A DNA stretch of 59,716 nucleotides, from the NCBI RefSeq assembly GCF_002113885.1, contig NW_018406583.1, forward strand, positions 11,103 through 70,818. Direction: 5' to 3'. The DNA comes from Mizuhopecten yessoensis. Its lineage: Eukaryota. Both the position numbers and the translations under genes were made by a program. Below, piece after piece: positions 1-59,716 of this stretch. Within the stretch, counting starts at the first letter, position 1. Each line of letters begins with the position of its first letter. Below the pieces are notes generated by a model. That model was not told the DNA's origin, did not search any database, and saw nothing but the letters and a program-made list of their open reading frames with translations.

Positions 1-1769
1 CTCCTGATGCATATAAACTAGATTTCAGTCTGTTTCACTCAGTTCAGCACCCGGTATCCATGGTTACTAATACATAAATTTATATTTATTGAAAATGGAT
101 AAAATATCTGTTTTCATTCAAATTACACTATTTTATGGGTTTTTTCCACTCAATTCAGCTTACAGATTAAATAAACAAAGTCAATAATGTCAATAAATTT
201 TATTTCCATAAATACATTTGAAGAAAATCCCTTTTTTCAAGTGAAATATGTTAAATGAACAATTTCTGAGGGTCACTGTCAATTCAAGGCGAGGAATGTA
301 AATAACGGTTGCTATGGTGGCACTTGTCTGATGTTTCCTAATGCCTGACATTTTGGTGCTGTTCATCGGTTACGGGAAGTGTGTCTGTTGCTAGTTTGTT
401 GTTGTGATGGGTTTCCTAGTGTTCATTTTGATATCACTGAGCCTTGATGATGTCATAGATGCCCATTGATGACGTCATAGTTATGATGACATCACAGTAA
501 CCATGACATCATAAAACAAGACAGAAACATCATAGTATCACTGTATTGTTTTGTTTTCCACATGCACATGATCTCAATGCATCATATTTCACTGAAAAAG
601 AAATTGTATTCAAGAAAACTACAAACCTATTCAAGTCTTCATTTTCCAGATTACCTCCCTTTGTTGGTAGTTTGAGAGCAGAATTGGTAAAAATTCACCT
701 GTCAGGAGAATTCATATTACTCGGTAACTATTAAAGTGAGAAAGGAAACAGATACATTGTTTCGTTAATTGTATCATTTTCCAGACATTTAAAAGGGTTT
801 AGTTAAATTTTCGGGAAAAGAAAGTGATGTATAAATACACATAGGAATTTATTTTTTCTGAAAAAAATGCCTTTGTATGCTTGATTCAGCTTCACTTCAA
901 TTCACTATTGCTTAAAACTACACAAAAACGTTTAAAAAGCTACATATATAGGTCAATATATAGGTCAATAGCCTTTTACCTGAGGGATGTTTAAAGGGGG
1001 GTAACTCACCCTTTTCACAGGAACTTCACAATTCATCACATATGTGTCAAGTGTGTAATTGGTAAAGTTGATACCAAACAACAAATAATTCACAGGCTAA
1101 CTCCTGATGCATATAGACTAGATTTCAGTCTGTTTCACTCAGTTCAGCACCCGGTATCCATGGTTACTAGTACATAAATTTGTATTTATTGAAAATGGGT
1201 AATATATCTGTTTTCATTCAAATTACACTATTTTATATGGGGTTTTTCCACTCAATTCAGCTTACAGATTAAATAAGCAAAGTCAATAATGTCAACAATT
1301 TGTTTTTCCATAATTACAGTTGAAGAAAATCCTTTTTTTCAAGCGAAATATGTTAAATGAACAATTTCTGAGGGTCACTGTCAATTCAAGGCGAGGAAAG
1401 TAAATAACGGTTGCTATGGTGGCACTTGTCTGATGTTTCCTAATGCCTGACATTTTAGTGCTGTTCATCGGTTACGGGAAGTGTGTCTGTTGCTAGTTTG
1501 TTGTTGTGATGGGTTTCCTAGTGTTCATTTTGATATCACTGAGCATTGATGATGTCATAGATGCCCATTGATGACGTCATAGTTATGATGACATCACAGT
1601 AACCATGACATCATAAAACAAGACAGAAACATCATAGTATCACTGTATTGTTTTGTTTTCCACATGCACATGATCTCAATGCATCATATTTCACTGAAAA
1701 AGAAATTGTATTCAAGAAAACTACAAACCTATTCAAGTTTTCATTTTTCAGATTACCTCCCTTTGTTGG
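1..1769. repeat. Tandem duplication, period about 1100 bp (unit 1-1100, partial copy 1101-1769)
   Basis: CTCCTGATGCATATA(A/G)ACTAGATTTCAG at 1 and 1101. Near-identical sequence continues to TTACCTCCCTTTGTTGG at about 667 and 1768. Confidence 0.95.
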
Positions 1770-3638
1770 GTCAAATTTTGGGTTATTTTTTTTTATTTTT
1801 TGTGTGTTTTGATGTGGTAACCATGGTTTTCACAAGTCCCAAATCTGGGGAAAACACCTTTTAAAAAAAATCTAAAATAAATGTATTCAAAGTGTAGTTT
1901 ATAAATATATATATATATGTAGGTGTGTTGTGCAGGATGAATCCAATAACCATGTTTATCTGAGACATGCCCTTTACTTTTAGGATCCAGCCATTTCTAC
2001 TGTACTCTGCTACTGTAGCTGCACTCAGATTCTCACCGTTAACTCGGCGTTGCCGACGTCATACCATTAGTCATAGACTACTACTGACGCTTCTACTAAT
2101 GCTACTGGTACGGACTCCCGGTCTGCACCTCCCTGTCTGTAGCATGCAGGGCTGAAGAAAAAATAACTAAGTTTCAAAGGGCCATAACTCTTGCAAAGAT
2201 ATTCATATCATCATATGATTATCATGACACCTACAAAATTGTAGAAGTTGACGTGACAAGATTTTTTCTACAGATAAACTTTGTTGCAAGGGAGTATCAT
2301 AATCAATGTTTGGGGAGGGGAGGGGGGCTTTGCTTCCATGTCTCAGGTTGACCCTAAAGGCGGCTTAGGGGTGGGGGTCAGAATATTTGTTTCGAGTAAA
2401 GTCCATTTTTCATAAAATTTTGGTCCCTGTGCCTCAGTTTCAATACATCCCTCCCCTAACTCTACCCAATACAACCCAATCAGTTTGTCCTGGCTACACA
2501 TTATTTTCCTCAACAGAATACACCTCAAATCATACACTACAGGTATACAAGTATACAGATACAAGGTTACAGAATCAGAATATGTACCCAAGAGGGTTCA
2601 GACACCCCCTCCCATATTCTATAATTGATTATGGTTTGACTGACTAAAACATGGTAAGAAAACTTTCAAGGTTAAATATAAAGATTTGGAACAGAACCTT
2701 TAAATACAAGTTTTACTGTGAACTGCATTCAAACATCATTTCTGCCTATAGCTAAGGCATTTACCATATCCCTTTCATTTTATGATTGATCAATGATTGA
2801 GAAAAAGTTATTGGAAATAGATTTTGATTTTGAACACTAGCTGCTAGTCACTTAAGTGTAAAACTTCAAAATAAAACTCTTAAATTTGCTTTGCATTTTT
2901 TAACAAATTTCCATACGATCTTTCTTTATATTAGCCCAGGTTATGTGAGTTTTATTCATATGATGTAGGAGCTACTGGCACCAATCCTTTATAATATCAC
3001 TCCAAGCACAGGGTTCATTACAAATGTCTGAAATACACATGCTATAGACATTTATAACGAATCCCTGTGCTCCAAGGGTCTGGTTTAAGTTGAAATCACA
3101 AGAGTACATCTAATAATATGAGAAGTCCGTCATCAAGGGTGTCTAACAGAAGTTACACGCCTATAGGCCTAATATTAATAGATCAAAGATCATATAATCA
3201 GCTTATTCAGAGACGTACATTTATTACAATATATACATATATACCTCTTTGGTTAATTGAAAGCTAGACGTTATTTTGATGTGCACACACAAAAAAGTGA
3301 TAATTCGTCTAAATATGCATAAAAAAGCAACCAATATCAAAACTCATTGAAACAGAGAGTAAACCTACCAGTCAGTATCAATTTTACAACGTGATCAACG
3401 CCTATTTTGTAATTATGAAGAAAAAAATTGAGACTTACCAAAATATCAGAGTATTAGGATTGACAGCGCGGGAAGATGTGACGCGAATCTCGGGCTCGTG
3501 CATGTGACCAAGTGCTTTTTCATTGGCCAAGAAGTTAATATGAACAGTTTTCGTACTCCGAGGGTCATTGAGGGGTGCAGGTATGGACAGGTACCTCTGC
3601 CGAGAGAAATTTTAAATATGATACATTATTAATTTAAC

Positions 3639-4232
3639 GGGACAATTTAGTTAAGTAAGTTTTTTGTATAACCTTGTCACAAACCTCTTCATGATTATAT
3701 AGCTTAATACTTCCTATGAACAATTTATGTCGATAATCCGTAATGGAGAAATCCTTAACTGAACAGATGTACGTTTTAGCGGCAGCTGTCGGTGAATTGC
3801 TAGCTAACAAAAATGTCTTTCCAGTCGAGGAGATTGTAAATTCTAGCTTTATTCGCCCATCTCTGAATAAAAGTATATGCACCTATTTTGAAACAAAATC
3901 ATCTTCCAACAGCATCTAAATCATCGTTATAAATGAGTGATCTATTTAACGTTTCAACCTGTTGATATCGTACTTTCTGCGGTTTAAATCTCCCTGCGGC
4001 ACCCTCTCAGTGTGAACATGCTCTAATTGAACAGAAAATCCAAATATTTTTATCACCGGCTTTCTCGAAAGATGAAACTGACCACATGTACACTCAACTT
4101 CGAAGTTGATGTACACTGGACGTTGGCTTCAGGTCGTGTCATTATCAACTACGTAAAAATTCGTTAGGAGGTATTTTTCAATATCGACTTGATTTTCAGG
4201 TAATCAAAAAACTTACTTCACTAAATTGTCCC
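3639..4232. mobile_element. Non-autonomous TIR element (possibly Kolobok-like)
   Basis: 28-bp inverted repeats with 1 mismatch: GGGACAATTTAGTTAAGTAAGTTTTTTG (3639-3666) and CAAAAAACTTACTTCACTAAATTGTCCC (4205-4232). TTAA lies just left of the element; no clean right TSD. Confidence 0.6.
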
Positions 4233-5309
4233 TACGTCAAATCGGCGTCTTTTCTATCGGAAACATCAACCTTTTTTTTCTTGCTGTTTTCCCCTTTCAT
4301 GCAACTTTAAAGATTGTTTGTCCCTATGCAAACCCCAGGGAAGGTTTGGTGCTGTCCATTGCAAAGTTGAACTTTTCGTGGCACAAAACCGTTATTTCCC
4401 TACTTTTAACAAATTATTTGCAAGACATGCCACTAGTAAATATTTTGCACTAAAACAGATGTAAACCCTGCAGGGGTACAAAACGTGACTAAAATGTGTC
4501 TAAATTCAAAATTTTAGCAGAACACTGTATCGGATACTAAAGAAAGATAATTTATTCAACTTTGATGTATATTACACACACATATTTAATATATCGATAT
4601 ATTCATATAGCATTCTTATCCAATGGGAAAAAGTCCAGTATAAAACGCCCAGCGTAGCGATGCGAAATTTTTTTTCTTTTTGAAACAAAAAATGTTTGGA
4701 CCCCGTCCCCTTACATTCATTCATATTACACAATATACTTAGAAACAACATGTGTGTCGAGGTGTGGAGTGAAGCACAAGTGTCATAAAATAAAAACTCT
4801 GTGTTCGAATTTCGTGTGTTAAGAAATATCTTTAAACATCATTCTTCGGATCCTTTTTGGGATCGTTTGTTATTTTATGATATGAAAACGTGATATTTAA
4901 AATCAAACATATTAATATCAATTATCGATTGTCTGAAAACGTACACGTAGTAAGAGACAACTTGTTTCTGATGTTAAAATAGTGATGAGAAATGTGTGTG
5001 TGTGTGTGTATGAGGGTGAGGGTGTCAGGGTGTGGGTCGAGACTACCTTGACCCCTCCGCCTCGGATCCACTCATGTCATAGAGGACGGACACATTGAGT
5101 AATAGCCCCAGAGAACATACGTCGTTAACATGGAAGCGTTCATCCTATACGCTGTATGTTCAAAAGTAAGATACGCATACATATGTTACGTCTTTATTAT
5201 TTGAAAGAAATATTTACAACTTTAGCGTGAATAATTGAAATATGTTTGATAAAAACTGTATCCCAAAGAAAGATTTTAAGCGCTACATCTCTTTTGCAAA
5301 ATATGCAAG

Positions 5310-6765
5310 ATATACCTCCCGTTGTAGAGTTTAACTCACCAATGTTAAATGTGGCGAAACTTAATATGAATCTCCCGTTTTGAGTGTGACCCTACCAATA
5401 CAGATTCTGACCCTGTTGTAGAGTGTGACCTTCACACCTTACATATGTCTTCCGTTGTAGAGTGTGACCTTCATACCTTGTACATACCTCTCATTGTAGA
5501 GTGTGACCTTCACACCTTATATATACCTTCCGTTGTAGCGTGTGACCTTCACGCCTCATATATACCTTCCGTTGTAGAGTGTGACCTTCACACCTTATAT
5601 ATACCTCCCGTTGTAGAGTGTGACCTTCATACCTTATACATACCTCTCATTGTAGAGTGTGACCTTCACACCTTACATATACCTCTCGTTGTAGAGTGTG
5701 ACCTTCATACCTTATACATACCTTCCGTTGCAGCGTGTGACCTTCACGCCTCATATATACCTTCCGTTGTAGAGTGTGACCTTCACACCTTATATATACC
5801 TCCCGTTTTAGAGTGTGACCTTCTCATTGTAGATTATGACGTTCACAACTCATATATACCTTCCGTTGTAGATTGTAAACCCTGTGTTAAATGTGACGTA
5901 ACTCAATGTGACCCTCCCGTATTGGAGTGTGACCATATCGTTACTGATTATGACCCTGTACATACGATTTATTCCCATCGTAAAGTGTATATACTCCATT
6001 GTAGAGTGTGGCCCTGTACTTGATATATTCCGCCTCCCCCTGTTGTAGAATGTGATTTCCACACATCATATATATACCTTTCGTTGAAGAGTGTGATCTA
6101 CATACCTTTTTTTACCTTCCGTTGTAGATGTGGCGTTCTGTTGAAGAGTGTGACCTTCAACTGACCTTCTTGTTGTAAAGTGTGACCATCACACTTTCTT
6201 AATACCTCCCATTTTAAAGTGTGACCTTTACATCTCATATATACCTCTCTTGGAAGAGTGTGACCTTCATATCTTATATATACCTTCCTGTTGTAAAGTG
6301 TGACCATCACGCTTTATTAATACCGCCCATTTTAAAGTTTGACCTTTACACCTTATATATACAATGTACCTCCTGTTGTAGAGTGTGACCTTCACAACTT
6401 ATAGTAGAGTGTGACCTTCACACCTCATATTTACCTCTCTTGGTAGAGTGTGACCTTCATACCTTATATATACCTTCCGTTGTAGAGTGTGACCTTCACA
6501 CCTCATATATACCTCCCATTGTAGAGTGTGACTTTCACACCTTATATATACCTCCCATTGTAGAGTGTGACCTTCACACCTCATATATACCTCTCTTGGT
6601 AGAGTGTGACCTTCATACCTTATATATACCTCCCGTCTCAGTGTGACCTTCTCATTGTAGAGTATGACCTTCACAACTCATATATACCTTCTGTTGTAGA
6701 GTGTAAACTTCCATATGTTAAATGTTTTGGAGTGTGACCATACCGTTACAGATTGTGACCCTGTG
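5310..6765. repeat. 39-bp minisatellite (TTGTAGAGTGTGACCTTCACACCTTATATATACCTCCCG)
   Basis: Dozens of tandem units with degenerate edges. It explains the 13-aa periodic ORFs VVECDLHTLYIPP and EVYIRYEGHTLQ. Confidence 0.95.
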
Positions 6766-7504
6766 CATACAATTTCTTCCCATCTATTGGCTACCGATCA
6801 GGATCCAAGAACAACTGGATCTTCAGAAAGACATTTGATCCCTGTGTCCTTGAATATAAGTTCATAGTCATCCCTTTCGCAAACTGTGTAGCCTTAATTG
6901 CCTGCAAGCAACTGGCCATACATATATCATGACTCTTGGGGTTTCAGAAAAACCAGTTTGAGTGTTATAACAGAATTAATCCACACCTGCTATATCAAAT
7001 ATAGGTCAATATCATTTCTTTTCATATATTTTGAAGTACTAATTCATGCCAGTAAGCCACTGGCCATATATCACGACTTTAGGGCTATTGGTTTCTCAGA
7101 AGTGCCTCGAAGACCTTGATTATATAGATCAATGTAATTTTTTTCACACTATTTTTAGATTATAATGTCAGCATCATTCACAAATGTTTCTCACATGAAC
7201 TTAATTTAAACAAGAGGATATTGAAAACTCTGGTACCAAGTTTGAAGAAAATTGGTTAACATTTGTTGTAGCTACTGCACGGAAACGAAACGCAGTGTTA
7301 ATGATGTTTTTCGTTGTTCAAGGGGCCATACAGAGATGTACCTCCGCCAAATGGGGTCTGCTTAAAGTGGTCCTCGAACTTGGCCGAGCCCTTAAGGCAT
7401 TTAACCATGTGACCATATAATTTTTAACCAATCAATCAGCTCTGTTTTTTTATAATTGTATAAATTAATTTTATCAAGCTCAAGAATTCTTTATTTGCTT
7501 TCAG

Positions 7505-8091
7505 GTCTTCATGTATTCCAGTATTCCATGATGATAGCTGGTCACACAAAGTTTGACTCAGACTGGCACTTCGGTGTGTGGAAGCTGCGCTGGAGATCAA
7601 GTGATGTGGAAACTCTGCAGGAAGTTGCCCAATCAGTAATGAAATCGTCACGAAATGGACATAATATTCCCCAGTTGGTGCAAGATGACGACAAACTCAT
7701 TAAGTTCACAGACTGGAAGACGTATTTAAAACCATATGTTAAGCCTTTAAAGATCCCTAGGAGTTATCATCATTTTGTAGTAGATTCTACTAAACCAGGA
7801 ACAGTTTTGTGCAAGGAACTTTTGGACTCCCCCACTGTATTCATTAATCTACTGAAATGCGAAGATATCCTGCCCTCTGTGAATGATGTGCCAGTTGAAA
7901 AAGTGTCAGTAGGATTTGACCCATCACGGCAGTGGTATTTGTTTGATAACATTAGAGAATTCTGTAAGTCAGAATGCTCAAAGAACAGTACATGTCCGAA
8001 ACCAGTTGTACCAAAGTCAGAAGTCAATGTTGATGAAACTAATGAGATGCCAAATCATCCCAGTAAGCGAAAAGGTCTACTGTTGAGATGA
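7505..8091 (+). pseudogene. Last exon of a Sola-like (probably Sola2) DNA transposase, 5'-truncated
   Basis: Acceptor TTTGCTTTCAG at 7494-7504, then an open frame with GLH..YSMMIAGHTKFDSDWHFG, YHHF, PG.V..K and RQWYLFDNIREFC..TCPKP, motifs I recognise from invertebrate Sola-type transposases. No upstream DNC/QNKN exon was found in the window. Confidence 0.6.
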
Positions 8092-9075
8092 ACCTTTACT
8101 ATGACTATCAAACTACTGAAATGTGCGTCATTTTGCAAGTTTAATCTAAAATGAGTTAATTAAGGAAGAAACGGACAGGTATCACATGACCAAACACTCA
8201 ATACACTGTAATATATAAATTGGTTGGACAATCCTTTTAACATGAAGTCACAAACCAAGGTCAACTAAATATTGTTTTTAATAATTACTGTTGATTGAAA
8301 TAAGATATATATCCTTTCCAAGTCTTATGTCTGATTATTGTGAAAGATGAGACTATATTGATCAAGGATTATTAACCGATGAAATGATGATTTCACTTTG
8401 AGGTCAAATGCCAACTTCTTGAATATTCAAAACAGATGCAACCTCCTTTAAACATAAAGTAGGTTACCTGAAAGGATAAAATAATATTACAAAAACCAAT
8501 GCAAATTTAAGAATCAATCGCACCTAAAGTTAAAAGAGTTCAAAAAAGTGAAAAATTGGACATTTTTCATGAGATCTGCATAAAAGGGTGTATGACAGGG
8601 TGTCATTCTAACCCCCCTTTACTTTTTGTTTTCCCTGGAAACATCTTTATTTTTTTTTTATTTGTAGCATGGATATAAGTTATTTTATATACCAATTTGA
8701 AAAAGAATTCATTAACAATTCTATTCGACTTTACAACCAATTTTTTTGCGAAGTTTTGCCTAAGTCAGTTGCAGGCATATTGTAAAAAAGGGTAGCCATT
8801 TTGAAAAAATATTTTTTTATTATAAACATTATGTCTAAAATATTTCAAAATATTCATTTATCATATTGTTCTCAGATAAATAAAAAAAAAAATATATGCA
8901 TTTTTTGGCGGGTGCCTTAATGACTTCAAAGGGGGGTAACTCTTTTAAAGAATATTTTTAAAAATAGCCTGAAAACCTATTCTCAAATTTTGTTAGGTAC
9001 ACCCCAAAGAACAATATATGCGAAATTAAAATAAAACTCATTAACTACATTTATTTGGCCTCTAGTGTCCTTCTC
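8092..9075 (+). mobile_element. Probable 3' part and terminus of the Sola-like element
   Basis: Sequence after the transposase stop ends in ...GTGTCCTTCTC (9075), matching the GRG...CYC termini described for Sola2. The left terminus was not located. Confidence 0.35.
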
Positions 9076-9129
9076 TACCTTAAGTATGACCAACCAAATT
9101 TACTGTTGTTTTTCACTCCTTGATTAATT

Positions 9130-10260
9130 AAACAAGAGGCCCCGAAGGCCTGTATTGCTCACCTGGAAATGTTAGTAAAATTGAAGTTGGAATCGCTAGA
9201 TGTTGCTGGTAGTGTACATGTATTACATGGTTAGTCAAGGGTTATATTTATGCAATTGGACAAAATCCTGTCATTCCTACAGGAAAAAAAGGATTTTGAA
9301 GAAATTGCTGTTGGACAAAATTCTGTTATTCCTACAAAAGAAGAATTTTCAAGAATTTGCTAAATTACCTCTATTGGGCCCCACTTCTCAGGCCCCAGGA
9401 GGGTCAGACACACCATTTACACAAAATTGATTTCCCTTCCGCATAGGATGCTACTGTTCAAATTTGGTCAAAATACCGGCATCCTAACGGAAGAAAAAAG
9501 GATATTAAAGCTATTCCTCTATATCCCTTATTTGGCCCTGCCTCACCGCCCCCAGTGGGGTCAGACACACCGTTTATACAAAATTGGTTCCCCCTCACCC
9601 AAGGATACTTCATACCAAATTTATATAAAATCCTGTCATTCCTACAGAAGGACAAGGATTTTGAAGAATTTGCTATGTTTCCTCTATTGGGCCCCACCCC
9701 TCTGCCCCTAAGGGGGCCACACCAATACCAAGATGCAAGGATGCTCCAGACTAAATAAGGATAAAATCCTTTAATCCCTACTGTAGAAGAAGGATTTTAA
9801 AGATTTCACCTCTATTTCCCCTATTCGGCCCCGCCCCTCTGCCCCCAAGGGGGCCACACCCACTGTTTATACAAAATTGAGTCCCCTTTGCCCAAGTATG
9901 CTTCAGACTAAATAAGGATGAAATCCTTTAATCCCTACTGTAGAAGGATTTTGAAGATTTTACCTCTATTTCTATTATTTGGCCCCGCCCCTCTGCCCCT
10001 AAGGGGTCACACCCACTGTTTATACAAAATTAAGTCCCCTTGGCCCAGGGATGCTCCAGACTAAGTTAGAATAAAATCCCTTAATCCCTACAGTAGAAGA
10101 AGGATTTTAAAGGTTTTACCTCTATTTCCATTGTTTGGCACTGCCCCTCTGCCCCCAGGGGGGCCACACCCACCGTTTATACAAAATTGAGTCTCCTTAG
10201 CCTAAGGATGCTCCAGACCAAATTTAGTCAAAATATACTTAGCCGTTCAGGACTAGTAGC
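9130..10260. mobile_element. HINE/Helentron-like non-autonomous element with internal ~155-bp satellite array
   Basis: Begins AAACAAGAGGCCCCGAAGGCCTGTATTGCTCACCTG. About 6 tandem units containing GGCCCCGCCCCTCTGCCCC...CACACCCACTGTTTATACAAAATTGAGTCCCC start near 9377, 9534, 9689, 9827, 9981 and 10136. Confidence 0.75.
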
Positions 10261-11228
10261 ATTGTTTTATTGATGGTTGTCTTGGTTTTAAATAATTTGT
10301 ATTCCAATCTTAATTTGGTCTTATCAAGGGTTTTCTTTATCAATGTTTTGCTGTTAAACTTCTGATTATTTGACAATTGAAATTAGATATATTTGTGGGG
10401 TCCAAATATTGTGGTTTCCTAAAAAAACACACACATTTTGTTGGTACATGAATTTGTGGATTATAAGTACAGAGAATTGTTTTTCGTCAAACTTGTAATT
10501 ACTTTGTGGACCTTTGAATTTGTGGAGGCAGATTACTCATGAAATCAACGAAATAAAAAAAAAGAAAACACAAAAATTAGTGATTTCTCAGTACATTTAT
10601 ACCTGCACTTGGCAAGGAAGAGTTCTATAAACAGTATACATTGTACTATGTGTATGATACAGTGTATTCAATACTGTTTATCATTTTCAGGTGGTTGTAT
10701 TTAATAAATCATAGAAACGTTTTCTTTGATATTAACAATTCATATACCATCAGTTTTCAATTGAAACACAGGGTTTCTTGAACCAGTTACCTGTATGCTG
10801 AGGAAAATTATATAGAAAAATTGACAAGTATGTGAAGGAGAATGACATGTACCCTAAGAATATGAAAATAAAGACAATTTAATAAATTTAATGTGTCCTG
10901 TTTTTTTATCCAATTATTATATCGATCAATCAAATAATGATGAAGCCACCAAGTCAATTAAGAAGTGACATCAACATTCGTTCTGTTTAATTCTGTTTTT
11001 AGTAACAGTGACCTTGATATCAGTAAACCACGTGCACCTCCAACTTCAATGTAGGGGGGATGATAATACAGTGTATTAATCCCTGGATAGAAAGAAACAA
11101 AAGCTTCAGTTGCATATTAAAAAATAAAATTTTATTTCATTTATTTTAACATACACTTAAATTATATCACAAGGAATCTTCACACAAACACTTTCCCAAA
11201 GTCGAAGAACTCTATACAATTTTGTGGA

Positions 11229-11395
11229 TACTGTAAAATCATAAATTTTCGGGGACATCAAATTTCGTTTGTTTCGTGGATAACAAAAATCCACGAAATT
11301 CAATACCCATGAAAACATATATGTAATTTCCTTGAAACAGGAAAGTATATGAAAAACGAAATTTTAACCCAACGAAAATAAGTGATTCTACAGTA
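11229..11395. mobile_element. TA-flanked MITE (TACTGTAAAATCA...TGATTCTACAGTA)
   Basis: Terminal inverted repeats with internal AAATTTCG/CGAAATT sub-repeats. Similar-style elements at about 10385-10593 and 43636-44054. Confidence 0.6.
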
Positions 11396-12393
11396 CGACA
11401 GCTCTTCTGTTCCAATGCAGTGGATCAGAATTAAAGAAATAATTTGAAAAATAGCAATAGTAATCATAATTTGATTAGGGATAATGTATCGTTCCTGGTT
11501 ATATTTTTAAAACCAAAACATGAGGTGCAATATGTTATTGTCCAGGGTTTCAACCCAGCTACAACTACCCGGTACATAAAATTAGACACCACTTTACACT
11601 AATGAATGATGACGTGCTACCACAATAAATACAAGTAAGAGTGACCTCCCTTTTTCCTGGAGAGACTTCCATTGTTGATGGTACCATATTTAACTTAAAT
11701 GCATGTTCTAATAATGTGGGCTCCACAAAACTTTTACTAACGAAGATTAAGGCAAAGTTTGACACAGTTTTGATGATTAATTACGTAACATATTTGACTA
11801 TTAAAAGCTTCAAGTAGCATCTTAAGAGGAGTTTGGATTTCACCTTTCTGAAATGTGTGTTATTACAATTTTGCTAACAAGTTATTCAATTTTATCAATA
11901 TGATAAAACTAATATCTTTCAATCTTTAAAAGAAATCAAAAGTGCTATATGTCACAACATGAAGCTATCACTTTCGGTATTGGTAAATCAGAACTTTTCT
12001 TTGCAAAGCTGTAGATTTTCTGTTCAGATTCAAATAAAGCGATTGAAAAATAAATCTTTGTTTTAGAATGAAGAGGGCCTGGGTGTTGGCATGCTGTCCT
12101 TATATGGGATACTGACTCTACTGAACATTGTGACTGCTCTTAACCAATGTTTTAAGGATTTTCATGTCTGACATGCAGGATAAATCTTTCAGACATAGCT
12201 CATCAAATCAGAAATCCTTTGCATTTCAATTTAATGATAATAAATATTGAATTATTTAACAAGTGGAAATAACAATAATCTATATTTTGCAGCTTCTGTA
12301 CCAATATATTTTCCTTATGGGTTGTACACTATTCATTTGAGAATCCCTGAAGGTAAAAACATTTTCAATTTTTAGTTTTTTGGCATAGCAGTC

Positions 12394-12481
12394 AACTCAT
12401 TCACCCCTGAAATTTCATAATGAACTATTCCAACCTTTGAATTGGAAGAGTTAAAATGTGTCTTCAGGAGTGAAGGTGTTA
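12394..12481. mobile_element. ~90-bp piggyBac-like MITE, family A
   Basis: AACTCATTCACCCCTGAAATTTCATAATGAACTATTCCAACCTTTG...GTTAA. An inverted near-identical copy lies at 55030-55118 in a PSMD1 intron. Confidence 0.7.
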
Positions 12482-12704
12482 AGATATATACAACACTACA
12501 ATATCATTATGATATTCCCAGGAAATGACTTCAATAACACCACTTTGATCGGCCATTTCTTGCTCTGATTAGCTTTAAGAGTTTTAAACACAAACGTTCA
12601 AAATCAAATTTGTATAAAACTTCATATCTGAAAACTTCATTATGAATCTCTCTACAAATATTTGAGTTATGAATTTCAAGTGATTTTAAATTCACTAGAT
12701 TTGA

Positions 12705-12710
12705 TTTATT
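12705..12710 (-). terminator. Candidate polyadenylation signal (AATAAA) of PPOX
   Basis: TTTATT on plus, about 120 nt downstream of the PPOX stop codon. Confidence 0.45.
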
Positions 12711-12827
12711 CATTAACTCAAAAGGTCATCGGCCCTTGAACCACTCAGCAGCTGTGATGATAGCTGTTGTCATGACAACTGCTGAACACGTGTACAAAAG
12801 AGTTCACTGACCGAAGCCACGGTTGGT

Positions 12828-15800
12828 TTAAAAGAGAAAATGCTCATCTTGTATATCTGGAGCTTTGAAAGGTATTGGACCAGTAAAGTGCTCTACTCGC
12901 AGTTTGGCATTGTATATGCAGTCATTAACACTGACTCCTTTATAGGAGGAGCCCACCAAACTCAAAGGTAAATTGTTGTCCTTGATGTACTTGAAAATCC
13001 TCTCCACACGTTCATTATGGCCGACCAAATACTGGGGGATGCAGTCCTAGAAAAGGAAAACATCGCTTTTAGACAAACAAATAAAAAAAAGAATTGGATG
13101 CTACAAATGATTTTTTTCATAAAACTTTTCCAGTTTAAAGTTCAATTTGAAATGAATGAGGTAAATAAAATTTGTTTTGATATTTCTATACCACTTATAA
13201 AAAAATAAAAATAAAGGATATCTGATAGTTTTAGCAGAATGAGAATATCCAATTTTTGTAGTCTCAGTATGTTGACTGACTTTTTTATTGAGAATGTCAA
13301 ATTTCGAGGATTTATGTACAAAATTTTCTTGTGAAAAATTAAGAGTTGTCAAATTAAAAATGTTTCCGAACAAACTTACTGCGTGTACCATCATGTCAAT
13401 TTTCACAGGTGCTTCAATGATGCCTAGATGCTTGGATATCACTTCTGTCGCTAGTCTGGCAACTCTGCTTGGATCTAATGATCCACCCAGTCTCTCCTTT
13501 ACCAGTTCATCATACCATGCTCCACCCATCATCACCTGTCAGTGTAGGAACAAGTCTCCGTCAAAATGAATTACCACTTTCTTGTCATTTACCTAACCCT
13601 TTCACCACTGTAAAGCATAATGGGCTCATTCATATCAATGCATGGTAGAGTCTACTAAAGTTACATAGGGATGAAAGGGTTAAGATAATACTGAATTCTG
13701 TGAAAGGTCTTTTCCTTTTTGAAATTATGCGTGAGGAAATTCATATTGCCTTGCACTCAACAAACATACACGTCTTACGTCGTGTATAAATGATTGCGAA
13801 TTACATGTACATAAAAATAAACAACACACTAAATAAAAGCTATCTTATGTATATGCCTGCATTGTACCTAACTATGAGCCGTGTAGCAGAGTAAATTGTC
13901 TCTGCCTTTTTCATTACTATGGTAATACCGAAGAAATAATAATGTCTGATCAATGTTTACATTCGTATTTCAAATGTGTCAACTAGTCCAAATCACTATT
14001 CACAAAAGATCTAGATCATTCCTACATTTTTTAGGTACGTGGAACTCTTCAAAAAGGAGATACATGTCACAGTAAGGTGGCATATACAGCCTTAAGATTA
14101 GTCCAAATATGCCACGAAATTTTAAATCAACTGTACACTGGGAATCTTTTATCCAGTGAAATATTTTTTCCTTCACCGGTGAAAACCTTACTCAGACAGT
14201 GAACAATTTGCCCTCCACATTTAATTACTACATTTGTATGTAGGGTATGTTGTTAACCGATATTGGGTGTCCTGATAAATTCACTGTATTGCAAAAAGGC
14301 ATAAGTTAGACTGCAGCAGAAATGTTCTGATAAACAGTAGCTTTATGATATGTCCTAACAAGGAAATGTATTGCAAAGCAAACCATGGTCCCCTACAAGC
14401 AATGATTCTTTATTCACCGGTATGTAAACCTATGTAAGGGTCAACCTAGCTACAGTAAAAATGTATCCTGGTATATAATAGCCCGAGTTTCCTCTAGCCC
14501 TGACGCCAGACTTAGACCTTTTGACAGATGGATGTCGGATACCAGGAAACGATCTATCAAAATGTTTAAGTCTGGTGTCGGGGCCAGAGGAAACTTGGAC
14601 TAGGTATCTAATAGGGAAATTCTTTCTAATGATTGCAGTCGAAGGTAAAAAAAAAATATCACAGTGAAGTGCTTTTGTACAGCAAAATCTGTCATCTTAG
14701 GATATACTTGCATACCAAATTTATCGAAAACTGCACTCTGCCATAGTAAGATATACCTGCATACTCAGTACTAAACTTAGTTAATCCTGGTGAAATAACA
14801 GATCCACTCTAGACTAAACATTTCAAAAATTAAGGTCAAAGGTCAAAGCATAGGTCATTGTGACCTTCTTCTCATACTCTGCACTCTACCATTCAAAGTT
14901 GTACTTCCATACAAAATCTGGTTACTCCAGGTAAAAAAGTCTAGGAGACATGCCCTGGACAAACTATTTAAATGATAAAGGTCAAGTTCAAAGCATAGGT
15001 CACAGCAACTCACTTCTTGTTCTCTGCACTCTGCCAGACAAAGAAAAACTTGCATACCAAATTTGGTTATTACAGTTAAGAGTGTATGCTCCAGACAAAC
15101 TTTTTTAATGATTAAGTTCAAAAGTCTAAGCATGAGTCATAGTAACCTACTTCCCATACTCTACACTCTGCCAGCCAAAGAGGAACTTGCACACCAAATA
15201 TGGATAACCCATGTGAAATAATATAGAAGATATGCCCTGGACAATTGTTTTCTCAAAATTTAAGGTCGTAGGTCAAAGCATTGATCACAGTGACCTGCTT
15301 CTCATTACCTGCACTCTGCCATCCCAAGATGTGCTTACATGTAAATACCGGGTTACTCCAGGTGAAAAAAGGAATGAAGATATGCCCGAGACAATCTTTT
15401 CGGATGGATGAAGGGATGGACAAAATGCAAACTTATAGTCCCCATCCACCAACCCCTACCCCGGAAACCGTTGGGGGACAATGTGGGTGTGTAGAGCTCG
15501 CAATTGTACAAGCTACCAAAAATCCCCCTAGCACCAGCCCTTAACAAACATCCCTATGGATGGAAACTCACCGTAAATCTAGAAACTGGTTTATCTGGTA
15601 TGTTTGAGTCGTGTTCTGGAAAGGTACACGAGTCGTACACCACTCCCAGTATAGGTCTATCTTCACAGGACGGTAGTAGGTGGCCAAAACCCTGAGGATC
15701 AGAATAGTCAGAAGATATATCCATGCAGTCTCCTTATTTGTTACATTCAGGGTTGAAACTTTCTTCTAAAGCCATTTTCTTGGATTTTGCTGCAATATCA

Positions 15801-18800
15801 TGATGCTTAATTAGGGGTTCACTTATAACAACACAAATGTATATAAATGTTATAGCATATTTTATTTAATAATATTTGTTATTCTTTTATCACCCTATGG
15901 CCACTTGCTGAAGTGTTAATCCACGTACTGCTCTTTACATTACCTGTCAGCCATCAATGTAGATAAGCATTTATTAAGCAATTATGTTACCTTGAAATAC
16001 AAAAGTGATCTATACAATTGAGTCTATTGAAGTTACATAGGGGTGAAATGGTTAAACATAAGGTAAATAGGTGGCAGCCACCAGATAAGATATTTTCAAT
16101 TACCATGGTAATTATCTGATGACCACAATATTATTGTGTGTTATGCGAGTTAAATATATGTTACATGATTTTACTAAATATCTATCGGCAATGTACCTAC
16201 AGGAAATTTAATAAAATACAATAACCAACAATTTCTGGAATCAAGCTTTCAGACTTGACCATTCATCAAAAAGTGAATGGTCTTTATTTAACCTTATGGC
16301 ACATCCATATTTCAAAACTTAAGTTTACACACAAAGAGTGAGTTATCTTCAGTAAGACCCATGTCTCTGATATTGAAAATGTCACAATACCACAACAGCA
16401 GATGGGATCACTTTAATATTATGTCATAATCTATAGCAACATCACACCACTCGGGGAAAATATGAGATGTACTTCGGGTGTGATGTTTGTGGTAGATTCC
16501 CAGAATTTGTTTCCAATACATATCTTACCAGTCCACATGCAGGGCAATATAGATGGCCAGTCATGAAGTGATTTTTCTACCTCTGTTGAACCGAGACTGT
16601 ACCTTGCGACTTTGTGAAAATATCACACACAAAAAGCATAACTTAGGGAAAAAAACTCATTTTTGAAATGATTTAAAAAAAAAAAATCTAGGGGAAGAGG
16701 CTTTAGCTTTGTTAGGCCCCAAATGCACTGAAAAAAAAATCACTGATATATGACCTGAAATGTGGTATATGGTCTTTTATGTTCCAACTGTGTCACCGCT
16801 GTATAGGTGGGGAAAACAGGACTGGCATTGCAAGAGAGAATAAAATACACATTGTGGAAATTTGACTTAAGGGGGATAACCCAATGGCATGTCAACACTA
16901 GCTTTCAGATAATAATTCCTGAATTATGATGTAAAGATTATTACCATTCTGCATCAGAATGGTGACCTATTTACCTTTACTGGAGATTCTATTGGATACT
17001 CAAGATTCACAACAATAACAGACACTGCAGGGATCGCCTCTAGTTCCTCTGCCAATTCACTGTGTTCTTCAGGCAAAATGTCAGCTAAATCTGAAACAAA
17101 CACCATGAAGTCTGAAGATAAAAACAACCTGTTCTTTTATCATCTTTAATATTATTTTTTATTAACTGAATACAAAAGCTTGAAACACACACTGAAAAAA
17201 TAATGTGCAAACTCCTGTTATTCTGTACGGAAAACTTGAATTTGTGCAACGTAGATTTAAGGAAAAGTCATTTGAACACCCAAATAAAGTCGGATCACTA
17301 CTGTTGCATCAACAGACAAGAGTTGAAAACTATACATTATATATAATAAGGTTCATTCTTTTATCATAATAAGATTTCAAGCAAGTTTCATGCAGTTTTG
17401 TCAATCGTATAGTAAAAATCACAAGAATAAATTACTTTGACATTTTGATTTCAATAATGAACCCATTTTATTGATTAAAGAATTTGGAATTGATAATCAG
17501 AATCGAAAGGGCAAACCAATCAATTTCAATTATAATCCATCATATGCCCGTCAGTATATGTTTCTGACCTAGAACTTACCTGCAGCGTATATAGAACTGA
17601 AAACGTGGTCTGCAGTTATCTCCCCTTCCTCACTAGTCACCTGTCAATATATTGTACACACAACTTACTGTATTTAAAACATAAATAAAATGTGTATATA
17701 TCCCTCGAGACAAAATGACCATATAAAATGACATCTTTTGAGTTTTTTCAGATGAAATCATTTGATCTGAGAATATAGGAATAGTTTAGCAAATTCACTG
17801 GTTGAAAGTACTAAATTTTAGGGTCCAAAATGGGGAGTCTCCCTCCTAAATAGGGAGAGTTGGCAAGTATGATATGTATTTGTAAAACTTAACCCATGGG
17901 CATGAACAGGGTGTGGTATTGTATCAGCAAAGTTTCATGAAATTGGGATGAAAACTGCAGAAGGATTCTCCAGACAATATTTCGTCTACAGAAGGGTGGA
18001 CAGACAGCTGACAGACAGAGTCCAGTATACCTGACGTTATCACACAGGTATAAAATACCTTACCAATGCTGCACCATCTTTGAAGGTCAGTTGTGTACAA
18101 GGACTATTCAGATGTAATTCTGCTGGCATGTGTGGTCTGCTCAGGTGTTCGACCAATGTATCGGGCAATTGCTGACAGCCCCCTCTTAGTGACCAAACAG
18201 ACCATTTTTTCATGAATTCTAATAAAGGTGAAGGATTGGGTGGCTCTGAAACTGTAACAAGACGTTCCAATAAATTTTAATTGCACATGCAGTAAAACCT
18301 GGATATAATGGCCCTCGTTTCATTTGGAACCTCTGTTATACATATTTCTATGTTTTTATTAACAATACCCCTTACGTTTCCCACAATTTATCTCCAAACT
18401 CCTTTATAACGCCAAAGTTTCTCTAGACAAATGGTGGCAGTATAACAAGGTTTTACTTTACTATCATTATCCAGTTTAAGCCTTAACCAGTATTACGAAA
18501 GACATTTAGAGTAAGAACTTCATTTAATTTATGTGCTCTGACATCTATTCTACTTTTATCGAAATTAGATACAAAACACAGTGTGACCTAACAATAAGTT
18601 GAACATGATAAGTGAACAGCTTTACCACCTTTGTACTGTGTAATCTATATATTTACCTTGAAAGATACGGCCAAACCCATTCTTCCTTTGTTCCCAATTA
18701 TACAAATCTACCAACGTAGATCTTATGCTGAGCGTCTTTGAATCTCCTGCATAAATTCCTCTAACAAATGCGTCACCCAAATAATCTGCTATCTGCAAAT

Positions 18801-21800
18801 AGAAAAGAAAAACTGTTCAAGAATAGTTGAATGATCGAGAAGACACCATAAGAGCCTAAGAGGTCCAGGACTGTCATTTCTTCCTCGATTTGTTTCTTTT
18901 TTATTTTATTTTAATGTGTTAGAACTTTGCAATCTTAAGAGTAGGTCAATATACGATACATATCACGATACATATAGTAACAGTAGAAGCAAAGAGAAAA
19001 GAAATGTTGCAAGTTTTCATGGCAACATTACAACTAGAAATAGACTTGGCCCATAATGGGCATGGCTTTAAAGTTTCACACAATTCATGTCTTTCGATGT
19101 GCTGAGCTGGAGCTGTCACTCGCCATGTTGGAACCGATATGAGAAGACTAAATTCAGACACAACAAAATATGAAAAATATCGTAGGTGTATTGTAACCTA
19201 CCAAAAACATCTGTATTGTACCGTATTCAAAAAATTGCAATATATCATCGCACGATATATCGGTGCAGCCCTAGGATCACATGTCAACTGCCTCAACCAC
19301 AGCAGAACTATAAATTTCATAACTGTACTGAGCAGGGGATTTCAAAGGTTAAACCACAAATGATAGGTTATAGCTATATCAAACAAGATTATAAAACTTC
19401 TGAGACAAGATAATGGAACCAAGACTATTTCTTGTGTAAATAACATACAAATTGTTCTCCTTTTTCATTAGGACTTCTTAACAAAATTGCTATGACATAT
19501 GGTACAGTATTAGCTTTTTTCATTTTGTTTTAGATAAAAGCTTAACAGAACATAAATTGTATAAATAACATCCCTATTTGTTCCTGTTCCCGATCGCGCG
19601 CGAAGGGACAGAATATATTGTTGATTTGTAAAAATAAGACAGACAAAAACAAACAACCTTATTATCACTTTCATGTTTTTTTTATAATATTGCAGCTCTC
19701 CAAAATGATTTATATCAGGCACCTGATTCAAAATAAAATACTTAACATACCTCTTGTCCAAATCGCCTTGTCAAAAACGAGTGTATACTTTCATCTTCCG
19801 TTCCTTTGGCAGTTATTATATCTTGCCAAAAGCTCCATATCAACCTTTTCGTGAAAGGTGGAACCACGTTAAATACTGGCTTCAGACCTTAAAACAAAGA
19901 CATATAAGAATGAGGTTAGTGTGGCCCAACAATTCGTAAAACAGAAAATGGAAGCAACTGCTTCCTTCCTTTTTGTATTTTTCCTTTCCTTTCCATCAGA
20001 GCTGGGATTTAAATGTGTACACCATTTGGTATCCCCTCCTGAAACCTAGAAGGTGAATGTAAACATACCTCCACACATAATTTGATGTTGTCCTCCACCC
20101 CCCACCCCCCATTGATTTATAACATTTGTAAGGATTATGTCACTGTGATCCGACACTCTATATATATCACAGATAAATGTGTTTCCAATGAGGGAAACCG
20201 TGTACGTGCCTGAAACGGGACTGAACTATTTTGCTCAAATTATCTTTCCCTTTTTATGTATCGAATTAACTCAGAAAAGCATTCATCTGATTCAGACACA
20301 CCTGTTACAATCATTACACACACCCTGCAGTAACTAGGAGATCATTGCAGACCACAGGATGTAGATTATTACCGTAGTTTGTGCAAGTTCGGATTTGAAA
20401 GCGGGAGTTTTTATGGAGAATAAGATTGGTAAATTTTGGTCCTAAAGAGGGAGTGTCCCTCCTAATGAGGGAGGGTTGACAGCTATGCAGATGAGGACTA
20501 GGGATTATTTAAGGATTATTCCACTTTGATCTGAAATCATCTGACACTTTGTCCAAGCTTAGTTGACCCACTTGACCTACACTTTTGTAGCTTGGCCTCA
20601 ATACATGATCAAATTGCTTTTCAATCTTATATTTATCACATAATATACTGTTATCCAGTGAATACACCATGTAATATGACCTATCATCAGCCCTGTATTT
20701 GGGTGTAAGTTTCACACCTAGGGCAAGTACAAGACGTCAAAGACTTACACACTGGAGTCAAAATGACGGCTTTTTACATTTCAAGGTTGCATGAAAATTG
20801 TTGTTTTACATGAATAAATGCCACAAATCTTGATTATGCGATAAAAAGGATCTTACACACGTTATCATTTCATATGAAATTTGTCACAAATTTTTCATTT
20901 TAGAATTCTTATGACTCGTTTTATAAATCTCATATGAAATGGAAACTCATGTAAGATCCTGTATATATGCATGCATATAAAGAGCCCTACCATTTGTTAT
21001 GACTGTCACAACATAAATCAGAAACAAAAGGCTGAATCAAAAAACAAATATTAGATCACAATACACAGGCATATTGTATCGTATCACAATACAGAAATGG
21101 TATCGCAAATCTTGTTTTTTGGTCTGCTTTTAAAAAGCTTATATTTTTGTCACTGTAAAGTAAGTGAGGATAGACCAAGATTTGAACCCCGGACTTCAGA
21201 TTGTCATACACAGTAATATTGAACTAACCAATTGAGCTATGTTGTCTACTATTGCTTTAACTGAGTGAGCTACTTTGTCGTTGAAAGTGTTGTGCCCAAA
21301 CTTTTCTATTTATCTCCAAACGGCAGATATTTTGGTCGATAATAATAATAATTCAAGGTTCCTATATACCGCTTAATCACAATCTAGTTCGTAGGTTGTC
21401 TCAAAGTGGTTCATAAATTATTATCCATGGTTATAGGGCCTTTGCATCCAGCAAATATATTTCTCAACTCCATGGGGAGCACACAGCCGGTGCTGCCATT
21501 TCATCGCTCACAGCTAGCATTCAACAATTCTATCACTACCCAACCACATACTCATTTACAGCTGTGTAGACTGGAACAAGCGGAGTAAAGTATGTTGCTC
21601 TGACAAAGAAACAACACAGTGCCATGCCTGCAACCCTTCGGTCATGAGCCCGGCGTCCTACCATTAAACTTCTGTGCCTCCTATGTATATAGGATAAAAC
21701 ATAGTGCACTGTACAGCGGAACAGGGATTATGAACCCTTTTACCCCAATGTAACGTTTGTAGACTCTATACCATGCATTGATCTGGATGAGTCAATTATG

Positions 21801-24480
21801 GTCTACAGTGGTGAAAGGGTTAAATTGAACACCTTTTTCCTATGATCATATATCAGGATACAGGATAAGTATCACAATACATTCCTTCTATATTGCAATA
21901 AATTATATACATAATGTACACTCCAGATATATAGCGACATCGATATGCCTACCATATACTGACGAACATGTCTACTTCAGAAGGCTGATTTTCTGATATA
22001 AAACAAGAAATTGTTTTTTGTCATAAACATTAAACCATGGCCCCATAATAGTTACTAATGAACATTATTTACTTACTTTTTGGAAGTTCATGGAGGGTCT
22101 GATCCTTGTAGATAAAGCGAGTATCTACTTCACTTCCCTTCAATGCAACGATGATATCCTTGTGCAAACCAAGCCGTAAAGCCTTGAAATAACAGAAGAT
22201 GATATATCTGCAGTTTGATTACAGATTGTCTTGGACCTTGCACTTTTTACTATTGTAAATTAAAAGATGTGTAATTTATTTAGATATCTTCCTGTGTTTA
22301 GTTTAATAAAAACATGTTGTCTTTTTCAACAAAGCAGGTACATATATACTACATAGGTGTCCCGCAAATCAGAATAAACATTTCAAATTGATTTTGGAAA
22401 TATGTCTGTTTTATATAACATGGCTATTTTTTCAGTATCAAGGGGTTGTAAACTTTGCATAAATACCACTACCGGAAATTTAAAAGAAACTGTTTTGTGA
22501 TAGAATGAAAAAACATTTTCAGAATTAGTTTATGCCCTTATGTAGTCCGAATTATTCTGGCGTTTTATCGACTTTTTTTTATATCGGTCAGACCGATATA
22601 AAAAAAGTTGATAAATGTCAGAATAATTCGGACTAGCCCTTAGGTAGCCGTTTTTTTATTACACTGCTGTAAACCGTCATGCTATTTAAGGATTGAAATG
22701 CATCTTTTAAACATCATTTAAGTTCTGTTAAGGCCAACCAAAAATATTTTGTGTTTCCGGTTACCCTACCTTCCCCAATTTCTTGTGCCTACCCTAAACT
22801 TTTAAGGCAATTTTCAAAGAAGCACTGTTAAGGTCTAGATCACTCTCCTATATAAACCATATACATTTATTTGTTAAAATAACATTTGTTACCTACCTAC
22901 CTACCCTACATTTTTCCAACATGTTACAGGAAACACATATATTTATTATGTCTGGCCCAAGACATATTTTCCAAAATGGGCTACCATGCATTATGGAATT
23001 TGTTAGAAATTTAAGGAACTGCATTGTATACAATCATAATAAATTGTTAAAAGATGAATTTCAATCTTTATATTTACATTCTAGATGAACAACAAAGACA
23101 AAATTATTTGAATCTATCTTTTTCTAGGTCTCATTTAGTTCAAAATACATTTGGAACATTATATTTTACCAATTTACCACTGAGCTACCTGGTCAAAGGA
23201 AGTGTTCTGGCCTACCTGTACCTCAGTTACATCTGAAGTAAAATAGGCGAGTTTACTGAATACAAAAAAAAACAGAGTGCTGTGGGACGGATCCTTAATG
23301 TTTTTCTCCTTAATTACCATGGAGTTATTCTATTAAAGGCAGAACGGAGTAGCATCAAATTAATATTAATCCAACATAGCCCATTTTGTATGCTGGCTTA
23401 CACATAGGTTTTGCAAACAAACATATAAATCCTTTTGATTAATTTTTTGCTTGACAAAATTAATTTCATATTTACTTACAAGATCCACTGAATTTACACT
23501 TGAGTTATTTGTTGTAGCACGAAAGCTCCGAGGACCATGCTCAAACACAGTATTGTCTTGAAATTTTGTTGAATGTAGCCAACCACCAAATCTATCAGAA
23601 GCTTCCAACAGGACCACCTAAAAATAAAACACATGAAAATACTTCTCATTGCTTTCCAATTAAAGGGACGTTACGGTGAAGCATATTTTTTTTTTCAAAT
23701 ACTTCATAAACATATCAAGTGAGTCTCCTCATGGAAAATAACGGTCAGTTTGGCTGTTTATATATTCATATAAATGAGTAATTTTAATATAAGTATCATG
23801 TTTTCTACCTGTCTGACCAACAATTTGCTGTGGGATTCCCCCTGTATAACAGCTACTAATGCCTGCACATATATAGCACGCCATTTTATTGTAAACAAAA
23901 TGACTGGCAGTGGGAAGTGTGGCTATGTTTCAAAATAAGTCAAGTGTTAGTTTTTGCTGTTTCAGAACTATTGCAATCAAATTAAAATATTACTGGGCAA
24001 TAGCAATGCGTTTCATCATATTACCACGGACTTAGATAACAAAACTAATATAATTCCGTGATATTACTGAATATTGCAGCCCGAGTTTCCTCTGGCCCTG
24101 ACACCAGACTTAGACATTTTGACAGATAGGTGCATAGGTGGTATAGGTGTCTAGCTGTCAAACTGTCTAAGTCTGGTGTCAGGGCGAGAAGAAACTCGGG
24201 CTATGAATATTGATCTCCTGCTAATACTAATGATATTGAAGCCAGAGGAAACCCGGGCTATATTTGCCGGTACCGGGGCCCGAGTTTCCTCTGGACCTGA
24301 CACCAGATTTAGACATTTGACATATAGAATGTAGATGTCTGGTGTGGGGCCGGTGCCCCAGTACATGTAGAAAAGCAATTTATTTACCTTAGAAAACTTT
24401 GAATGAGTTCCTTCTTGTAATGCGTAGAAGGCAGATGACAAACCACTTATTCCTCCTCCTAAAATCACTGCCTTTGCCAT
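12828..24480 (-). CDS. PPOX: Protoporphyrinogen oxidase (HemY/PPOX family), 11 coding exons, 489 aa
   Basis: Exons (minus): 24480-24388, 23617-23480, 22182-22077, 19887-19751, 18792-18657, 18251-18064, 17640-17580, 17090-16975, 15691-15572, 13535-13380, 13046-12828. All introns are GT-AG with consistent phases; total 1470 nt. Motifs: FAD-binding [94 protein letters not shown]. Confidence 0.97.
13594..13683. mobile_element. ~90-bp piggyBac-like MITE, family B
   Basis: TAACCCTTTCACC...GATGAAAGGGTTAA termini. Inverted copy at about 21732-21823 and a fragment at about 16010-16053. Confidence 0.7.
14356..15482 (-). mobile_element. HINE/Helentron-like element with internal tandem repeats, in a PPOX intron
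   Basis: AACAAG...GGTCCCC at one end and (GGAT)n/GGAC microsatellite plus TAGTCCCC...GGGGGACAA hairpin at the other. Internal ~150-bp repeats contain AAGGTCAAAGCATAGGTCA...CTCTGCACTCTGCC. Confidence 0.65.
14479..14602. mobile_element. Palindromic (fold-back) MITE TAGCCCGAGTTTCCTCT...AGAGGAAACTTGGACTA
   Basis: Long inverted arms; nested in the HINE-like element. Same family at 24078-24203 with partial copies to about 24350. Confidence 0.8.
17700..17871. mobile_element. hAT-like MITE fragment (terminus GAGAGTTGGCAAGTATG)
   Basis: Inverted homologue of the element at 25667-25901. Confidence 0.65.
20195..20488. repeat. Dispersed repeat shared with PSMD1 intron 1
   Basis: TTATCTTTCCCTTTTTATGTATC...GATTCAGACACACCTGTTA...GACCACAGGATGTAGATT is the reverse complement of about 52600-52780. 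Confidence 0.75.
21340..21670 (-). mobile_element. tRNA-derived SINE (family 1)
   Basis: Reverse-complement homologue of 37051-37400, with an (ATT)n tail. Confidence 0.8.
22543..22635. mobile_element. Near-perfect ~93-bp palindrome (TAGTC...GACTA)
   Basis: TAGTCCGAATTATTCTG...TATATCGGTC-A-GACCGATATA...CAGAATAATTCGGACTA. Confidence 0.8.
23660..23990. mobile_element. TTAA-associated (Kolobok-like) non-autonomous element
   Basis: TTAAAGGGACGTTACGGTGAAGCATATTTTT...CATATCAAGTGAGTCTCCT is homologous to the start of 31620-32149. The right boundary is approximate. Confidence 0.45.
24025..24060. mobile_element. 36-bp TIR-only remnant with 7-bp TSD (putative P-superfamily excision footprint)
   Basis: ATATTAC|CACGGACTTAGATAACA-AA-ACTAATATAATTCCGTG|ATATTAC. 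Confidence 0.75.
24078..24350. mobile_element. Palindromic MITE cluster in PPOX intron 1
   Basis: Full hairpin copy at 24078-24203 plus partial arms at 24241-24260 and 24277-24350; same family as 14479-14602. Confidence 0.8.
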
Positions 24481-24839
24481 AGTTTCAGCAGAAAGTTCTA
24501 TAGCACAATCGTACACATTTATATAACTTGCATCGTGGTGGAAAACTTACACACAACCAATTTTACCTCCGTCATTGAAGAGCTCAAACCAAAATTGGGT
24601 GCTGCTTGATTTGGCAACCGCGCACTCAAACGGCACACTAAGTTATATATTCATTGTGGGAACTTTCTAGTAATTTTAAGTAATTTCATTATTATTTAGG
24701 TTGTTTATAATGAATCTACATTCATGCAAGTGCGGAAGAAAATACTCGTACTGACGATGGCCATTGTGCCACAGGTACTTGCCTCGTCTGTCAGTACACC
24801 TATATACTATACATATTATGGATGTATTGGCAGACGAAT

Positions 24840-24920
24840 GCCAGTCGTTTCGGTAACATGTCATTTCGGGAGTCCCGAAGTCGTTTCGGGACTCAATCAA
24901 GTCGTTTCGGGACATATACA
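24840..24920. repeat. Short GTCGTTTCGG sub-repeats, probably a transposon subterminal region
   Basis: Four GTC(G/A)TTTCGG copies within about 75 bp. Confidence 0.5.
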
Positions 24921-25072
24921 ATTTTCACGTATAAATAACATTTCGCTCCCGTTTCATAAAAAGTCATGTAAATAAACAAGTATGGTTTTAGTCTATGACC
25001 TGTATCACGACCTACCTGTGCTTTGGACCACTGTATTGAATAACATTTTGTATATTGTCTTTTTAGTTTATT

Positions 25073-25094
25073 CACGGAATTAGATTAGTCCGTG
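25073..25094. mobile_element. 22-bp TIR-only remnant with 7-bp TSD (putative excision footprint)
   Basis: GTTTATT|CACGGAATTAGATTAGT-CCGTG|GTTTATT. Confidence 0.75.
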
Positions 25095-25666
25095 GTTTAT
25101 TAAATCTAATTTAACTATGAAAAACTTTTGTTAATAGGAGTATGTTGTTATGGACCTGAGCAAGTAATATTAACCGAGACGAAGTCAAAGTTAAGCCAAT
25201 TTTCGCAGGTTCATTTAACCACATATATATATATAAACCTCAACAAATGTCTATAATTGATAAATATTGTATGTGTACTATAACTATATTATGTTATTTG
25301 TATTAAATTGTATACCTTAATACTGTTATGTTTGACTTTCTTAACAGCTTTATCTTTGTCGAAATGCGAGGTTATTGTAAAATAACAGGTGTATACACAT
25401 CAAAAACTTCTCAAGTTGACTGTTTAATATATGTATATATATTTAAAGTGTGTGATCCGCATAAGTGATTAAATGTTATTTTTAGTGACGCGGTTCATGC
25501 CATTTTCCTGTAATGCAGTTGGCACCCACGCATATTGCCTATGAACCGCATCTCAAAGTAGTTGTGACCTTTCGTTAAAGGATAACGTTAGCGCAACATG
25601 TGTTTTTATGCTGAATCGAGTTGACCCTATTTTCAAGGATAACGTCAAATAAACTGAGTGAAGGGA

Positions 25667-25901
25667 ATGCTTGCCAACTCTCCCTATTTAGGAGGGAGAC
25701 TCCCGACTTTGGACCCTAAAATTAAGCATTTTCAACTAGTAAATTTGCTATACTATTCTTATCTTCTGATATCTATTGAGTTCATCTGAAAGAACAACTA
25801 AAAATATGTCATTTTAAAGGGTTATTTTGTCTCTGTGGGGAATATTTTGAGCGTGCAAAGTCTCCCTCCCCCGCGGAAATTTCAAGAAATTGGCAAGTAT
25901 A
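25667..25901. mobile_element. hAT-like MITE (ATGCTTGCCAA...TTGGCAAGTAT)
   Basis: Terminal inverted repeats; homologous to 17700-17871. Confidence 0.65.
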
Positions 25902-26138
25902 CTATGACAAGTCAGAAACTACAAACAGTGACGGGGTTTAACATATCTAGTGATACAACGGTGTAACAGGACTGGACTCTGCCTCTGTCCAAGTCCCATT
26001 GTCAACTCAGGTTCAATTTGGTTTCCCTCAGGTTCTTCTGTTTAATGCAGTACTCTTAACCCAAACACTTAATCCACGAGAATGCACAATTCCTCCACGT
26101 CATTAGCAGAAGACCGCTTAAAAGATTCCCTATTACAT

Positions 26139-26305
26139 AATAATAATAACAATAATAATAATAATAATAATAATTCGAGGTTCTTATATACCGTTTTATC
26201 ACAACCTAGTTCGTAGGTTGTCTCAAAGCAGTTCATAAACGTGCCGTGACTCGAACACGCAACCCGGCCTTCGTTCATGAGCACTAGACTACCGTGCCTC
26301 CTATA
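26139..26305 (-). mobile_element. Internally deleted tRNA-derived SINE (family 1) with (ATT)n tail
   Basis: tRNA-like head (reverse complement GGCACGGTAGTCTAGTG...GTTCGAGTCACGGCAC) joined directly to the 3' end shared with 37051-37400. Confidence 0.8.
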
Positions 26306-27340
26306 ACACATGCAGTCAACTGAACAGCGATAGCATAGAGTTGATTATTACTCGTTCCCGTTGGGTTAAACAGCCAGAGCTGTGTCCAAGTTAGAGTTAC
26401 AAACGTTCTCATTATATTCTAAAATGCATGTTCAGTAAATGTTGTATTGGTAATCTTCATAATTTACAATAATTAGACGTAGTATATGTTTTATCATTCT
26501 TCATTCTTTATTAAAACATACAGTATTCTATACTTGTATTTCATTACAGGAATAATATTCTTCAAAATAAAGATATAATTAGATCTATATATACTAATTG
26601 TGTTTTATTACACTAATTACCAAAATAATCCACGATCAATGAAGTAACAGAAGAAGCAACTCTGTATCATCCCGGTTTCAAAACCAGCCACAAGATTATA
26701 TATGTCACTGTGGAAATGTTGTCACATTTGCGATTGCTATATTTGAAGTCACTCGAGGTCATTGTCAAAGTACGTGCATCAAACATTGGTAAGCCCGTTC
26801 TTATGACATACCAATAAGGATCCCCCTACCTCTGCCCAAACTGTACATACCTGTTGTGAAAAAAATCTGGCATGACAATAGCTTTGATCAATCATTTCCG
26901 AACAGAAACCATAACTTGCGAGACTTTTATTGAAGGTGAAATACATAAAATATATCCAACAACGGTTTTCTGAGTGAAACACTGGAATTCAGATTATATA
27001 CTATCGCTCTTACCAATTGAGCTACCTAGTTTAAGGGGAGTGTTCGGGCCCGATTGTGTTAGTTATATTAAAATAGAAGTTAAAGGGGGTTACTGTACAA
27101 AAAAACACAGTGCACTGGGACATGGATCCTTAAGCGAGGTTTATCGCGTAGCAACCTTACGGTCTGTGGTCGGTGTCTGTTAAGACAACGTTACATCAGA
27201 TTTTTTTTTATAATTTCAAGTTGAGAACGTCAAATATTGGTATCTGCATGTCTACATGCTTTCTGACATGCACGGTTACGCCCCCTTGATGCCTGTCGCT
27301 TGCGAGCTTGGCTAACGCGGTCGCCTCTTCAAGCCTTGAC

Positions 27341-27370
27341 CACGGAATTAGATTGCTATCTAAGTCCGTG
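27341..27370. mobile_element. 30-bp TIR-only remnant with 7-bp TSD (putative excision footprint)
   Basis: CCTTGAC|CACGGAATTAGAT-TGCTATCTAAGTCCGTG|CCTTGAC. Confidence 0.75.
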
Positions 27371-27566
27371 CCTTGACCGAGCATTGAAGCAACTACAAAT
27401 TACAGACAAATTTGTATTAAAATGCGCGGGGCAATGGCCTTATAACAAAATAGATGGAAAAAAACGTAAATAAATTTTGAACAAAGGAAAATTAAAATAA
27501 CGGCCAGGTGGAAGCTGAAATCTATGCTTGGATGATATAGGTAAATTGTTGTTGGCGAAATTGGTC

Positions 27567-27987
27567 CGTGGTTGTGGACTTGTGGTAAATTGACTGTGGT
27601 TGTGGTAAATTGACTGTGGTTGTGGGTTGTGGACTTGTGGTAACTTGACTGTGGTTGTGGACTTGTGGTAACTTGACTGTGGTTGTGGACTTGTGGTAAA
27701 TTGACTGTGGCTGTGGACTTGTGGTAAATTGACTGTGGTTGTAGACTTGTGGTAACTTGACTGTGGTTGTGGACTTGTGGTAACTTGACTGTGGTTGTGG
27801 TAAATTGACTGTGGTTGTGGGCTTGTGGTAAATTGACTGTGGTTGTGGACTTGTGGTAAATTGACTGTGGCTGTGGACTTGGTTGTATAAAAGGTTGTAT
27901 AAAGTTTTGTGGTAAATTGTCAGTGGTTGTGGACTTGTGGTAAATTGACTGTGGTTGTGGACTTGTGGTAAATTGACTGTGGTTGTG
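27567..27987. repeat. 28-bp minisatellite (GTTGTGGACTTGTGGTAAATTGACTGTG)
   Basis: About 15 tandem units built from TGTGG sub-repeats. Explains ORF 27400-27996. Confidence 0.95.
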
Positions 27988-28327
27988 CTGCCACACGACG
28001 TGAAGGTGGACGGAGCTGCCTCACATTCGACCAGTAATCAAAACTAAGTAAAAGTAGAAATAAATAGAAAAAAAAGAGACATTTTACTTCATGATTAATG
28101 TTGATATGGTGATGATAATGAACATGAGTGAGGCCGAAACGGTCAAATCAACGGAAACATGATAGAGCTCAGCACGGCCTACAAGGCAAGAATGGTTTGT
28201 TGTCATATATATAAAGTTGCCCACAAAAGATTGAAAACTCGTCGCACGAATCCTTTCCAAGGAATTCCGCCTAATCAACCTAACGCGAGTCACGACATGA
28301 CAAGCAGATTTGAGTTTCATAGTCGTC

Positions 28328-28586
28328 TGGGGTTACGCTCACTTACGCTCTCTGTACTCCTGTGGGAATATGAAGGTACGAAGCTAGTTATTTGATTGGT
28401 CTCAGGTAAAGATACATATACCTATCCGTTGAAGATTACAAACGAGCGTTAGATGTACATGTCAAAGGATCAAACTGGCCTTCCTCGTCTCATCCATAAA
28501 GTAGCGCACACTGAGCTTTCGATTTTGTCATGACATATTAGGGGTGCAGAGAACGTAAGTGAGTGTGGCCCTTGAGTATCGAGGAT
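28328..28586. mobile_element. MITE family C (TIR CTCGATACTC..GGGTTA.GCTCACTT.CGCTCTCTG.ACCCC)
   Basis: Inverted arms GGGTTACGCTCACTTACGCTCTCTGTAC and GGGGTGCAGAGAACGTAAGTGAGTG...GAGTATCGAGGAT. Other copies at 40939-41293 and 42743-43019. Confidence 0.7.
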
Positions 28587-28861
28587 GAGATGTCGATCGC
28601 AAAACTTTGAGTCATATAATTGGCCATCGTAGGAAATAATGCACTTTTAATCAAACAATGAATATCGAACAACTCTTGTTTCTTCATTTTGTTGCTACCT
28701 CTGAAGATCGTGCAGTGCCCGATATACCAGTCTTTTGTCTTCTGTCCAACTAGGTCATGTAAATGGCGGGGAAACTACGTCACACGTGTCCCCGGCCTGA
28801 TGTATGATTGTACAATTACACCGTCTTATCTTTCACCAGGAAAATCTATCCGCACTTAAAT

Positions 28862-31800
28862 TCATACATCTGGCATACATGATATAACACCTATACGATT
28901 TATCCTTTTCCCGTTTTGACCACATTCAAAAACTGCACTAGCGTTCCGACAAGTACACATTTGAGAATCAAAGTACATGTCTCTTTTACAAGATTGTGTC
29001 ATCAGTACGGACCCCGTGACACATTTATGGTAAACCCCACAGCTCCAGGAGTCCGGGAACATCCTCCCTGCTGCCTCGTTCGTACAACTATGTGGGGGCT
29101 CTGTAAAACAAAATGAGATAACTCTATTTTTGATATGTGTTGAATATATGATTTAGGTTTCGAAAAAAGAGGGTAGGCAAAAGGTTAAATAGATATTAAA
29201 ATCAACAGATTATAAACAGAACACACACATATTTCTTGATTTTGTCACGTAAAAAACGTATGACTTATTAATGAAACATCATGCCCAAAAAGTTATAATG
29301 AAAAATAAAATTTGTTGAAAATAAAAAAATAAAAAACTACTTCTGCCAAAATCTTTCTAGAGTAGATAAAATGCTGTATAATGTTAAAATACGTGCACTA
29401 CAACAACGACTCAGTTTTGCACATGCGCTCCGAGATATATGACGAACCTGACAAAAATAGACTGTTAGTTGGAATGGAAGACTCTTTCAATCCATATTTT
29501 GTGTATGAAGGGTATGGGCGGCACATCAGCCTTGACATCGATCTCAAAGTAAAATCCATGACAACACCAGAACACTCAATCGACCAGCCCTCTTCGGTAC
29601 TATACAGTGATATGCACGTGAGATTTACGTCATATACAATCGTCACTTTGTTGTCATGACAACCCATCAGTATAACAGGGGCCGGATAACATCCAGAGCG
29701 CAGAGAACAGGTCACTCCATACGACACATTCTCGCCGAAATCTCCCATATCGCGGGACAATTGAATGGACGTTTCGGCAATAACATCTGTGGAAATCAAA
29801 CGTTTTTTACTGTAACAATTAGAGAACAATCAATACATATTTATGATAACACTGTTATGCTGGTTGTCATTTTTGTTGGGGGTACATTGATAGGACGGTA
29901 TTGCCGAGTGAACACAAGGGGCAAAGTGTCTTTAACACATAGGGATTGAATGACTTTTTTTTAAAGATTATTGAGTAGTTCTTGCAAGTAACATATAATA
30001 GAAAATGTGTTTGAACATTGAAAAAACGTTAATCCCTCTATAACATTCTAAATTTACAGCTAGTAATGATTCTATCAATTTGATTCCCTAATATTTGCCA
30101 TATTGAAATATCTGCATCAGATACTGCAATCGTTTCTGTATCAGTGCAGACGAAAATCTTTAAACATCCTAGCATATAAATGTTTGCTTCTTGCAACACC
30201 CTCAAGTCACGCAAGGCGGGAGCAGGCCAACGTGACACCGATATCATTGCGTTTATAGCCCTTATGAACGCAATATCTTTCGGTATTGTTTATGGAAGGG
30301 ACCATATAAGACTGTAATGGCTTAAGTACAATATGTGATAGAAAATAGTCATTGTCTAACAGAGAACTTCAATCACGCGCCGAATGTGTTAGAAATCGTA
30401 TAATCTTATATTTTTCAAGCTATGTATATGACAATGTTTTAGTTTTACCGAAGAAAAGACTGCTTTAATAAAAGCAAATTAGACAAACTCTAGTGTTAGC
30501 TGGCATTGAATTAAGTGTGAATTGCTTATTTTGTGTACATTTTCCGGGGAAAATTAAAACTCTTGCATTGACTTACATCGTATTAAATACAATAGTCAAT
30601 AGATAAATGACAGTTGAAGATTATTAATTCAGGCATTTTTCTCCTATAGTTTTTCATACCTTACCTTTTACATCGATACCAATACTGTGTTCCACGTCAT
30701 CAATTGTGATGCCCACGTGGTACTTTACAGCTCCGGCACACTTGACAGTGCTTCTGGTTAATATCACTTTGTTTCCAAGGTCGCCAATTTTTATGGTCCA
30801 AAGTCTCTTACGATATGTGGAATTTGCTACTAATTTAAATATTTCTATTTCCGGTTCCGCCACAGACTCCATCATTGCGAAACGTAAATGCAAAGTTCGA
30901 TTTACATACGTGGTGTCTAGATCACATTTAATCACTATGCTGCTCTGAAAGTCAATGGTGTCCATGTTCTCGACGTGACAATGAAATGTATGGTCTGAAA
31001 TGAAAGAGGTAAGCATACGTCATTACAACTACACCTACACTCTTTAACAGACAAATAGATAAGGGGGGTACCACACTTATTTCAGTTAAGTACATTGACA
31101 CAATAAGTAAAAGTGGCGGACCCTGCTACATGTAACAGAAACCGGGTTTATCACTATCTTTGACATGTAACATACTCTCATCTCTGCTAGACCAATAACT
31201 TTCACCAGATAGTGTTCGGTTACTTGTTCTTAATATAACTGTTTGGTTTTATCTGTGTCAACAGTTAGATTCAACATTGCAGCTTTTTCTGTAAAAACCG
31301 TGACAAATCTAATTTTGTGTACATTTTCAGAAAATAAAACTCTGTCATTGGTGTACATCGTAGTAAAAACACTAATCTACTTCAATTGGCTCATTTTTTA
31401 TATCATAAAAAAAGATGATGATAACGCTGCCCTTTGTAATAACATTTATGTCAAACATGAAAGACAATTTACCCTGTAGTTTTATGTTATTTGCTTCATT
31501 AAACCTTGACCTCATGGCATTAAGCAAACTACTTCCTGTTCCACTTTCAAACGTTGAAACCAAAAGTTTTCATTTGAAAGACATTCCAATGTCTTTCTAT
31601 CAAAGCCTCCTATTTTGTTTTAAAGCGACATCACGGTGAAGTATATTTTTAACGCCATTTTTTTTAAATGCTGCATAAATATATCAAATGAGTCTCCTAA
31701 TTGTCAATGACAGTGGGATTGCGCCGATACATTTGCATAAAATGTATAATTACTCATAAAAGAGGGGATCCATATATCCTGCCTGGTCACACATTTCATA

Positions 31801-32500
31801 CTGTATTTTCTTGCGTAACATCTAATAACGCATGCGCACATCACGCCATAACGAAATGGCTTGCCGTGTTCAATGCAACCCTAGTATGAAGCTCAGGTTC
31901 AAATCATAATTCCCCATCGATTTCAACAACTTCCGTTGTACTCTATATCAATATCTATATCAATAATATTTTATTAGATAAACAAGTGCACAACTCAGCG
32001 ATGTTATAAGCTAGAATATTTTTCAAAAAATTATTGGTACTGTATTTTTCATACTTTATACTACATCCGCATATGACTTGGTATATCAGCAAGGCACTTA
32101 AAGTATATAAAACACTCATCCATAATTAATTTATGTCACGCGGCTTTAACGTGGAAAAAATGCCGTTTTACGTGTTAGAAAGCCCAACGTATCACCTCTT
32201 TATCTCTAACATTGAAGTCATTGTAGAACATAGAACGTGGAACGATTCCATGCAAGAAAAAGCGACCTGAAAATAACTGGGCGTCAAAATCTCATAATAC
32301 GTTTTTGTACATGTTCGATAAATTGTAATATTGCCTCGATATTTGGCGAAGAGTTGAGGTGTAAACGTGGCCATACCTTTGGGAGGTCTGTGTTGTCTGC
32401 TGTTGAAGACTAGGACCATTATCAGTGCGAGGAATATGAGGACGGACACTGCCACCGGTACTAGCCGGTACACAACCCTCCATTTCGTCTGTGACTTCAT
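28862..32500 (-). CDS. Predicted membrane-anchored or secreted protein with two divergent Ig-like domains and a C-terminal chitin-binding type-2 (CBM14/peritrophin-A) domain, 343 aa
   Basis: Exons (minus): 32500-32377 (MKSQTKWRVVYRLVPVAVSVLIFLALIMVLVFNSRQHRPPK), 30994-30665 (110 codons), 29786-29448 (113 codons; VTCSLRSGCYPAPVILM...LMCRP), 29100-28862 (SCTNEAAGRMFPDSWSCGVYHKCVTGSVLMTQSCKRDMYFDSQMCTCRNASAVFEC). All introns are phase 1, GT-AG; total 1032 nt with no stops. CBM14 is well supported; the Ig assignment is weaker. Confidence 0.78.
31620..32149. mobile_element. TTAA-flanked (Kolobok-like) non-autonomous element in intron 1 of the Ig/CBM14 gene
   Basis: TTAAAGC... at the left and ...GCTTTAA at the right. 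5' part is homologous to 23660 onwards. Confidence 0.5.
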
Positions 32501-34739
32501 CTAAAACTCACAAGAAGATAACAGGAACATTACAACGCCTGTACAGTTATTAATTATACGTATATTCTATACATAACGATATTCATGCATGCTCAGCTAT
32601 ATACATTCGTGACTCCTAAAGTTTCTAGTGACTACCCCCGCGCCCTGTCAGACTTGTAGTAGGGCACGTTGTGTGAGAAAGTCTTTTTTACATAGCAATC
32701 ATGCTGCTGCATTTCTACGTTTGAGTCATATCACTGCTTTATGTATCATTATTTCGAATATTGATAACTTTTGAACATTCACGGGTGAAACAAACAAAAA
32801 TCAATTAAAATACGACGCAATGCTGCCGCTATCTGATTTAATACAATATACAAGTAACTGATAGTGTTACAACATATATATTTACCAGGAGCGTATTTAT
32901 AAACTCAATTTTAGTGATGGGACATAATTTATTTCATAACCTTTTATGGTGTATGATGTGACTTCAAATGAGTAAAAATACATCTATACTTTGCTGTTAA
33001 CATATATGATATATAATGTGTTTAGCAAATGTTCTATTTAAAACGTATTTACACCACAAACATACGCGTATATATTGATTAACATGATGGTTTACTGGCG
33101 TATTTCTAGCGTAACGCAGGAAATAGTTTCATGTTTCATGGACAATAAATGTTGTAATATAGTAAGGCAGGATTCAATTACTATTATCTGTACTCGAAAT
33201 CATATGCGGAAATATTGTCCTTTAGAACAAAATTTGATCGACAAACGTTTTAAGACATACTTTCTCATTCAAGTGTCAACTCTTTATATTATATTTACAT
33301 CTCGCACGTAAAAGCGAGTTCTATACCTTTAAAAGTTGACATTTCACAATTTTGTATACTGGCTTCCGTTTGAAATGTGTTCAGATTTGTTATTGGTTTG
33401 CCGGCATCTCTTTGTCACTATTTACAATAGAGAACACAAACAACACAAACAAGTAAGTCTAAACACTGTTTTTTATAACAAAACATTCCGATTTTGGTCG
33501 CATCTATAGACAATGTTTAGGTCTAAGCCAGGGAAATATGGGGCTCCCCAAAGGGTTAAGCAAATGTCCGACTATTCGGTTATTTATTTTGGTAACCGGT
33601 TCATGGTCTTCCGACCGAGTAGCCGGCTAGCCGTTCACAACCCTCATTTAACGAATGAACAATGACATGTCAAAGGTCTTTTGATAATGCAATCTATGTT
33701 TGATTAATCAAGAATTATCTAATGAAATACTATACCATACATTAATCACTATAAGAAAGCTCATTCACTTATGTGTGATCTAAATAATCATTACATAATC
33801 ATTCATTACTCATGAATTCATTAACCTCCTTATGTTTATGGTAATTCCAAGCACAGGTAAAATTTTATCTCTCATGAAAAAACCCTTAAAAAACCCACAT
33901 AAATCACTTAAAAACGTATCTTAGTACATCAATTTTGTTTTCTCATTTGCGAGAGGTACCTGTGTTTCAAGAGCTCAAATATCTATATGTCATGCTAAAT
34001 CAGTTATAAAATAGAAAAATATATGTTAAATTTCTCCAAAACAACGGAAATTATATAATATTAACAAACAATAATCAGCTAACATACTTACGACATAGTC
34101 CTGCCACAGTCGCGTGTATCTGTAAGATAATTCCAGACTAACACCTCACATCAGGCAAAGCAAACGTGACGTCAGTTTCATTACCAACGCGGTAATACCA
34201 TTTACATTTTCTTCTGTAATATAAATCAATTTAAAGTACATGCAAATGGAATTTGACGAATATGAATATTGCGTTAATGCTCGAGCCGACAGATACTATA
34301 GTAACCCTAGTCTGTTGCTGTCGATGAAATTACAGTTTCCGGTAACTGGCGGTTTTTTGTTTAGATCATTCTAACATCTGGATTAAAAATGTTTACGTTC
34401 TCTTTTCATCAGAAGAGTAATAGCTTGTGTCTGCAAACACCACTTTCGGTTTCAAAAGGTACACTTGTACCTGTGTGAACCATTTACAATCAGTATATAG
34501 ATCTTCCCACACAGCCGCTATCTCTGTGTGTACTCTACACATACGTATCTGTGTGTTAACTATCATCCTATGTACTCCAAACATATGTTAACACTTATAC
34601 ATAGTTGCCGGGAAACGTAACCTTTACTTGTGAATTTCAGAACTTGTGTTTCATTTAGCTAATCACTGATCTAACCTTTGATGATACTACGGAATTAGCT
34701 ATATCTAAGTCTGTGGTGATAGTGAAATATGGTATTTAT

Positions 34740-36175
34740 CATACAAACTATGATATATGTGATCATGCATGTATGAACTACGGTACAACTGGTCAAGGTT
34801 GTATAAACGACGGTATATGTGGTCATACTTGTATGAACTACGGTATGTCATGTTACCTTTGTTTAAACTACGGTATGTCCTATCATGGTTGTATGAACTA
34901 CGGTATGTCCTATCATGGTTGTATAAACTACGGTATGTCATGTCATGGTTGTTTAAATTGAGGTATGTCCTATCATGGTTGTATGAACTACGGTATGTCC
35001 TATCATGGTTGTATAAACTACGGTATGTCCTGTCATGGTTATATGAACTATGGAATGTCCTGACATGGTTGTATGAACTACAGTATGGCCTGTCATGGTT
35101 GAATGAACTACAGTATGTCCTGACATGGTTGTACGCATGAACTATAGTATGTCCTGTCATGGTTGTATCAACTACAGTATGTCCTGTCATGGTTGCATGA
35201 TCTACAGTATGTCCTGACATGGTTGTATGAACTACGGTATGTCATGTCATGGTTGTATGAACTACAATATGTCCTGTCATTGTTGTATGAACTACAGTAT
35301 GTCCTGACATAGTTGTATGCATGAACTACAGTATGTCCTGTCATGGTTGTATGAACTACAGTATTTCCTGACATGGTTGTATGAACTACGGTATGTCCTG
35401 ACATGGCTGTATGCATGAACTACAGTATGTCATGCCATGGTTGTATGAACTACAGTATGTCCTGACTTGGTTTTTGAACTACGGTATGTCCTGTCATGGT
35501 TGTATGAACTACAGTATGTCCTGACATGGTTTTTGAACTACGGTATGTCCTGTCATGGTTGTATGAACTACAGTATGTCCTGTCATGGTTGTATGAACTA
35601 CAGTATGTCCTGACATGGTTGTATGAACTACAGTATTTCCTGACATGTTTGTATGAACTACAGTATGTCCTGACAAGGTTGTATGAGCTACAGTATGTCC
35701 TGACTTGGTTGTATGAACTACAGTATGACCTATCATGGTTGTATGAACTACAGTATGTCCTGACATGGTTGTATTCATGAACTACAGTATGTCCTGTCAT
35801 GGTTGTATGAACTACAGTATGTCCTGTCATGGTTACATGAACTACAGTATGTCCTGACATGGTTGTATGAACTAGGTTATGTCCTGTCATGGTTGCATGA
35901 ACTACAGTATGTCCTGACATGGTTGTATGAACTACGGTATGTCCTGACATGGTTGCATGAACCACAGTATGTCCTGTCATGGTTGTATAAACAACAGTAT
36001 GTCCTGACATGGTTGCATGAGCTACAGTATGTCCTGTCATGGTTGCGTGAACTAGGTTATGTCCTGTCATGGTTGCGTGAACTAGGTTATGTCCTGTCAT
36101 TATTGCATGAACTAGGGTATGTCCTGTCATGGTTGTATGAACAATGGTTCTCCTGTTACGGTTGAATGAACTGTG
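34740..36175. repeat. 30-bp minisatellite (ATGAACTACAGTATGTCCTGTCATGGTTGT)
   Basis: About 45 tandem units with occasional 34-bp variants. Explains the TMTGHTVVHT and YELQYVLSWL ORFs. Confidence 0.97.
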
Positions 36176-37050
36176 GTATATCTGGTAAAGGTCGTTTGGA
36201 AAAGAACAAACGTAATTACGTATATTAACATGTGTGTTATCACTACAGACGGCATGTTAACGTGCATGTGAGTATAACTCTTGATTGATGTATAATATAA
36301 ATTATGTATTTACAGTTATATATAATGAAATAAAAGCTGGATACACATTTTCAATTATGTATATTATGAATATAAACATATATAATAACGTATAACAGTT
36401 ATATATACATACATTAGTATGCATTAGAAATTAGATATACATGTACATTTATAATTATCTATACCAGCTATAAATACATTCATAATTATGAATAACAGCT
36501 ACATGTAGATATACATACATAATTCTATGTTTACTTTATATTTAATTACTCGAGGCATATATGATTATATGCAAGTTTAAAAAAGTACATAACTACATAT
36601 ACCTACAAACTGCATATTAAAACTGAACTAAATAAATACTACTTATATATACATATTTACCTGCTCTCTCAGTCCTTGCACGTGCATGAATACGAAGGTT
36701 GTGAATATCTTACCCCTGCACAACAGCCTTCAGTCATACAAATTGTAATAAATCTTAATCAAAACGGACATACACTAATGTTTCGATACTGTGTGATGGT
36801 AGACACAAAATACAGCTGTGTATTATCATGCAGTACATCACTGACGGCCAGCTGACCACTATCACGTGAGGGCGCGTGCTTCTGTCCATCACCTGTCTGA
36901 GCTACGGATACCGACCACATTTATCATTCTAAACATACGAGAATAAACGTCATCACAATTCACTGAATCAAACAATTCAATATTCGCTGGAAAATTTACG
37001 AGGCCAATGGCGAGTTATCATAGCTATAAAGACAAGAAGTGTAACATAAT

Positions 37051-37400
37051 GCACGGTAGTCTAATGGTAGGACGCCGGGCTCGTGACCGAAGGGTTGTGG
37101 GTTCGAGTCACGGCACGGCACTGTGTTGTATCTTTGGGCAAGATACTGTACCCCGCTTGTTCCAGTCTACTCAGCTGTAACTGAGTACGTGGTTGAGCAG
37201 TGCTAGAACTGTTGAATGCTAGCTGTTAGCGCCGAAATGGCAGCTCCGGCTGTATGCTCCCCCAGGGAGTTGAGAAAGATATTGGCTGGTTGCAAAGGCC
37301 TTATAACCACGGAAAATAATTTCTGAACCGCTTTAAGACGACCTACGAACTAGGTTGTGATAAAGTGGTAAATAAGAACCTCGAGTTATTATTATTATTA
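37051..37400 (+). mobile_element. Full-length tRNA-derived SINE (family 1)
   Basis: A-box-like TAGTCTAATGG, B-box GGTTCGAGTCA, central CTTTGGGCAAGATACT...GGCTGTATGCTCCCCCAGGGAGTTGAG, (TTA)n tail. Three copies in the window. Confidence 0.85.
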
Positions 37401-38057
37401 CATGATATGCCTTCTTTGGTTTACCACAATTACCATTAAACGGTATTGGCCGATGAAGCGTTTACCTAGCGTAGTCGTATACAGTTGTGTTAAAAAGAAC
37501 AAGAGTTTAAAAGATCTAGCTAATAGGCTTTTTTAATCAATCATTAATGCAATTGTTGATTATTGAATTGTCACACAGTATATTACTGATAAATACAGTC
37601 ATATGGTAATCTAAAAACTGTCTACATTGTCCTGCCAATTCTGAGCCAATTTTGGCTTACGAGACACTATAGTCATTAAAATACAATTAACAATTACATT
37701 TACAAAAAGAGGACACCCTTATTGCATTACAATCTATTATCAGGATAAATGTTTTCTTCGTTTAAACAAAGAATAACAGGCAAGAAAGACGTAAATATAA
37801 AGATAGTCATAAGGATTATTTTTTTCATTTCAGTTATACACAGACGTCATTAAATACTTAATATATCAGTGTTAAAGGTAGATATGCCTAAACGAAAATT
37901 ATAAAGAAAATAAACATATGTTGCATAAGGCTTGACAGGTGCCACATATTGTCTAGATGAGCTTACTATTCCCGACTCTCCAGTCGTTTCTGTAGTGGTT
38001 TTAATCCCCAATTCCCGGTATTGTATTTTTGTATCAATTTTGAATCGGTTTTTGCCT

Positions 38058-39960
38058 TGTTGTTGACGCTGTGGTATATTTTGACCATGTGTGTTGACGC
38101 TGTAGTATATTTTGTCCATATTTGTTGACGCTGTGGTATATTTTGTCCATGTGTATTGACGCTGTGGAGTTTTTATCCATGTGTGTTGACGCTGTGGTAT
38201 ATTTTGTCCATATGTATTGACGCTGTGGTATATTTTGTCCATGTGTGTCAATGTTGTAGGTTTTTTTTGTCCATATGTGTTGACGCTGTGGTATATTTTG
38301 TCCCTGTGTGTTGACGCTGTACTATATATTTTGTCCATATTTGTTGACGCTGTGGTATATTTTGTCCATGTGTGTTGACGCTGTGGTATATTTTGTCCAT
38401 ATGTGTTGACGCTGTGGTATATTTTGTCCATGTGTGTTGACGCTGTAGTATATTTTGTCCATGTGTATTGACGCTGTGGAGTTTTATCCATGTGTGTTGA
38501 CGCTGTAGTATTTTTTGTCCATGTGTGTTGACGCCGTGGTATATTTTGTGCATATGTGTTGACGCTGTGGTATATTTTTTCCATATGTATTGACGCTGTG
38601 GTATATTTTGTCCATGTGTGTCGATGTTGTAGTATTTTTTGTCCATGTGTGTTGACGCCGTGGTATATTTTGTGCATATGTGTTGACGCTGTGGTATATT
38701 TTGTCCATATGTATTGACGCTGTGGTATATTTTGTCCCTGTGTGTTGACGCTGTAGTAGATTTTGTCCATATTTGTTGACGCTGTGTTATATTTTGTCCA
38801 TGTGTGTTGACGCTGTGGAGTTTTTTTATCCATGTGTGTTGACGCTGTGGTATATTTTGTCCATATGTATTGACGCTGTGGTATATTTTGTCCATGTGTG
38901 TTGACGCTGTAGTGTATTTTGTCCATGTGTGTCGATGTTGTAGTATATTTTGTCCATGTGTGTCGATGATGTTGTATGTTAATTAATGTGTGTTGACGCT
39001 GTGGTATATTTTGTGCATATGTGTTGACGCTGTGGTATATTTTGTCCATATTTGTTGACGCTGTGGTATATTTTGTCCATGTGTGTTGACGCTGTAGTAT
39101 ATTTTGTCCATGTGTGTCGATGTTGTAGTATATTTTGTCAATGTGTGTCGATGTTGTAGTATATTTTGTCCATGTGTGTCGATGTTGTTGTATGTTAATT
39201 AATGTGTGTTGACGCTGTGGTATATTTTGTGCATATGTGTTGACGCTGTGGTATATTTTGTCCATATTTGTTGACGCTGTGGTATATTTTGTCCATGTGT
39301 GTTGACGCTGTAGTATATTTTGTCCATGTGTGTCGATGTTGTAGTATATTTTGTCAATGTGTGTCGATGTTGTAGTATATTTTGTCCATGTGTGTCGATG
39401 TTGTGTACATTTTGTCAATGTGTGTCGATGTTGTAGTATATTTTGTCCATGTGTGTCGATGATGTGGTATAATTTTCCATGTATGTTGACGCCGTGTTGA
39501 CGCCGTGGAGTATTTTATCGATGTGTGTTTACGCTGTGGTATATATTGTCCATGTGCGTGACGCCGTGGGGTATTTTTTCCAGGGGTGATGACGCTGAGA
39601 GGTTTTCGTTCTTGAGGTTTGACACTGTGGTACTAAGTATATATCTATATTTCACTTTGCTTTTCAAATGTTTCAAATACTGTTTTCCTTTGAATTTCAA
39701 CATTTTTTCATGTGTCGATGATGTGGTATATTTTGTCCATGTGTGTCGATGTTGTAGTATATTCTGTCCATGTGTGTCGATGTTGTAGTATATTTTGTCC
39801 ATGTGTGTCGATGATGTGGTATATTTTTCCATGTATGTTGACGCCGTGTTGACGCCGTGGAGTATTTTATCGATGTGTGTTTACGCTGTGGTATATATTG
39901 TCCATGTGCGTGACGCCGTGGGGTATTTTTTCCAGGGGTGTTGACGCTGAGAGGTATTCG
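38058..39960. repeat. 31-bp minisatellite (GTTGACGCTGTGGTATATTTTGTCCATGTGT) with a ~352-bp duplication at its right end
   Basis: About 50 units. GTATGTTGACGCCGTGTTGACGCCGTGGAG occurs at 39481 and 39833, each followed by the same unique tail (to about 39710 and 40062). Confidence 0.97.
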
Positions 39961-40938
39961 TTCTTGAGGATTGACACTGTGGTACTAAGTTTTTTTTCTA
40001 TATTTCACTTTGCTTTTCAAATGTTTCAAATACTGTTTTCCTTTGAATTTCAACATTTCTTCATGCTAATTAGTAACCTTTTTAATAGTTGAACAAACGC
40101 AATAGTAGCAACGAATTGATGTTATGATGATTTCAATTTAAGTAGAAATAGCGATAAATTTTAAATCAAAAAGTCCAAAAACGATTACTTACAAGTCGAA
40201 CATTCTATAATTACAATCTCAAATACTAAAACTTTGTGGCAAATTGATACATAAGTACTTCATAAAGCTGCACAACAATTATAAATACGAATATATTTAT
40301 TTTCCTCGATATTGATAAAATATACATTGAGCCACAAACAAAACATTAAAGCATATGCTCACGAAAATACCCAGAAAAATTCTGCGCGAATCCAGTCATT
40401 CAGGGCAAATGTATTAAAATGGCTAATCATATTCACATTTATTACCTTTTCCATCGAAACGTATTGCTCTTCACGATATGTATACATTAGCGTATTCACT
40501 GCAACGACCACATGAAACTCTCTAATGAAAACATTTTATTGTATTATGTTGGAAAAAAGTCAAAGTTCCGGATAGCCAAAAAGCAGCATCAGATTAATGA
40601 AAACATAAACAAACAACTCCGGTCCAACAGGTCAAACAGTTTGGATAACGATGAACGGAAACGGCTCAACTGTCCGTACCGAGTTGAGAATTAGAAAAGT
40701 GCCAGTCAATTCCTGCATGGTTTTACCAATAATATATGAAACATATACAGCGGCGTAACTAGTCCTTGTTCGGAGTGGAATCATTTAGGAGCGGGTCTAG
40801 GGCAGGGCCTTACTATGGAGACAAGGGGGTGCAACAAGCAGTTTTGCTTCATTTTTTCTTCTCTTTGAAAATTTAGTACTAAAGTACATTAATTTGCGTA
40901 CCAGCGTATATGCAGTTAAACGTCTGATAAACCACTTT

Positions 40939-41293
40939 CTCGATACTCCAGAGTTTAGCTCACTTTCGCTCTCTGCACCCCTTAAATATGGTATTACAAA
41001 AATGAAGGCACGCAGCTAGTTGTTTGATTGATTTCGGGTAAAATAAAACCTGACCTATCAAGCAGCGGATACGTGTCCTTTCAATATTAGAGAGGAGCTA
41101 TAACCGACTTCAAAGCCGGTCAATTTTAGCGTTAGGCACAGGGAGATTTCTTTTGGTGTTCATCAAAAAATCAAACTAGTCCTTCTGTCCCATCCCCAAG
41201 GTGGTGCACACTAAGCCCTCGATTTTGCTATGGCATACTCAAGGGGTGTAGCGAACGTAAGTTAGCTCAAGCCCTGGAGTACGTATCGAGGAT
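40939..41293. mobile_element. MITE family C
   Basis: TCTCGATACTCCAGAGTTTAGCTCACTTTCGCTCTCTGCACCCC at the left and GGGGTGTAGCGAACGTAAGTTAGCTC...GTATCGAGGAT at the right. Confidence 0.7.
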
Positions 41294-41335
41294 AGGAATA
41301 CCATGATCTGTTATATAGGTATCAAATAGATGTAT

Positions 41336-43459
41336 CTAGGACAGACGCCATCCTGAGAACATTGCCTTGCCATAAACACTACTACTATGTATGATTCCAC
41401 TAAATTTAGACCGGATAAACACGTGATCTCCTACACTGACTGACGTCACAATCACACCGGTGGTACTATCCCAAGCATGCCCTGTTTCCGCATCAGAGAA
41501 TATGGAACCCTGGGACAACCCGTTAATGACAAGTTCCGTCACAACGTTGTCTGTCGTGGTTCCAGTGGTCAGCCAGGTGAATACGTACACCCCACTGACC
41601 GGAACTGTGTATACACCATCTCCTGCATGATAGTGATCATCCATGTCCAGTAGGACTTCATCGAATGCTATCACTAGATTGGGATGTAAATTCAAATCTC
41701 TTCCACTCAAAGAAACGCTGAATGCTCCTGCTCCATTAGGCGCAACTCTGACTGCAATAACAAAACAAAAACAGTTTATTAAGCGATTGTTATATATGCC
41801 GTAATATGTTGTGACTCCCTTTAAACCACATTGTAGGTTTATGCTTACTTTCCTGGAATATGTCATAGCAAAATCGAAATCTCAGTGTGCACCACCTTGT
41901 GGGTGGGACAGAAGAACTTGTTTGATCCTTTGATGTACATCAATAATAAATTATTGATGGGCAGCTAATATTTTGGATAATAAAATAATGTGAATGTAAA
42001 AATATAAATAAATTAATGTATGCTATAGTATAATGTGGTGTTGTAGCTTACCAGATCGTGAGGGCTGTTCATCCTTACACTTCCTTAATGGTTTCGTTTT
42101 AGATGTTGCGTTGATGCCATCTTTGGGATTCTCTTCAGGCCAATTGGAATCGGAGACACGGTCGGGAAACTCAGTGAGACGTTTGTCCGTCCAATCTTGG
42201 GATTGTTTTGATACTGATTTCAGCTCTCGCTCCAGCTGGTCAATACGGATTTCTTTTCGCTTCAGATCCTCCTCGTTGCTCCTGACCGTCATCTCCAGCA
42301 GCTGTAACCTGTTGTCCTGACGTTCTATCCTTTCCAATAACGATTCCACCAGACGTCTAAGCGATTCCTCTGTGGACACTTCTCTGCAACGATTATTCAT
42401 TACGATTCGTTCACTTCATCCAGAGAATATGTTATAGCAAAATCGAAGGCTAAGTGTTTGCCACCTTATGAATGAGACAAGAAGACTAGTTTGATATTTT
42501 GGTGTACATCAAAAACATATCGTGACATTGACTAGATTTGAAGACAGGTGTCGCTCCTCTCTAATCTAATCAAAGGATAGCTATCAATGGGCGCAGCGAG
42601 TGTAAGCGAGAGTCATCCCGAGAATTTCGAGGATATACGATCTGTGACACGCCTAAGCGGCTTATGACTGTTATTAAATACTAAAATGAGACATAAAGGC
42701 ATATCAGCAACTTGCTTTATAGAAATTTTTAGCAACACCCGACCTCGATACTCCCGGGGTTAAGCTCACTTTCGCTCTCTGTACCCCTGTAATATGTCAT
42801 AGCAAAATTGAAGGGTTAGATGCACCCTCTTGTGGATGACTTTGAAGTCGGGTGACGCTTCTCTGTAAATCTTCAAAGATATAATCATCCTAAGGGATCG
42901 GATTTTTTTTTTTTACCCAAGACCAATGAAATAGCTTGCCGCGTGCCTTCGTTTTTGCTATAACATATTCCATGGGCACAGAGTGCTAAAGTGAGCGTAA
43001 CCCCTGGAGAATCGCGGATGAGAAATATCAAGCATATATGGAACTTATCATATTCCTCATTGGCTTTTTTATGACAGTAACCTACACGTAACTTTTTAGA
43101 AATTCATGTCATCAATTAATCAGACGTTTGATGACAATGTTCTGCAATAAGGTTTAGACGTTTTAAAAGCTCACCTACTCATGATATCTTGCCATGAAAC
43201 TATACTTACTCTTTGTGTGTCTCTTGAAATAACTTGGGTGTAGTTGTTATTTTTGTGTACATGAATTGCATTTAGTATTACTATATATTTTTACTGTTGT
43301 TCTAACTAAGTTTTGTATGGAATACACCAGCATATCTTACCTATGGTCAATGTTCACGTCAGATGGACTAACGTCCGGGCGAGAATTTTCGGTCGGACTC
43401 TCCTTAGCCGTGCCATGGACCACAAAACTCAGGACGAGGGCGAGACGCAGCCAGTACAT
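41336..43459 (-). CDS. Secreted C1q-domain-containing protein (signal peptide, coiled coil, gC1q), paralogue A, 288 aa
   Basis: Exons 43459-43341 (MYWLRLALVLSFVVHGTAKE...), 42383-42052 (heptad-rich LRRLVESLLERIERQDNRLQLLE), 41751-41336 (AFSVSLS...FDEVLLD...GVYTVPVSGVYVFTW...VSVGDHVFIR...MFSGWRL). Intron phases 2 and 1; 867 nt. Confidence 0.93.
42743..43019. mobile_element. MITE family C in intron 1 of C1qDC-A (further fragments at about 41850-41940 and 42400-42635)
   Basis: CCTCGATACTCCCGGGGTTAAGCTCACTTTCGCTCTCTGTACCCC at the left and GGGCACAGAGTGCTAAAGTGAGCGTAACCCCTGGAGAATCGCGGAT at the right. Confidence 0.75.
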
Positions 43460-43545
43460 TATGTACTACAGAAGTGTCGATAACGGGCCGATTTATTTAT
43501 CAATTACTTTGAAATTATTGCCTTTAGAAACAATCTAGCACTGAG

Positions 43546-43556
43546 CTGATAAGAAA
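43546..43556. promoter_or_regulatory. GATA motif CTGATAAGAAA upstream of C1qDC-A
   Basis: The same 11-mer is at 47002-47012, upstream of C1qDC-B. Confidence 0.45.
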
Positions 43557-45033
43557 CGGTGGTCTGGACGTCACGAGTCTGGTTCGTTGATAGTTGACCG
43601 TACTAACACATGGCAACGATTGTAGTAAATATAGTACCGTACACGTATAAAAGGTCATTTACGCAAGCTTAAATTTTCGCGATTCTGACCCTCAGTTAGA
43701 AAATTACACGGATTACAATTTCGCGGTCTAGACAGGAACTAAATTTTCGCGATGTTTTAGCAAAGCATTACAGTAAGAATGTGGAATTTGTTAATCAAAT
43801 CTTCAACCAAACTAAAAGATGAGCGATACAACCTATTTTCAAACATCTTGCATTACTTTTGATGTATATGGTTTGCTACAACCACATCCTCGTTATTTCA
43901 TGACGACATAACGGTTACGAAATTGATTATTGCGTCTCATGTTTACGCTTGTCATTTTATTCTGCGGATCATATATATGTTCGCAATCACGTTGTCGTTA
44001 TCAACCCTCGAAATCGCGAAAATATCATCCCTGTGGAAATATTTCGCTATACGGTGGTTAATCATTTTCACCAAAAACCTTGCTTGTGTACCATATAAAA
44101 TAAAGATAAAAGTGTTTTTTTATTGCTTCGGATTTTGATAAAAGGACCTTGTATACTATTTATGTCTTTTTTAATGCCTTTGTACTTTTGGATTATTCTG
44201 ACTTCAAATAATATGTGGAGCATAAGTCGCTACAACTACTTGGTGCAGGATGAGTTGTCATTAAATATGTATATATGAGAATAACATTATCATCTAAATA
44301 TTGTATTTATTGAAAACAAGTTCAAAACTCGCGCAGTTGAGCCACGAAGTAAGGCAACACTTTTGCGATAAAGAAAACCAAATAAAATAATGGAAATGCT
44401 AGTCTTGTTAATTGTTTGATGCCAATCAAACGTTCCATTTCAAATACTTTATAAAAGAAATAATCCCTATATATCACCATCGCATAAGAAATCAAAGACA
44501 ACCTTTTTTTCATCAGATAGAACAGATGCCGTATGAACTTAAAAGTGGCACCATGGCGCGCGCTGATTCTAGAACACTTTACCCATTATCTGTTGCCAAA
44601 ATAATTAAGACATACGTTTTTTCCGTCTTCCTGTTATGAGTGCAAATGGTGGAAACTATCTAGGACAAAAACAATTATTTATTGTGCCATCTATCTAAGA
44701 GTTCTGTGATAGAAGTAGGACCGTTATGGCTAACTCCTTAATTGAATGGACATTTATCGAAGCGTACATTGATATAAGAAAAGTTAATTTTATAGAACGA
44801 ACAGTTAACTATGCGTTATTTCGAAAAACATCATATGTTACATGATTTTTTTCAATTGGGTTGTATTTGTGATATTGTGGAAATACCATAGTTTACAGGT
44901 ACATTTAGGTTTGGTAAAATTATAAATGTATCACCCTTGTCACAGACAATGTATTTTTGTAGATATGTCTATACAATTAAACTTTTATGAAATACAAACT
45001 CTATTCATTATACAACAATTACAAAACAAATTA

Positions 45034-45225
45034 TTTCTAGTTATATTAATTACTCTTGTTGGCCCGGATGTTAGCGCGCGGATGATTTCCATGTGGAAGG
45101 AAACCGGAGTTCCCGGAGAAAACCAACGTGATCGGGCAGGTCACCCAAAACCTTCTCACGTCCGATCTGGGAATCGAAACCCGGCCGCCTTGGTGAAAGG
45201 CGAGTGCGCTATCCACTGCGCCAAA
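45034..45225 (-). mobile_element. tRNA-derived V-type SINE (family 2)
   Basis: Minus strand reads TGGCGCAGTGGATAGCGCACTCGCCTTTCACCAAGGCGGCCGGGTTTCGATTCCC followed by V-domain-like GGTTTTCTCCGGGAACTCCGGTTTCCTTCCAC. Second copy at 58404-58601. Confidence 0.8.
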
Positions 45226-45427
45226 TGGAAATCAACATTTATTAACCTGATACTTGTATATATGTTCTTGTAAAATTAGGAAATAAAGAAATAAAAATAT
45301 CAACATTGCATTTAACAGAGAAAGTGATATTTCTATTATTTTAAGGAGAAATATAACAGGAAGGAATTGCATTTCTGAACCTATATCCTCTCAGAAATAC
45401 CATATATCTCGACTAGTGCTACTGCAT

Positions 45428-46939
45428 CTACGATAATCGCCATCCCGAGAACATCGCATTGCTGTAGATGTTGTCACTGTGTAAGTTGCCTGAGTATTTA
45501 GACCTGATAAACACGTGATCTCCAACACTGGCTGACGTCACAATCAAACCGGTGCTACTATCCCAATGAGCGGCATCCGGGTCAGAAAAAATTCTACCCC
45601 GCGGTGAGCCGTTAATTACCAGCTCTGTAACAACGTTAGCTGTTGATTCTCCTGTCGTAATCCAGGTGAATACATACACACCGCTAACCGGAACAATGTA
45701 TACTCCATCTGCCTTGTTGTAGTTACCTCCGATGTCCAGGAGAACTTCGTCAAACGTCAAAACAAAATTAGGATGTAAATCCTGATTCTTGCTTAAGGAA
45801 ACGCTAAAGGCTCCAACTTCTCCGGAGTTAGCTGGTGACACCCTAGCTGTAATTATAAAATAAGAAGTTTATTGCGTATCACGAGTTTAACTAGGAACAT
45901 ACATCTTCTGTGTAAATCTGTTATCGTGGATTCTTTAAATATTTTACTTATTTAATATGTTCAGCGAAGTGTCAATTGACTTATGCAATAGTGACCGGCC
46001 GGATGACTGAACATGATTCACACACCATACAATCGAGACCATTGAAGGTCATGTTGTCACTCACCGGACCTTCGAGGTTGCTCATCTTTTGTTTTCTGTC
46101 TAGATGTGATACCATTGATTTTACTCTTGGTCTGTTCTAGGGGTGAATCGGGATTGATGTCGTGGTCTTGAGCCTCGGACTGCTGACGTTCATCCACAGG
46201 AGGCTGGATTTGATATGACGCTGTTTTTATTTCATCAAGTTCTCGTTCCAGATGACCTATTCGGATGTCCTTACGCTTCAAATCCTCTATGTTTTCCTCG
46301 ATAGTCTTCTCCATCTGTTGTAGTCTTATCTCCTGAAGTTCGACCCGCTCCATCAAAGATTCCACAAAGTGTCTCAGCGGCGCGTTCGATGACGCTGTCC
46401 TACAACAAACACTTGTCATAATGCAGTACAACAATTCCATTGCAAATGCTAGGGCTTCATGTAAAGATGTATGTAACCGAATTGCGTTCATACCGGCATG
46501 AATATTGAAAAATGCCGTTTAATCCCTTAATTTACATTCAAACCTGATCAAAGTTTCTCTGTCACCTCCGAGAAGAGGGTTTTCTGTCATCCCTATGGTA
46601 ATACATATACTCTATTTCCTTCACATCGGTGAGAGGGAATGATCATCCCCGTGGTGAGTGTATACCAAAGAAATTTCATCACTTGGGGTTAGATTTTTGA
46701 GTATCTTAATTGTGCGGCTTGAAGCAAGCCTCGGGTAAGACATTCAAGAATATCACCACTCGGATTAAGATTTCTCTGTCATACCTTCACGGTCTTCACG
46801 ATTAAGGGCGTTAAATTTACCTGTCGCCATTTCTCACATCGGCTTGGCTGGTGTACGTCCCTGCCTTTTCTACCGGACTCTCCTCCGCAGTACCACGGGT
46901 CGCTAAAGTCAGGACGAAGACGAAATACAACCAATCCAT
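45428..46939 (-). CDS. Secreted C1q-domain-containing protein (signal peptide, coiled coil, gC1q), paralogue B, 290 aa
   Basis: Exons 46939-46821 (MDWLYFVFVLTLATRGTAEE...), 46399-46065, 45846-45428 (AFSVSLSKNQDL...GVYIVPVSGVYVFTW...MFSGWRLS). Same phases and exon-1 length (119 nt) as paralogue A; 873 nt. Confidence 0.93.
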
Positions 46940-47001
46940 TCTACACGTTGGTCGTTGACAACTTTGTCGAATTTCAAAAACGATCTACATGTAGCCCCAC
47001 A

Positions 47002-47012
47002 CTGATAAGAAA
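47002..47012. promoter_or_regulatory. GATA motif CTGATAAGAAA upstream of C1qDC-B
   Basis: Shared with the paralogue A upstream region. Confidence 0.45.
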
Positions 47013-47718
47013 TCGCCCACGTGGTTCCTTATAGGGACTGTAGATATGATGTTCTACACTTCCTCATTGTTTATCAAGGTTTCAACCTTCTCGTTACAGT
47101 TAGACTTAAAAGAAGACGGCAGCCCAGTGAGACAACTACGGAAAAAAAAAGGCGGGAGGGAAAAGAACTGATATAAATCTTAGTGGTGTTCCGATTAGTC
47201 GACTAAGTCGAGCATCGGTCAGTTAGGCTAAGTAACTGATAAATCGAGTACAAAATCCATGATCGATTTTAGTCGGAATGCTAATGTGTAGATATTATGG
47301 AGTTTTCAGTAGATATTTTCCCATCTACTATGTAAACTTGATGGCATCATCACTGCATGACTTACTTTTAGCGCATAGCTGCTAATTAGGACTATTTATT
47401 ACAGATTCGGTGTTGGAAGAGAGGTATTTTTTATATCATAATTTCATGGTATCACTTTTTTATTTGCCTAAGTGACTCGCAACAACAGCATGGAGGATTT
47501 CACTATGTATTTTTATAAAACTATTAGTAATCGACCATCGGTTGGTAAATGGTAAACAATGATCGATCATAAAATTTTAACCGATAACCAACATTAATAT
47601 ATCATATAAGTGTGGCGATGGGGACAGCAAATCAGTTTTTACATCCCCAATGTCCTATAAGCTGGAATCAAAAGAAAACCCCCGATTCTGCAGTGAGCAG
47701 TAAACATTAGTCACCTGA

Positions 47719-47902
47719 TATTCCGTCTTTTCGTATTGCAGATTTATCTGATCTTGTGAGTAGGTATTGTGACGTTATCATTTTGTGTGAGAAAATTACG
47801 TCTTTTTCCCAAAAAATGATGACGTTACTCTCACAAACAAATGACATAACAATCAATACATGGTTTCAAGAGCAGATAACTCTGCAATACGAAAAGACGG
47901 AA
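47719..47902. mobile_element. Palindromic MITE (TATTCCGTCTTTTCGTATTGCAG...CTGCAATACGAAAAGACGGAA)
   Basis: Long TIRs. A second copy at 49982-50505 is interrupted by an insertion. Confidence 0.8.
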
Positions 47903-48324
47903 CTATACACTTTCCTGAAACTGCACGTTCCCCTAAGCAACTTTTTAAGGTAAACATACGCGTGATATTGCCAGCATTCAACAACTGTTTTTTTTTTTAT
48001 ATATAAACATCCGGATAATCTTTGCTGGTGTAAATCATTGCGTTTTCAAACCAAAAAGAAAAACTTTCCAATGAAAATATTTAATTTTGAATAATGATTG
48101 AAAATCAATCCTCAATTAATTGAATTAATTATATGGTAAATCACTTAAGAGTGCTACTAGTATAAAGAATATAATTTACTTAAGGAAAACGATATTTCCT
48201 TAATCATAAATAATTTCGAAATATTTTTTGTTCAAACTTTATTTACATTGATTATGAAATTACTTTTATAACTTAAATGCTTTTTAGGACTTTAGATTTT
48301 TTAAATAAAAACCCCAATCATAAC

Positions 48325-48355
48325 CATGGAATTAAAATAGATATTTAAGTCCGTG
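48325..48355. mobile_element. 31-bp TIR-only remnant with near-perfect 7-bp TSD (putative excision footprint)
   Basis: TCATAAC|CATGGAATTAAAATAGATATTTAAGTCCGTG|TCATTAC. Confidence 0.6.
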
Positions 48356-49981
48356 TCATTACAAATGATACCACCTGACATTGTCACAAGACTGAGGTCA
48401 AAGAAGATCGTTCATTGTTCTAAATAGTAATAGAACGTTACCAAAGTTAGACAATATATTCAGAAAGAAGAATTCTATCATGGAGCGGGTTGTGCTGATG
48501 AAGCGGATCTGGACTGGGTCAATCGTCGGCGACCAGGTAGCTCAATATTTGCAGAGTATCTGTCAACGTTGGTGCAATCAAATTCGCTATGCACCCAAAT
48601 TCGCCACCCTGTGACGAAAATGCCATATGACGTCATCACACATCAGATGTGACGTAAATAACGTCACCACAGTTTTTTGCACAGTTAAAGCCTTCAAATA
48701 TTTTGATAAGAAGAGGTATTAGAACGGAAAAGTTATATTATTAATTTAAACAGCTATAAAATATCTTGTACCATACCGAATCGTAAAAATTTGGTCTGTG
48801 CGACGGACATCTTGTCCACTAAACTCATAAATCAGAGGCCTGTTGGTTGTGATTTACTGTTACTGATATCTTAACGGAAATTACAGTTTAATGGTCGACT
48901 GAGCCGTCAATGCAAGTAAATTGTTATTATACAAGTGTATCATTGTAGGCTGACGACCCCATGCGTGTTTACGGAAATGACGCTCGGAAAGATTTGATAA
49001 CTCATTTTCCATTTTCCTGCATTGTGTATTTACAATCAACCAGCATCTTTTTAAAGGTATTGTTTGTGTTTAACATTCAACCATCTTACAACCGTGACAC
49101 TTTAATTACAATACCATCTAAAAAAAAGATTTATATCTGAAAAGAATCCGTTGTCGGCCTGAAAGTACTGCTGTACAATGCAATCGTATGATGATTGTAC
49201 GTAGAGACTGACAATTACCAAAGACTGATTTTTACATGAAAAAGTAAGTACATTTACAACACCTGAAGCAGTCTCTGTAGAATAAGTTTTCAAGCCCAAA
49301 CAATCGTTTTAATTTGTCAGATGTTTCCCGTTGGCGCAAGACGATCAGATATGCACATGAGACAAATTACTCCAAAGGTCAGAGAGGAAAGGTTACCGTT
49401 GAAAGCCCTTGACCCTCTCATCCGGACCCGATGAAAAATGTAATTTTGGGCACCGATTTGGCGGAAGTTTATATTTGTTCAGGACTGAGTCTTCATTGTG
49501 ATTAACCTGTATACAGCTTTAAATGGTGGACAGCCAATGAACTGGATAAATTGACAAGGAATTAATTGTCTTGAAATCACACAAGGTGACCTTGATCAGG
49601 TACAGCCAATGGGAATCCAATGTGACCACAGGTAAATGGGTAATGCATTCATCTCAGCCGATCCCACCCATCTTACCTAAATAGCATTAATCAGTTTCCC
49701 CAAGTTACCGAAAAATAACTTATTACAAGTAAGAAAGGCAATTTATTTCAGTGTCTATCATTGTTACACACACATATTTTGAATTGTTCATATCAGTACG
49801 ACTTATGTAACATCAACCGCATACACAATTTTACATTTAAACATATACCTTACTTGGAAACTAGTGAAATGTTTGAAGTTGGCGAAACTGCCTGCGCATT
49901 TGAGCGAAACCACGGAAGTCCTGATGACGTCACATATACTGCTACGTGACGTCATTCAGGCGTGTTTACAACAATGTTTAT

Positions 49982-50505
49982 CTATTCCGTCTTTGCGTAT
50001 TGCAGAGTTATCTTCTCTTGAGAGCAGGTATGGACTAATAGAATCTCTCACCCCTTGGGGGTGAGATAGGGGAATCTTTCCCCGAGGGTTGAGATTCCTC
50101 TATCTTATCCACAAAGGAGTGAATGATTCTTTTTCTCTTACCCTGTTCTCCCAATGTGTATCATAGACACAATGTAATGATAACGTTACATGCTAAATTC
50201 AGGGTTGACGTGACGTTGATGGATTGTTGACGTGACGTCATTGTATTGTTGAAGTGACGTCATACCATTGTTATGAATAGGGGAATCCCCCCGTCTCAAC
50301 CCTAGGGTGAGACAAGGAAATCTCACACCGGTAAACGTGCGGATACACCTGTCCAGGGTAAGAGAATGTTACGTCACTTGGTTCGAGTAAGAAAATTACG
50401 TCGTTTTCTCAAAAAATGATGACGTTACTCTCACAAACAAATGACGTAACAATCAATACCTGCTCTCAAGAGAAGATAACTTTGCAATACGCAAAGACGG
50501 AATAG
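49982..50505. mobile_element. Palindromic MITE carrying a nested ~330-bp element (about 50035-50367)
   Basis: Ends match 47719-47902. The extra internal block GAATCTCTCACCCC...GGGTAAGAGAAT has its own inverted repeats. Confidence 0.75.
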
Positions 50506-51289
50506 GCATTTCAGTCAAATCTTCTTCTGTACAGGTGCACGTTGGCATTTTGATAAATGCTTATTTGGACGAATTATGAAGTTAAACCCTCACTCAGTAA
50601 TGTGACGAATTTGTCTGCACTTACGTTAGAGTTCGGAGGTTTCCCGAGTTCGAACCTAGCCCGGTCTGGCTGTTGTAATGGCATTTTCCCTTTTTCTCCT
50701 CAGTGTTACACCACGGACTTATAGATAACATATACTGTACACTGAAACTTGATTGAATAGTGCATATCAGTACACAATTTTAGTTGAGCGTATTAAGAGC
50801 CCAACATGACCGATTAATACATGTTCTGACCAGTATTAAAGTAATAATATTGCCACGGTGTACAATCAATCTGTTAAATCATGGGATATCCTAGGTTAAA
50901 GCTTAGTCAAACAGATACATTGTAATTATAGTGCTCCAAAATTTGTGATATTAACTTTGATGTGATAAGCTAAATACTGTGATAAATCTGTGATTATTAT
51001 GCAATTGAAATCTGTGATCATATGTGATATTTGTACCTGTCGAATAAATATTATTATTAATTCATTTGTTATTTGATTCACGTGATATTTCAGATCCCTT
51101 TGGTCTTTTTTTCTTTCGACAATTCTGCAATTTGTTATCTTTTTACAATGTTTCCATATGAAACTTTGTTGCTTATATTGAAATGACCCATCCCTACAAG
51201 CAATCGGGGTACATGCAACGTTTCATTTAAATATGTTATTCCTCTTTATTTTAAGATCGGATATTTCGTAAATTCGATTAACTCTACAG

Positions 51290-51335
51290 TTTCCGGTTTC
51301 GTTTGCGCCAAAACGAGGACAAACGGATGTACACT
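51290..51335. promoter_or_regulatory. Candidate PSMD1 proximal promoter with ETS-like (TTCCGG, CGGATGT) and E2F-like (TTTGGCGC on minus) sites
   Basis: CpG-richer patch 80-120 bp upstream of the ATG: TTCCGGTTTCGTTTGCGCCAAAACGAGGACAAACGGATGT. Confidence 0.4.
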
Positions 51336-51411
51336 AAACCGGCGTGAGATCCGAAGTTGTCAAGTCATTGGGATCATAATACAACATCTCAGCTGAATTT
51401 AAGCCATAAAA

Positions 51412-54400
51412 ATGAAGATGAACATAACTTCAGCAGGTAAGAATTCAATAAATTATGTCATCAAATAATTCTCAGTCAGAGAAATGATCCTATTCTACGA
51501 CATGTGAAAAAGAAGTTGAACAAGTCGGGGTTGACCAAGATAAATAAACGAACAAAAAACTAACTGGATTTGTAATCGACAGTACAGTGTACTCGTTAAA
51601 TTGAAAAATAGACAACCGTTATCGAACATACTCAGAAGTAACGTGATTAAGAGAACTATTTCAACTGTAGCCTTAATTAGATAATCAAACTGATTTTATA
51701 TTTCATGTTGTTCTCTTCTTTTATGTTCCTATCATTGTTCCATTTTCGTTTTGACTTTCTCTGTCTGTCTGGAGACATTACAAAGTTCAATGAAATAAAG
51801 GCAGATCCATCATTATTTTAGTTTTTGTTCAAACAAAAAATTGGATATGCCGAATGACACAAATAAGCTAACTTAAGATGCACATTTGATTCCAATTTGG
51901 TCATGATGACATCACAACACAATAAAATGCCATCATGATGACATCATACAATTATTGGTACTATGAAATGGGTAAACTTCTGGTCATTTTCAAGCAATGC
52001 TGCATCGAAATGTTTTTCATCAATATTTTATTCAATTATTTACATTTTTTTTATTGCTGAACATCATCCTAAAACTATTTTTAGATAAAAACAACCTAGT
52101 GCAAAACAAGCTGGGTAGATCAGGGCCCGTACATTCATGAAACTGTTATCATGGCTCACGCTCAGGCTTGGTTTCTGTGCTCAAACCAACTTTCTCGAAC
52201 TCGCTAAAATCATCTCAAACTACACAGAGTAAAATGTAAACATAAAAAAATGTATTAGGACTATTCAGATTTAAATCTCTTAAGATTATGTCCAAATCAA
52301 TGAGTTTTTTTTATTTATCTGTAACAGGAGATAGAGAAAATGTTAAGGCCATGCTGGGGTTAAAAAACCCGGACTCTCCTAACTCTAGACTGACACTCTC
52401 CCAATTGAGCTATCTGGTCGCTGATGATTAACCCAGTCCAGTTCCGCTACATTCCTCCCTCCTTTTTCTAAGTCTTTGCCCCCGAAGACCCAACTGTTAA
52501 CAACCCAAGTTTGGGTACCCCCTTGCTAAGTGTACTTCCAATGCTTGAAACAAGAGTTACCAATCTCCCTAAAACTCCCTCACTCAAGTCCAAACTCACA
52601 CAAACTCAAAATCTACATCCTGTGGTCAAATGATCTCCTACATGTAGTTACGGCAGGGTGTGTGTGTTATGATCATAACAGGTGTGTCTGAATCAAAAGA
52701 ATGTTTTTTTGAGATAATTTGATACATAAAAAGGGAAAGATAAATTCAACAAAGCAGTTTCAGTCATGTTTCATGCACTTCCTCCCTCATTCCTCAATGT
52801 GAAAATGGGAAGATCTCCCTCATTTGAGGTTTCAGAGCTGTTAACACCTATGATAACTGGAATAAAAAATCAGGCTTAAGTACAAAATCCATGCTTGAGC
52901 ATGGTATACGATTTCATGAATGTGGGTCCAGGATTCATGACGAAACTACCTGACATTTGTAGAATATAAATGTCACATGTTATCATACAGGAACAAATCT
53001 TCATTAACTTTCTGTCAATGGAACTGACAAGAAGATTTTCTGTGCTAGTATGTCGAGCTGTTTATGTTATATTCCGCATGGTTTGTTTGTGTTTCAGCTG
53101 GAGTAATATCCCTGCTGGATGAACCAGAGCCTCAGTTAAAGGTTTGTGTGTTTACAGTGATTCTGACTGGAAATATTCTGTTTTTGTGTGTAAATTTCTT
53201 TTTTTTTTCTTTTTTTTCTTTTCTCTCAAATAAGACAATTTCAGTTAGATTGCACCTGTGTGTACTAATTTGAAACAGCACAATGAATCGAACATGTTTT
53301 AGTTTAACAATATGACAATAATGATGCAATTTTCCATACCCTGAAATAAACACATCTTTTCAGATAACGAAATGACATAATTGACACTAGATGATCATTA
53401 CAAAATTAAATGATTAATAACATATCTACAAATTCAATAAGATATTTTTTGTTGAAAACTGAGACGAGTATGTTGGAAAAATGGAATTCTGAATTATACC
53501 AGGGTTGACCCCCTTTTACCCACCCTACAAACTATACTGGCAAGAACTGTATATTTACATTTATTGTAATATACATGTAATACAATGAAATGAGAGTGAA
53601 CTTTATTAATGATAATGATGAATATATTTTAATACACAGACAACATGACAATTGTTTTAGCTTACTGGTATAAACACCAACCCTCTACATAGACCTGAAG
53701 CCAAACTAATGTCCTGACAAACCAGATAATGTTATGACAGAATTTGAATAACAGATAAGTTTATACTGTAATTCAAAAACACAAGATTCTTATTCATAAC
53801 AGTTTTAAATATAAATCTTATAGGATGCACATGAAGACCTTGATATATGAGTACAATCATTTCCGTGTTACACGATATATATATATACCTTCGATCGCAA
53901 ATATCAGGAAATGTTCTGTTTTCAAACATGTGAGAAGATTTATATCTATAATCAATAAAGTATGTGTTGTTTATGATCTTAAATACTTAATTGTACATTT
54001 TGTTTTTACTTTCATCTACGTATACATGTACAAGATGGACCGATTTGTTAATTTTGTAAATGTTTTTTCAGCTCAAGCATATTTGAAACAAATTCAAATT
54101 GGTATAACATGTGAACAATTAAGTAAATATGTGTCCTGCTCGTAAACTTTTTTATATTCCTACAGCGAATTCCATGAAGTTAATACATATATGTACATAT
54201 TTCGTATTCAAACTTTGGAATGATTTAGTTTAAATAGACTGCTTAATTAATATAGATTAGCATTCAGTAATGTTATATGGTACATGTAAATTGATGTTAT
54301 GGTCACAAAATTGTGAAAAGTCATCAGAGGCTAGGACACTTCTTTGACAGTTTTGAAAAAAACATGTTTCTTCATTTAATTATTATGATATTTTTTGTTT

Positions 54401-57400
54401 CAACAGGTTTTTGCTTTAGAGAAACTCAATAAGATCGTTGATGTCTTTTGGGCAGAGATTTCTGAGGCTGTTGACAAGATGTAAGTATGGTTCTCATGCA
54501 GTTTTCAATCCATGAAAATATAAGGGGCAACTATAATGAGCTAAAAAGTCTTTGCTATGATGTTCATTCGTAATAACAAGAAATAATTATTGTCTAACAT
54601 TAAATTTAACAAATAGACTTAAGATTATGATATGACATACAATGTACCAAGGAAACAATCTGATTTTTGATATTAAGTGATGTTAGTTTCTGACACTACA
54701 TACAGAGTTTTCTTTACAGTCTGTATTATTATATAAAAAAAAAAATTACTACATGTATATGTGTTGTTTTCCAGTGAGATTCTGTATGAAGATATAGGAT
54801 TTAAGAACAAAGAACTGGCAGCACTAGTCGCCTCAAAGGTATGCTATATAAAATAGAAGTAGCCTTCTTGAGTCAGATGTCCGTATCTTCAAGCACTCAC
54901 TACAACATCCTCATTAAATTAGGGAGTGATTTGTCTGTCACTAACAGAACTCCAGTTTAGTGTTTTCCTTTATCTTGCACTGCAGCCGAAGTTGTAGTTG
55001 TTTTGTGTACTCACTACCTTTGATTTATTTTAACTCATTCGCCCCTGAAGACACATTTGAACTCTTCCAAATCAAAGGTTGGAATAGTTCATTATGAAAT
55101 TTCAGGGGTGAATGAGTAAATGGTTTGCAGGTTGGTTAAATATTTTGTGGGATTAAATTTTCTGAATTGTATTCATATATCAAATATAGCAACAATAAAT
55201 AAAAACCCTCTAAAAATCTATATTTGCTGTACTGCAAGTCAAGTTTAAAAATAAAACCTGTGAAATTATGGAAAACATATTTAATAATTACTGAGATATA
55301 GCAACACAGGTATGACTTTTCTGATGAAAAGAAAAATGAAGATACCTGGTACATAACACTTTTGATTGTAAGATTATCCAATCATGTTGATATCAGGGGA
55401 ATATTGCATACACAATCAATTCCAGGAGATGAAAAAAAATCAGAACACACAATCAACAAGGGAGCTAACTTCTCAGTTTCATTACAACAATTTCACTGTC
55501 TGTTGACATTTACACATTATGCAAGTTTGCAATGGAGGGAGTAGTTTCACAATTTATCCTGAAAGAATCAGACAATCTTCATGTATTTTTTTTTTTTTTA
55601 AATGAGGTGCATGTTATATTTTTCAGGTATACTACCATTTGGGAGCTTTTGAGGAATCACTGACTTATGCCCTCGGAGCTGGTGGTCTATTTAATGTCAA
55701 CGACACCACCGAATATGTGGAGACCACAATTGGTATGGCCACCCAAAACACAGCATAACACTGTACCCATCTCTAAATTTAATCTGTATAAAACTGTTCA
55801 GTATCCTAGCCTTATCAGGGACTGATAATAGGTCCCTATTTGATAAATCATTTCTTAAAATAAAAGTATGCCTTGCTGGACTTACATGAAAAATAATAGA
55901 CATTTTTTTATTATTTTTTTATTAATAGTGTTCTAAGTGTAAAAAATCAGTATGGCCTGACCAGGTTTTTGAACTCTGGGCCACTGAATGTTATAATGTC
56001 TCTTTTACCAACTAATTTACCTGGTCGGCGGAAGTGTCCTAGACCAACTTTGCTACAGTTGTTTTGTTGGATGTTTTCATTTATTCGTGTTTTACTTTGT
56101 AGCCAAGTGTATTGACTTCTACACTAAAGGGATGCAGGTGAACACAGACACCCACGGGGCTGACAAAAAGGAGATTGACCCCCGCCTGGAGACCATTGTC
56201 AATAGGATGTTCCAGAGGTGCTTCGATGACAAACAGTACAAACAGGTCAGAGGAACTGATACATGATAGTTGTATTACCTGGTACAGATACTTTATATCC
56301 TACTCTATAAATTAGTCTCGCCAAAACATTTTTTTGGTGAAAGCTTACCTAATGTAATTCACAATTTGAAGTTTAATAAAAAAGAACAATGAATAAACCA
56401 ATTGTTGATTGAAAAGTCTGCTGATTAACAGGAATTTTGAGCTGTAGTGAATGTTTTTATTTGTAACACAGGCTGTTGGAATAGCCCTGGAGACACGCAG
56501 GATCGACATCTTCAGAAGGGCCATCCTGGAAAGTGTAAGTTACATTGGAATGAAGTTCAAGCATTGAGAATGTGAAAGTTCTAAACATTTAAACTTCTCT
56601 GAACTATAAGGATGGATATCATGAAAAATTAATTCTGACTTAATCATTTTTTTACAGGTGTATATGAAGAAAAAATATTATATACACTTGTGAAAAATAA
56701 AAAAAATAATAATAAAAAAGTAAAATATTATGCATAATTAACGTACAATAAATACTGATGGTACTTGTGTAATATGATTCTGTGTGAATTTTTCTCTAGG
56801 ATGATGTGGCAGCAATGTTGTCATACAGCCTTAAAGTGTGCATGTCTCTGATACAACACCGACAGTTCAGGAATGAAATCCTCACAGTGCTCACCAAACT
56901 GTACATGGAGTTAACCACACCAGACTACATCAACGTCTGTCAGGTACTGGCAAAGCAACAAGTAGTCATTTTAGAAAATCATTGTGCATGTGAATGAACC
57001 AAAAAGAAATTGTTCAAGAGACTTGGTTTGTGCAGCTATCACTTCATGAAATTTTAAGAGTTTTATTTTTTCCCAATTTAGTACGGTACTCAAACAATTT
57101 TGATTATCCGAAAGTCAAAGACCAAGTCCCTGTCTTTAGAACACCCACACAAACGCTGTCAGAAAAATGTGTTTCTACCGTCCCTGCACATACTGTATAA
57201 CAGGACATTTTCTGCTGCAGTTTAATTTTCCTGCCTTTATCATTATAAAAAAAGAGGGCAAATTTATCATTAAGGCAAACATTAGTAAACAACATAATAA
57301 ACATAGTGATTAAATGTTAACGGTGAAATTATAATTGGGCGAATATGGATATGGATTTTACTGGCGCGGAAGATTGACTGGGGCGAAAATTCCCCTGTAT

Positions 57401-59219
57401 ACACTTGGCGGATCCAGAGACGTATCTGGGGGTGTTTCCAAAATTTCCAGGGGTGGGTGTCCATGTGGGGAAAAATTGAAGAAAATGGTAAAAATACATG
57501 ATTTAAAAAAAAAAATCTCCGGGTAGAGGGGTTTCTGGAAGCCCCCCAAAAAACTCTGGATCTGCCACTAACATTATACCATAACCTATAGTGTTACTTT
57601 ATATGGTTCTCGTCACTTGCTCTGTTGTCTGAAGTGCAATGTTATAATGAGAACATGTGTATATTTTCAGTGCTACATTTTCTTGGATGATCCCCAGTCA
57701 GTGACAGAGATCTTAGAAAAGTTGATGCAAGGATCTGAGGTAAGTAAAAATCAGCATGAAAACATTCCATATAAAACAAAGTTTAAAGGTCAGAAGATAA
57801 CTGGAGTTGTCCAGTGATTTTATCAGTCAGTCTCAAATACCGCAAAAGTTTGTCATAAATCTGGACACCATGGTTACTGAAATTTATTCTGCAATTACAA
57901 AGTGTTCCCTTTAGAAATGCAACAGTCACTGAGATCCATGTTAAGCATCTAAATATTAAGTAACTGCTAGATTATCTGGAGTCGGGAGGGTCCACTGAAT
58001 ACCAAATCTTCTGTAATCACACCATTCAGAGGTCTACATATATTTGCACCATTCAGTGAAAACATGAAGTATTCCTTTGTATACCATAAGAAAAACACTT
58101 TTGAGTTAATTTGTGATGATTTTTTATAATGTGCTCAAACCATTGAACAGGAATAATAATTTTGTTTGTTCTTTGCGCCAAAAACAAAAAGAAATGGACT
58201 AAAAATGAAAGTGATCAATAGTTTAATAGTATGACCAGAGATTATGAGTGGTCTGTTGGTTTATGCAGCCAGGCAAGCAGGTTTGTCAACTTTTAAACGT
58301 TAAGTTTTCATGAAAAGGGATTGGCAGACAAACAAAAATGTGTATCTAACACTGCTTCTAAACATTTAAACTTAATTGTTTTACAACAAGTATGAAGCAA
58401 GTTATTTCAACTTATATTAATCACTCTTGTTGGTCCGGATGTTAGCAGACAGGGGATCTTAATATGGGAGAACCAGAGTACCCCGAGAAAACCCATGTTG
58501 TAAGGCAGTTGACTCCATTCCTTTTTCATGTCCGATGATCGGGGAATCGAATCCCGGCCGCCTTGGTGAACTGCAAGTGCGCTATACACTGCACCACCCG
58601 ACCTCTCTACTACTATAAACTATCAAACAATAACTTATCAGAGTGTTTTTGTATCGTCCAGAATGACATCCTGATGGCATACCAGATCGCCTTCGACTTG
58701 TACGACAGTGCCACTCAGCAGTTCCTCCTGCGTGTGGGCAATGGACTCCGCACCTCAGGTCAGGTAACGGGAACAGAGAAAGGGCGGATTATTGCCACCG
58801 TGACAGAGGGCAAGGAGGAGGAAAAAGATGGAGAGTCTGGGTAAATTCTTAATTATGAATATATATTTTTTTAGAAAATATTGAAGCCAATTTTGTCTTT
58901 AAAATATTTTTGCAGTGTTTATAAGTACATTTAATTCTTTGTCTTAAAACGTGTAATGATATAAAACGTGTAGGGAAAACAGTTTCACTTTGTTGAATTA
59001 ATAATCATTCAAATTTAGTAGGAAAATTTGATATTTAAAAATCTATAGAAACACTTTTTATAATGATTTGTTTATTCAAATAGTTTAGTAATGATTGATA
59101 TCGTTTAAAAGGAACCAAAATGTATATGTTACTCATGAATACTTGACCGTGTTTTGTTGTTCAATTTGTTGTGGTCTTTATTTTACAGAGAGATACAGCT
59201 AGGCAAGGTGGAACCAGAG
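51412..59219 (+). CDS. PSMD1: 26S proteasome non-ATPase regulatory subunit 1 (Rpn2), 5' partial; continues beyond the window
   Basis: Exons 51412-51436, 53098-53141, 54407-54480, 54775-54838, 55627-55732, 56103-56245, 56472-56534, 56800-56943, 57671-57739, 58662-58840 and probably 59189-59219. Translation [31 protein letters not shown]...[18 protein letters not shown]...[26 protein letters not shown]...[15 protein letters not shown]...[16 protein letters not shown]...[19 protein letters not shown] matches the Rpn2 N-terminus. Confidence 0.97.
52320..52469 (-). mobile_element. Short LTR (TG...CA, 132 bp) containing a tRNA-like sequence, preceded by a polypurine tract
   Basis: Minus strand: AGAAAAAGGAGGGAGGAA|TGTAGCGGAACTGGACTGGG...GACCAGATAGCTCAATTGGGAGAGTG...TCCTGTTACA. 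Related copies at about 21170-21250, 23170-23231, 26960-27030, 48499-48548, 50620-50710 and 55938-56057. Confidence 0.65.
55030..55118. mobile_element. ~90-bp piggyBac-like MITE, family A
   Basis: Inverted copy of 12394-12481. Confidence 0.7.
57405..57569. mobile_element. hAT-like MITE (TGGCGGATCCAGAG...CTCTGGATCTGCCA)
   Basis: 14-bp terminal inverted repeats with one mismatch and a G/C-run interior. Confidence 0.65.
58404..58601 (-). mobile_element. tRNA-derived V-type SINE (family 2)
   Basis: Homologous to 45034-45225. Confidence 0.8.
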
Positions 59220-59540
59220 GTTAGTGTTACATTGGTCAAAGCAAGTAGACACAGGCCCTGACTGTGTGTATAGTCAAACTTCGATGTTTCAAACTTTGTG
59301 GGACCATCTGGAAAAAAACTAAAAATCGAGACTTTGACTCATAAAAGTTAAAACTTTGAACATGTAATTGTAAAGTGATAGAACACAAGGCAAGAAATTT
59401 AATTTAAAATCTATAAATATTGGATTTAATGAAATCAGAAAAAATATGTTTCATGTATTAATACATTGTAGTTTGCTTGTTTTGGTGTTTAAATGACCAA
59501 AGGACATTTCAAATTTTTACTTTGATTTATAAGTTGCAAT

Positions 59541-59716
59541 TTTTAGGTCACCCGAGACAAAGTCTCAAGTGACCTATTGCGATCGCCTTTTGTCCGTCGT
59601 CGTCCGTCGTGCGTCCGTAAACAATTTACATTTTCGACTTCTTCTCCAAAACCCCTGAACCAATTTCAATGAAATTTTGCAGGGACCTTCCATGGACAAA
59701 GGTCAACAAAAATAGT
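59541..59716 (+). mobile_element. 5' end of a HINE/pearl-like Helentron non-autonomous element
   Basis: TTTTAGGTCAC...GTGACCTA hairpin, GTCC/GTC microsatellite, then TTCTTCTCCAAAACC...CCAATTTCAATGAAATTT, typical of the oyster satellite-bearing core. Truncated by the window end. Confidence 0.75.

Follow-up and report, generated by a model that had tools for sequence, protein, structure and literature searches.

Excision of Tc1/mariner and hAT transposons leaves 2-3 nt of the element, or only altered flanks. Insertions of Galileo and its relatives are accompanied by duplications of 7 bp, and the TIRs of Galileo are very long and of the fold-back type. For P transposase, the sources cited here describe a 17-nt staggered cut, with 17-nt 3' extensions, as peculiar to this enzyme and as mapped biochemically for the fly protein only (PMC7776569, PMC10983969), and a 14-bp target motif is described for the fly P element (PMC2577343). 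Among its relatives, zebrafish Pdre2 is described as having 13-bp TIRs and 8-bp duplications (PMC7776569, PMC10983969), and the P-MITEs of Anopheles gambiae as non-autonomous elements whose P ends and duplication length are those of their masters (PMC1562414). In the literature searched we found no account of natural scar populations of Galileo, 1360/Hoppel or THAP9/Pdre elements, nor a published account of a P-type scar population like the one described here. The short units studied in this work, from the pectinid scallop Mizuhopecten yessoensis, are very probably end-joined donor-site scars of a cut-and-paste transposon of the P (P element/THAP9) superfamily, and are called scars below.

Short two-ended units in the window and in the genome

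The window (the whole stretch of 59,716 nt that was analysed) was scanned with the expression CA[CT]GGA..TCC[AG]TG for units of 12-60 bp carrying a 7-bp flank repeat with at most one mismatch, and exactly four units were found, scars 1-4 in Table 1. These are the four elements of the first-pass annotation, and all of them have the positions and 7-bp duplications given there, one (scar 4) with a mismatch between the two copies. A generic scan for units of 14-45 bp with CA..TG inverted ends and a perfect 7-bp flank repeat gave three in the window and none in any of 30 shuffles. The 13-mer CACGGAMTTAGAT, allowing two mismatches, was found 10 times in the window where 2.19 matches were expected, a count not reached in any of 100 shuffles.

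Table 1. Units with transposon-like ends in the window. Strand is the A-to-B orientation; numbers after A and B are nt of the ends of long copies.
Unit	Positions	Strand	Remnant	7-bp flanks	Composition
Scar 1	24018..24067	-	36 bp, 24025-24060	ATATTAC, at 24018-24024 and 24061-24067	B17 + 3 nt filler + A16 (one substitution)
Scar 2	25066..25101	+	22 bp, 25073-25094	GTTTATT/GTTTATT	A end, 16 nt + TCCGTG
Scar 3	27334..27377	+	30 bp, 27341-27370	CCTTGAC/CCTTGAC	A13-14 + B17 (..ATAGCA variant), overlap 1 nt
Scar 4	48318..48362	+	31 bp, 48325-48355	TCATAAC/TCATTAC (1 mismatch)	A-like end CATGGAATTA (A10) + 7 nt filler + B14 with substitution
Scar 5 (decayed)	34681..34722	+	28 bp, 34688-34715, TACGG..TCTGTG	ATGATAC/GTGATAG (mismatch at 2/7 positions)	
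Possible lone B-end remnant (uncertain)	50712..50730	+	CACGGACTTA-TA-GATAACA		

The compositions in Table 1 were obtained with reference ends taken from long copies (A = CACGGAATTAGATTAGA.., B = CACGGACTTAGATAACA..). They agree with the earlier reading of scar 3 as 13 + 17 nt, and correct those of scar 1 (17 + 2 + 17) and scar 2 (17 + 5), the latter since base 17 of the A end is A and not T. The 22-mer of scar 2 was identical at two further sampled loci (L054 and L068). Scar 5 was absent from the first-pass annotation, and for the possible B-end remnant neither a partner end nor a duplication was recognised.

Genome-wide, the pattern CACGGAMTTAG..TCCGTG in units of up to 57 bp gave 4086 strand matches against 0 in the control, that is, around 2,500 loci by exact pattern, so that the expectation of many more copies in the genome was confirmed. 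Only 143 matches were found at 58-87 bp and, among the matches listed, this class consists mostly of two adjacent scars, nested or in tandem. Scars were seen to be clustered locally in the genome; they also seeded small tandem arrays, and earlier scars were struck repeatedly.

For a closer analysis, 61 distinct loci of 19-39 bp among the matches listed were joined to the four of the window, giving a sample of 65 units that, being chosen by exact end motifs, is biased toward young, intact scars. It contained 49 distinct sequences and 20 lengths (19-39 bp); the founder-like length and sequence of a homogeneous MITE family were not found, nor was the uniform copy length that the first-pass annotation had named as evidence against excision. 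Some forms recur: an identical 27-mer makes up 9 of the 65 units (13 by length), and a 29-mer and a 35-mer also repeat among the scars listed. Genome-wide, rare units retain long ends: C3209:493379 keeps some 47 nt of its A end, C3494:216001 and C5334:25361 being similar.

The presence of the window's scars was also followed in four sequencing runs, from four studies and four individuals. Contigs spanned scar 2 in all four runs and reached position 27367, within scar 3, also in all four, whereas a single run gave coverage of scar 1 (X5 contig 23884-24060). No occupied or empty allele of scars 2 and 3 was detected in the four individuals among the 15 of 125 joints listed, and hence no passage from element to scar was directly seen. 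Being present in 4/4 individuals, scars 2 and 3 therefore look old and fixed. Uninterrupted sites exist as paralogues.

Retained ends, junctions and target sites

As predicted in the first-pass annotation, the retained ends are limited near 17 nt. In 62 of the 65 units no more than 17 nt of the A end are kept (exactly 17 in 13, 18 in none and 19 in 3), and in 64 the same holds for the B end (exactly 17 in 14), in such a way that the lengths at both ends accumulate at 15-17 nt and then stop. Past 17 nt the parental A end reads ..AGAGGGAAAGG; in a manual tally of 100 listed scars with a full A17, 8 continue with GG and 4 with GGG, and none extends to position 21, so that a few scars retain 19-20 nt. 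The two ends are joined through microhomology or overlap in 34 units, bluntly in 7 and with filler in 24. An extra T between A17 and B17 recurs in about 15 of 100 listed scars, and neither parental end explains it. The units thus have the composition of excision footprints: both copies of the duplication, terminal bases of the element only, and microhomology or filler at the joint.

At the 61 sampled loci the 7-bp duplication was perfect in 34, had one mismatch in 13 and two in 7 (54/61 in total), against 0.65, 0.85 and 4.03, respectively, with shuffled pairing of the flanks (about 5.5 expected in all). Base 8 agreed at 15 of the 61 loci, as by chance, so the duplication is exactly 7 bp, within the 7-8 bp of the P superfamily. 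The target sites follow a palindromic motif of 13 bp, T-nn-[GTnnnAC]-nn-A, formed by the duplication plus 3 bp on either side. Insertion is proven by two observations: an uninterrupted paralogous copy, in which L018 has one GTAATAG where L001 reads TAAATAG, the scar and GTTATAG, and scars with their own 7-bp duplication nested within the common 27-mer scar (C2573:389066 and C5380:587853).

These data support that the units derive from germ-line excision, as first proposed. An element with slightly different ends (A = CACGGAATTAGATTAGAGGG.., B = CACGGACTTAGATAACAGGG..) would insert with a 7-bp target duplication; its transposase would then make a staggered cut, on the 3' strand right at the end of the element and on the 5' strand some 17 nt further in, leaving on each flank a 17-nt 3' overhang of element sequence. 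Germ-line end joining would seal these overhangs, mostly at microhomologies of 1-3 nt and sometimes with a few filler bases, and the expected product has the two copies of the duplication on the outside and, between them, no more than 17 nt of A followed by no more than 17 nt of B. The 17-nt staggered cleavage at each end is indicated indirectly, by scar lengths rather than by a measured cut, and we infer both this chemistry and the former presence of a full element at each scar.

An alternative is that the 19-39-bp TIR-only units are self-mobilising micro-MITEs moved by the transposase of the family, the 27-, 31- and 35-mers being amplified founders. The recurrent forms mentioned above would fit this possibility, as would the TIR-like ends and the 7-bp duplication present on every unit, but we consider it very unlikely. 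The diversity of the sample includes no dominant founder with derivatives, and it is at microhomologies (TTA, G, T, GAT) that the ends of the recurrent forms meet, which is what repeated repair would produce. Amplification does not predict a length stop at 17 + 17 nt plus filler; furthermore, 53 of the 65 units are shorter than 34 bp, in which two 17-nt staggered cuts would presumably leave no duplex, and the fly P element is described as needing end sequences of 138 bp and 216 bp in order to move (PMC1562414). In a narrower version, only a part of the population, the recurrent 27-, 29-, 31- and 35-bp forms, would also behave as TIR-only "nano-MITEs" that are bound, cut and reinserted by a P-type transposase. 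This is likewise highly improbable; if true, they would be the smallest transposable units known, and the thousands of units would record amplification as well as excision.

Long relatives and a P-type transposase gene

If the short units are excision scars, as we favour, longer elements with the same termini are anticipated, and they exist. Five elements of 3.4-6.3 kb (L001, L021, L087, L088 and L089) carry both the A and the B end and are flanked by a 7-bp repeat, which is perfect in L021 and L089, has one mismatch in L001 and L087 and is offset by one base in L088. At least 109 A-end and at least 103 B-end candidates were counted genome-wide. In a manual reading of the long-copy ends the TIR is imperfect, of about 29 nt, with 24/29 identical. 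The non-autonomous copies span 1.4-6.3 kb, and the surviving long copies are roughly 100-200, versus about 2,500 scars.

The long elements read have no transposase gene and contain no other transposase domain. The coding relative was found at L018, where an A end, equal to those of L087 and L088 over the first 40 nt, is followed by 1.6 kb collinear with non-autonomous copies and then by a transposase gene. This gene is frameshifted, and its open reading frames match in Pfam the TNP-like RNaseH_N and the GTP-binding insertion domains (PF21787, E 6.8e-13 and 2.3e-8; PF21788, E 1.2e-21), that is, the RNase H-like core with GTP-binding insertion that characterises the P superfamily. In the PDB the gene matches a single entry, 6p5a, the P transposase of Drosophila (E 4.1e-9). 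Among named proteins the nearest come from scallops and mussels, and the full-length bivalve homologues carry PF21787, PF21788 and PF21789. The only coding relative is consequently P-type, and the non-P parent that would have argued against the first-pass annotation was not encountered. That annotation also proposed to look for a THAP/P transposase: the P-type gene is linked to the family by homology, and no THAP domain was found by Pfam (E <=0.01) in the 595-aa L018 frame or in the three full-length bivalve homologues (P0001, P0003 and P0005), in which such a domain may be diverged, unmodelled or encoded by a missing 5' exon.

The association between gene and termini is further supported by a 116-bp segment that is specific to the family and was matched at 40 places in 988 Mb. 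Of these matches, 25 are no more than 15 kb away from an A or B end among those listed, and the three closest transposase copies each carry one at their 5' edge, one of the three being counted in the 25 as well. The segment occupies the same position in all three close gene copies and is present in 4 of the 5 long elements. Among the three P/THAP9-type copies that share it, one, L018, has an upstream A end; its B end was not seen, the far side entering a satellite of 46-bp units and runs of N, and the other two (L022 and L023) have no recognisable termini. An autonomous copy that is intact and retains both ends was not found, and the contigs of the 15 A-B pairs read are all free of RNaseH_N matches. 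Termini and transposase thus appear linked through collinear homology, in place of an intact two-ended autonomous copy.

This arrangement bears on a second alternative, in which the scars are real but were produced by an enzyme other than a P-type one, the A end of L018 and the shared 116-bp segment resulting from nesting or capture. Such an origin would be in line with the lack of a copy with both ends around the gene, with long elements without transposase and with the missing THAP domain. Its probability is nevertheless very low: the segment is family-specific and lies in the same place in three genes and four long elements, no other transposase domain was detected in the elements, and three features, a duplication of 7 bp, a palindromic target that extends past it by 3 bp and an overhang of 17 nt, form together what is described as a P signature (PMC7776569). 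Also very improbable is an origin in which resident copies lost their interior through replication slippage or aborted gap repair, without a defined staggered cut: the rare long-end units and the junction microhomology are compatible with them, but breakpoints should then scatter along 3-6 kb instead of giving 4086 matches up to 57 bp against 143 at 58-87 bp, the two ends would not accumulate at 15-17 nt and stop, and filler between two complete 17-nt ends fits end joining and not slippage.

Implications and comparison with known systems

Under the reading of the units as P-type excision scars, thousands of fixed scars limited to 17 nt imply, as far as sequence can tell, that the geometry of the cut is shared by a P lineage of lophotrochozoans, which would be an ancient, conserved property of the superfamily. 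The first-pass annotation had suggested that this cut is conserved in molluscs; the scars, and a transposase whose nearest named proteins are those of scallop and mussel, support it. Since 17-nt overhangs leave recognisable remnants, the scars constitute a searchable ledger of germ-line excisions. They are also a natural catalogue of double-strand-break repair junctions in the mollusc germ line, with microhomology, filler and the recurrent extra T. Genome annotators should record such units as scars, and not as MITEs or palindromic regulatory motifs.

The closest similarity is with the donor-site products of the P element of Drosophila melanogaster, which also keep both inverted-repeat ends between intact duplications, with up to 17 nt per end. 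The limit of the scallop scars matches the 3' extensions described for P (PMC7776569, PMC10983969), the two transposases have homologous cores (6p5a, E 4.1e-9), the palindromic target in both cases exceeds the duplication by 3 bp at either side, as described for P (PMC2577343), and the clustering of the scars agrees with the "local hopping" reported for P (PMC7776569). By contrast, the scallop element makes duplications of 7 bp and not 8 bp, its termini are CACGGA.. with two distinguishable ends, its lineage shows no THAP domain by Pfam, and its host is a bivalve with thousands of fixed germ-line fossils and not laboratory events. Galileo, 1360/Hoppel and THAP9/Pdre share with it the P-type RNase H core with GTP-binding insertion, and its imperfect TIR of around 29 nt differs from those of Galileo and Pdre2. 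The Anopheles P-MITEs resemble the non-autonomous scallop copies of 1.4-6.3 kb; they are described as homogeneous families with up to about 100 bp per end and an unrelated core (PMC1562414), whereas the short scallop units are heterogeneous and keep up to 17 nt per end. Finally, the footprints of Tc1/mariner and hAT elements are also end-joined donor sites that keep the duplication, but they are not recognisable genome-wide, whereas the 17-nt overhangs of P-type excision make its scars searchable.

CACGGA remnants in the window and across the genome

A regular-expression scan of the window returned, as short units, exactly the four reported by the first-pass annotation (scars 1 to 4 in the Table). 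The observation itself is real, and the reading of these units as P-type excision scars is supported. A long pairing from the same scan, 23318-48355, was rejected, since its CATGGA matches the end of scar 4 by chance. Three CA..TG inverted-end units, sought at lengths of 14-45 bp and flanked by a perfect 7-bp repeat, were detected in the window versus none in each of 30 shuffles, and the end 13-mer with up to two mismatches gave 10 window matches versus 2.19 expected. No long copies of the CACGGA family were found in the window. On the plus strand TCC[AG]TG is present 55 times versus 21 for its reverse complement CA[CT]GGA, a strand asymmetry. The stretches 24078-24330, 25576-25943 and 26128-26311 are high-copy repeats, with contig word depths from thousands to 85,000 versus around 10-20 in neighbouring bins, and the first of them has its edge 18 bp away from scar 1. 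Pfam analysis of 10 window ORFs produced a C1q domain (41339-41866, minus strand, E 2.8e-16), two weak hits and nothing else; a 522-aa ORF (37853-39418, minus strand) shows a weak TelA hit.

Table. Location of remnants, long elements and related loci of the CACGGA family
Feature	Position	Length (bp)	Flanks (left/right)	Remark
Scar 1	window 24025-24060	36	ATATTAC/ATATTAC	
Scar 2	window 25073-25094	22	GTTTATT/GTTTATT	
Scar 3	window 27341-27370	30	CCTTGAC/CCTTGAC	
Scar 4	window 48325-48355	31	TCATAAC/TCATTAC	
Scar 5	window 34688-34715			decayed unit, exposed by the end 13-mer search (up to 2 mismatches)
Lone B-end stub	window 50712			doubtful, from the end 13-mer search
L021, long element	547-4412		GTTCAAT	perfect duplication
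L089, long element		3398	CTAATAC	perfect duplication
L087, long element		5436	CTTTTCC/CTATTCC	
L088, long element		6288		flanks one base offset
L001, long element		4211	TTTATAT/TTTATGT	
L019	G000:C76712:97500-101000			A end and B-end stub
Tandem scar array	G000:C4496:388077-389587			
Tandem scar array (L085)	G000:C4021:523374-523726			
Tandem scar array	G000:C4918:143349-143825			
Tandem scar array (L084)				
L078, nested scar	G000:C2573:388966-389226			scar at C2573:389066
L079, nested scar	G000:C5380:587753-588012			scar at C5380:587853
L080, nested second-family unit	G000:C5243:279993-280259			
L081, nested second-family unit	G000:C210:1208967-1209240			

The whole assembly (988 Mb, 82,659 contigs) was also searched. 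The exact 13-mer CACGGAMTTAGAT gave 5608 matches versus 49 for the reversed control, and the pattern CACGGAMTTAG-N(0-40)-TCCGTG gave 4086 on both strands versus none. The 100 listed rows of this pattern come from 61 distinct loci whose units measure 19-39 bp, the permitted maximum being 57 bp, and scaling by this proportion yields about 2,500 scar loci genome-wide. With N(41-70), 143 matches were found versus 1 in the control, those listed being mostly side-by-side scar pairs, small tandem arrays or nested scars, with three true longer derivatives among them (C3209:493379, C3494:216001 and C5334:25361). Another listed locus was present within 5 kb in 9 of the 61 cases (1.5 expected, binomial p 2e-5) and within 10 kb in 10 (3.0 expected), and the window contains three exact-pattern scars in 24.3 kb versus 0.06 expected. 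Such clustering fits local reinsertion or hot spots; for the P element, "local hopping" is described in PMC7776569. Small tandem arrays were also observed, in which a scar is repeated together with one 7-bp duplication or with a short flank (units of around 36, 40 and 52 bp), and satellites seem to be seeded by direct repeats of scars.

The target duplication was analyzed at the 61 listed loci, 52 of them with 100 bp on each side and the remaining nine included too. The 7-bp flank repeat was perfect in 34, with one mismatch in 13, two in 7 and three or more in 7, versus 0.65 perfect, 0.85 with one and 4.03 with two mismatches after shuffled pairing. The eighth flank base agreed in 15 of 61, just as by chance, so the duplication has a length of exactly 7 bp. 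Among these loci, L030 and L031 have common flanks and represent a later duplicate. The symmetrised target profile of 51 sites with at most one mismatch was T-nn-[GTnnnAC]-nn-A, with 0.45-0.65 bit at six positions and less than 0.1 elsewhere; before symmetrisation, 15 of the 51 start with GT and 25 end with AC.

Uninterrupted paralogues and nested scars prove an insertion made up of the scar unit and one 7-mer. The repeat downstream of the gene in L018, a copy with one parental end and a transposase gene, has a single ..GTAATAG.., and its L001 paralogue reads TAAATAG, a 23-bp scar and GTTATAG; the sequence flanking the L018 element on the left has an uninterrupted paralogue in L021. At L078 and L079 a scar is nested within a scar of the common 27-mer type, and the nested remnants, a 27-mer or a 25-mer, have their own 7-bp duplications (GATAATC, ATAACAC), indicating that old scars were targeted again. 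Polymorphism was checked at window 23000-28500 with contigs from four sequencing runs, which came from four studies. All four runs spanned scar 2 together with its two duplications and covered scar 3 up to 3 nt short of its end, and scar 1 was covered by one run among the matches listed. Neither empty nor occupied alleles were detected in this region among the joints listed (15 of 125), in contigs that drop rare variants, and the scars look fixed.

Long elements and the P-type transposase

The parental ends were read from long copies, A being CACGGAATTAGATTAGAGGGAAAGGCAAC.. and B being CACGGACTTAGATAACAGGGATTGGCAAC.., the latter also as an ..ATAGCA.. variant. For the A side (first 300 bp) at least 109 genome candidates were found, with 71-82% identity in 40 scored, and for the B side at least 103, with 83-92% in 40 scored; among the candidates listed there are 15 convergent A-B pairs with a spacing of 1.4-11 kb. 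Four of these pairs and L001 were read (Table). No transposase gene was found in any of the five, and the ORFs of L021, L087, L088 and L089 gave no meaningful Pfam hit; L001 presumably contains a retrotransposon-like fragment, judged by eye. The likeness among long copies goes from 95% (L018 versus L089, over 1 kb) down to 77% (L021), supporting family activity over a long time. Two B-end queries were rejected: L001:1980-2279, which from around 78-92 onward, depending on the hit, matches an unrelated high-copy repeat, and L019:1882-2181, which passes into a young 215-bp repeat after just 14 nt of the B end. L021 supplied the true B subterminal sequence. In L019, an A end with left flank ACATTAC is followed 1.27 kb on by this 14-nt B-end stub, whose left flank GTAATGT is the reverse complement, an arrangement that looks like an inversion or hybrid-end event. 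The young repeat adjoining the stub shows 94-96% identity in at least 170 candidates.

The Pfam domain PF21787 (TNP-like RNaseH_N) has 25 matches in the genome, and the one on C2226 is in L018, around 2.5-2.9 kb downstream of the A end and in identical orientation. The L018 gene is split into two frameshifted ORFs with Pfam TNP-like RNaseH_N and GTP-binding insertion domains, and their sole match among solved structures is the Drosophila P transposase (6p5a, E 4.1e-9). The closest named proteins are from scallop and mussel: Mizuhopecten yessoensis (70% identity), Ylistrum balloti (59%, a 927-aa full-length protein), Pecten maximus, Argopecten irradians and several Mytilus entries named THAP9. 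Three full-length homologues (P0001, P0003 and P0005) all have RNaseH_N, the GTP-binding domain and RNaseH_C, and Pfam detected no THAP domain in any of them. These bivalve transposases have 890-950 aa, with around 450 N-terminal residues lacking a Pfam THAP hit, and the L018 ORF at L018 3432-5216 opens with 21-aa tandem repeats. That the mobilising enzyme is a non-P transposase, for which nothing positive was found, is very improbable.

L018 aligns collinearly with the non-autonomous copies at element positions 1-1632 and, where the gene starts, at 2813-2931. Between these two stretches there is an unrelated repeat, which is also present at window 22783-22960. The 116-bp segment at 2813-2931 is found at the same place in L022 and L023, the other close gene copies, and has 40 genome matches, 25 of them with a listed A or B end no more than 15 kb away; it is present in three transposase copies, the C2226 one being also counted among the 25. 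From this collinearity and the 116-bp segment, the non-autonomous elements look like products of internal deletion in a P-type element resembling L018. No copy was found in which the two ends enclose the gene: L018 enters a satellite and N runs, and L022 and L023 are without recognisable ends; past the L018 N run (L086) no B end was detected, just further satellite and then N again. The satellite, with 46-bp units, begins around 320 bp past the transposase ORF and, N runs included, extends over more than 6 kb (L018 6251-6879 and L086 287-2900, on G000:C2226), hiding the far end of the element. CACGGA termini were absent at 12 PF21787 loci (L006-L017, around 3.4 kb each), where one unrelated CATGGAATTA appeared, and also around four L018 gene relatives (L022-L025), for each of which 10 kb was read. 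An uninterrupted 1077-aa P-type transposase frame, 52% identical to the L018 protein, was found at L006/L024 (G000:C5526:66000-75999), with no CACGGA termini in the 10 kb read, N runs included; this transposase may come from another family.

Anatomy of the remnants and the 17-nt limit

The 61 sampled loci and the window's four (65 in total) were decomposed into pieces of the parental ends, and nearly all consist of one A stub and one B stub. The A stub was 17 nt or shorter in 62 of the 65 (18 cases of 15 nt, 11 of 16 and 13 of 17), with none of 18 nt and three of 19, and the B stub in 64 (12 of 15 nt, 11 of 16 and 14 of 17), the exception being L045, with 20 nt kept as read by eye. The stubs are joined through a 1-3-nt overlap in 34 cases, bluntly in 7 and with 1-12 nt of filler in 24. 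There are 49 distinct sequences spread over 20 lengths; the commonest remnant, a 27-mer, is joined at a TTA present in both stubs.

Scars with all 17 nt of A were found 422 times by genome pattern search, versus none in the control. In a manual tally of 100 listed ones, the parental G at position 18 was present in 16, many of them attributable to a B-derived G, GG in 8 and GGG in 4, and position 21 was reached by none, so the limit is 17 nt, apart from a thin tail that extends to 20. Around 15 of these 100 are A17 + T + B17; the extra T is absent from both parental ends, position 18 of A being G in the eight long-copy A ends read.

The simplest account of all these features is that a transposase would excise the element and leave each donor flank with a 17-nt 3' overhang derived from the element, and that the flanks would then be sealed by end joining. 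That the units are instead mobile micro-MITEs has very little in its favour, as their heterogeneity and size limit do not fit, and 53 of the 65 units, being shorter than 34 bp, would have no duplex left after two staggered cuts of 17 nt. Random internal deletions are, if anything, a shade less credible still, because the step at 17 nt does not fit. The outward-facing termini beside the duplications rule out circle-junction reinsertion, and TIR-TIR recombination is ruled out because inverted repeats would invert the sequence instead of deleting it.

Comparison with other P-type elements

A second scar family, CAGGGACAGTAT..GTCCCTG (CAGGGAC..GTCCCTG), produced 473 genome matches versus 1 in the control, with units of 21-41 bp among the matches listed under a pattern that allowed up to 43 bp. 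It was found nested in a CACGGA scar twice (L080 and L081), with its own 7-bp duplications (GATTAGG, CAATGGA), supporting that the scar phenomenon is not restricted to one family. In the open-access literature we found no account of genome-wide P-type scar populations or of the CACGGA family.

The family agrees with the P superfamily in its catalytic core, in the length of its duplication, in its TIRs and, by indirect evidence, in the geometry of the cut. For the fly P element, excision with 17-nt 3' overhangs followed by end joining is described in PMC7776569 and PMC10983969, and the scallop scars would work like the repair of its donor sites. The scallop target motif, which extends 3 bp past the duplication in both directions, is like the 14-bp palindromic motif of the fly element, as given in PMC2577343. 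By contrast with the fly P element, the scallop family shows 7-bp duplications, distinguishable ends, a bivalve host and thousands of apparently fixed scars.

What the first reader, a model, noticed from the sequence alone, without database searches (positions are those of the whole stretch)
28862..32500. VCBP-like architecture (anchor/signal + Ig + Ig + chitin-binding CBM14) in a probable mollusc
Seen: four exons splice into an uninterrupted 343-aa frame. It has a basic N-terminus plus a ~20-residue hydrophobic helix, two phase-1/phase-1 exons of 110 and 113 codons, and a final exon with the six-Cys pattern C-x14-C-x5-C-x10-C-x12-C-x8-C and the FPD..SC..Y..C and YFD motifs of CBM14. Known: two Ig V domains plus a C-terminal chitin-binding domain defines the VCBP immune proteins of amphioxus and Ciona, while mollusc Ig-lectin hybrids (FREP/CREP/GREP) use other lectin domains. 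Inference: this may be a convergent, possibly type II membrane-tethered chitin sensor or shell/gut-matrix protein. The Ig call rests on exon size, phase and partial motifs only.
Basis: partly seen in the sequence, partly recalled or inferred. Interest (0 to 1): 0.8.

Follow-up and report, generated by a model that had tools for sequence, protein, structure and literature searches.

The report
Scallop membrane-anchored Ig–Ig–chitin-binding protein
This is a real, expressed scallop gene for a cell-surface protein whose two antibody-like domains hold a chitin-binding module away from the membrane; it belongs to an unstudied family found across bivalves and resembles, but is not, the VCBP gut-immunity proteins of sea squirts and amphioxus.

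Summary
Four minus-strand coding exons (32500-32377, 30994-30665, 29786-29448, 29100-28862) have GT..AG introns and phase-1 boundaries. Transcript contigs from three independent studies join them exactly, and one 1059-nt contig spans all four. The product is identical to the 343-aa NCBI protein 'uncharacterized protein LOC110452227' of Mizuhopecten yessoensis.

A non-coding 5' exon (from 34092) with an in-frame stop fixes the start codon.

Exon 4 is a CBM14 (peritrophin-A) chitin-binding domain by Pfam and by a family profile against chitinase CBM14s.

Exons 2 and 3 hit no Ig model by sequence. AlphaFold2 models (pLDDT about 81) fold them as a nine-strand V-type and a seven-strand constant-type Ig sandwich, closest to V-C ectodomains such as butyrophilin, PD-L1/2 and CD80.

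Same-architecture relatives occur across Bivalvia, with one domain per exon. Outside scallops they carry cytoplasmic tails of 47-177 aa before the single TM helix, so this is a type II membrane protein, not a secreted one.

It is single-copy, and the three transcript assemblies show no differences in the Ig exons. It therefore resembles VCBP but fails VCBP membership (V+C rather than V+V, anchored, not diversified).

The most likely role is as a membrane tether or sensor for chitin. That function, the tissue of expression and the range outside bivalves are all untested.

The parts
34092..34253 (-). Non-coding 5' UTR exon (minimum extent). It is spliced onto the start codon and contains six upstream ATGs and an in-frame stop.
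   Evidence: Loose ends of 162 nt (X1) and 53 nt (X2) beyond 32500 map uniquely to 34092-34121. The donor is GTAAGT at 34091. An in-frame TGA lies 18 codons before the ATG. The uATGs are listed.
32377..32500 (-). Coding exon 1: a 12-aa basic cytoplasmic stub (MKSQTKWRVVYR), the signal-anchor TM helix and a short juxtamembrane linker. It ends in phase 1.
   Evidence: The joint 30994/32377 appears in the RNA contigs. There is a single hydrophobic window with mean Kyte-Doolittle score 3.11.
32405..32464 (-). Predicted transmembrane signal-anchor (about residues 13-32, LVPVAVSVLIFLALIMVLVF).
   Evidence: the best 19-residue hydrophobic window (residues 13-31) is the only strongly hydrophobic segment. 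There are 4 K/R and no D/E on the N-terminal side. In non-pectinid homologues the same helix follows tails of 47-177 aa.
30665..30994 (-). Coding exon 2 (phase 1/1, 110 codons): domain D1, a V-type Ig-like sandwich of nine predicted strands. It lies next to the membrane.
   Evidence: No Pfam hit. AF2 model, with block pLDDT 76-92. VIA-align gives Z 9.2-10.6, rmsd about 3.0 Å over about 103 residues to TCR V, VH, CD300lf and CLM-1. Foldseek E is about 1e-7 to Fab chains. C65, W107 and C127 are invariant in the family.
29448..29786 (-). Coding exon 3 (phase 1/1, 113 codons): domain D2, a constant-type (C2/C1-like) Ig-like sandwich of seven predicted strands. It is the most conserved part of the family.
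   Evidence: No Pfam hit. AF2 models. VIA-align gives Z 8.2-9.7, rmsd 2.7-3.7 Å over 82-105 residues to CL/CH, IgNAR C, MHC Ig-like constant domains, B7-H6 and butyrophilin IgC, CD22, KIT and Rst D2. The atlas search returns C1/C2-set clusters. Invariant residues are C178, S179, S182, C184, N206, C209, Y213, G218, C223 and C240.
28862..29100 (-). Coding part of exon 4: linker, CBM14 chitin-binding domain, a C-terminal tail with two extra conserved Cys (313 and 339), and the stop codon.
   Evidence: Pfam CBM_14 E 1.3e-5, 25.7 bits against a cutoff of 22.1. Relatives score up to 36.6 bits. The family profile hits the CBM14 of chitinases 6g9c (2.4e-7), 3w4r and 5wus, chitotriosidase 6so0 and squid beak protein 7bwe. 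Block pLDDT is 84-90.
28922..29086 (-). CBM14 six-cysteine core (residues 270-324), with the aromatic positions F279-P280, Y288 and Y307-F308 retained.
   Evidence: The coordinates are computed from the exon frame.
28700..28861 (-). 3' UTR (minimum extent shown). An ATTAAA lies at 28651-28646, but transcript contigs run on past 28700.
   Evidence: Depth and pieces: contigs of X1, X2 and X4 cover 28700-28861, and X1 and X4 overhang the laid stretch by 177-272 nt.

Best explanation
The gene encodes a single-pass type II membrane glycoprotein. In order, it has:
- a 12-residue basic cytoplasmic stub;
- an uncleaved signal-anchor helix;
- a membrane-proximal V-type Ig-like domain (D1);
- a constant-type Ig-like domain (D2);
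- a membrane-distal CBM14 chitin-binding module at the C-terminal tip.

What is shown:
- the exon structure and its expression as spliced RNA;
- the CBM14 assignment;
- predicted Ig-like folds for D1 and D2;
- the same architecture, with one domain per exon, in bivalves from protobranchs to heterodonts;
- single-copy status in the scallop genome.

What is inferred:
- The two Ig domains act as a rigid stalk of roughly 8 nm, and possibly as a cis/trans contact surface, presenting the CBM14 to extracellular chitin.
- The protein therefore tethers the expressing cell to chitin or senses it. Candidate chitin sources are the animal's own matrices (shell organic framework, gastric shield, gill rods, gut lining) or foreign chitin.
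- Because scallops have lost the long cytoplasmic tail kept by other bivalves, the scallop protein more likely works as an adhesive tether or co-receptor than as a self-sufficient signalling receptor.
For: Gene model and expression:
- Exact splice joints appear in three studies, and one contig spans all four coding exons.
- The product is identical to P0001, LOC110452227.
- A 5' UTR exon with an in-frame stop fixes the start codon.

CBM14:
- Pfam scores are at or above the gathering threshold in the query and in most relatives.
- The family profile hits the CBM14 of solved chitinases at 2.4e-7.

Ig folds:
- The AF2 models have pLDDT 80.7 and 81.4, and pTM 0.69 and 0.75.
- Foldseek returns at least 500 PDB hits at E<=1e-3, with Fab chains aligned over about 220 columns.
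- VIA-align matches D1 to V domains at Z about 10.
- Both domains together align over 172-198 residues to the V-C ectodomains of the BTN2A1-BTN3A1-BTN3A2 complex, PD-L2, PD-L1, CD80, Rst/SYG-1/Neph1, Lutheran and CD166.
- D2 alone matches constant-type Ig domains.
- Protein-language-model neighbours are Ig families.
- The symmetric phase-1 exons, one domain each, are typical of IgSF genes.

Type II topology:
- Every member has exactly one strongly hydrophobic segment.
- The N-terminal tail is 12 aa in scallops and 47-177 aa in other bivalves.
- K/R are enriched on the N-terminal flank.
- 16-18 Cys lie C-terminal of the helix, and N-glycosylation sequons are more frequent there (4-9, against 0-5 in the tails). 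They include the invariant N206-x-T sequon.

Orthology: the upstream C1q neighbour and the four-exon structure are conserved in Pecten maximus.
Against: - No Ig Pfam model and no PDB sequence matches D1 or D2. Family profiles give only a marginal CEACAM1 hit (E 0.007) and nothing for D1 or D2 alone. The Ig assignment therefore rests on predicted structures from a shallow 26-row alignment, with Z scores only 2-3 units above the tool's stated background.
- In D1 the second family Cys (C127) lies before the predicted F strand rather than at the canonical position.
- No signal-peptide or topology predictor could be run, so cleavage of the scallop's short N-terminus, which would give a secreted form, is not excluded.
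- Chitin binding is inferred from family membership. The scallop domain scores exactly at the Pfam threshold when the whole protein is scanned (22.1 bits).
- Tissue of expression is unknown. The single raw RNA run laid had no reads.
Confidence: 0.62

Rival explanations
1. A secreted, VCBP-like soluble effector. In scallops the short N-terminus would act as a cleavable signal peptide, or the ectodomain would be shed. That would release a soluble Ig-Ig-CBM14 protein that coats chitin-rich mucus or microbes, as Ciona VCBP-C does.
For: - The pectinid N-terminal region is only 12 aa, so it looks superficially like a signal peptide.
- The domain order Ig-Ig-CBD matches that of VCBPs as described in PMC7947342.
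- An RQHR (RxxR) motif follows the helix in the scallop.
Against: - The hydrophobic core is 19-20 residues long, typical of a membrane span rather than of a signal-peptide h-region.
- No small-x-small cleavage motif follows the helix in any pectinid, and the RxxR motif is absent from the other three scallops.
- All non-pectinid relatives carry 47-177 aa before the same helix, which rules out a classical signal peptide for the family.
- D2 is constant-type, not V-type.
Confidence: 0.15
2. An immune pattern-recognition receptor for foreign (fungal or parasite) chitin. The V-type domain would contribute to recognition, analogous to the mollusc Ig-lectin hybrids (FREP, CREP, GREP, QREP, HREP).
For: - It combines Ig domains with a carbohydrate-binding domain, as in the gastropod Ig-lectin families described in PMC8878817.
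- The gene lies next to C1q-domain genes, a bivalve immune-lectin family, in two scallops.
- D1 is the fastest-evolving domain: 53% identity within Pectinidae against 69% for D2.
Against: - The gene is single-copy, even when the genome is searched with a family profile.
- There are no nucleotide differences in exons 2-3 among three transcript assemblies and the reference.
- The scallop protein lacks a signalling tail.
- C1q genes are numerous in bivalves (established knowledge), so the adjacency carries little weight.
Confidence: 0.2
3. An adhesion or recognition molecule in which the CBM14 is a degenerate, cysteine-knotted cap that no longer binds chitin. Function would reside in Ig-mediated protein contacts, as in the structurally similar B7, nectin and IrreC families.
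For: - The best two-domain structural neighbours are cell-cell recognition ectodomains: PD-L1/2, CD80, Rst/SYG-1/Neph1 and CD166.
- D2, not the CBM14, is the most conserved domain.
- The scallop CBM14 is borderline in Pfam.
Against: - The six-Cys core and the aromatic positions of CBM14 are retained.
- The family profile matches active chitinase CBM14s at 2.4e-7.
- The CBM14 is kept in every full-length member.
Confidence: 0.1

Closest known systems
[quoted passage not shown]
   Same: Two N-terminal Ig-type domains are followed by a single C-terminal chitin-binding domain, giving one Ig-lectin polypeptide of about 340 aa. VCBP-C binds gut chitin through its CBD (PMC7947342).
   Different: - VCBPs have a leader peptide and are secreted, whereas this family is type II membrane-anchored.
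- VCBPs have two V-type domains, whereas here D1 is V-type and D2 constant-type.
- VCBPs form small multigene families (four genes in Ciona). Amphioxus VCBPs show high allelic diversity in their Ig domains (PMC4346834).
- This gene is single-copy, and three transcript assemblies show no variation in the Ig exons.
- No chordate protein was retrieved by the exhaustive D2 search.
- Direct sequence comparison with a VCBP could not be run.
Mollusc Ig-lectin hybrids (FREP, CREP, GREP, QREP, HREP)
   Same: One or two Ig-like domains are fused to a C-terminal carbohydrate-binding domain in a mollusc.
   Different: - Those families are secreted and gastropod-restricted.
- At least the FREPs are diversified.
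- They use fibrinogen, C-type lectin, galectin, C1q or H-type lectin domains (PMC8878817).
- This family is bivalve, membrane-anchored and single-copy, and uses CBM14.
V-C2 ectodomains of the B7/butyrophilin, nectin/CD166 and IrreC (Rst, SYG-1, Neph1) families
   Same: They are the best two-domain structural matches: Z 9.3-10.6 over 172-198 aligned residues, with a V-type domain followed by a constant-type domain.
   Different: - Those are type I proteins with the V domain farthest from the membrane, and they carry no lectin module. Here the polarity is reversed, with the V-type domain next to the membrane.
- There is no detectable sequence similarity.
CBM14 / peritrophin-A (ChtBD2) proteins: chitinase C-terminal domains, peritrophins, and mollusc shell-matrix proteins such as Pif
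   Same: The C-terminal domain meets the Pfam CBM_14 model and matches the CBM14 of solved chitinases, chitotriosidase and a squid beak chitin-binding protein.
   Different: - Known CBM14 proteins are secreted enzymes or matrix proteins (established knowledge).
- A single CBM14 on an Ig stalk with a type II anchor was not found in the literature searched.
- The family adds two conserved Cys (313 and 339) to the six-Cys core.

Membership tests
VCBP | Leader peptide; secreted soluble protein | tested here: not met
   There is a single 19-20-residue hydrophobic helix. It is preceded by 12 aa in scallops and by 47-177 aa in other bivalves, with K/R on the N-terminal side and no cleavage motif. No SignalP or DeepTMHMM was available.
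VCBP | Two tandem V-type Ig domains | tested here: not met
   D1 has nine strands and matches V domains. D2 has seven strands and matches constant-type domains.
VCBP | Single C-terminal chitin-binding domain | tested here: met
   Pfam CBM_14 at residues 270-324. Profile hits to chitinase CBM14s.
VCBP | Sequence homology to chordate VCBPs | not testable with these tools
   No VCBP sequence was obtainable by reference. The exhaustive search with D2 returned only bivalve proteins and unrelated bacterial BNR-repeat proteins.
VCBP | Multigene family or hyperpolymorphic V region | tested here: not met
   One copy in the 988-Mb assembly with exon queries and with a D2 profile. There are no differences in exons 2-3 in three transcript assemblies. 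The sample is small.
Immunoglobulin superfamily (fold level) | Two-sheet Greek-key β-sandwich matching solved Ig domains | tested here: met
   AF2 pLDDT about 81. Foldseek E about 1e-7. VIA-align Z 8-10.6 with rmsd about 3 Å over 90-105 residues per domain.
Immunoglobulin superfamily (sequence level) | Match to an Ig Pfam model, or the canonical Cys...Trp...Y-x-C signature | tested here: not met
   There is no Pfam Ig hit at E<=10. There is no PDB sequence hit for either domain or for their profiles, except CEACAM1 at E 0.007 for the two-domain profile. W107 and C127 of D1 are not at canonical spacings.
Immunoglobulin superfamily (gene structure) | One domain per symmetric phase-1 exon | tested here: met
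   Exons 2 and 3 are 330 and 339 nt and phase 1/1. The same domain-per-exon layout is found in Pecten, Saccostrea and Solemya.
CBM14 / peritrophin-A | Six-Cys pattern and a score at or above the Pfam gathering threshold | tested here: met
   25.7 bits on exon 4 and 22.1 bits on the whole protein, against a cutoff of 22.1. Relatives score 16.8-36.6 bits. The spacing is x14, x5, x10, x12, x8.
CBM14 / peritrophin-A | Actual binding of chitin | not testable with these tools
   This needs a pull-down with recombinant protein.
Mollusc FREP/CREP/GREP-type Ig-lectin proteins | Secreted; fibrinogen, C-type lectin or galectin C-terminal domain; gastropod | tested here: not met
   Here the lectin domain is CBM14, the protein is membrane-anchored, and all members found are bivalves.

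The most novel reading that the evidence does not exclude
Bivalves independently assembled an Ig + chitin-binding receptor by shuffling phase-1 exons, and uniquely mounted it in type II orientation. The family would then be a lophotrochozoan, membrane-bound counterpart of chordate VCBPs. It would work at chitin-containing barriers (gut lining, gastric shield, mantle-shell interface) to couple epithelial cells to chitin or to report on it. Type II IgSF membrane proteins are, to my knowledge, very rare.
Probability: 0.3. Interest if true: 0.75.

Novelty: new variant of a known kind. Interest (0 to 1): 0.55.

Why it matters
Ig-lectin chimeras are a recurring invertebrate way of recognising carbohydrates. 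An Ig + chitin-binding combination has so far been tied to protochordate VCBPs and their role in gut chitin and microbiome homeostasis.

A conserved, expressed, bivalve-wide family with the same domain logic, but with a membrane anchor and a V-C stalk, would matter for three reasons:
- It suggests the combination arose more than once. This is not yet established, because direct comparison with VCBPs could not be run.
- It offers a handle on how bivalve epithelia attach to or sense chitin, in shell formation, the gastric shield or the gut barrier.
- It adds two Ig-like domains that current sequence models (Pfam) miss. IgSF counts in molluscs are therefore underestimates.

The family includes commercially important oysters, mussels, clams and scallops, in which RNAi and expression atlases make tests feasible.

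Tried and rejected
- Pfam on exons 1-3: no credible family.
- phmmer of D1 and D2 against PDB sequences: nothing at E<=10.
- Family profiles against PDB sequences: D1 gave nothing and D2 only noise. The two-domain profile gave only marginal CEACAM1 hits.
- hhalign of D1 against D2: no relation, probability 0.2%.
- Paralogues: none in the window by tblastn, and none in the genome with exon 2, exon 3 or the D2 family profile.
- Word-index search with the full-length alignment recovered only pectinid and Mya proteins. The search with an oyster D2+CBM14 region found only oysters. Neither gave a non-bivalve member, but neither search is sensitive enough to prove absence.
- Hits P0010 and P0015-P0021 of the big search were examined and rejected. 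Most are bacterial BNR/Asp-box repeat proteins that match a short motif many times, and none shows the family's architecture.
- The raw RNA run X20 had no reads on the locus, so it gave no information on strand or expression level.
- Literature searches by locus and accession names, 'VCBP-like', and Ig + ChtBD2 + mollusc found no description of this family.
- Earlier scan notes near the locus: none.
- A furin-type shedding site (RQHR) was considered and rejected, because it is not conserved among scallops.
- A C1-set assignment for D2 was considered. C1 and C2 neighbours are tied within one Z unit, and the two-residue C-C' hairpin favours C2, so it is left as 'constant-type'.
Full report
**Observation**

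The feature lies on the minus strand. Reading the sequence and locating splice motifs gives four coding exons:
- 32500-32377: ATG at 32500, 41 codons plus 1 nt.
- 30994-30665: 330 nt.
- 29786-29448: 339 nt.
- 29100-28862: TGA stop at 28864-28862.

The exons are separated by GT..AG introns of 1382, 878 and 347 nt with polypyrimidine tracts. All three boundaries are phase 1. The CDS is 1032 nt (343 aa).

The exhaustive protein search with exon 3 returned a 343-aa database protein, P0001. The four exon translations sit in it at residues 1-41, 43-151, 153-264 and 266-343, with D, D and E at the split codons. All later work on the full-length protein used that stored protein. Its source name is 'uncharacterized protein LOC110452227 [Mizuhopecten yessoensis]', so the 'probable mollusc' is the Yesso scallop.

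**Expression and splicing**

Fourteen runs guessed to be RNA hold 17-35% of the sampled words of the 3.9-kb stretch, about the exonic share. Laying three of them, from three studies, gave contigs with joints at exactly 29100/29448, 29786/30665 and 30994/32377 (CT..AC on the plus strand, i.e. GT..AG on the minus strand). One 1059-nt contig of X2 covers all four exons.

Contigs of X1 and X2 continue beyond 32500 into sequence that maps uniquely to 34092-34121. A non-coding 5' exon (at least 34092-34253, donor GTAAGT) is therefore spliced directly onto the ATG. In the frame of the ATG it carries a TGA 18 codons upstream, so the 343-aa ORF is complete at its N-terminus.

The raw RNA run X20 had no reads on the locus and says nothing.

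Differences from the reference in these contigs are few:
- L24M in the membrane helix.
- V336D in the C-terminal tail.
- Two synonymous changes.
- None in exons 2-3.

**Domains by sequence**

Pfam finds only CBM_14 (PF01607). It scores 25.7 bits on exon 4 alone and 22.1 bits on the whole protein, against a cutoff of 22.1. The spacing C-x14-C-x5-C-x10-C-x12-C-x8-C is present, with two additional Cys at 313 and 339.

A profile of the family's C-terminal half hits the CBM14 modules of solved chitinases (6g9c at 2.4e-7; 3w4r; 5wus). It also hits chitotriosidase (6so0) and a squid beak chitin-binding protein (7bwe).

Exons 2 and 3 match no Pfam family at E<=10 and no PDB sequence. Protein-language-model neighbours were mostly Ig families but scored below 0.9, so they are leads only.

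**The family**

The exhaustive HMMER search with exon 3 found 23 proteins at E<=1e-3.

Eight of them (P0010, P0015-P0021) are unrelated. Six are bacterial BNR/Asp-box repeat proteins that match a short motif repeatedly, and the other two show no family domain.

The rest are bivalve proteins or unnamed fragments:
- Pectinid orthologues: Pecten maximus 61% identity, Ylistrum balloti 62%, Argopecten irradians 55%.
- Relatives at 20-25% identity: Solemya velum (a protobranch), Saccostrea, Crassostrea/Magallana (two loci in M. gigas), Mytilus, Mya arenaria, Sinanodonta (partial) and Tegillarca (partial).

None has a functional name. All full-length members align over TM, D1, D2 and CBM14. Conserved residues are:
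- D1: C65, W107 and C127.
- D2: a strong signature (C178, S179, S182, C184, N206, C209, Y213, G218, C223, C240).
- CBM14: the cysteines plus an H-x-C and a Y/F-F motif.

D2 is the most conserved domain and D1 the least.

Mapping proteins onto genomic loci shows the same layout, with one exon each for TM, D1, D2 and CBM14, in Pecten, Saccostrea and Solemya. Oysters have five further upstream exons that encode the cytoplasmic tail.

In both scallops a C1q-domain gene lies upstream on the same strand, which supports orthology.

In the scallop's own 988-Mb assembly the gene is single-copy. This holds with exon 2, with exon 3 and with a 22-sequence D2 profile at E<=1.

**Topology**

Every member has exactly one strongly hydrophobic 19-residue window (mean Kyte-Doolittle score 2.3-3.25; the next best is at most 1.5). 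It is preceded by 12 aa in scallops and by 47-177 aa elsewhere. There are 2-6 K/R in the 15 residues before the window and 0-3 after it. Nearly all cysteines (16-18 against 0-3) lie after it, and N-glycosylation sequons are more frequent there (4-9 against 0-5).

No small-x-small cleavage motif follows the helix, and the scallop's RQHR is not conserved among scallops.

The family is therefore a type II (N-in, C-out) signal-anchor protein. In scallops the tail has been reduced to a stub, and the upstream exon has become non-coding. No dedicated predictor was available, so this remains an inference from composition and homology.

**Folds**

With a 26-row alignment, AlphaFold2 modelled residues 40-268 at mean pLDDT 80.7 and pTM 0.69. 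The model shows two all-β domains of nine and seven strands.

Foldseek against the PDB gave at least 500 hits at E<=1e-3. The top hits are Fab chains aligned over about 220 columns (E about 1e-7).

The Foldseek-independent VIA-align search gave:
- For D1, V-type domains (TCR V, VH, nanobodies, CD300lf, CLM-1) at Z 9.2-10.6, rmsd about 3.0 Å over about 103 residues.
- For both domains together, V-C ectodomains at Z 9.3-10.6 over 172-198 residues: a chain of the BTN2A1-BTN3A1-BTN3A2 complex, PD-L2, PD-L1, CD80, Rst, SYG-1, Neph1, Lutheran and CD166.

A second model, of residues 150-343, had pLDDT 81.4 and pTM 0.75. It placed D2 among constant-type domains at Z 8.2-9.7:
- CL, CH, IgNAR C1-C4 and the Ig-like constant domains of MHC molecules.
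- B7-H6 and butyrophilin IgC.
- The C2-set domains of CD22, KIT, Rst and CD166.

Foldseek was weaker for this model (E about 2e-3), and the ESM Atlas search gave C1/C2-set clusters.

C1 and C2 neighbours are tied. The two-residue C-C' hairpin in the model suggests C2. The tool states that a best Z of 7-8 is common background, so these scores are supportive rather than overwhelming. The V-only and C-only composition of the two hit lists, together with the phase-1 one-domain exons, makes an IgSF origin the best reading.

That includes D1's non-canonical C127 and the odd total of 17 ectodomain cysteines.

**Mechanism**

What is shown is a membrane-anchored polypeptide whose C-terminal, membrane-distal module is a bona fide CBM14 on a two-Ig stalk. 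It is conserved across Bivalvia, expressed, and single-copy.

What is inferred is that it binds chitin outside the cell and so ties the cell surface to a chitinous structure or reports its presence. The missing tail in scallops argues for tethering or a co-receptor role there.

Whether the relevant chitin is endogenous (shell framework, gastric shield, gill rods, gut lining) or foreign cannot be decided without expression data. I put endogenous-matrix attachment somewhat ahead of immune sensing, because of the single copy, the lack of variation in the Ig exons and the strong conservation of D2.

**Comparison with known systems**

VCBPs are defined by a leader peptide, two V-type Ig domains and a C-terminal chitin-binding domain, and they are secreted (PMC7947342). 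This protein shares the Ig-Ig-CBD order and a chitin-binding C-terminus. It fails three other tests: secretion, V+V, and diversification.

Gastropod Ig-lectin hybrids (FREP, CREP, GREP, QREP, HREP) use other lectin domains and are secreted (PMC8878817).

The structural neighbours of the B7, nectin and IrreC families are type I proteins without lectin modules.

No paper in the searchable library mentions these loci or a 'VCBP-like' mollusc protein.

I therefore class it as a new variant of a known kind: an Ig-lectin chimera analogous to VCBP, and not a member of that family.

**Limits**

- No VCBP sequence could be obtained by reference, so convergence against distant homology was not tested.
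- The range outside bivalves rests on a single-sequence search that barely reached Mya (E about 1e-3), so absence elsewhere is not established.
- Chitin binding, topology and tissue of expression are untested.

Noticed in passing
window 41339-41866 (-) and 45431-45841 (-): Two ORF-exons encode C1q domains (Pfam E 2.8e-16 and 6e-19), upstream of the gene on the same strand. A C1q gene sits in the same relative position in Pecten maximus (L003 1737-3074), so this neighbourhood is syntenic.
   Followed up: partly
window 38050-39949: A 31-bp minisatellite runs for about 1.9 kb: a core array of about 47 copies at 38050-39496, then further degenerate blocks. It accounts for the strong GC/AT-skew anomaly in the 38-40 kb composition bin. 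A second, 30-bp array lies at about 36000-36179.
   Followed up: partly
window 34092-34253 (-) and the junction with 32500: The 5' leader exon carries six upstream ATGs. The last one forms a two-codon uORF (ATG TCA TGA) across the splice junction, and its stop overlaps the main start codon (ATGA). This is a possible translational control element.
   Followed up: partly
window 28753-28848: One transcript contig of run X2 replaces 94 nt of the 3' UTR with 38 other letters and carries V336D (28887 A>T). It is probably an indel-bearing allele.
   Followed up: no
window 29664-30443 and 31844-31974: Run X1 has low-depth contigs inside introns 1 and 2. This indicates unspliced pre-mRNA or DNA carry-over in that library.
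   Followed up: no
window 7456-8088 (+): An ORF matches DUF7869 (E 3.5e-7). It may be a remnant of a mobile element.
   Followed up: no
P0010, P0015-P0021: Most are bacterial BNR/Asp-box repeat proteins (PSII_BNR). They reach E<1e-3 against scallop D2 through many short matches to the Y-S-x-E-E-G-W-S motif. This shows how repeat proteins can contaminate an exhaustive search.
   Followed up: yes
L004 (Saccostrea) 10951-13146: The cytoplasmic tail of the oyster homologue is encoded by five small extra exons. An N-G motif in that tail is shared by Solemya, oysters, mussels and Mya, and has been lost with the tail in scallops.
   Followed up: partly
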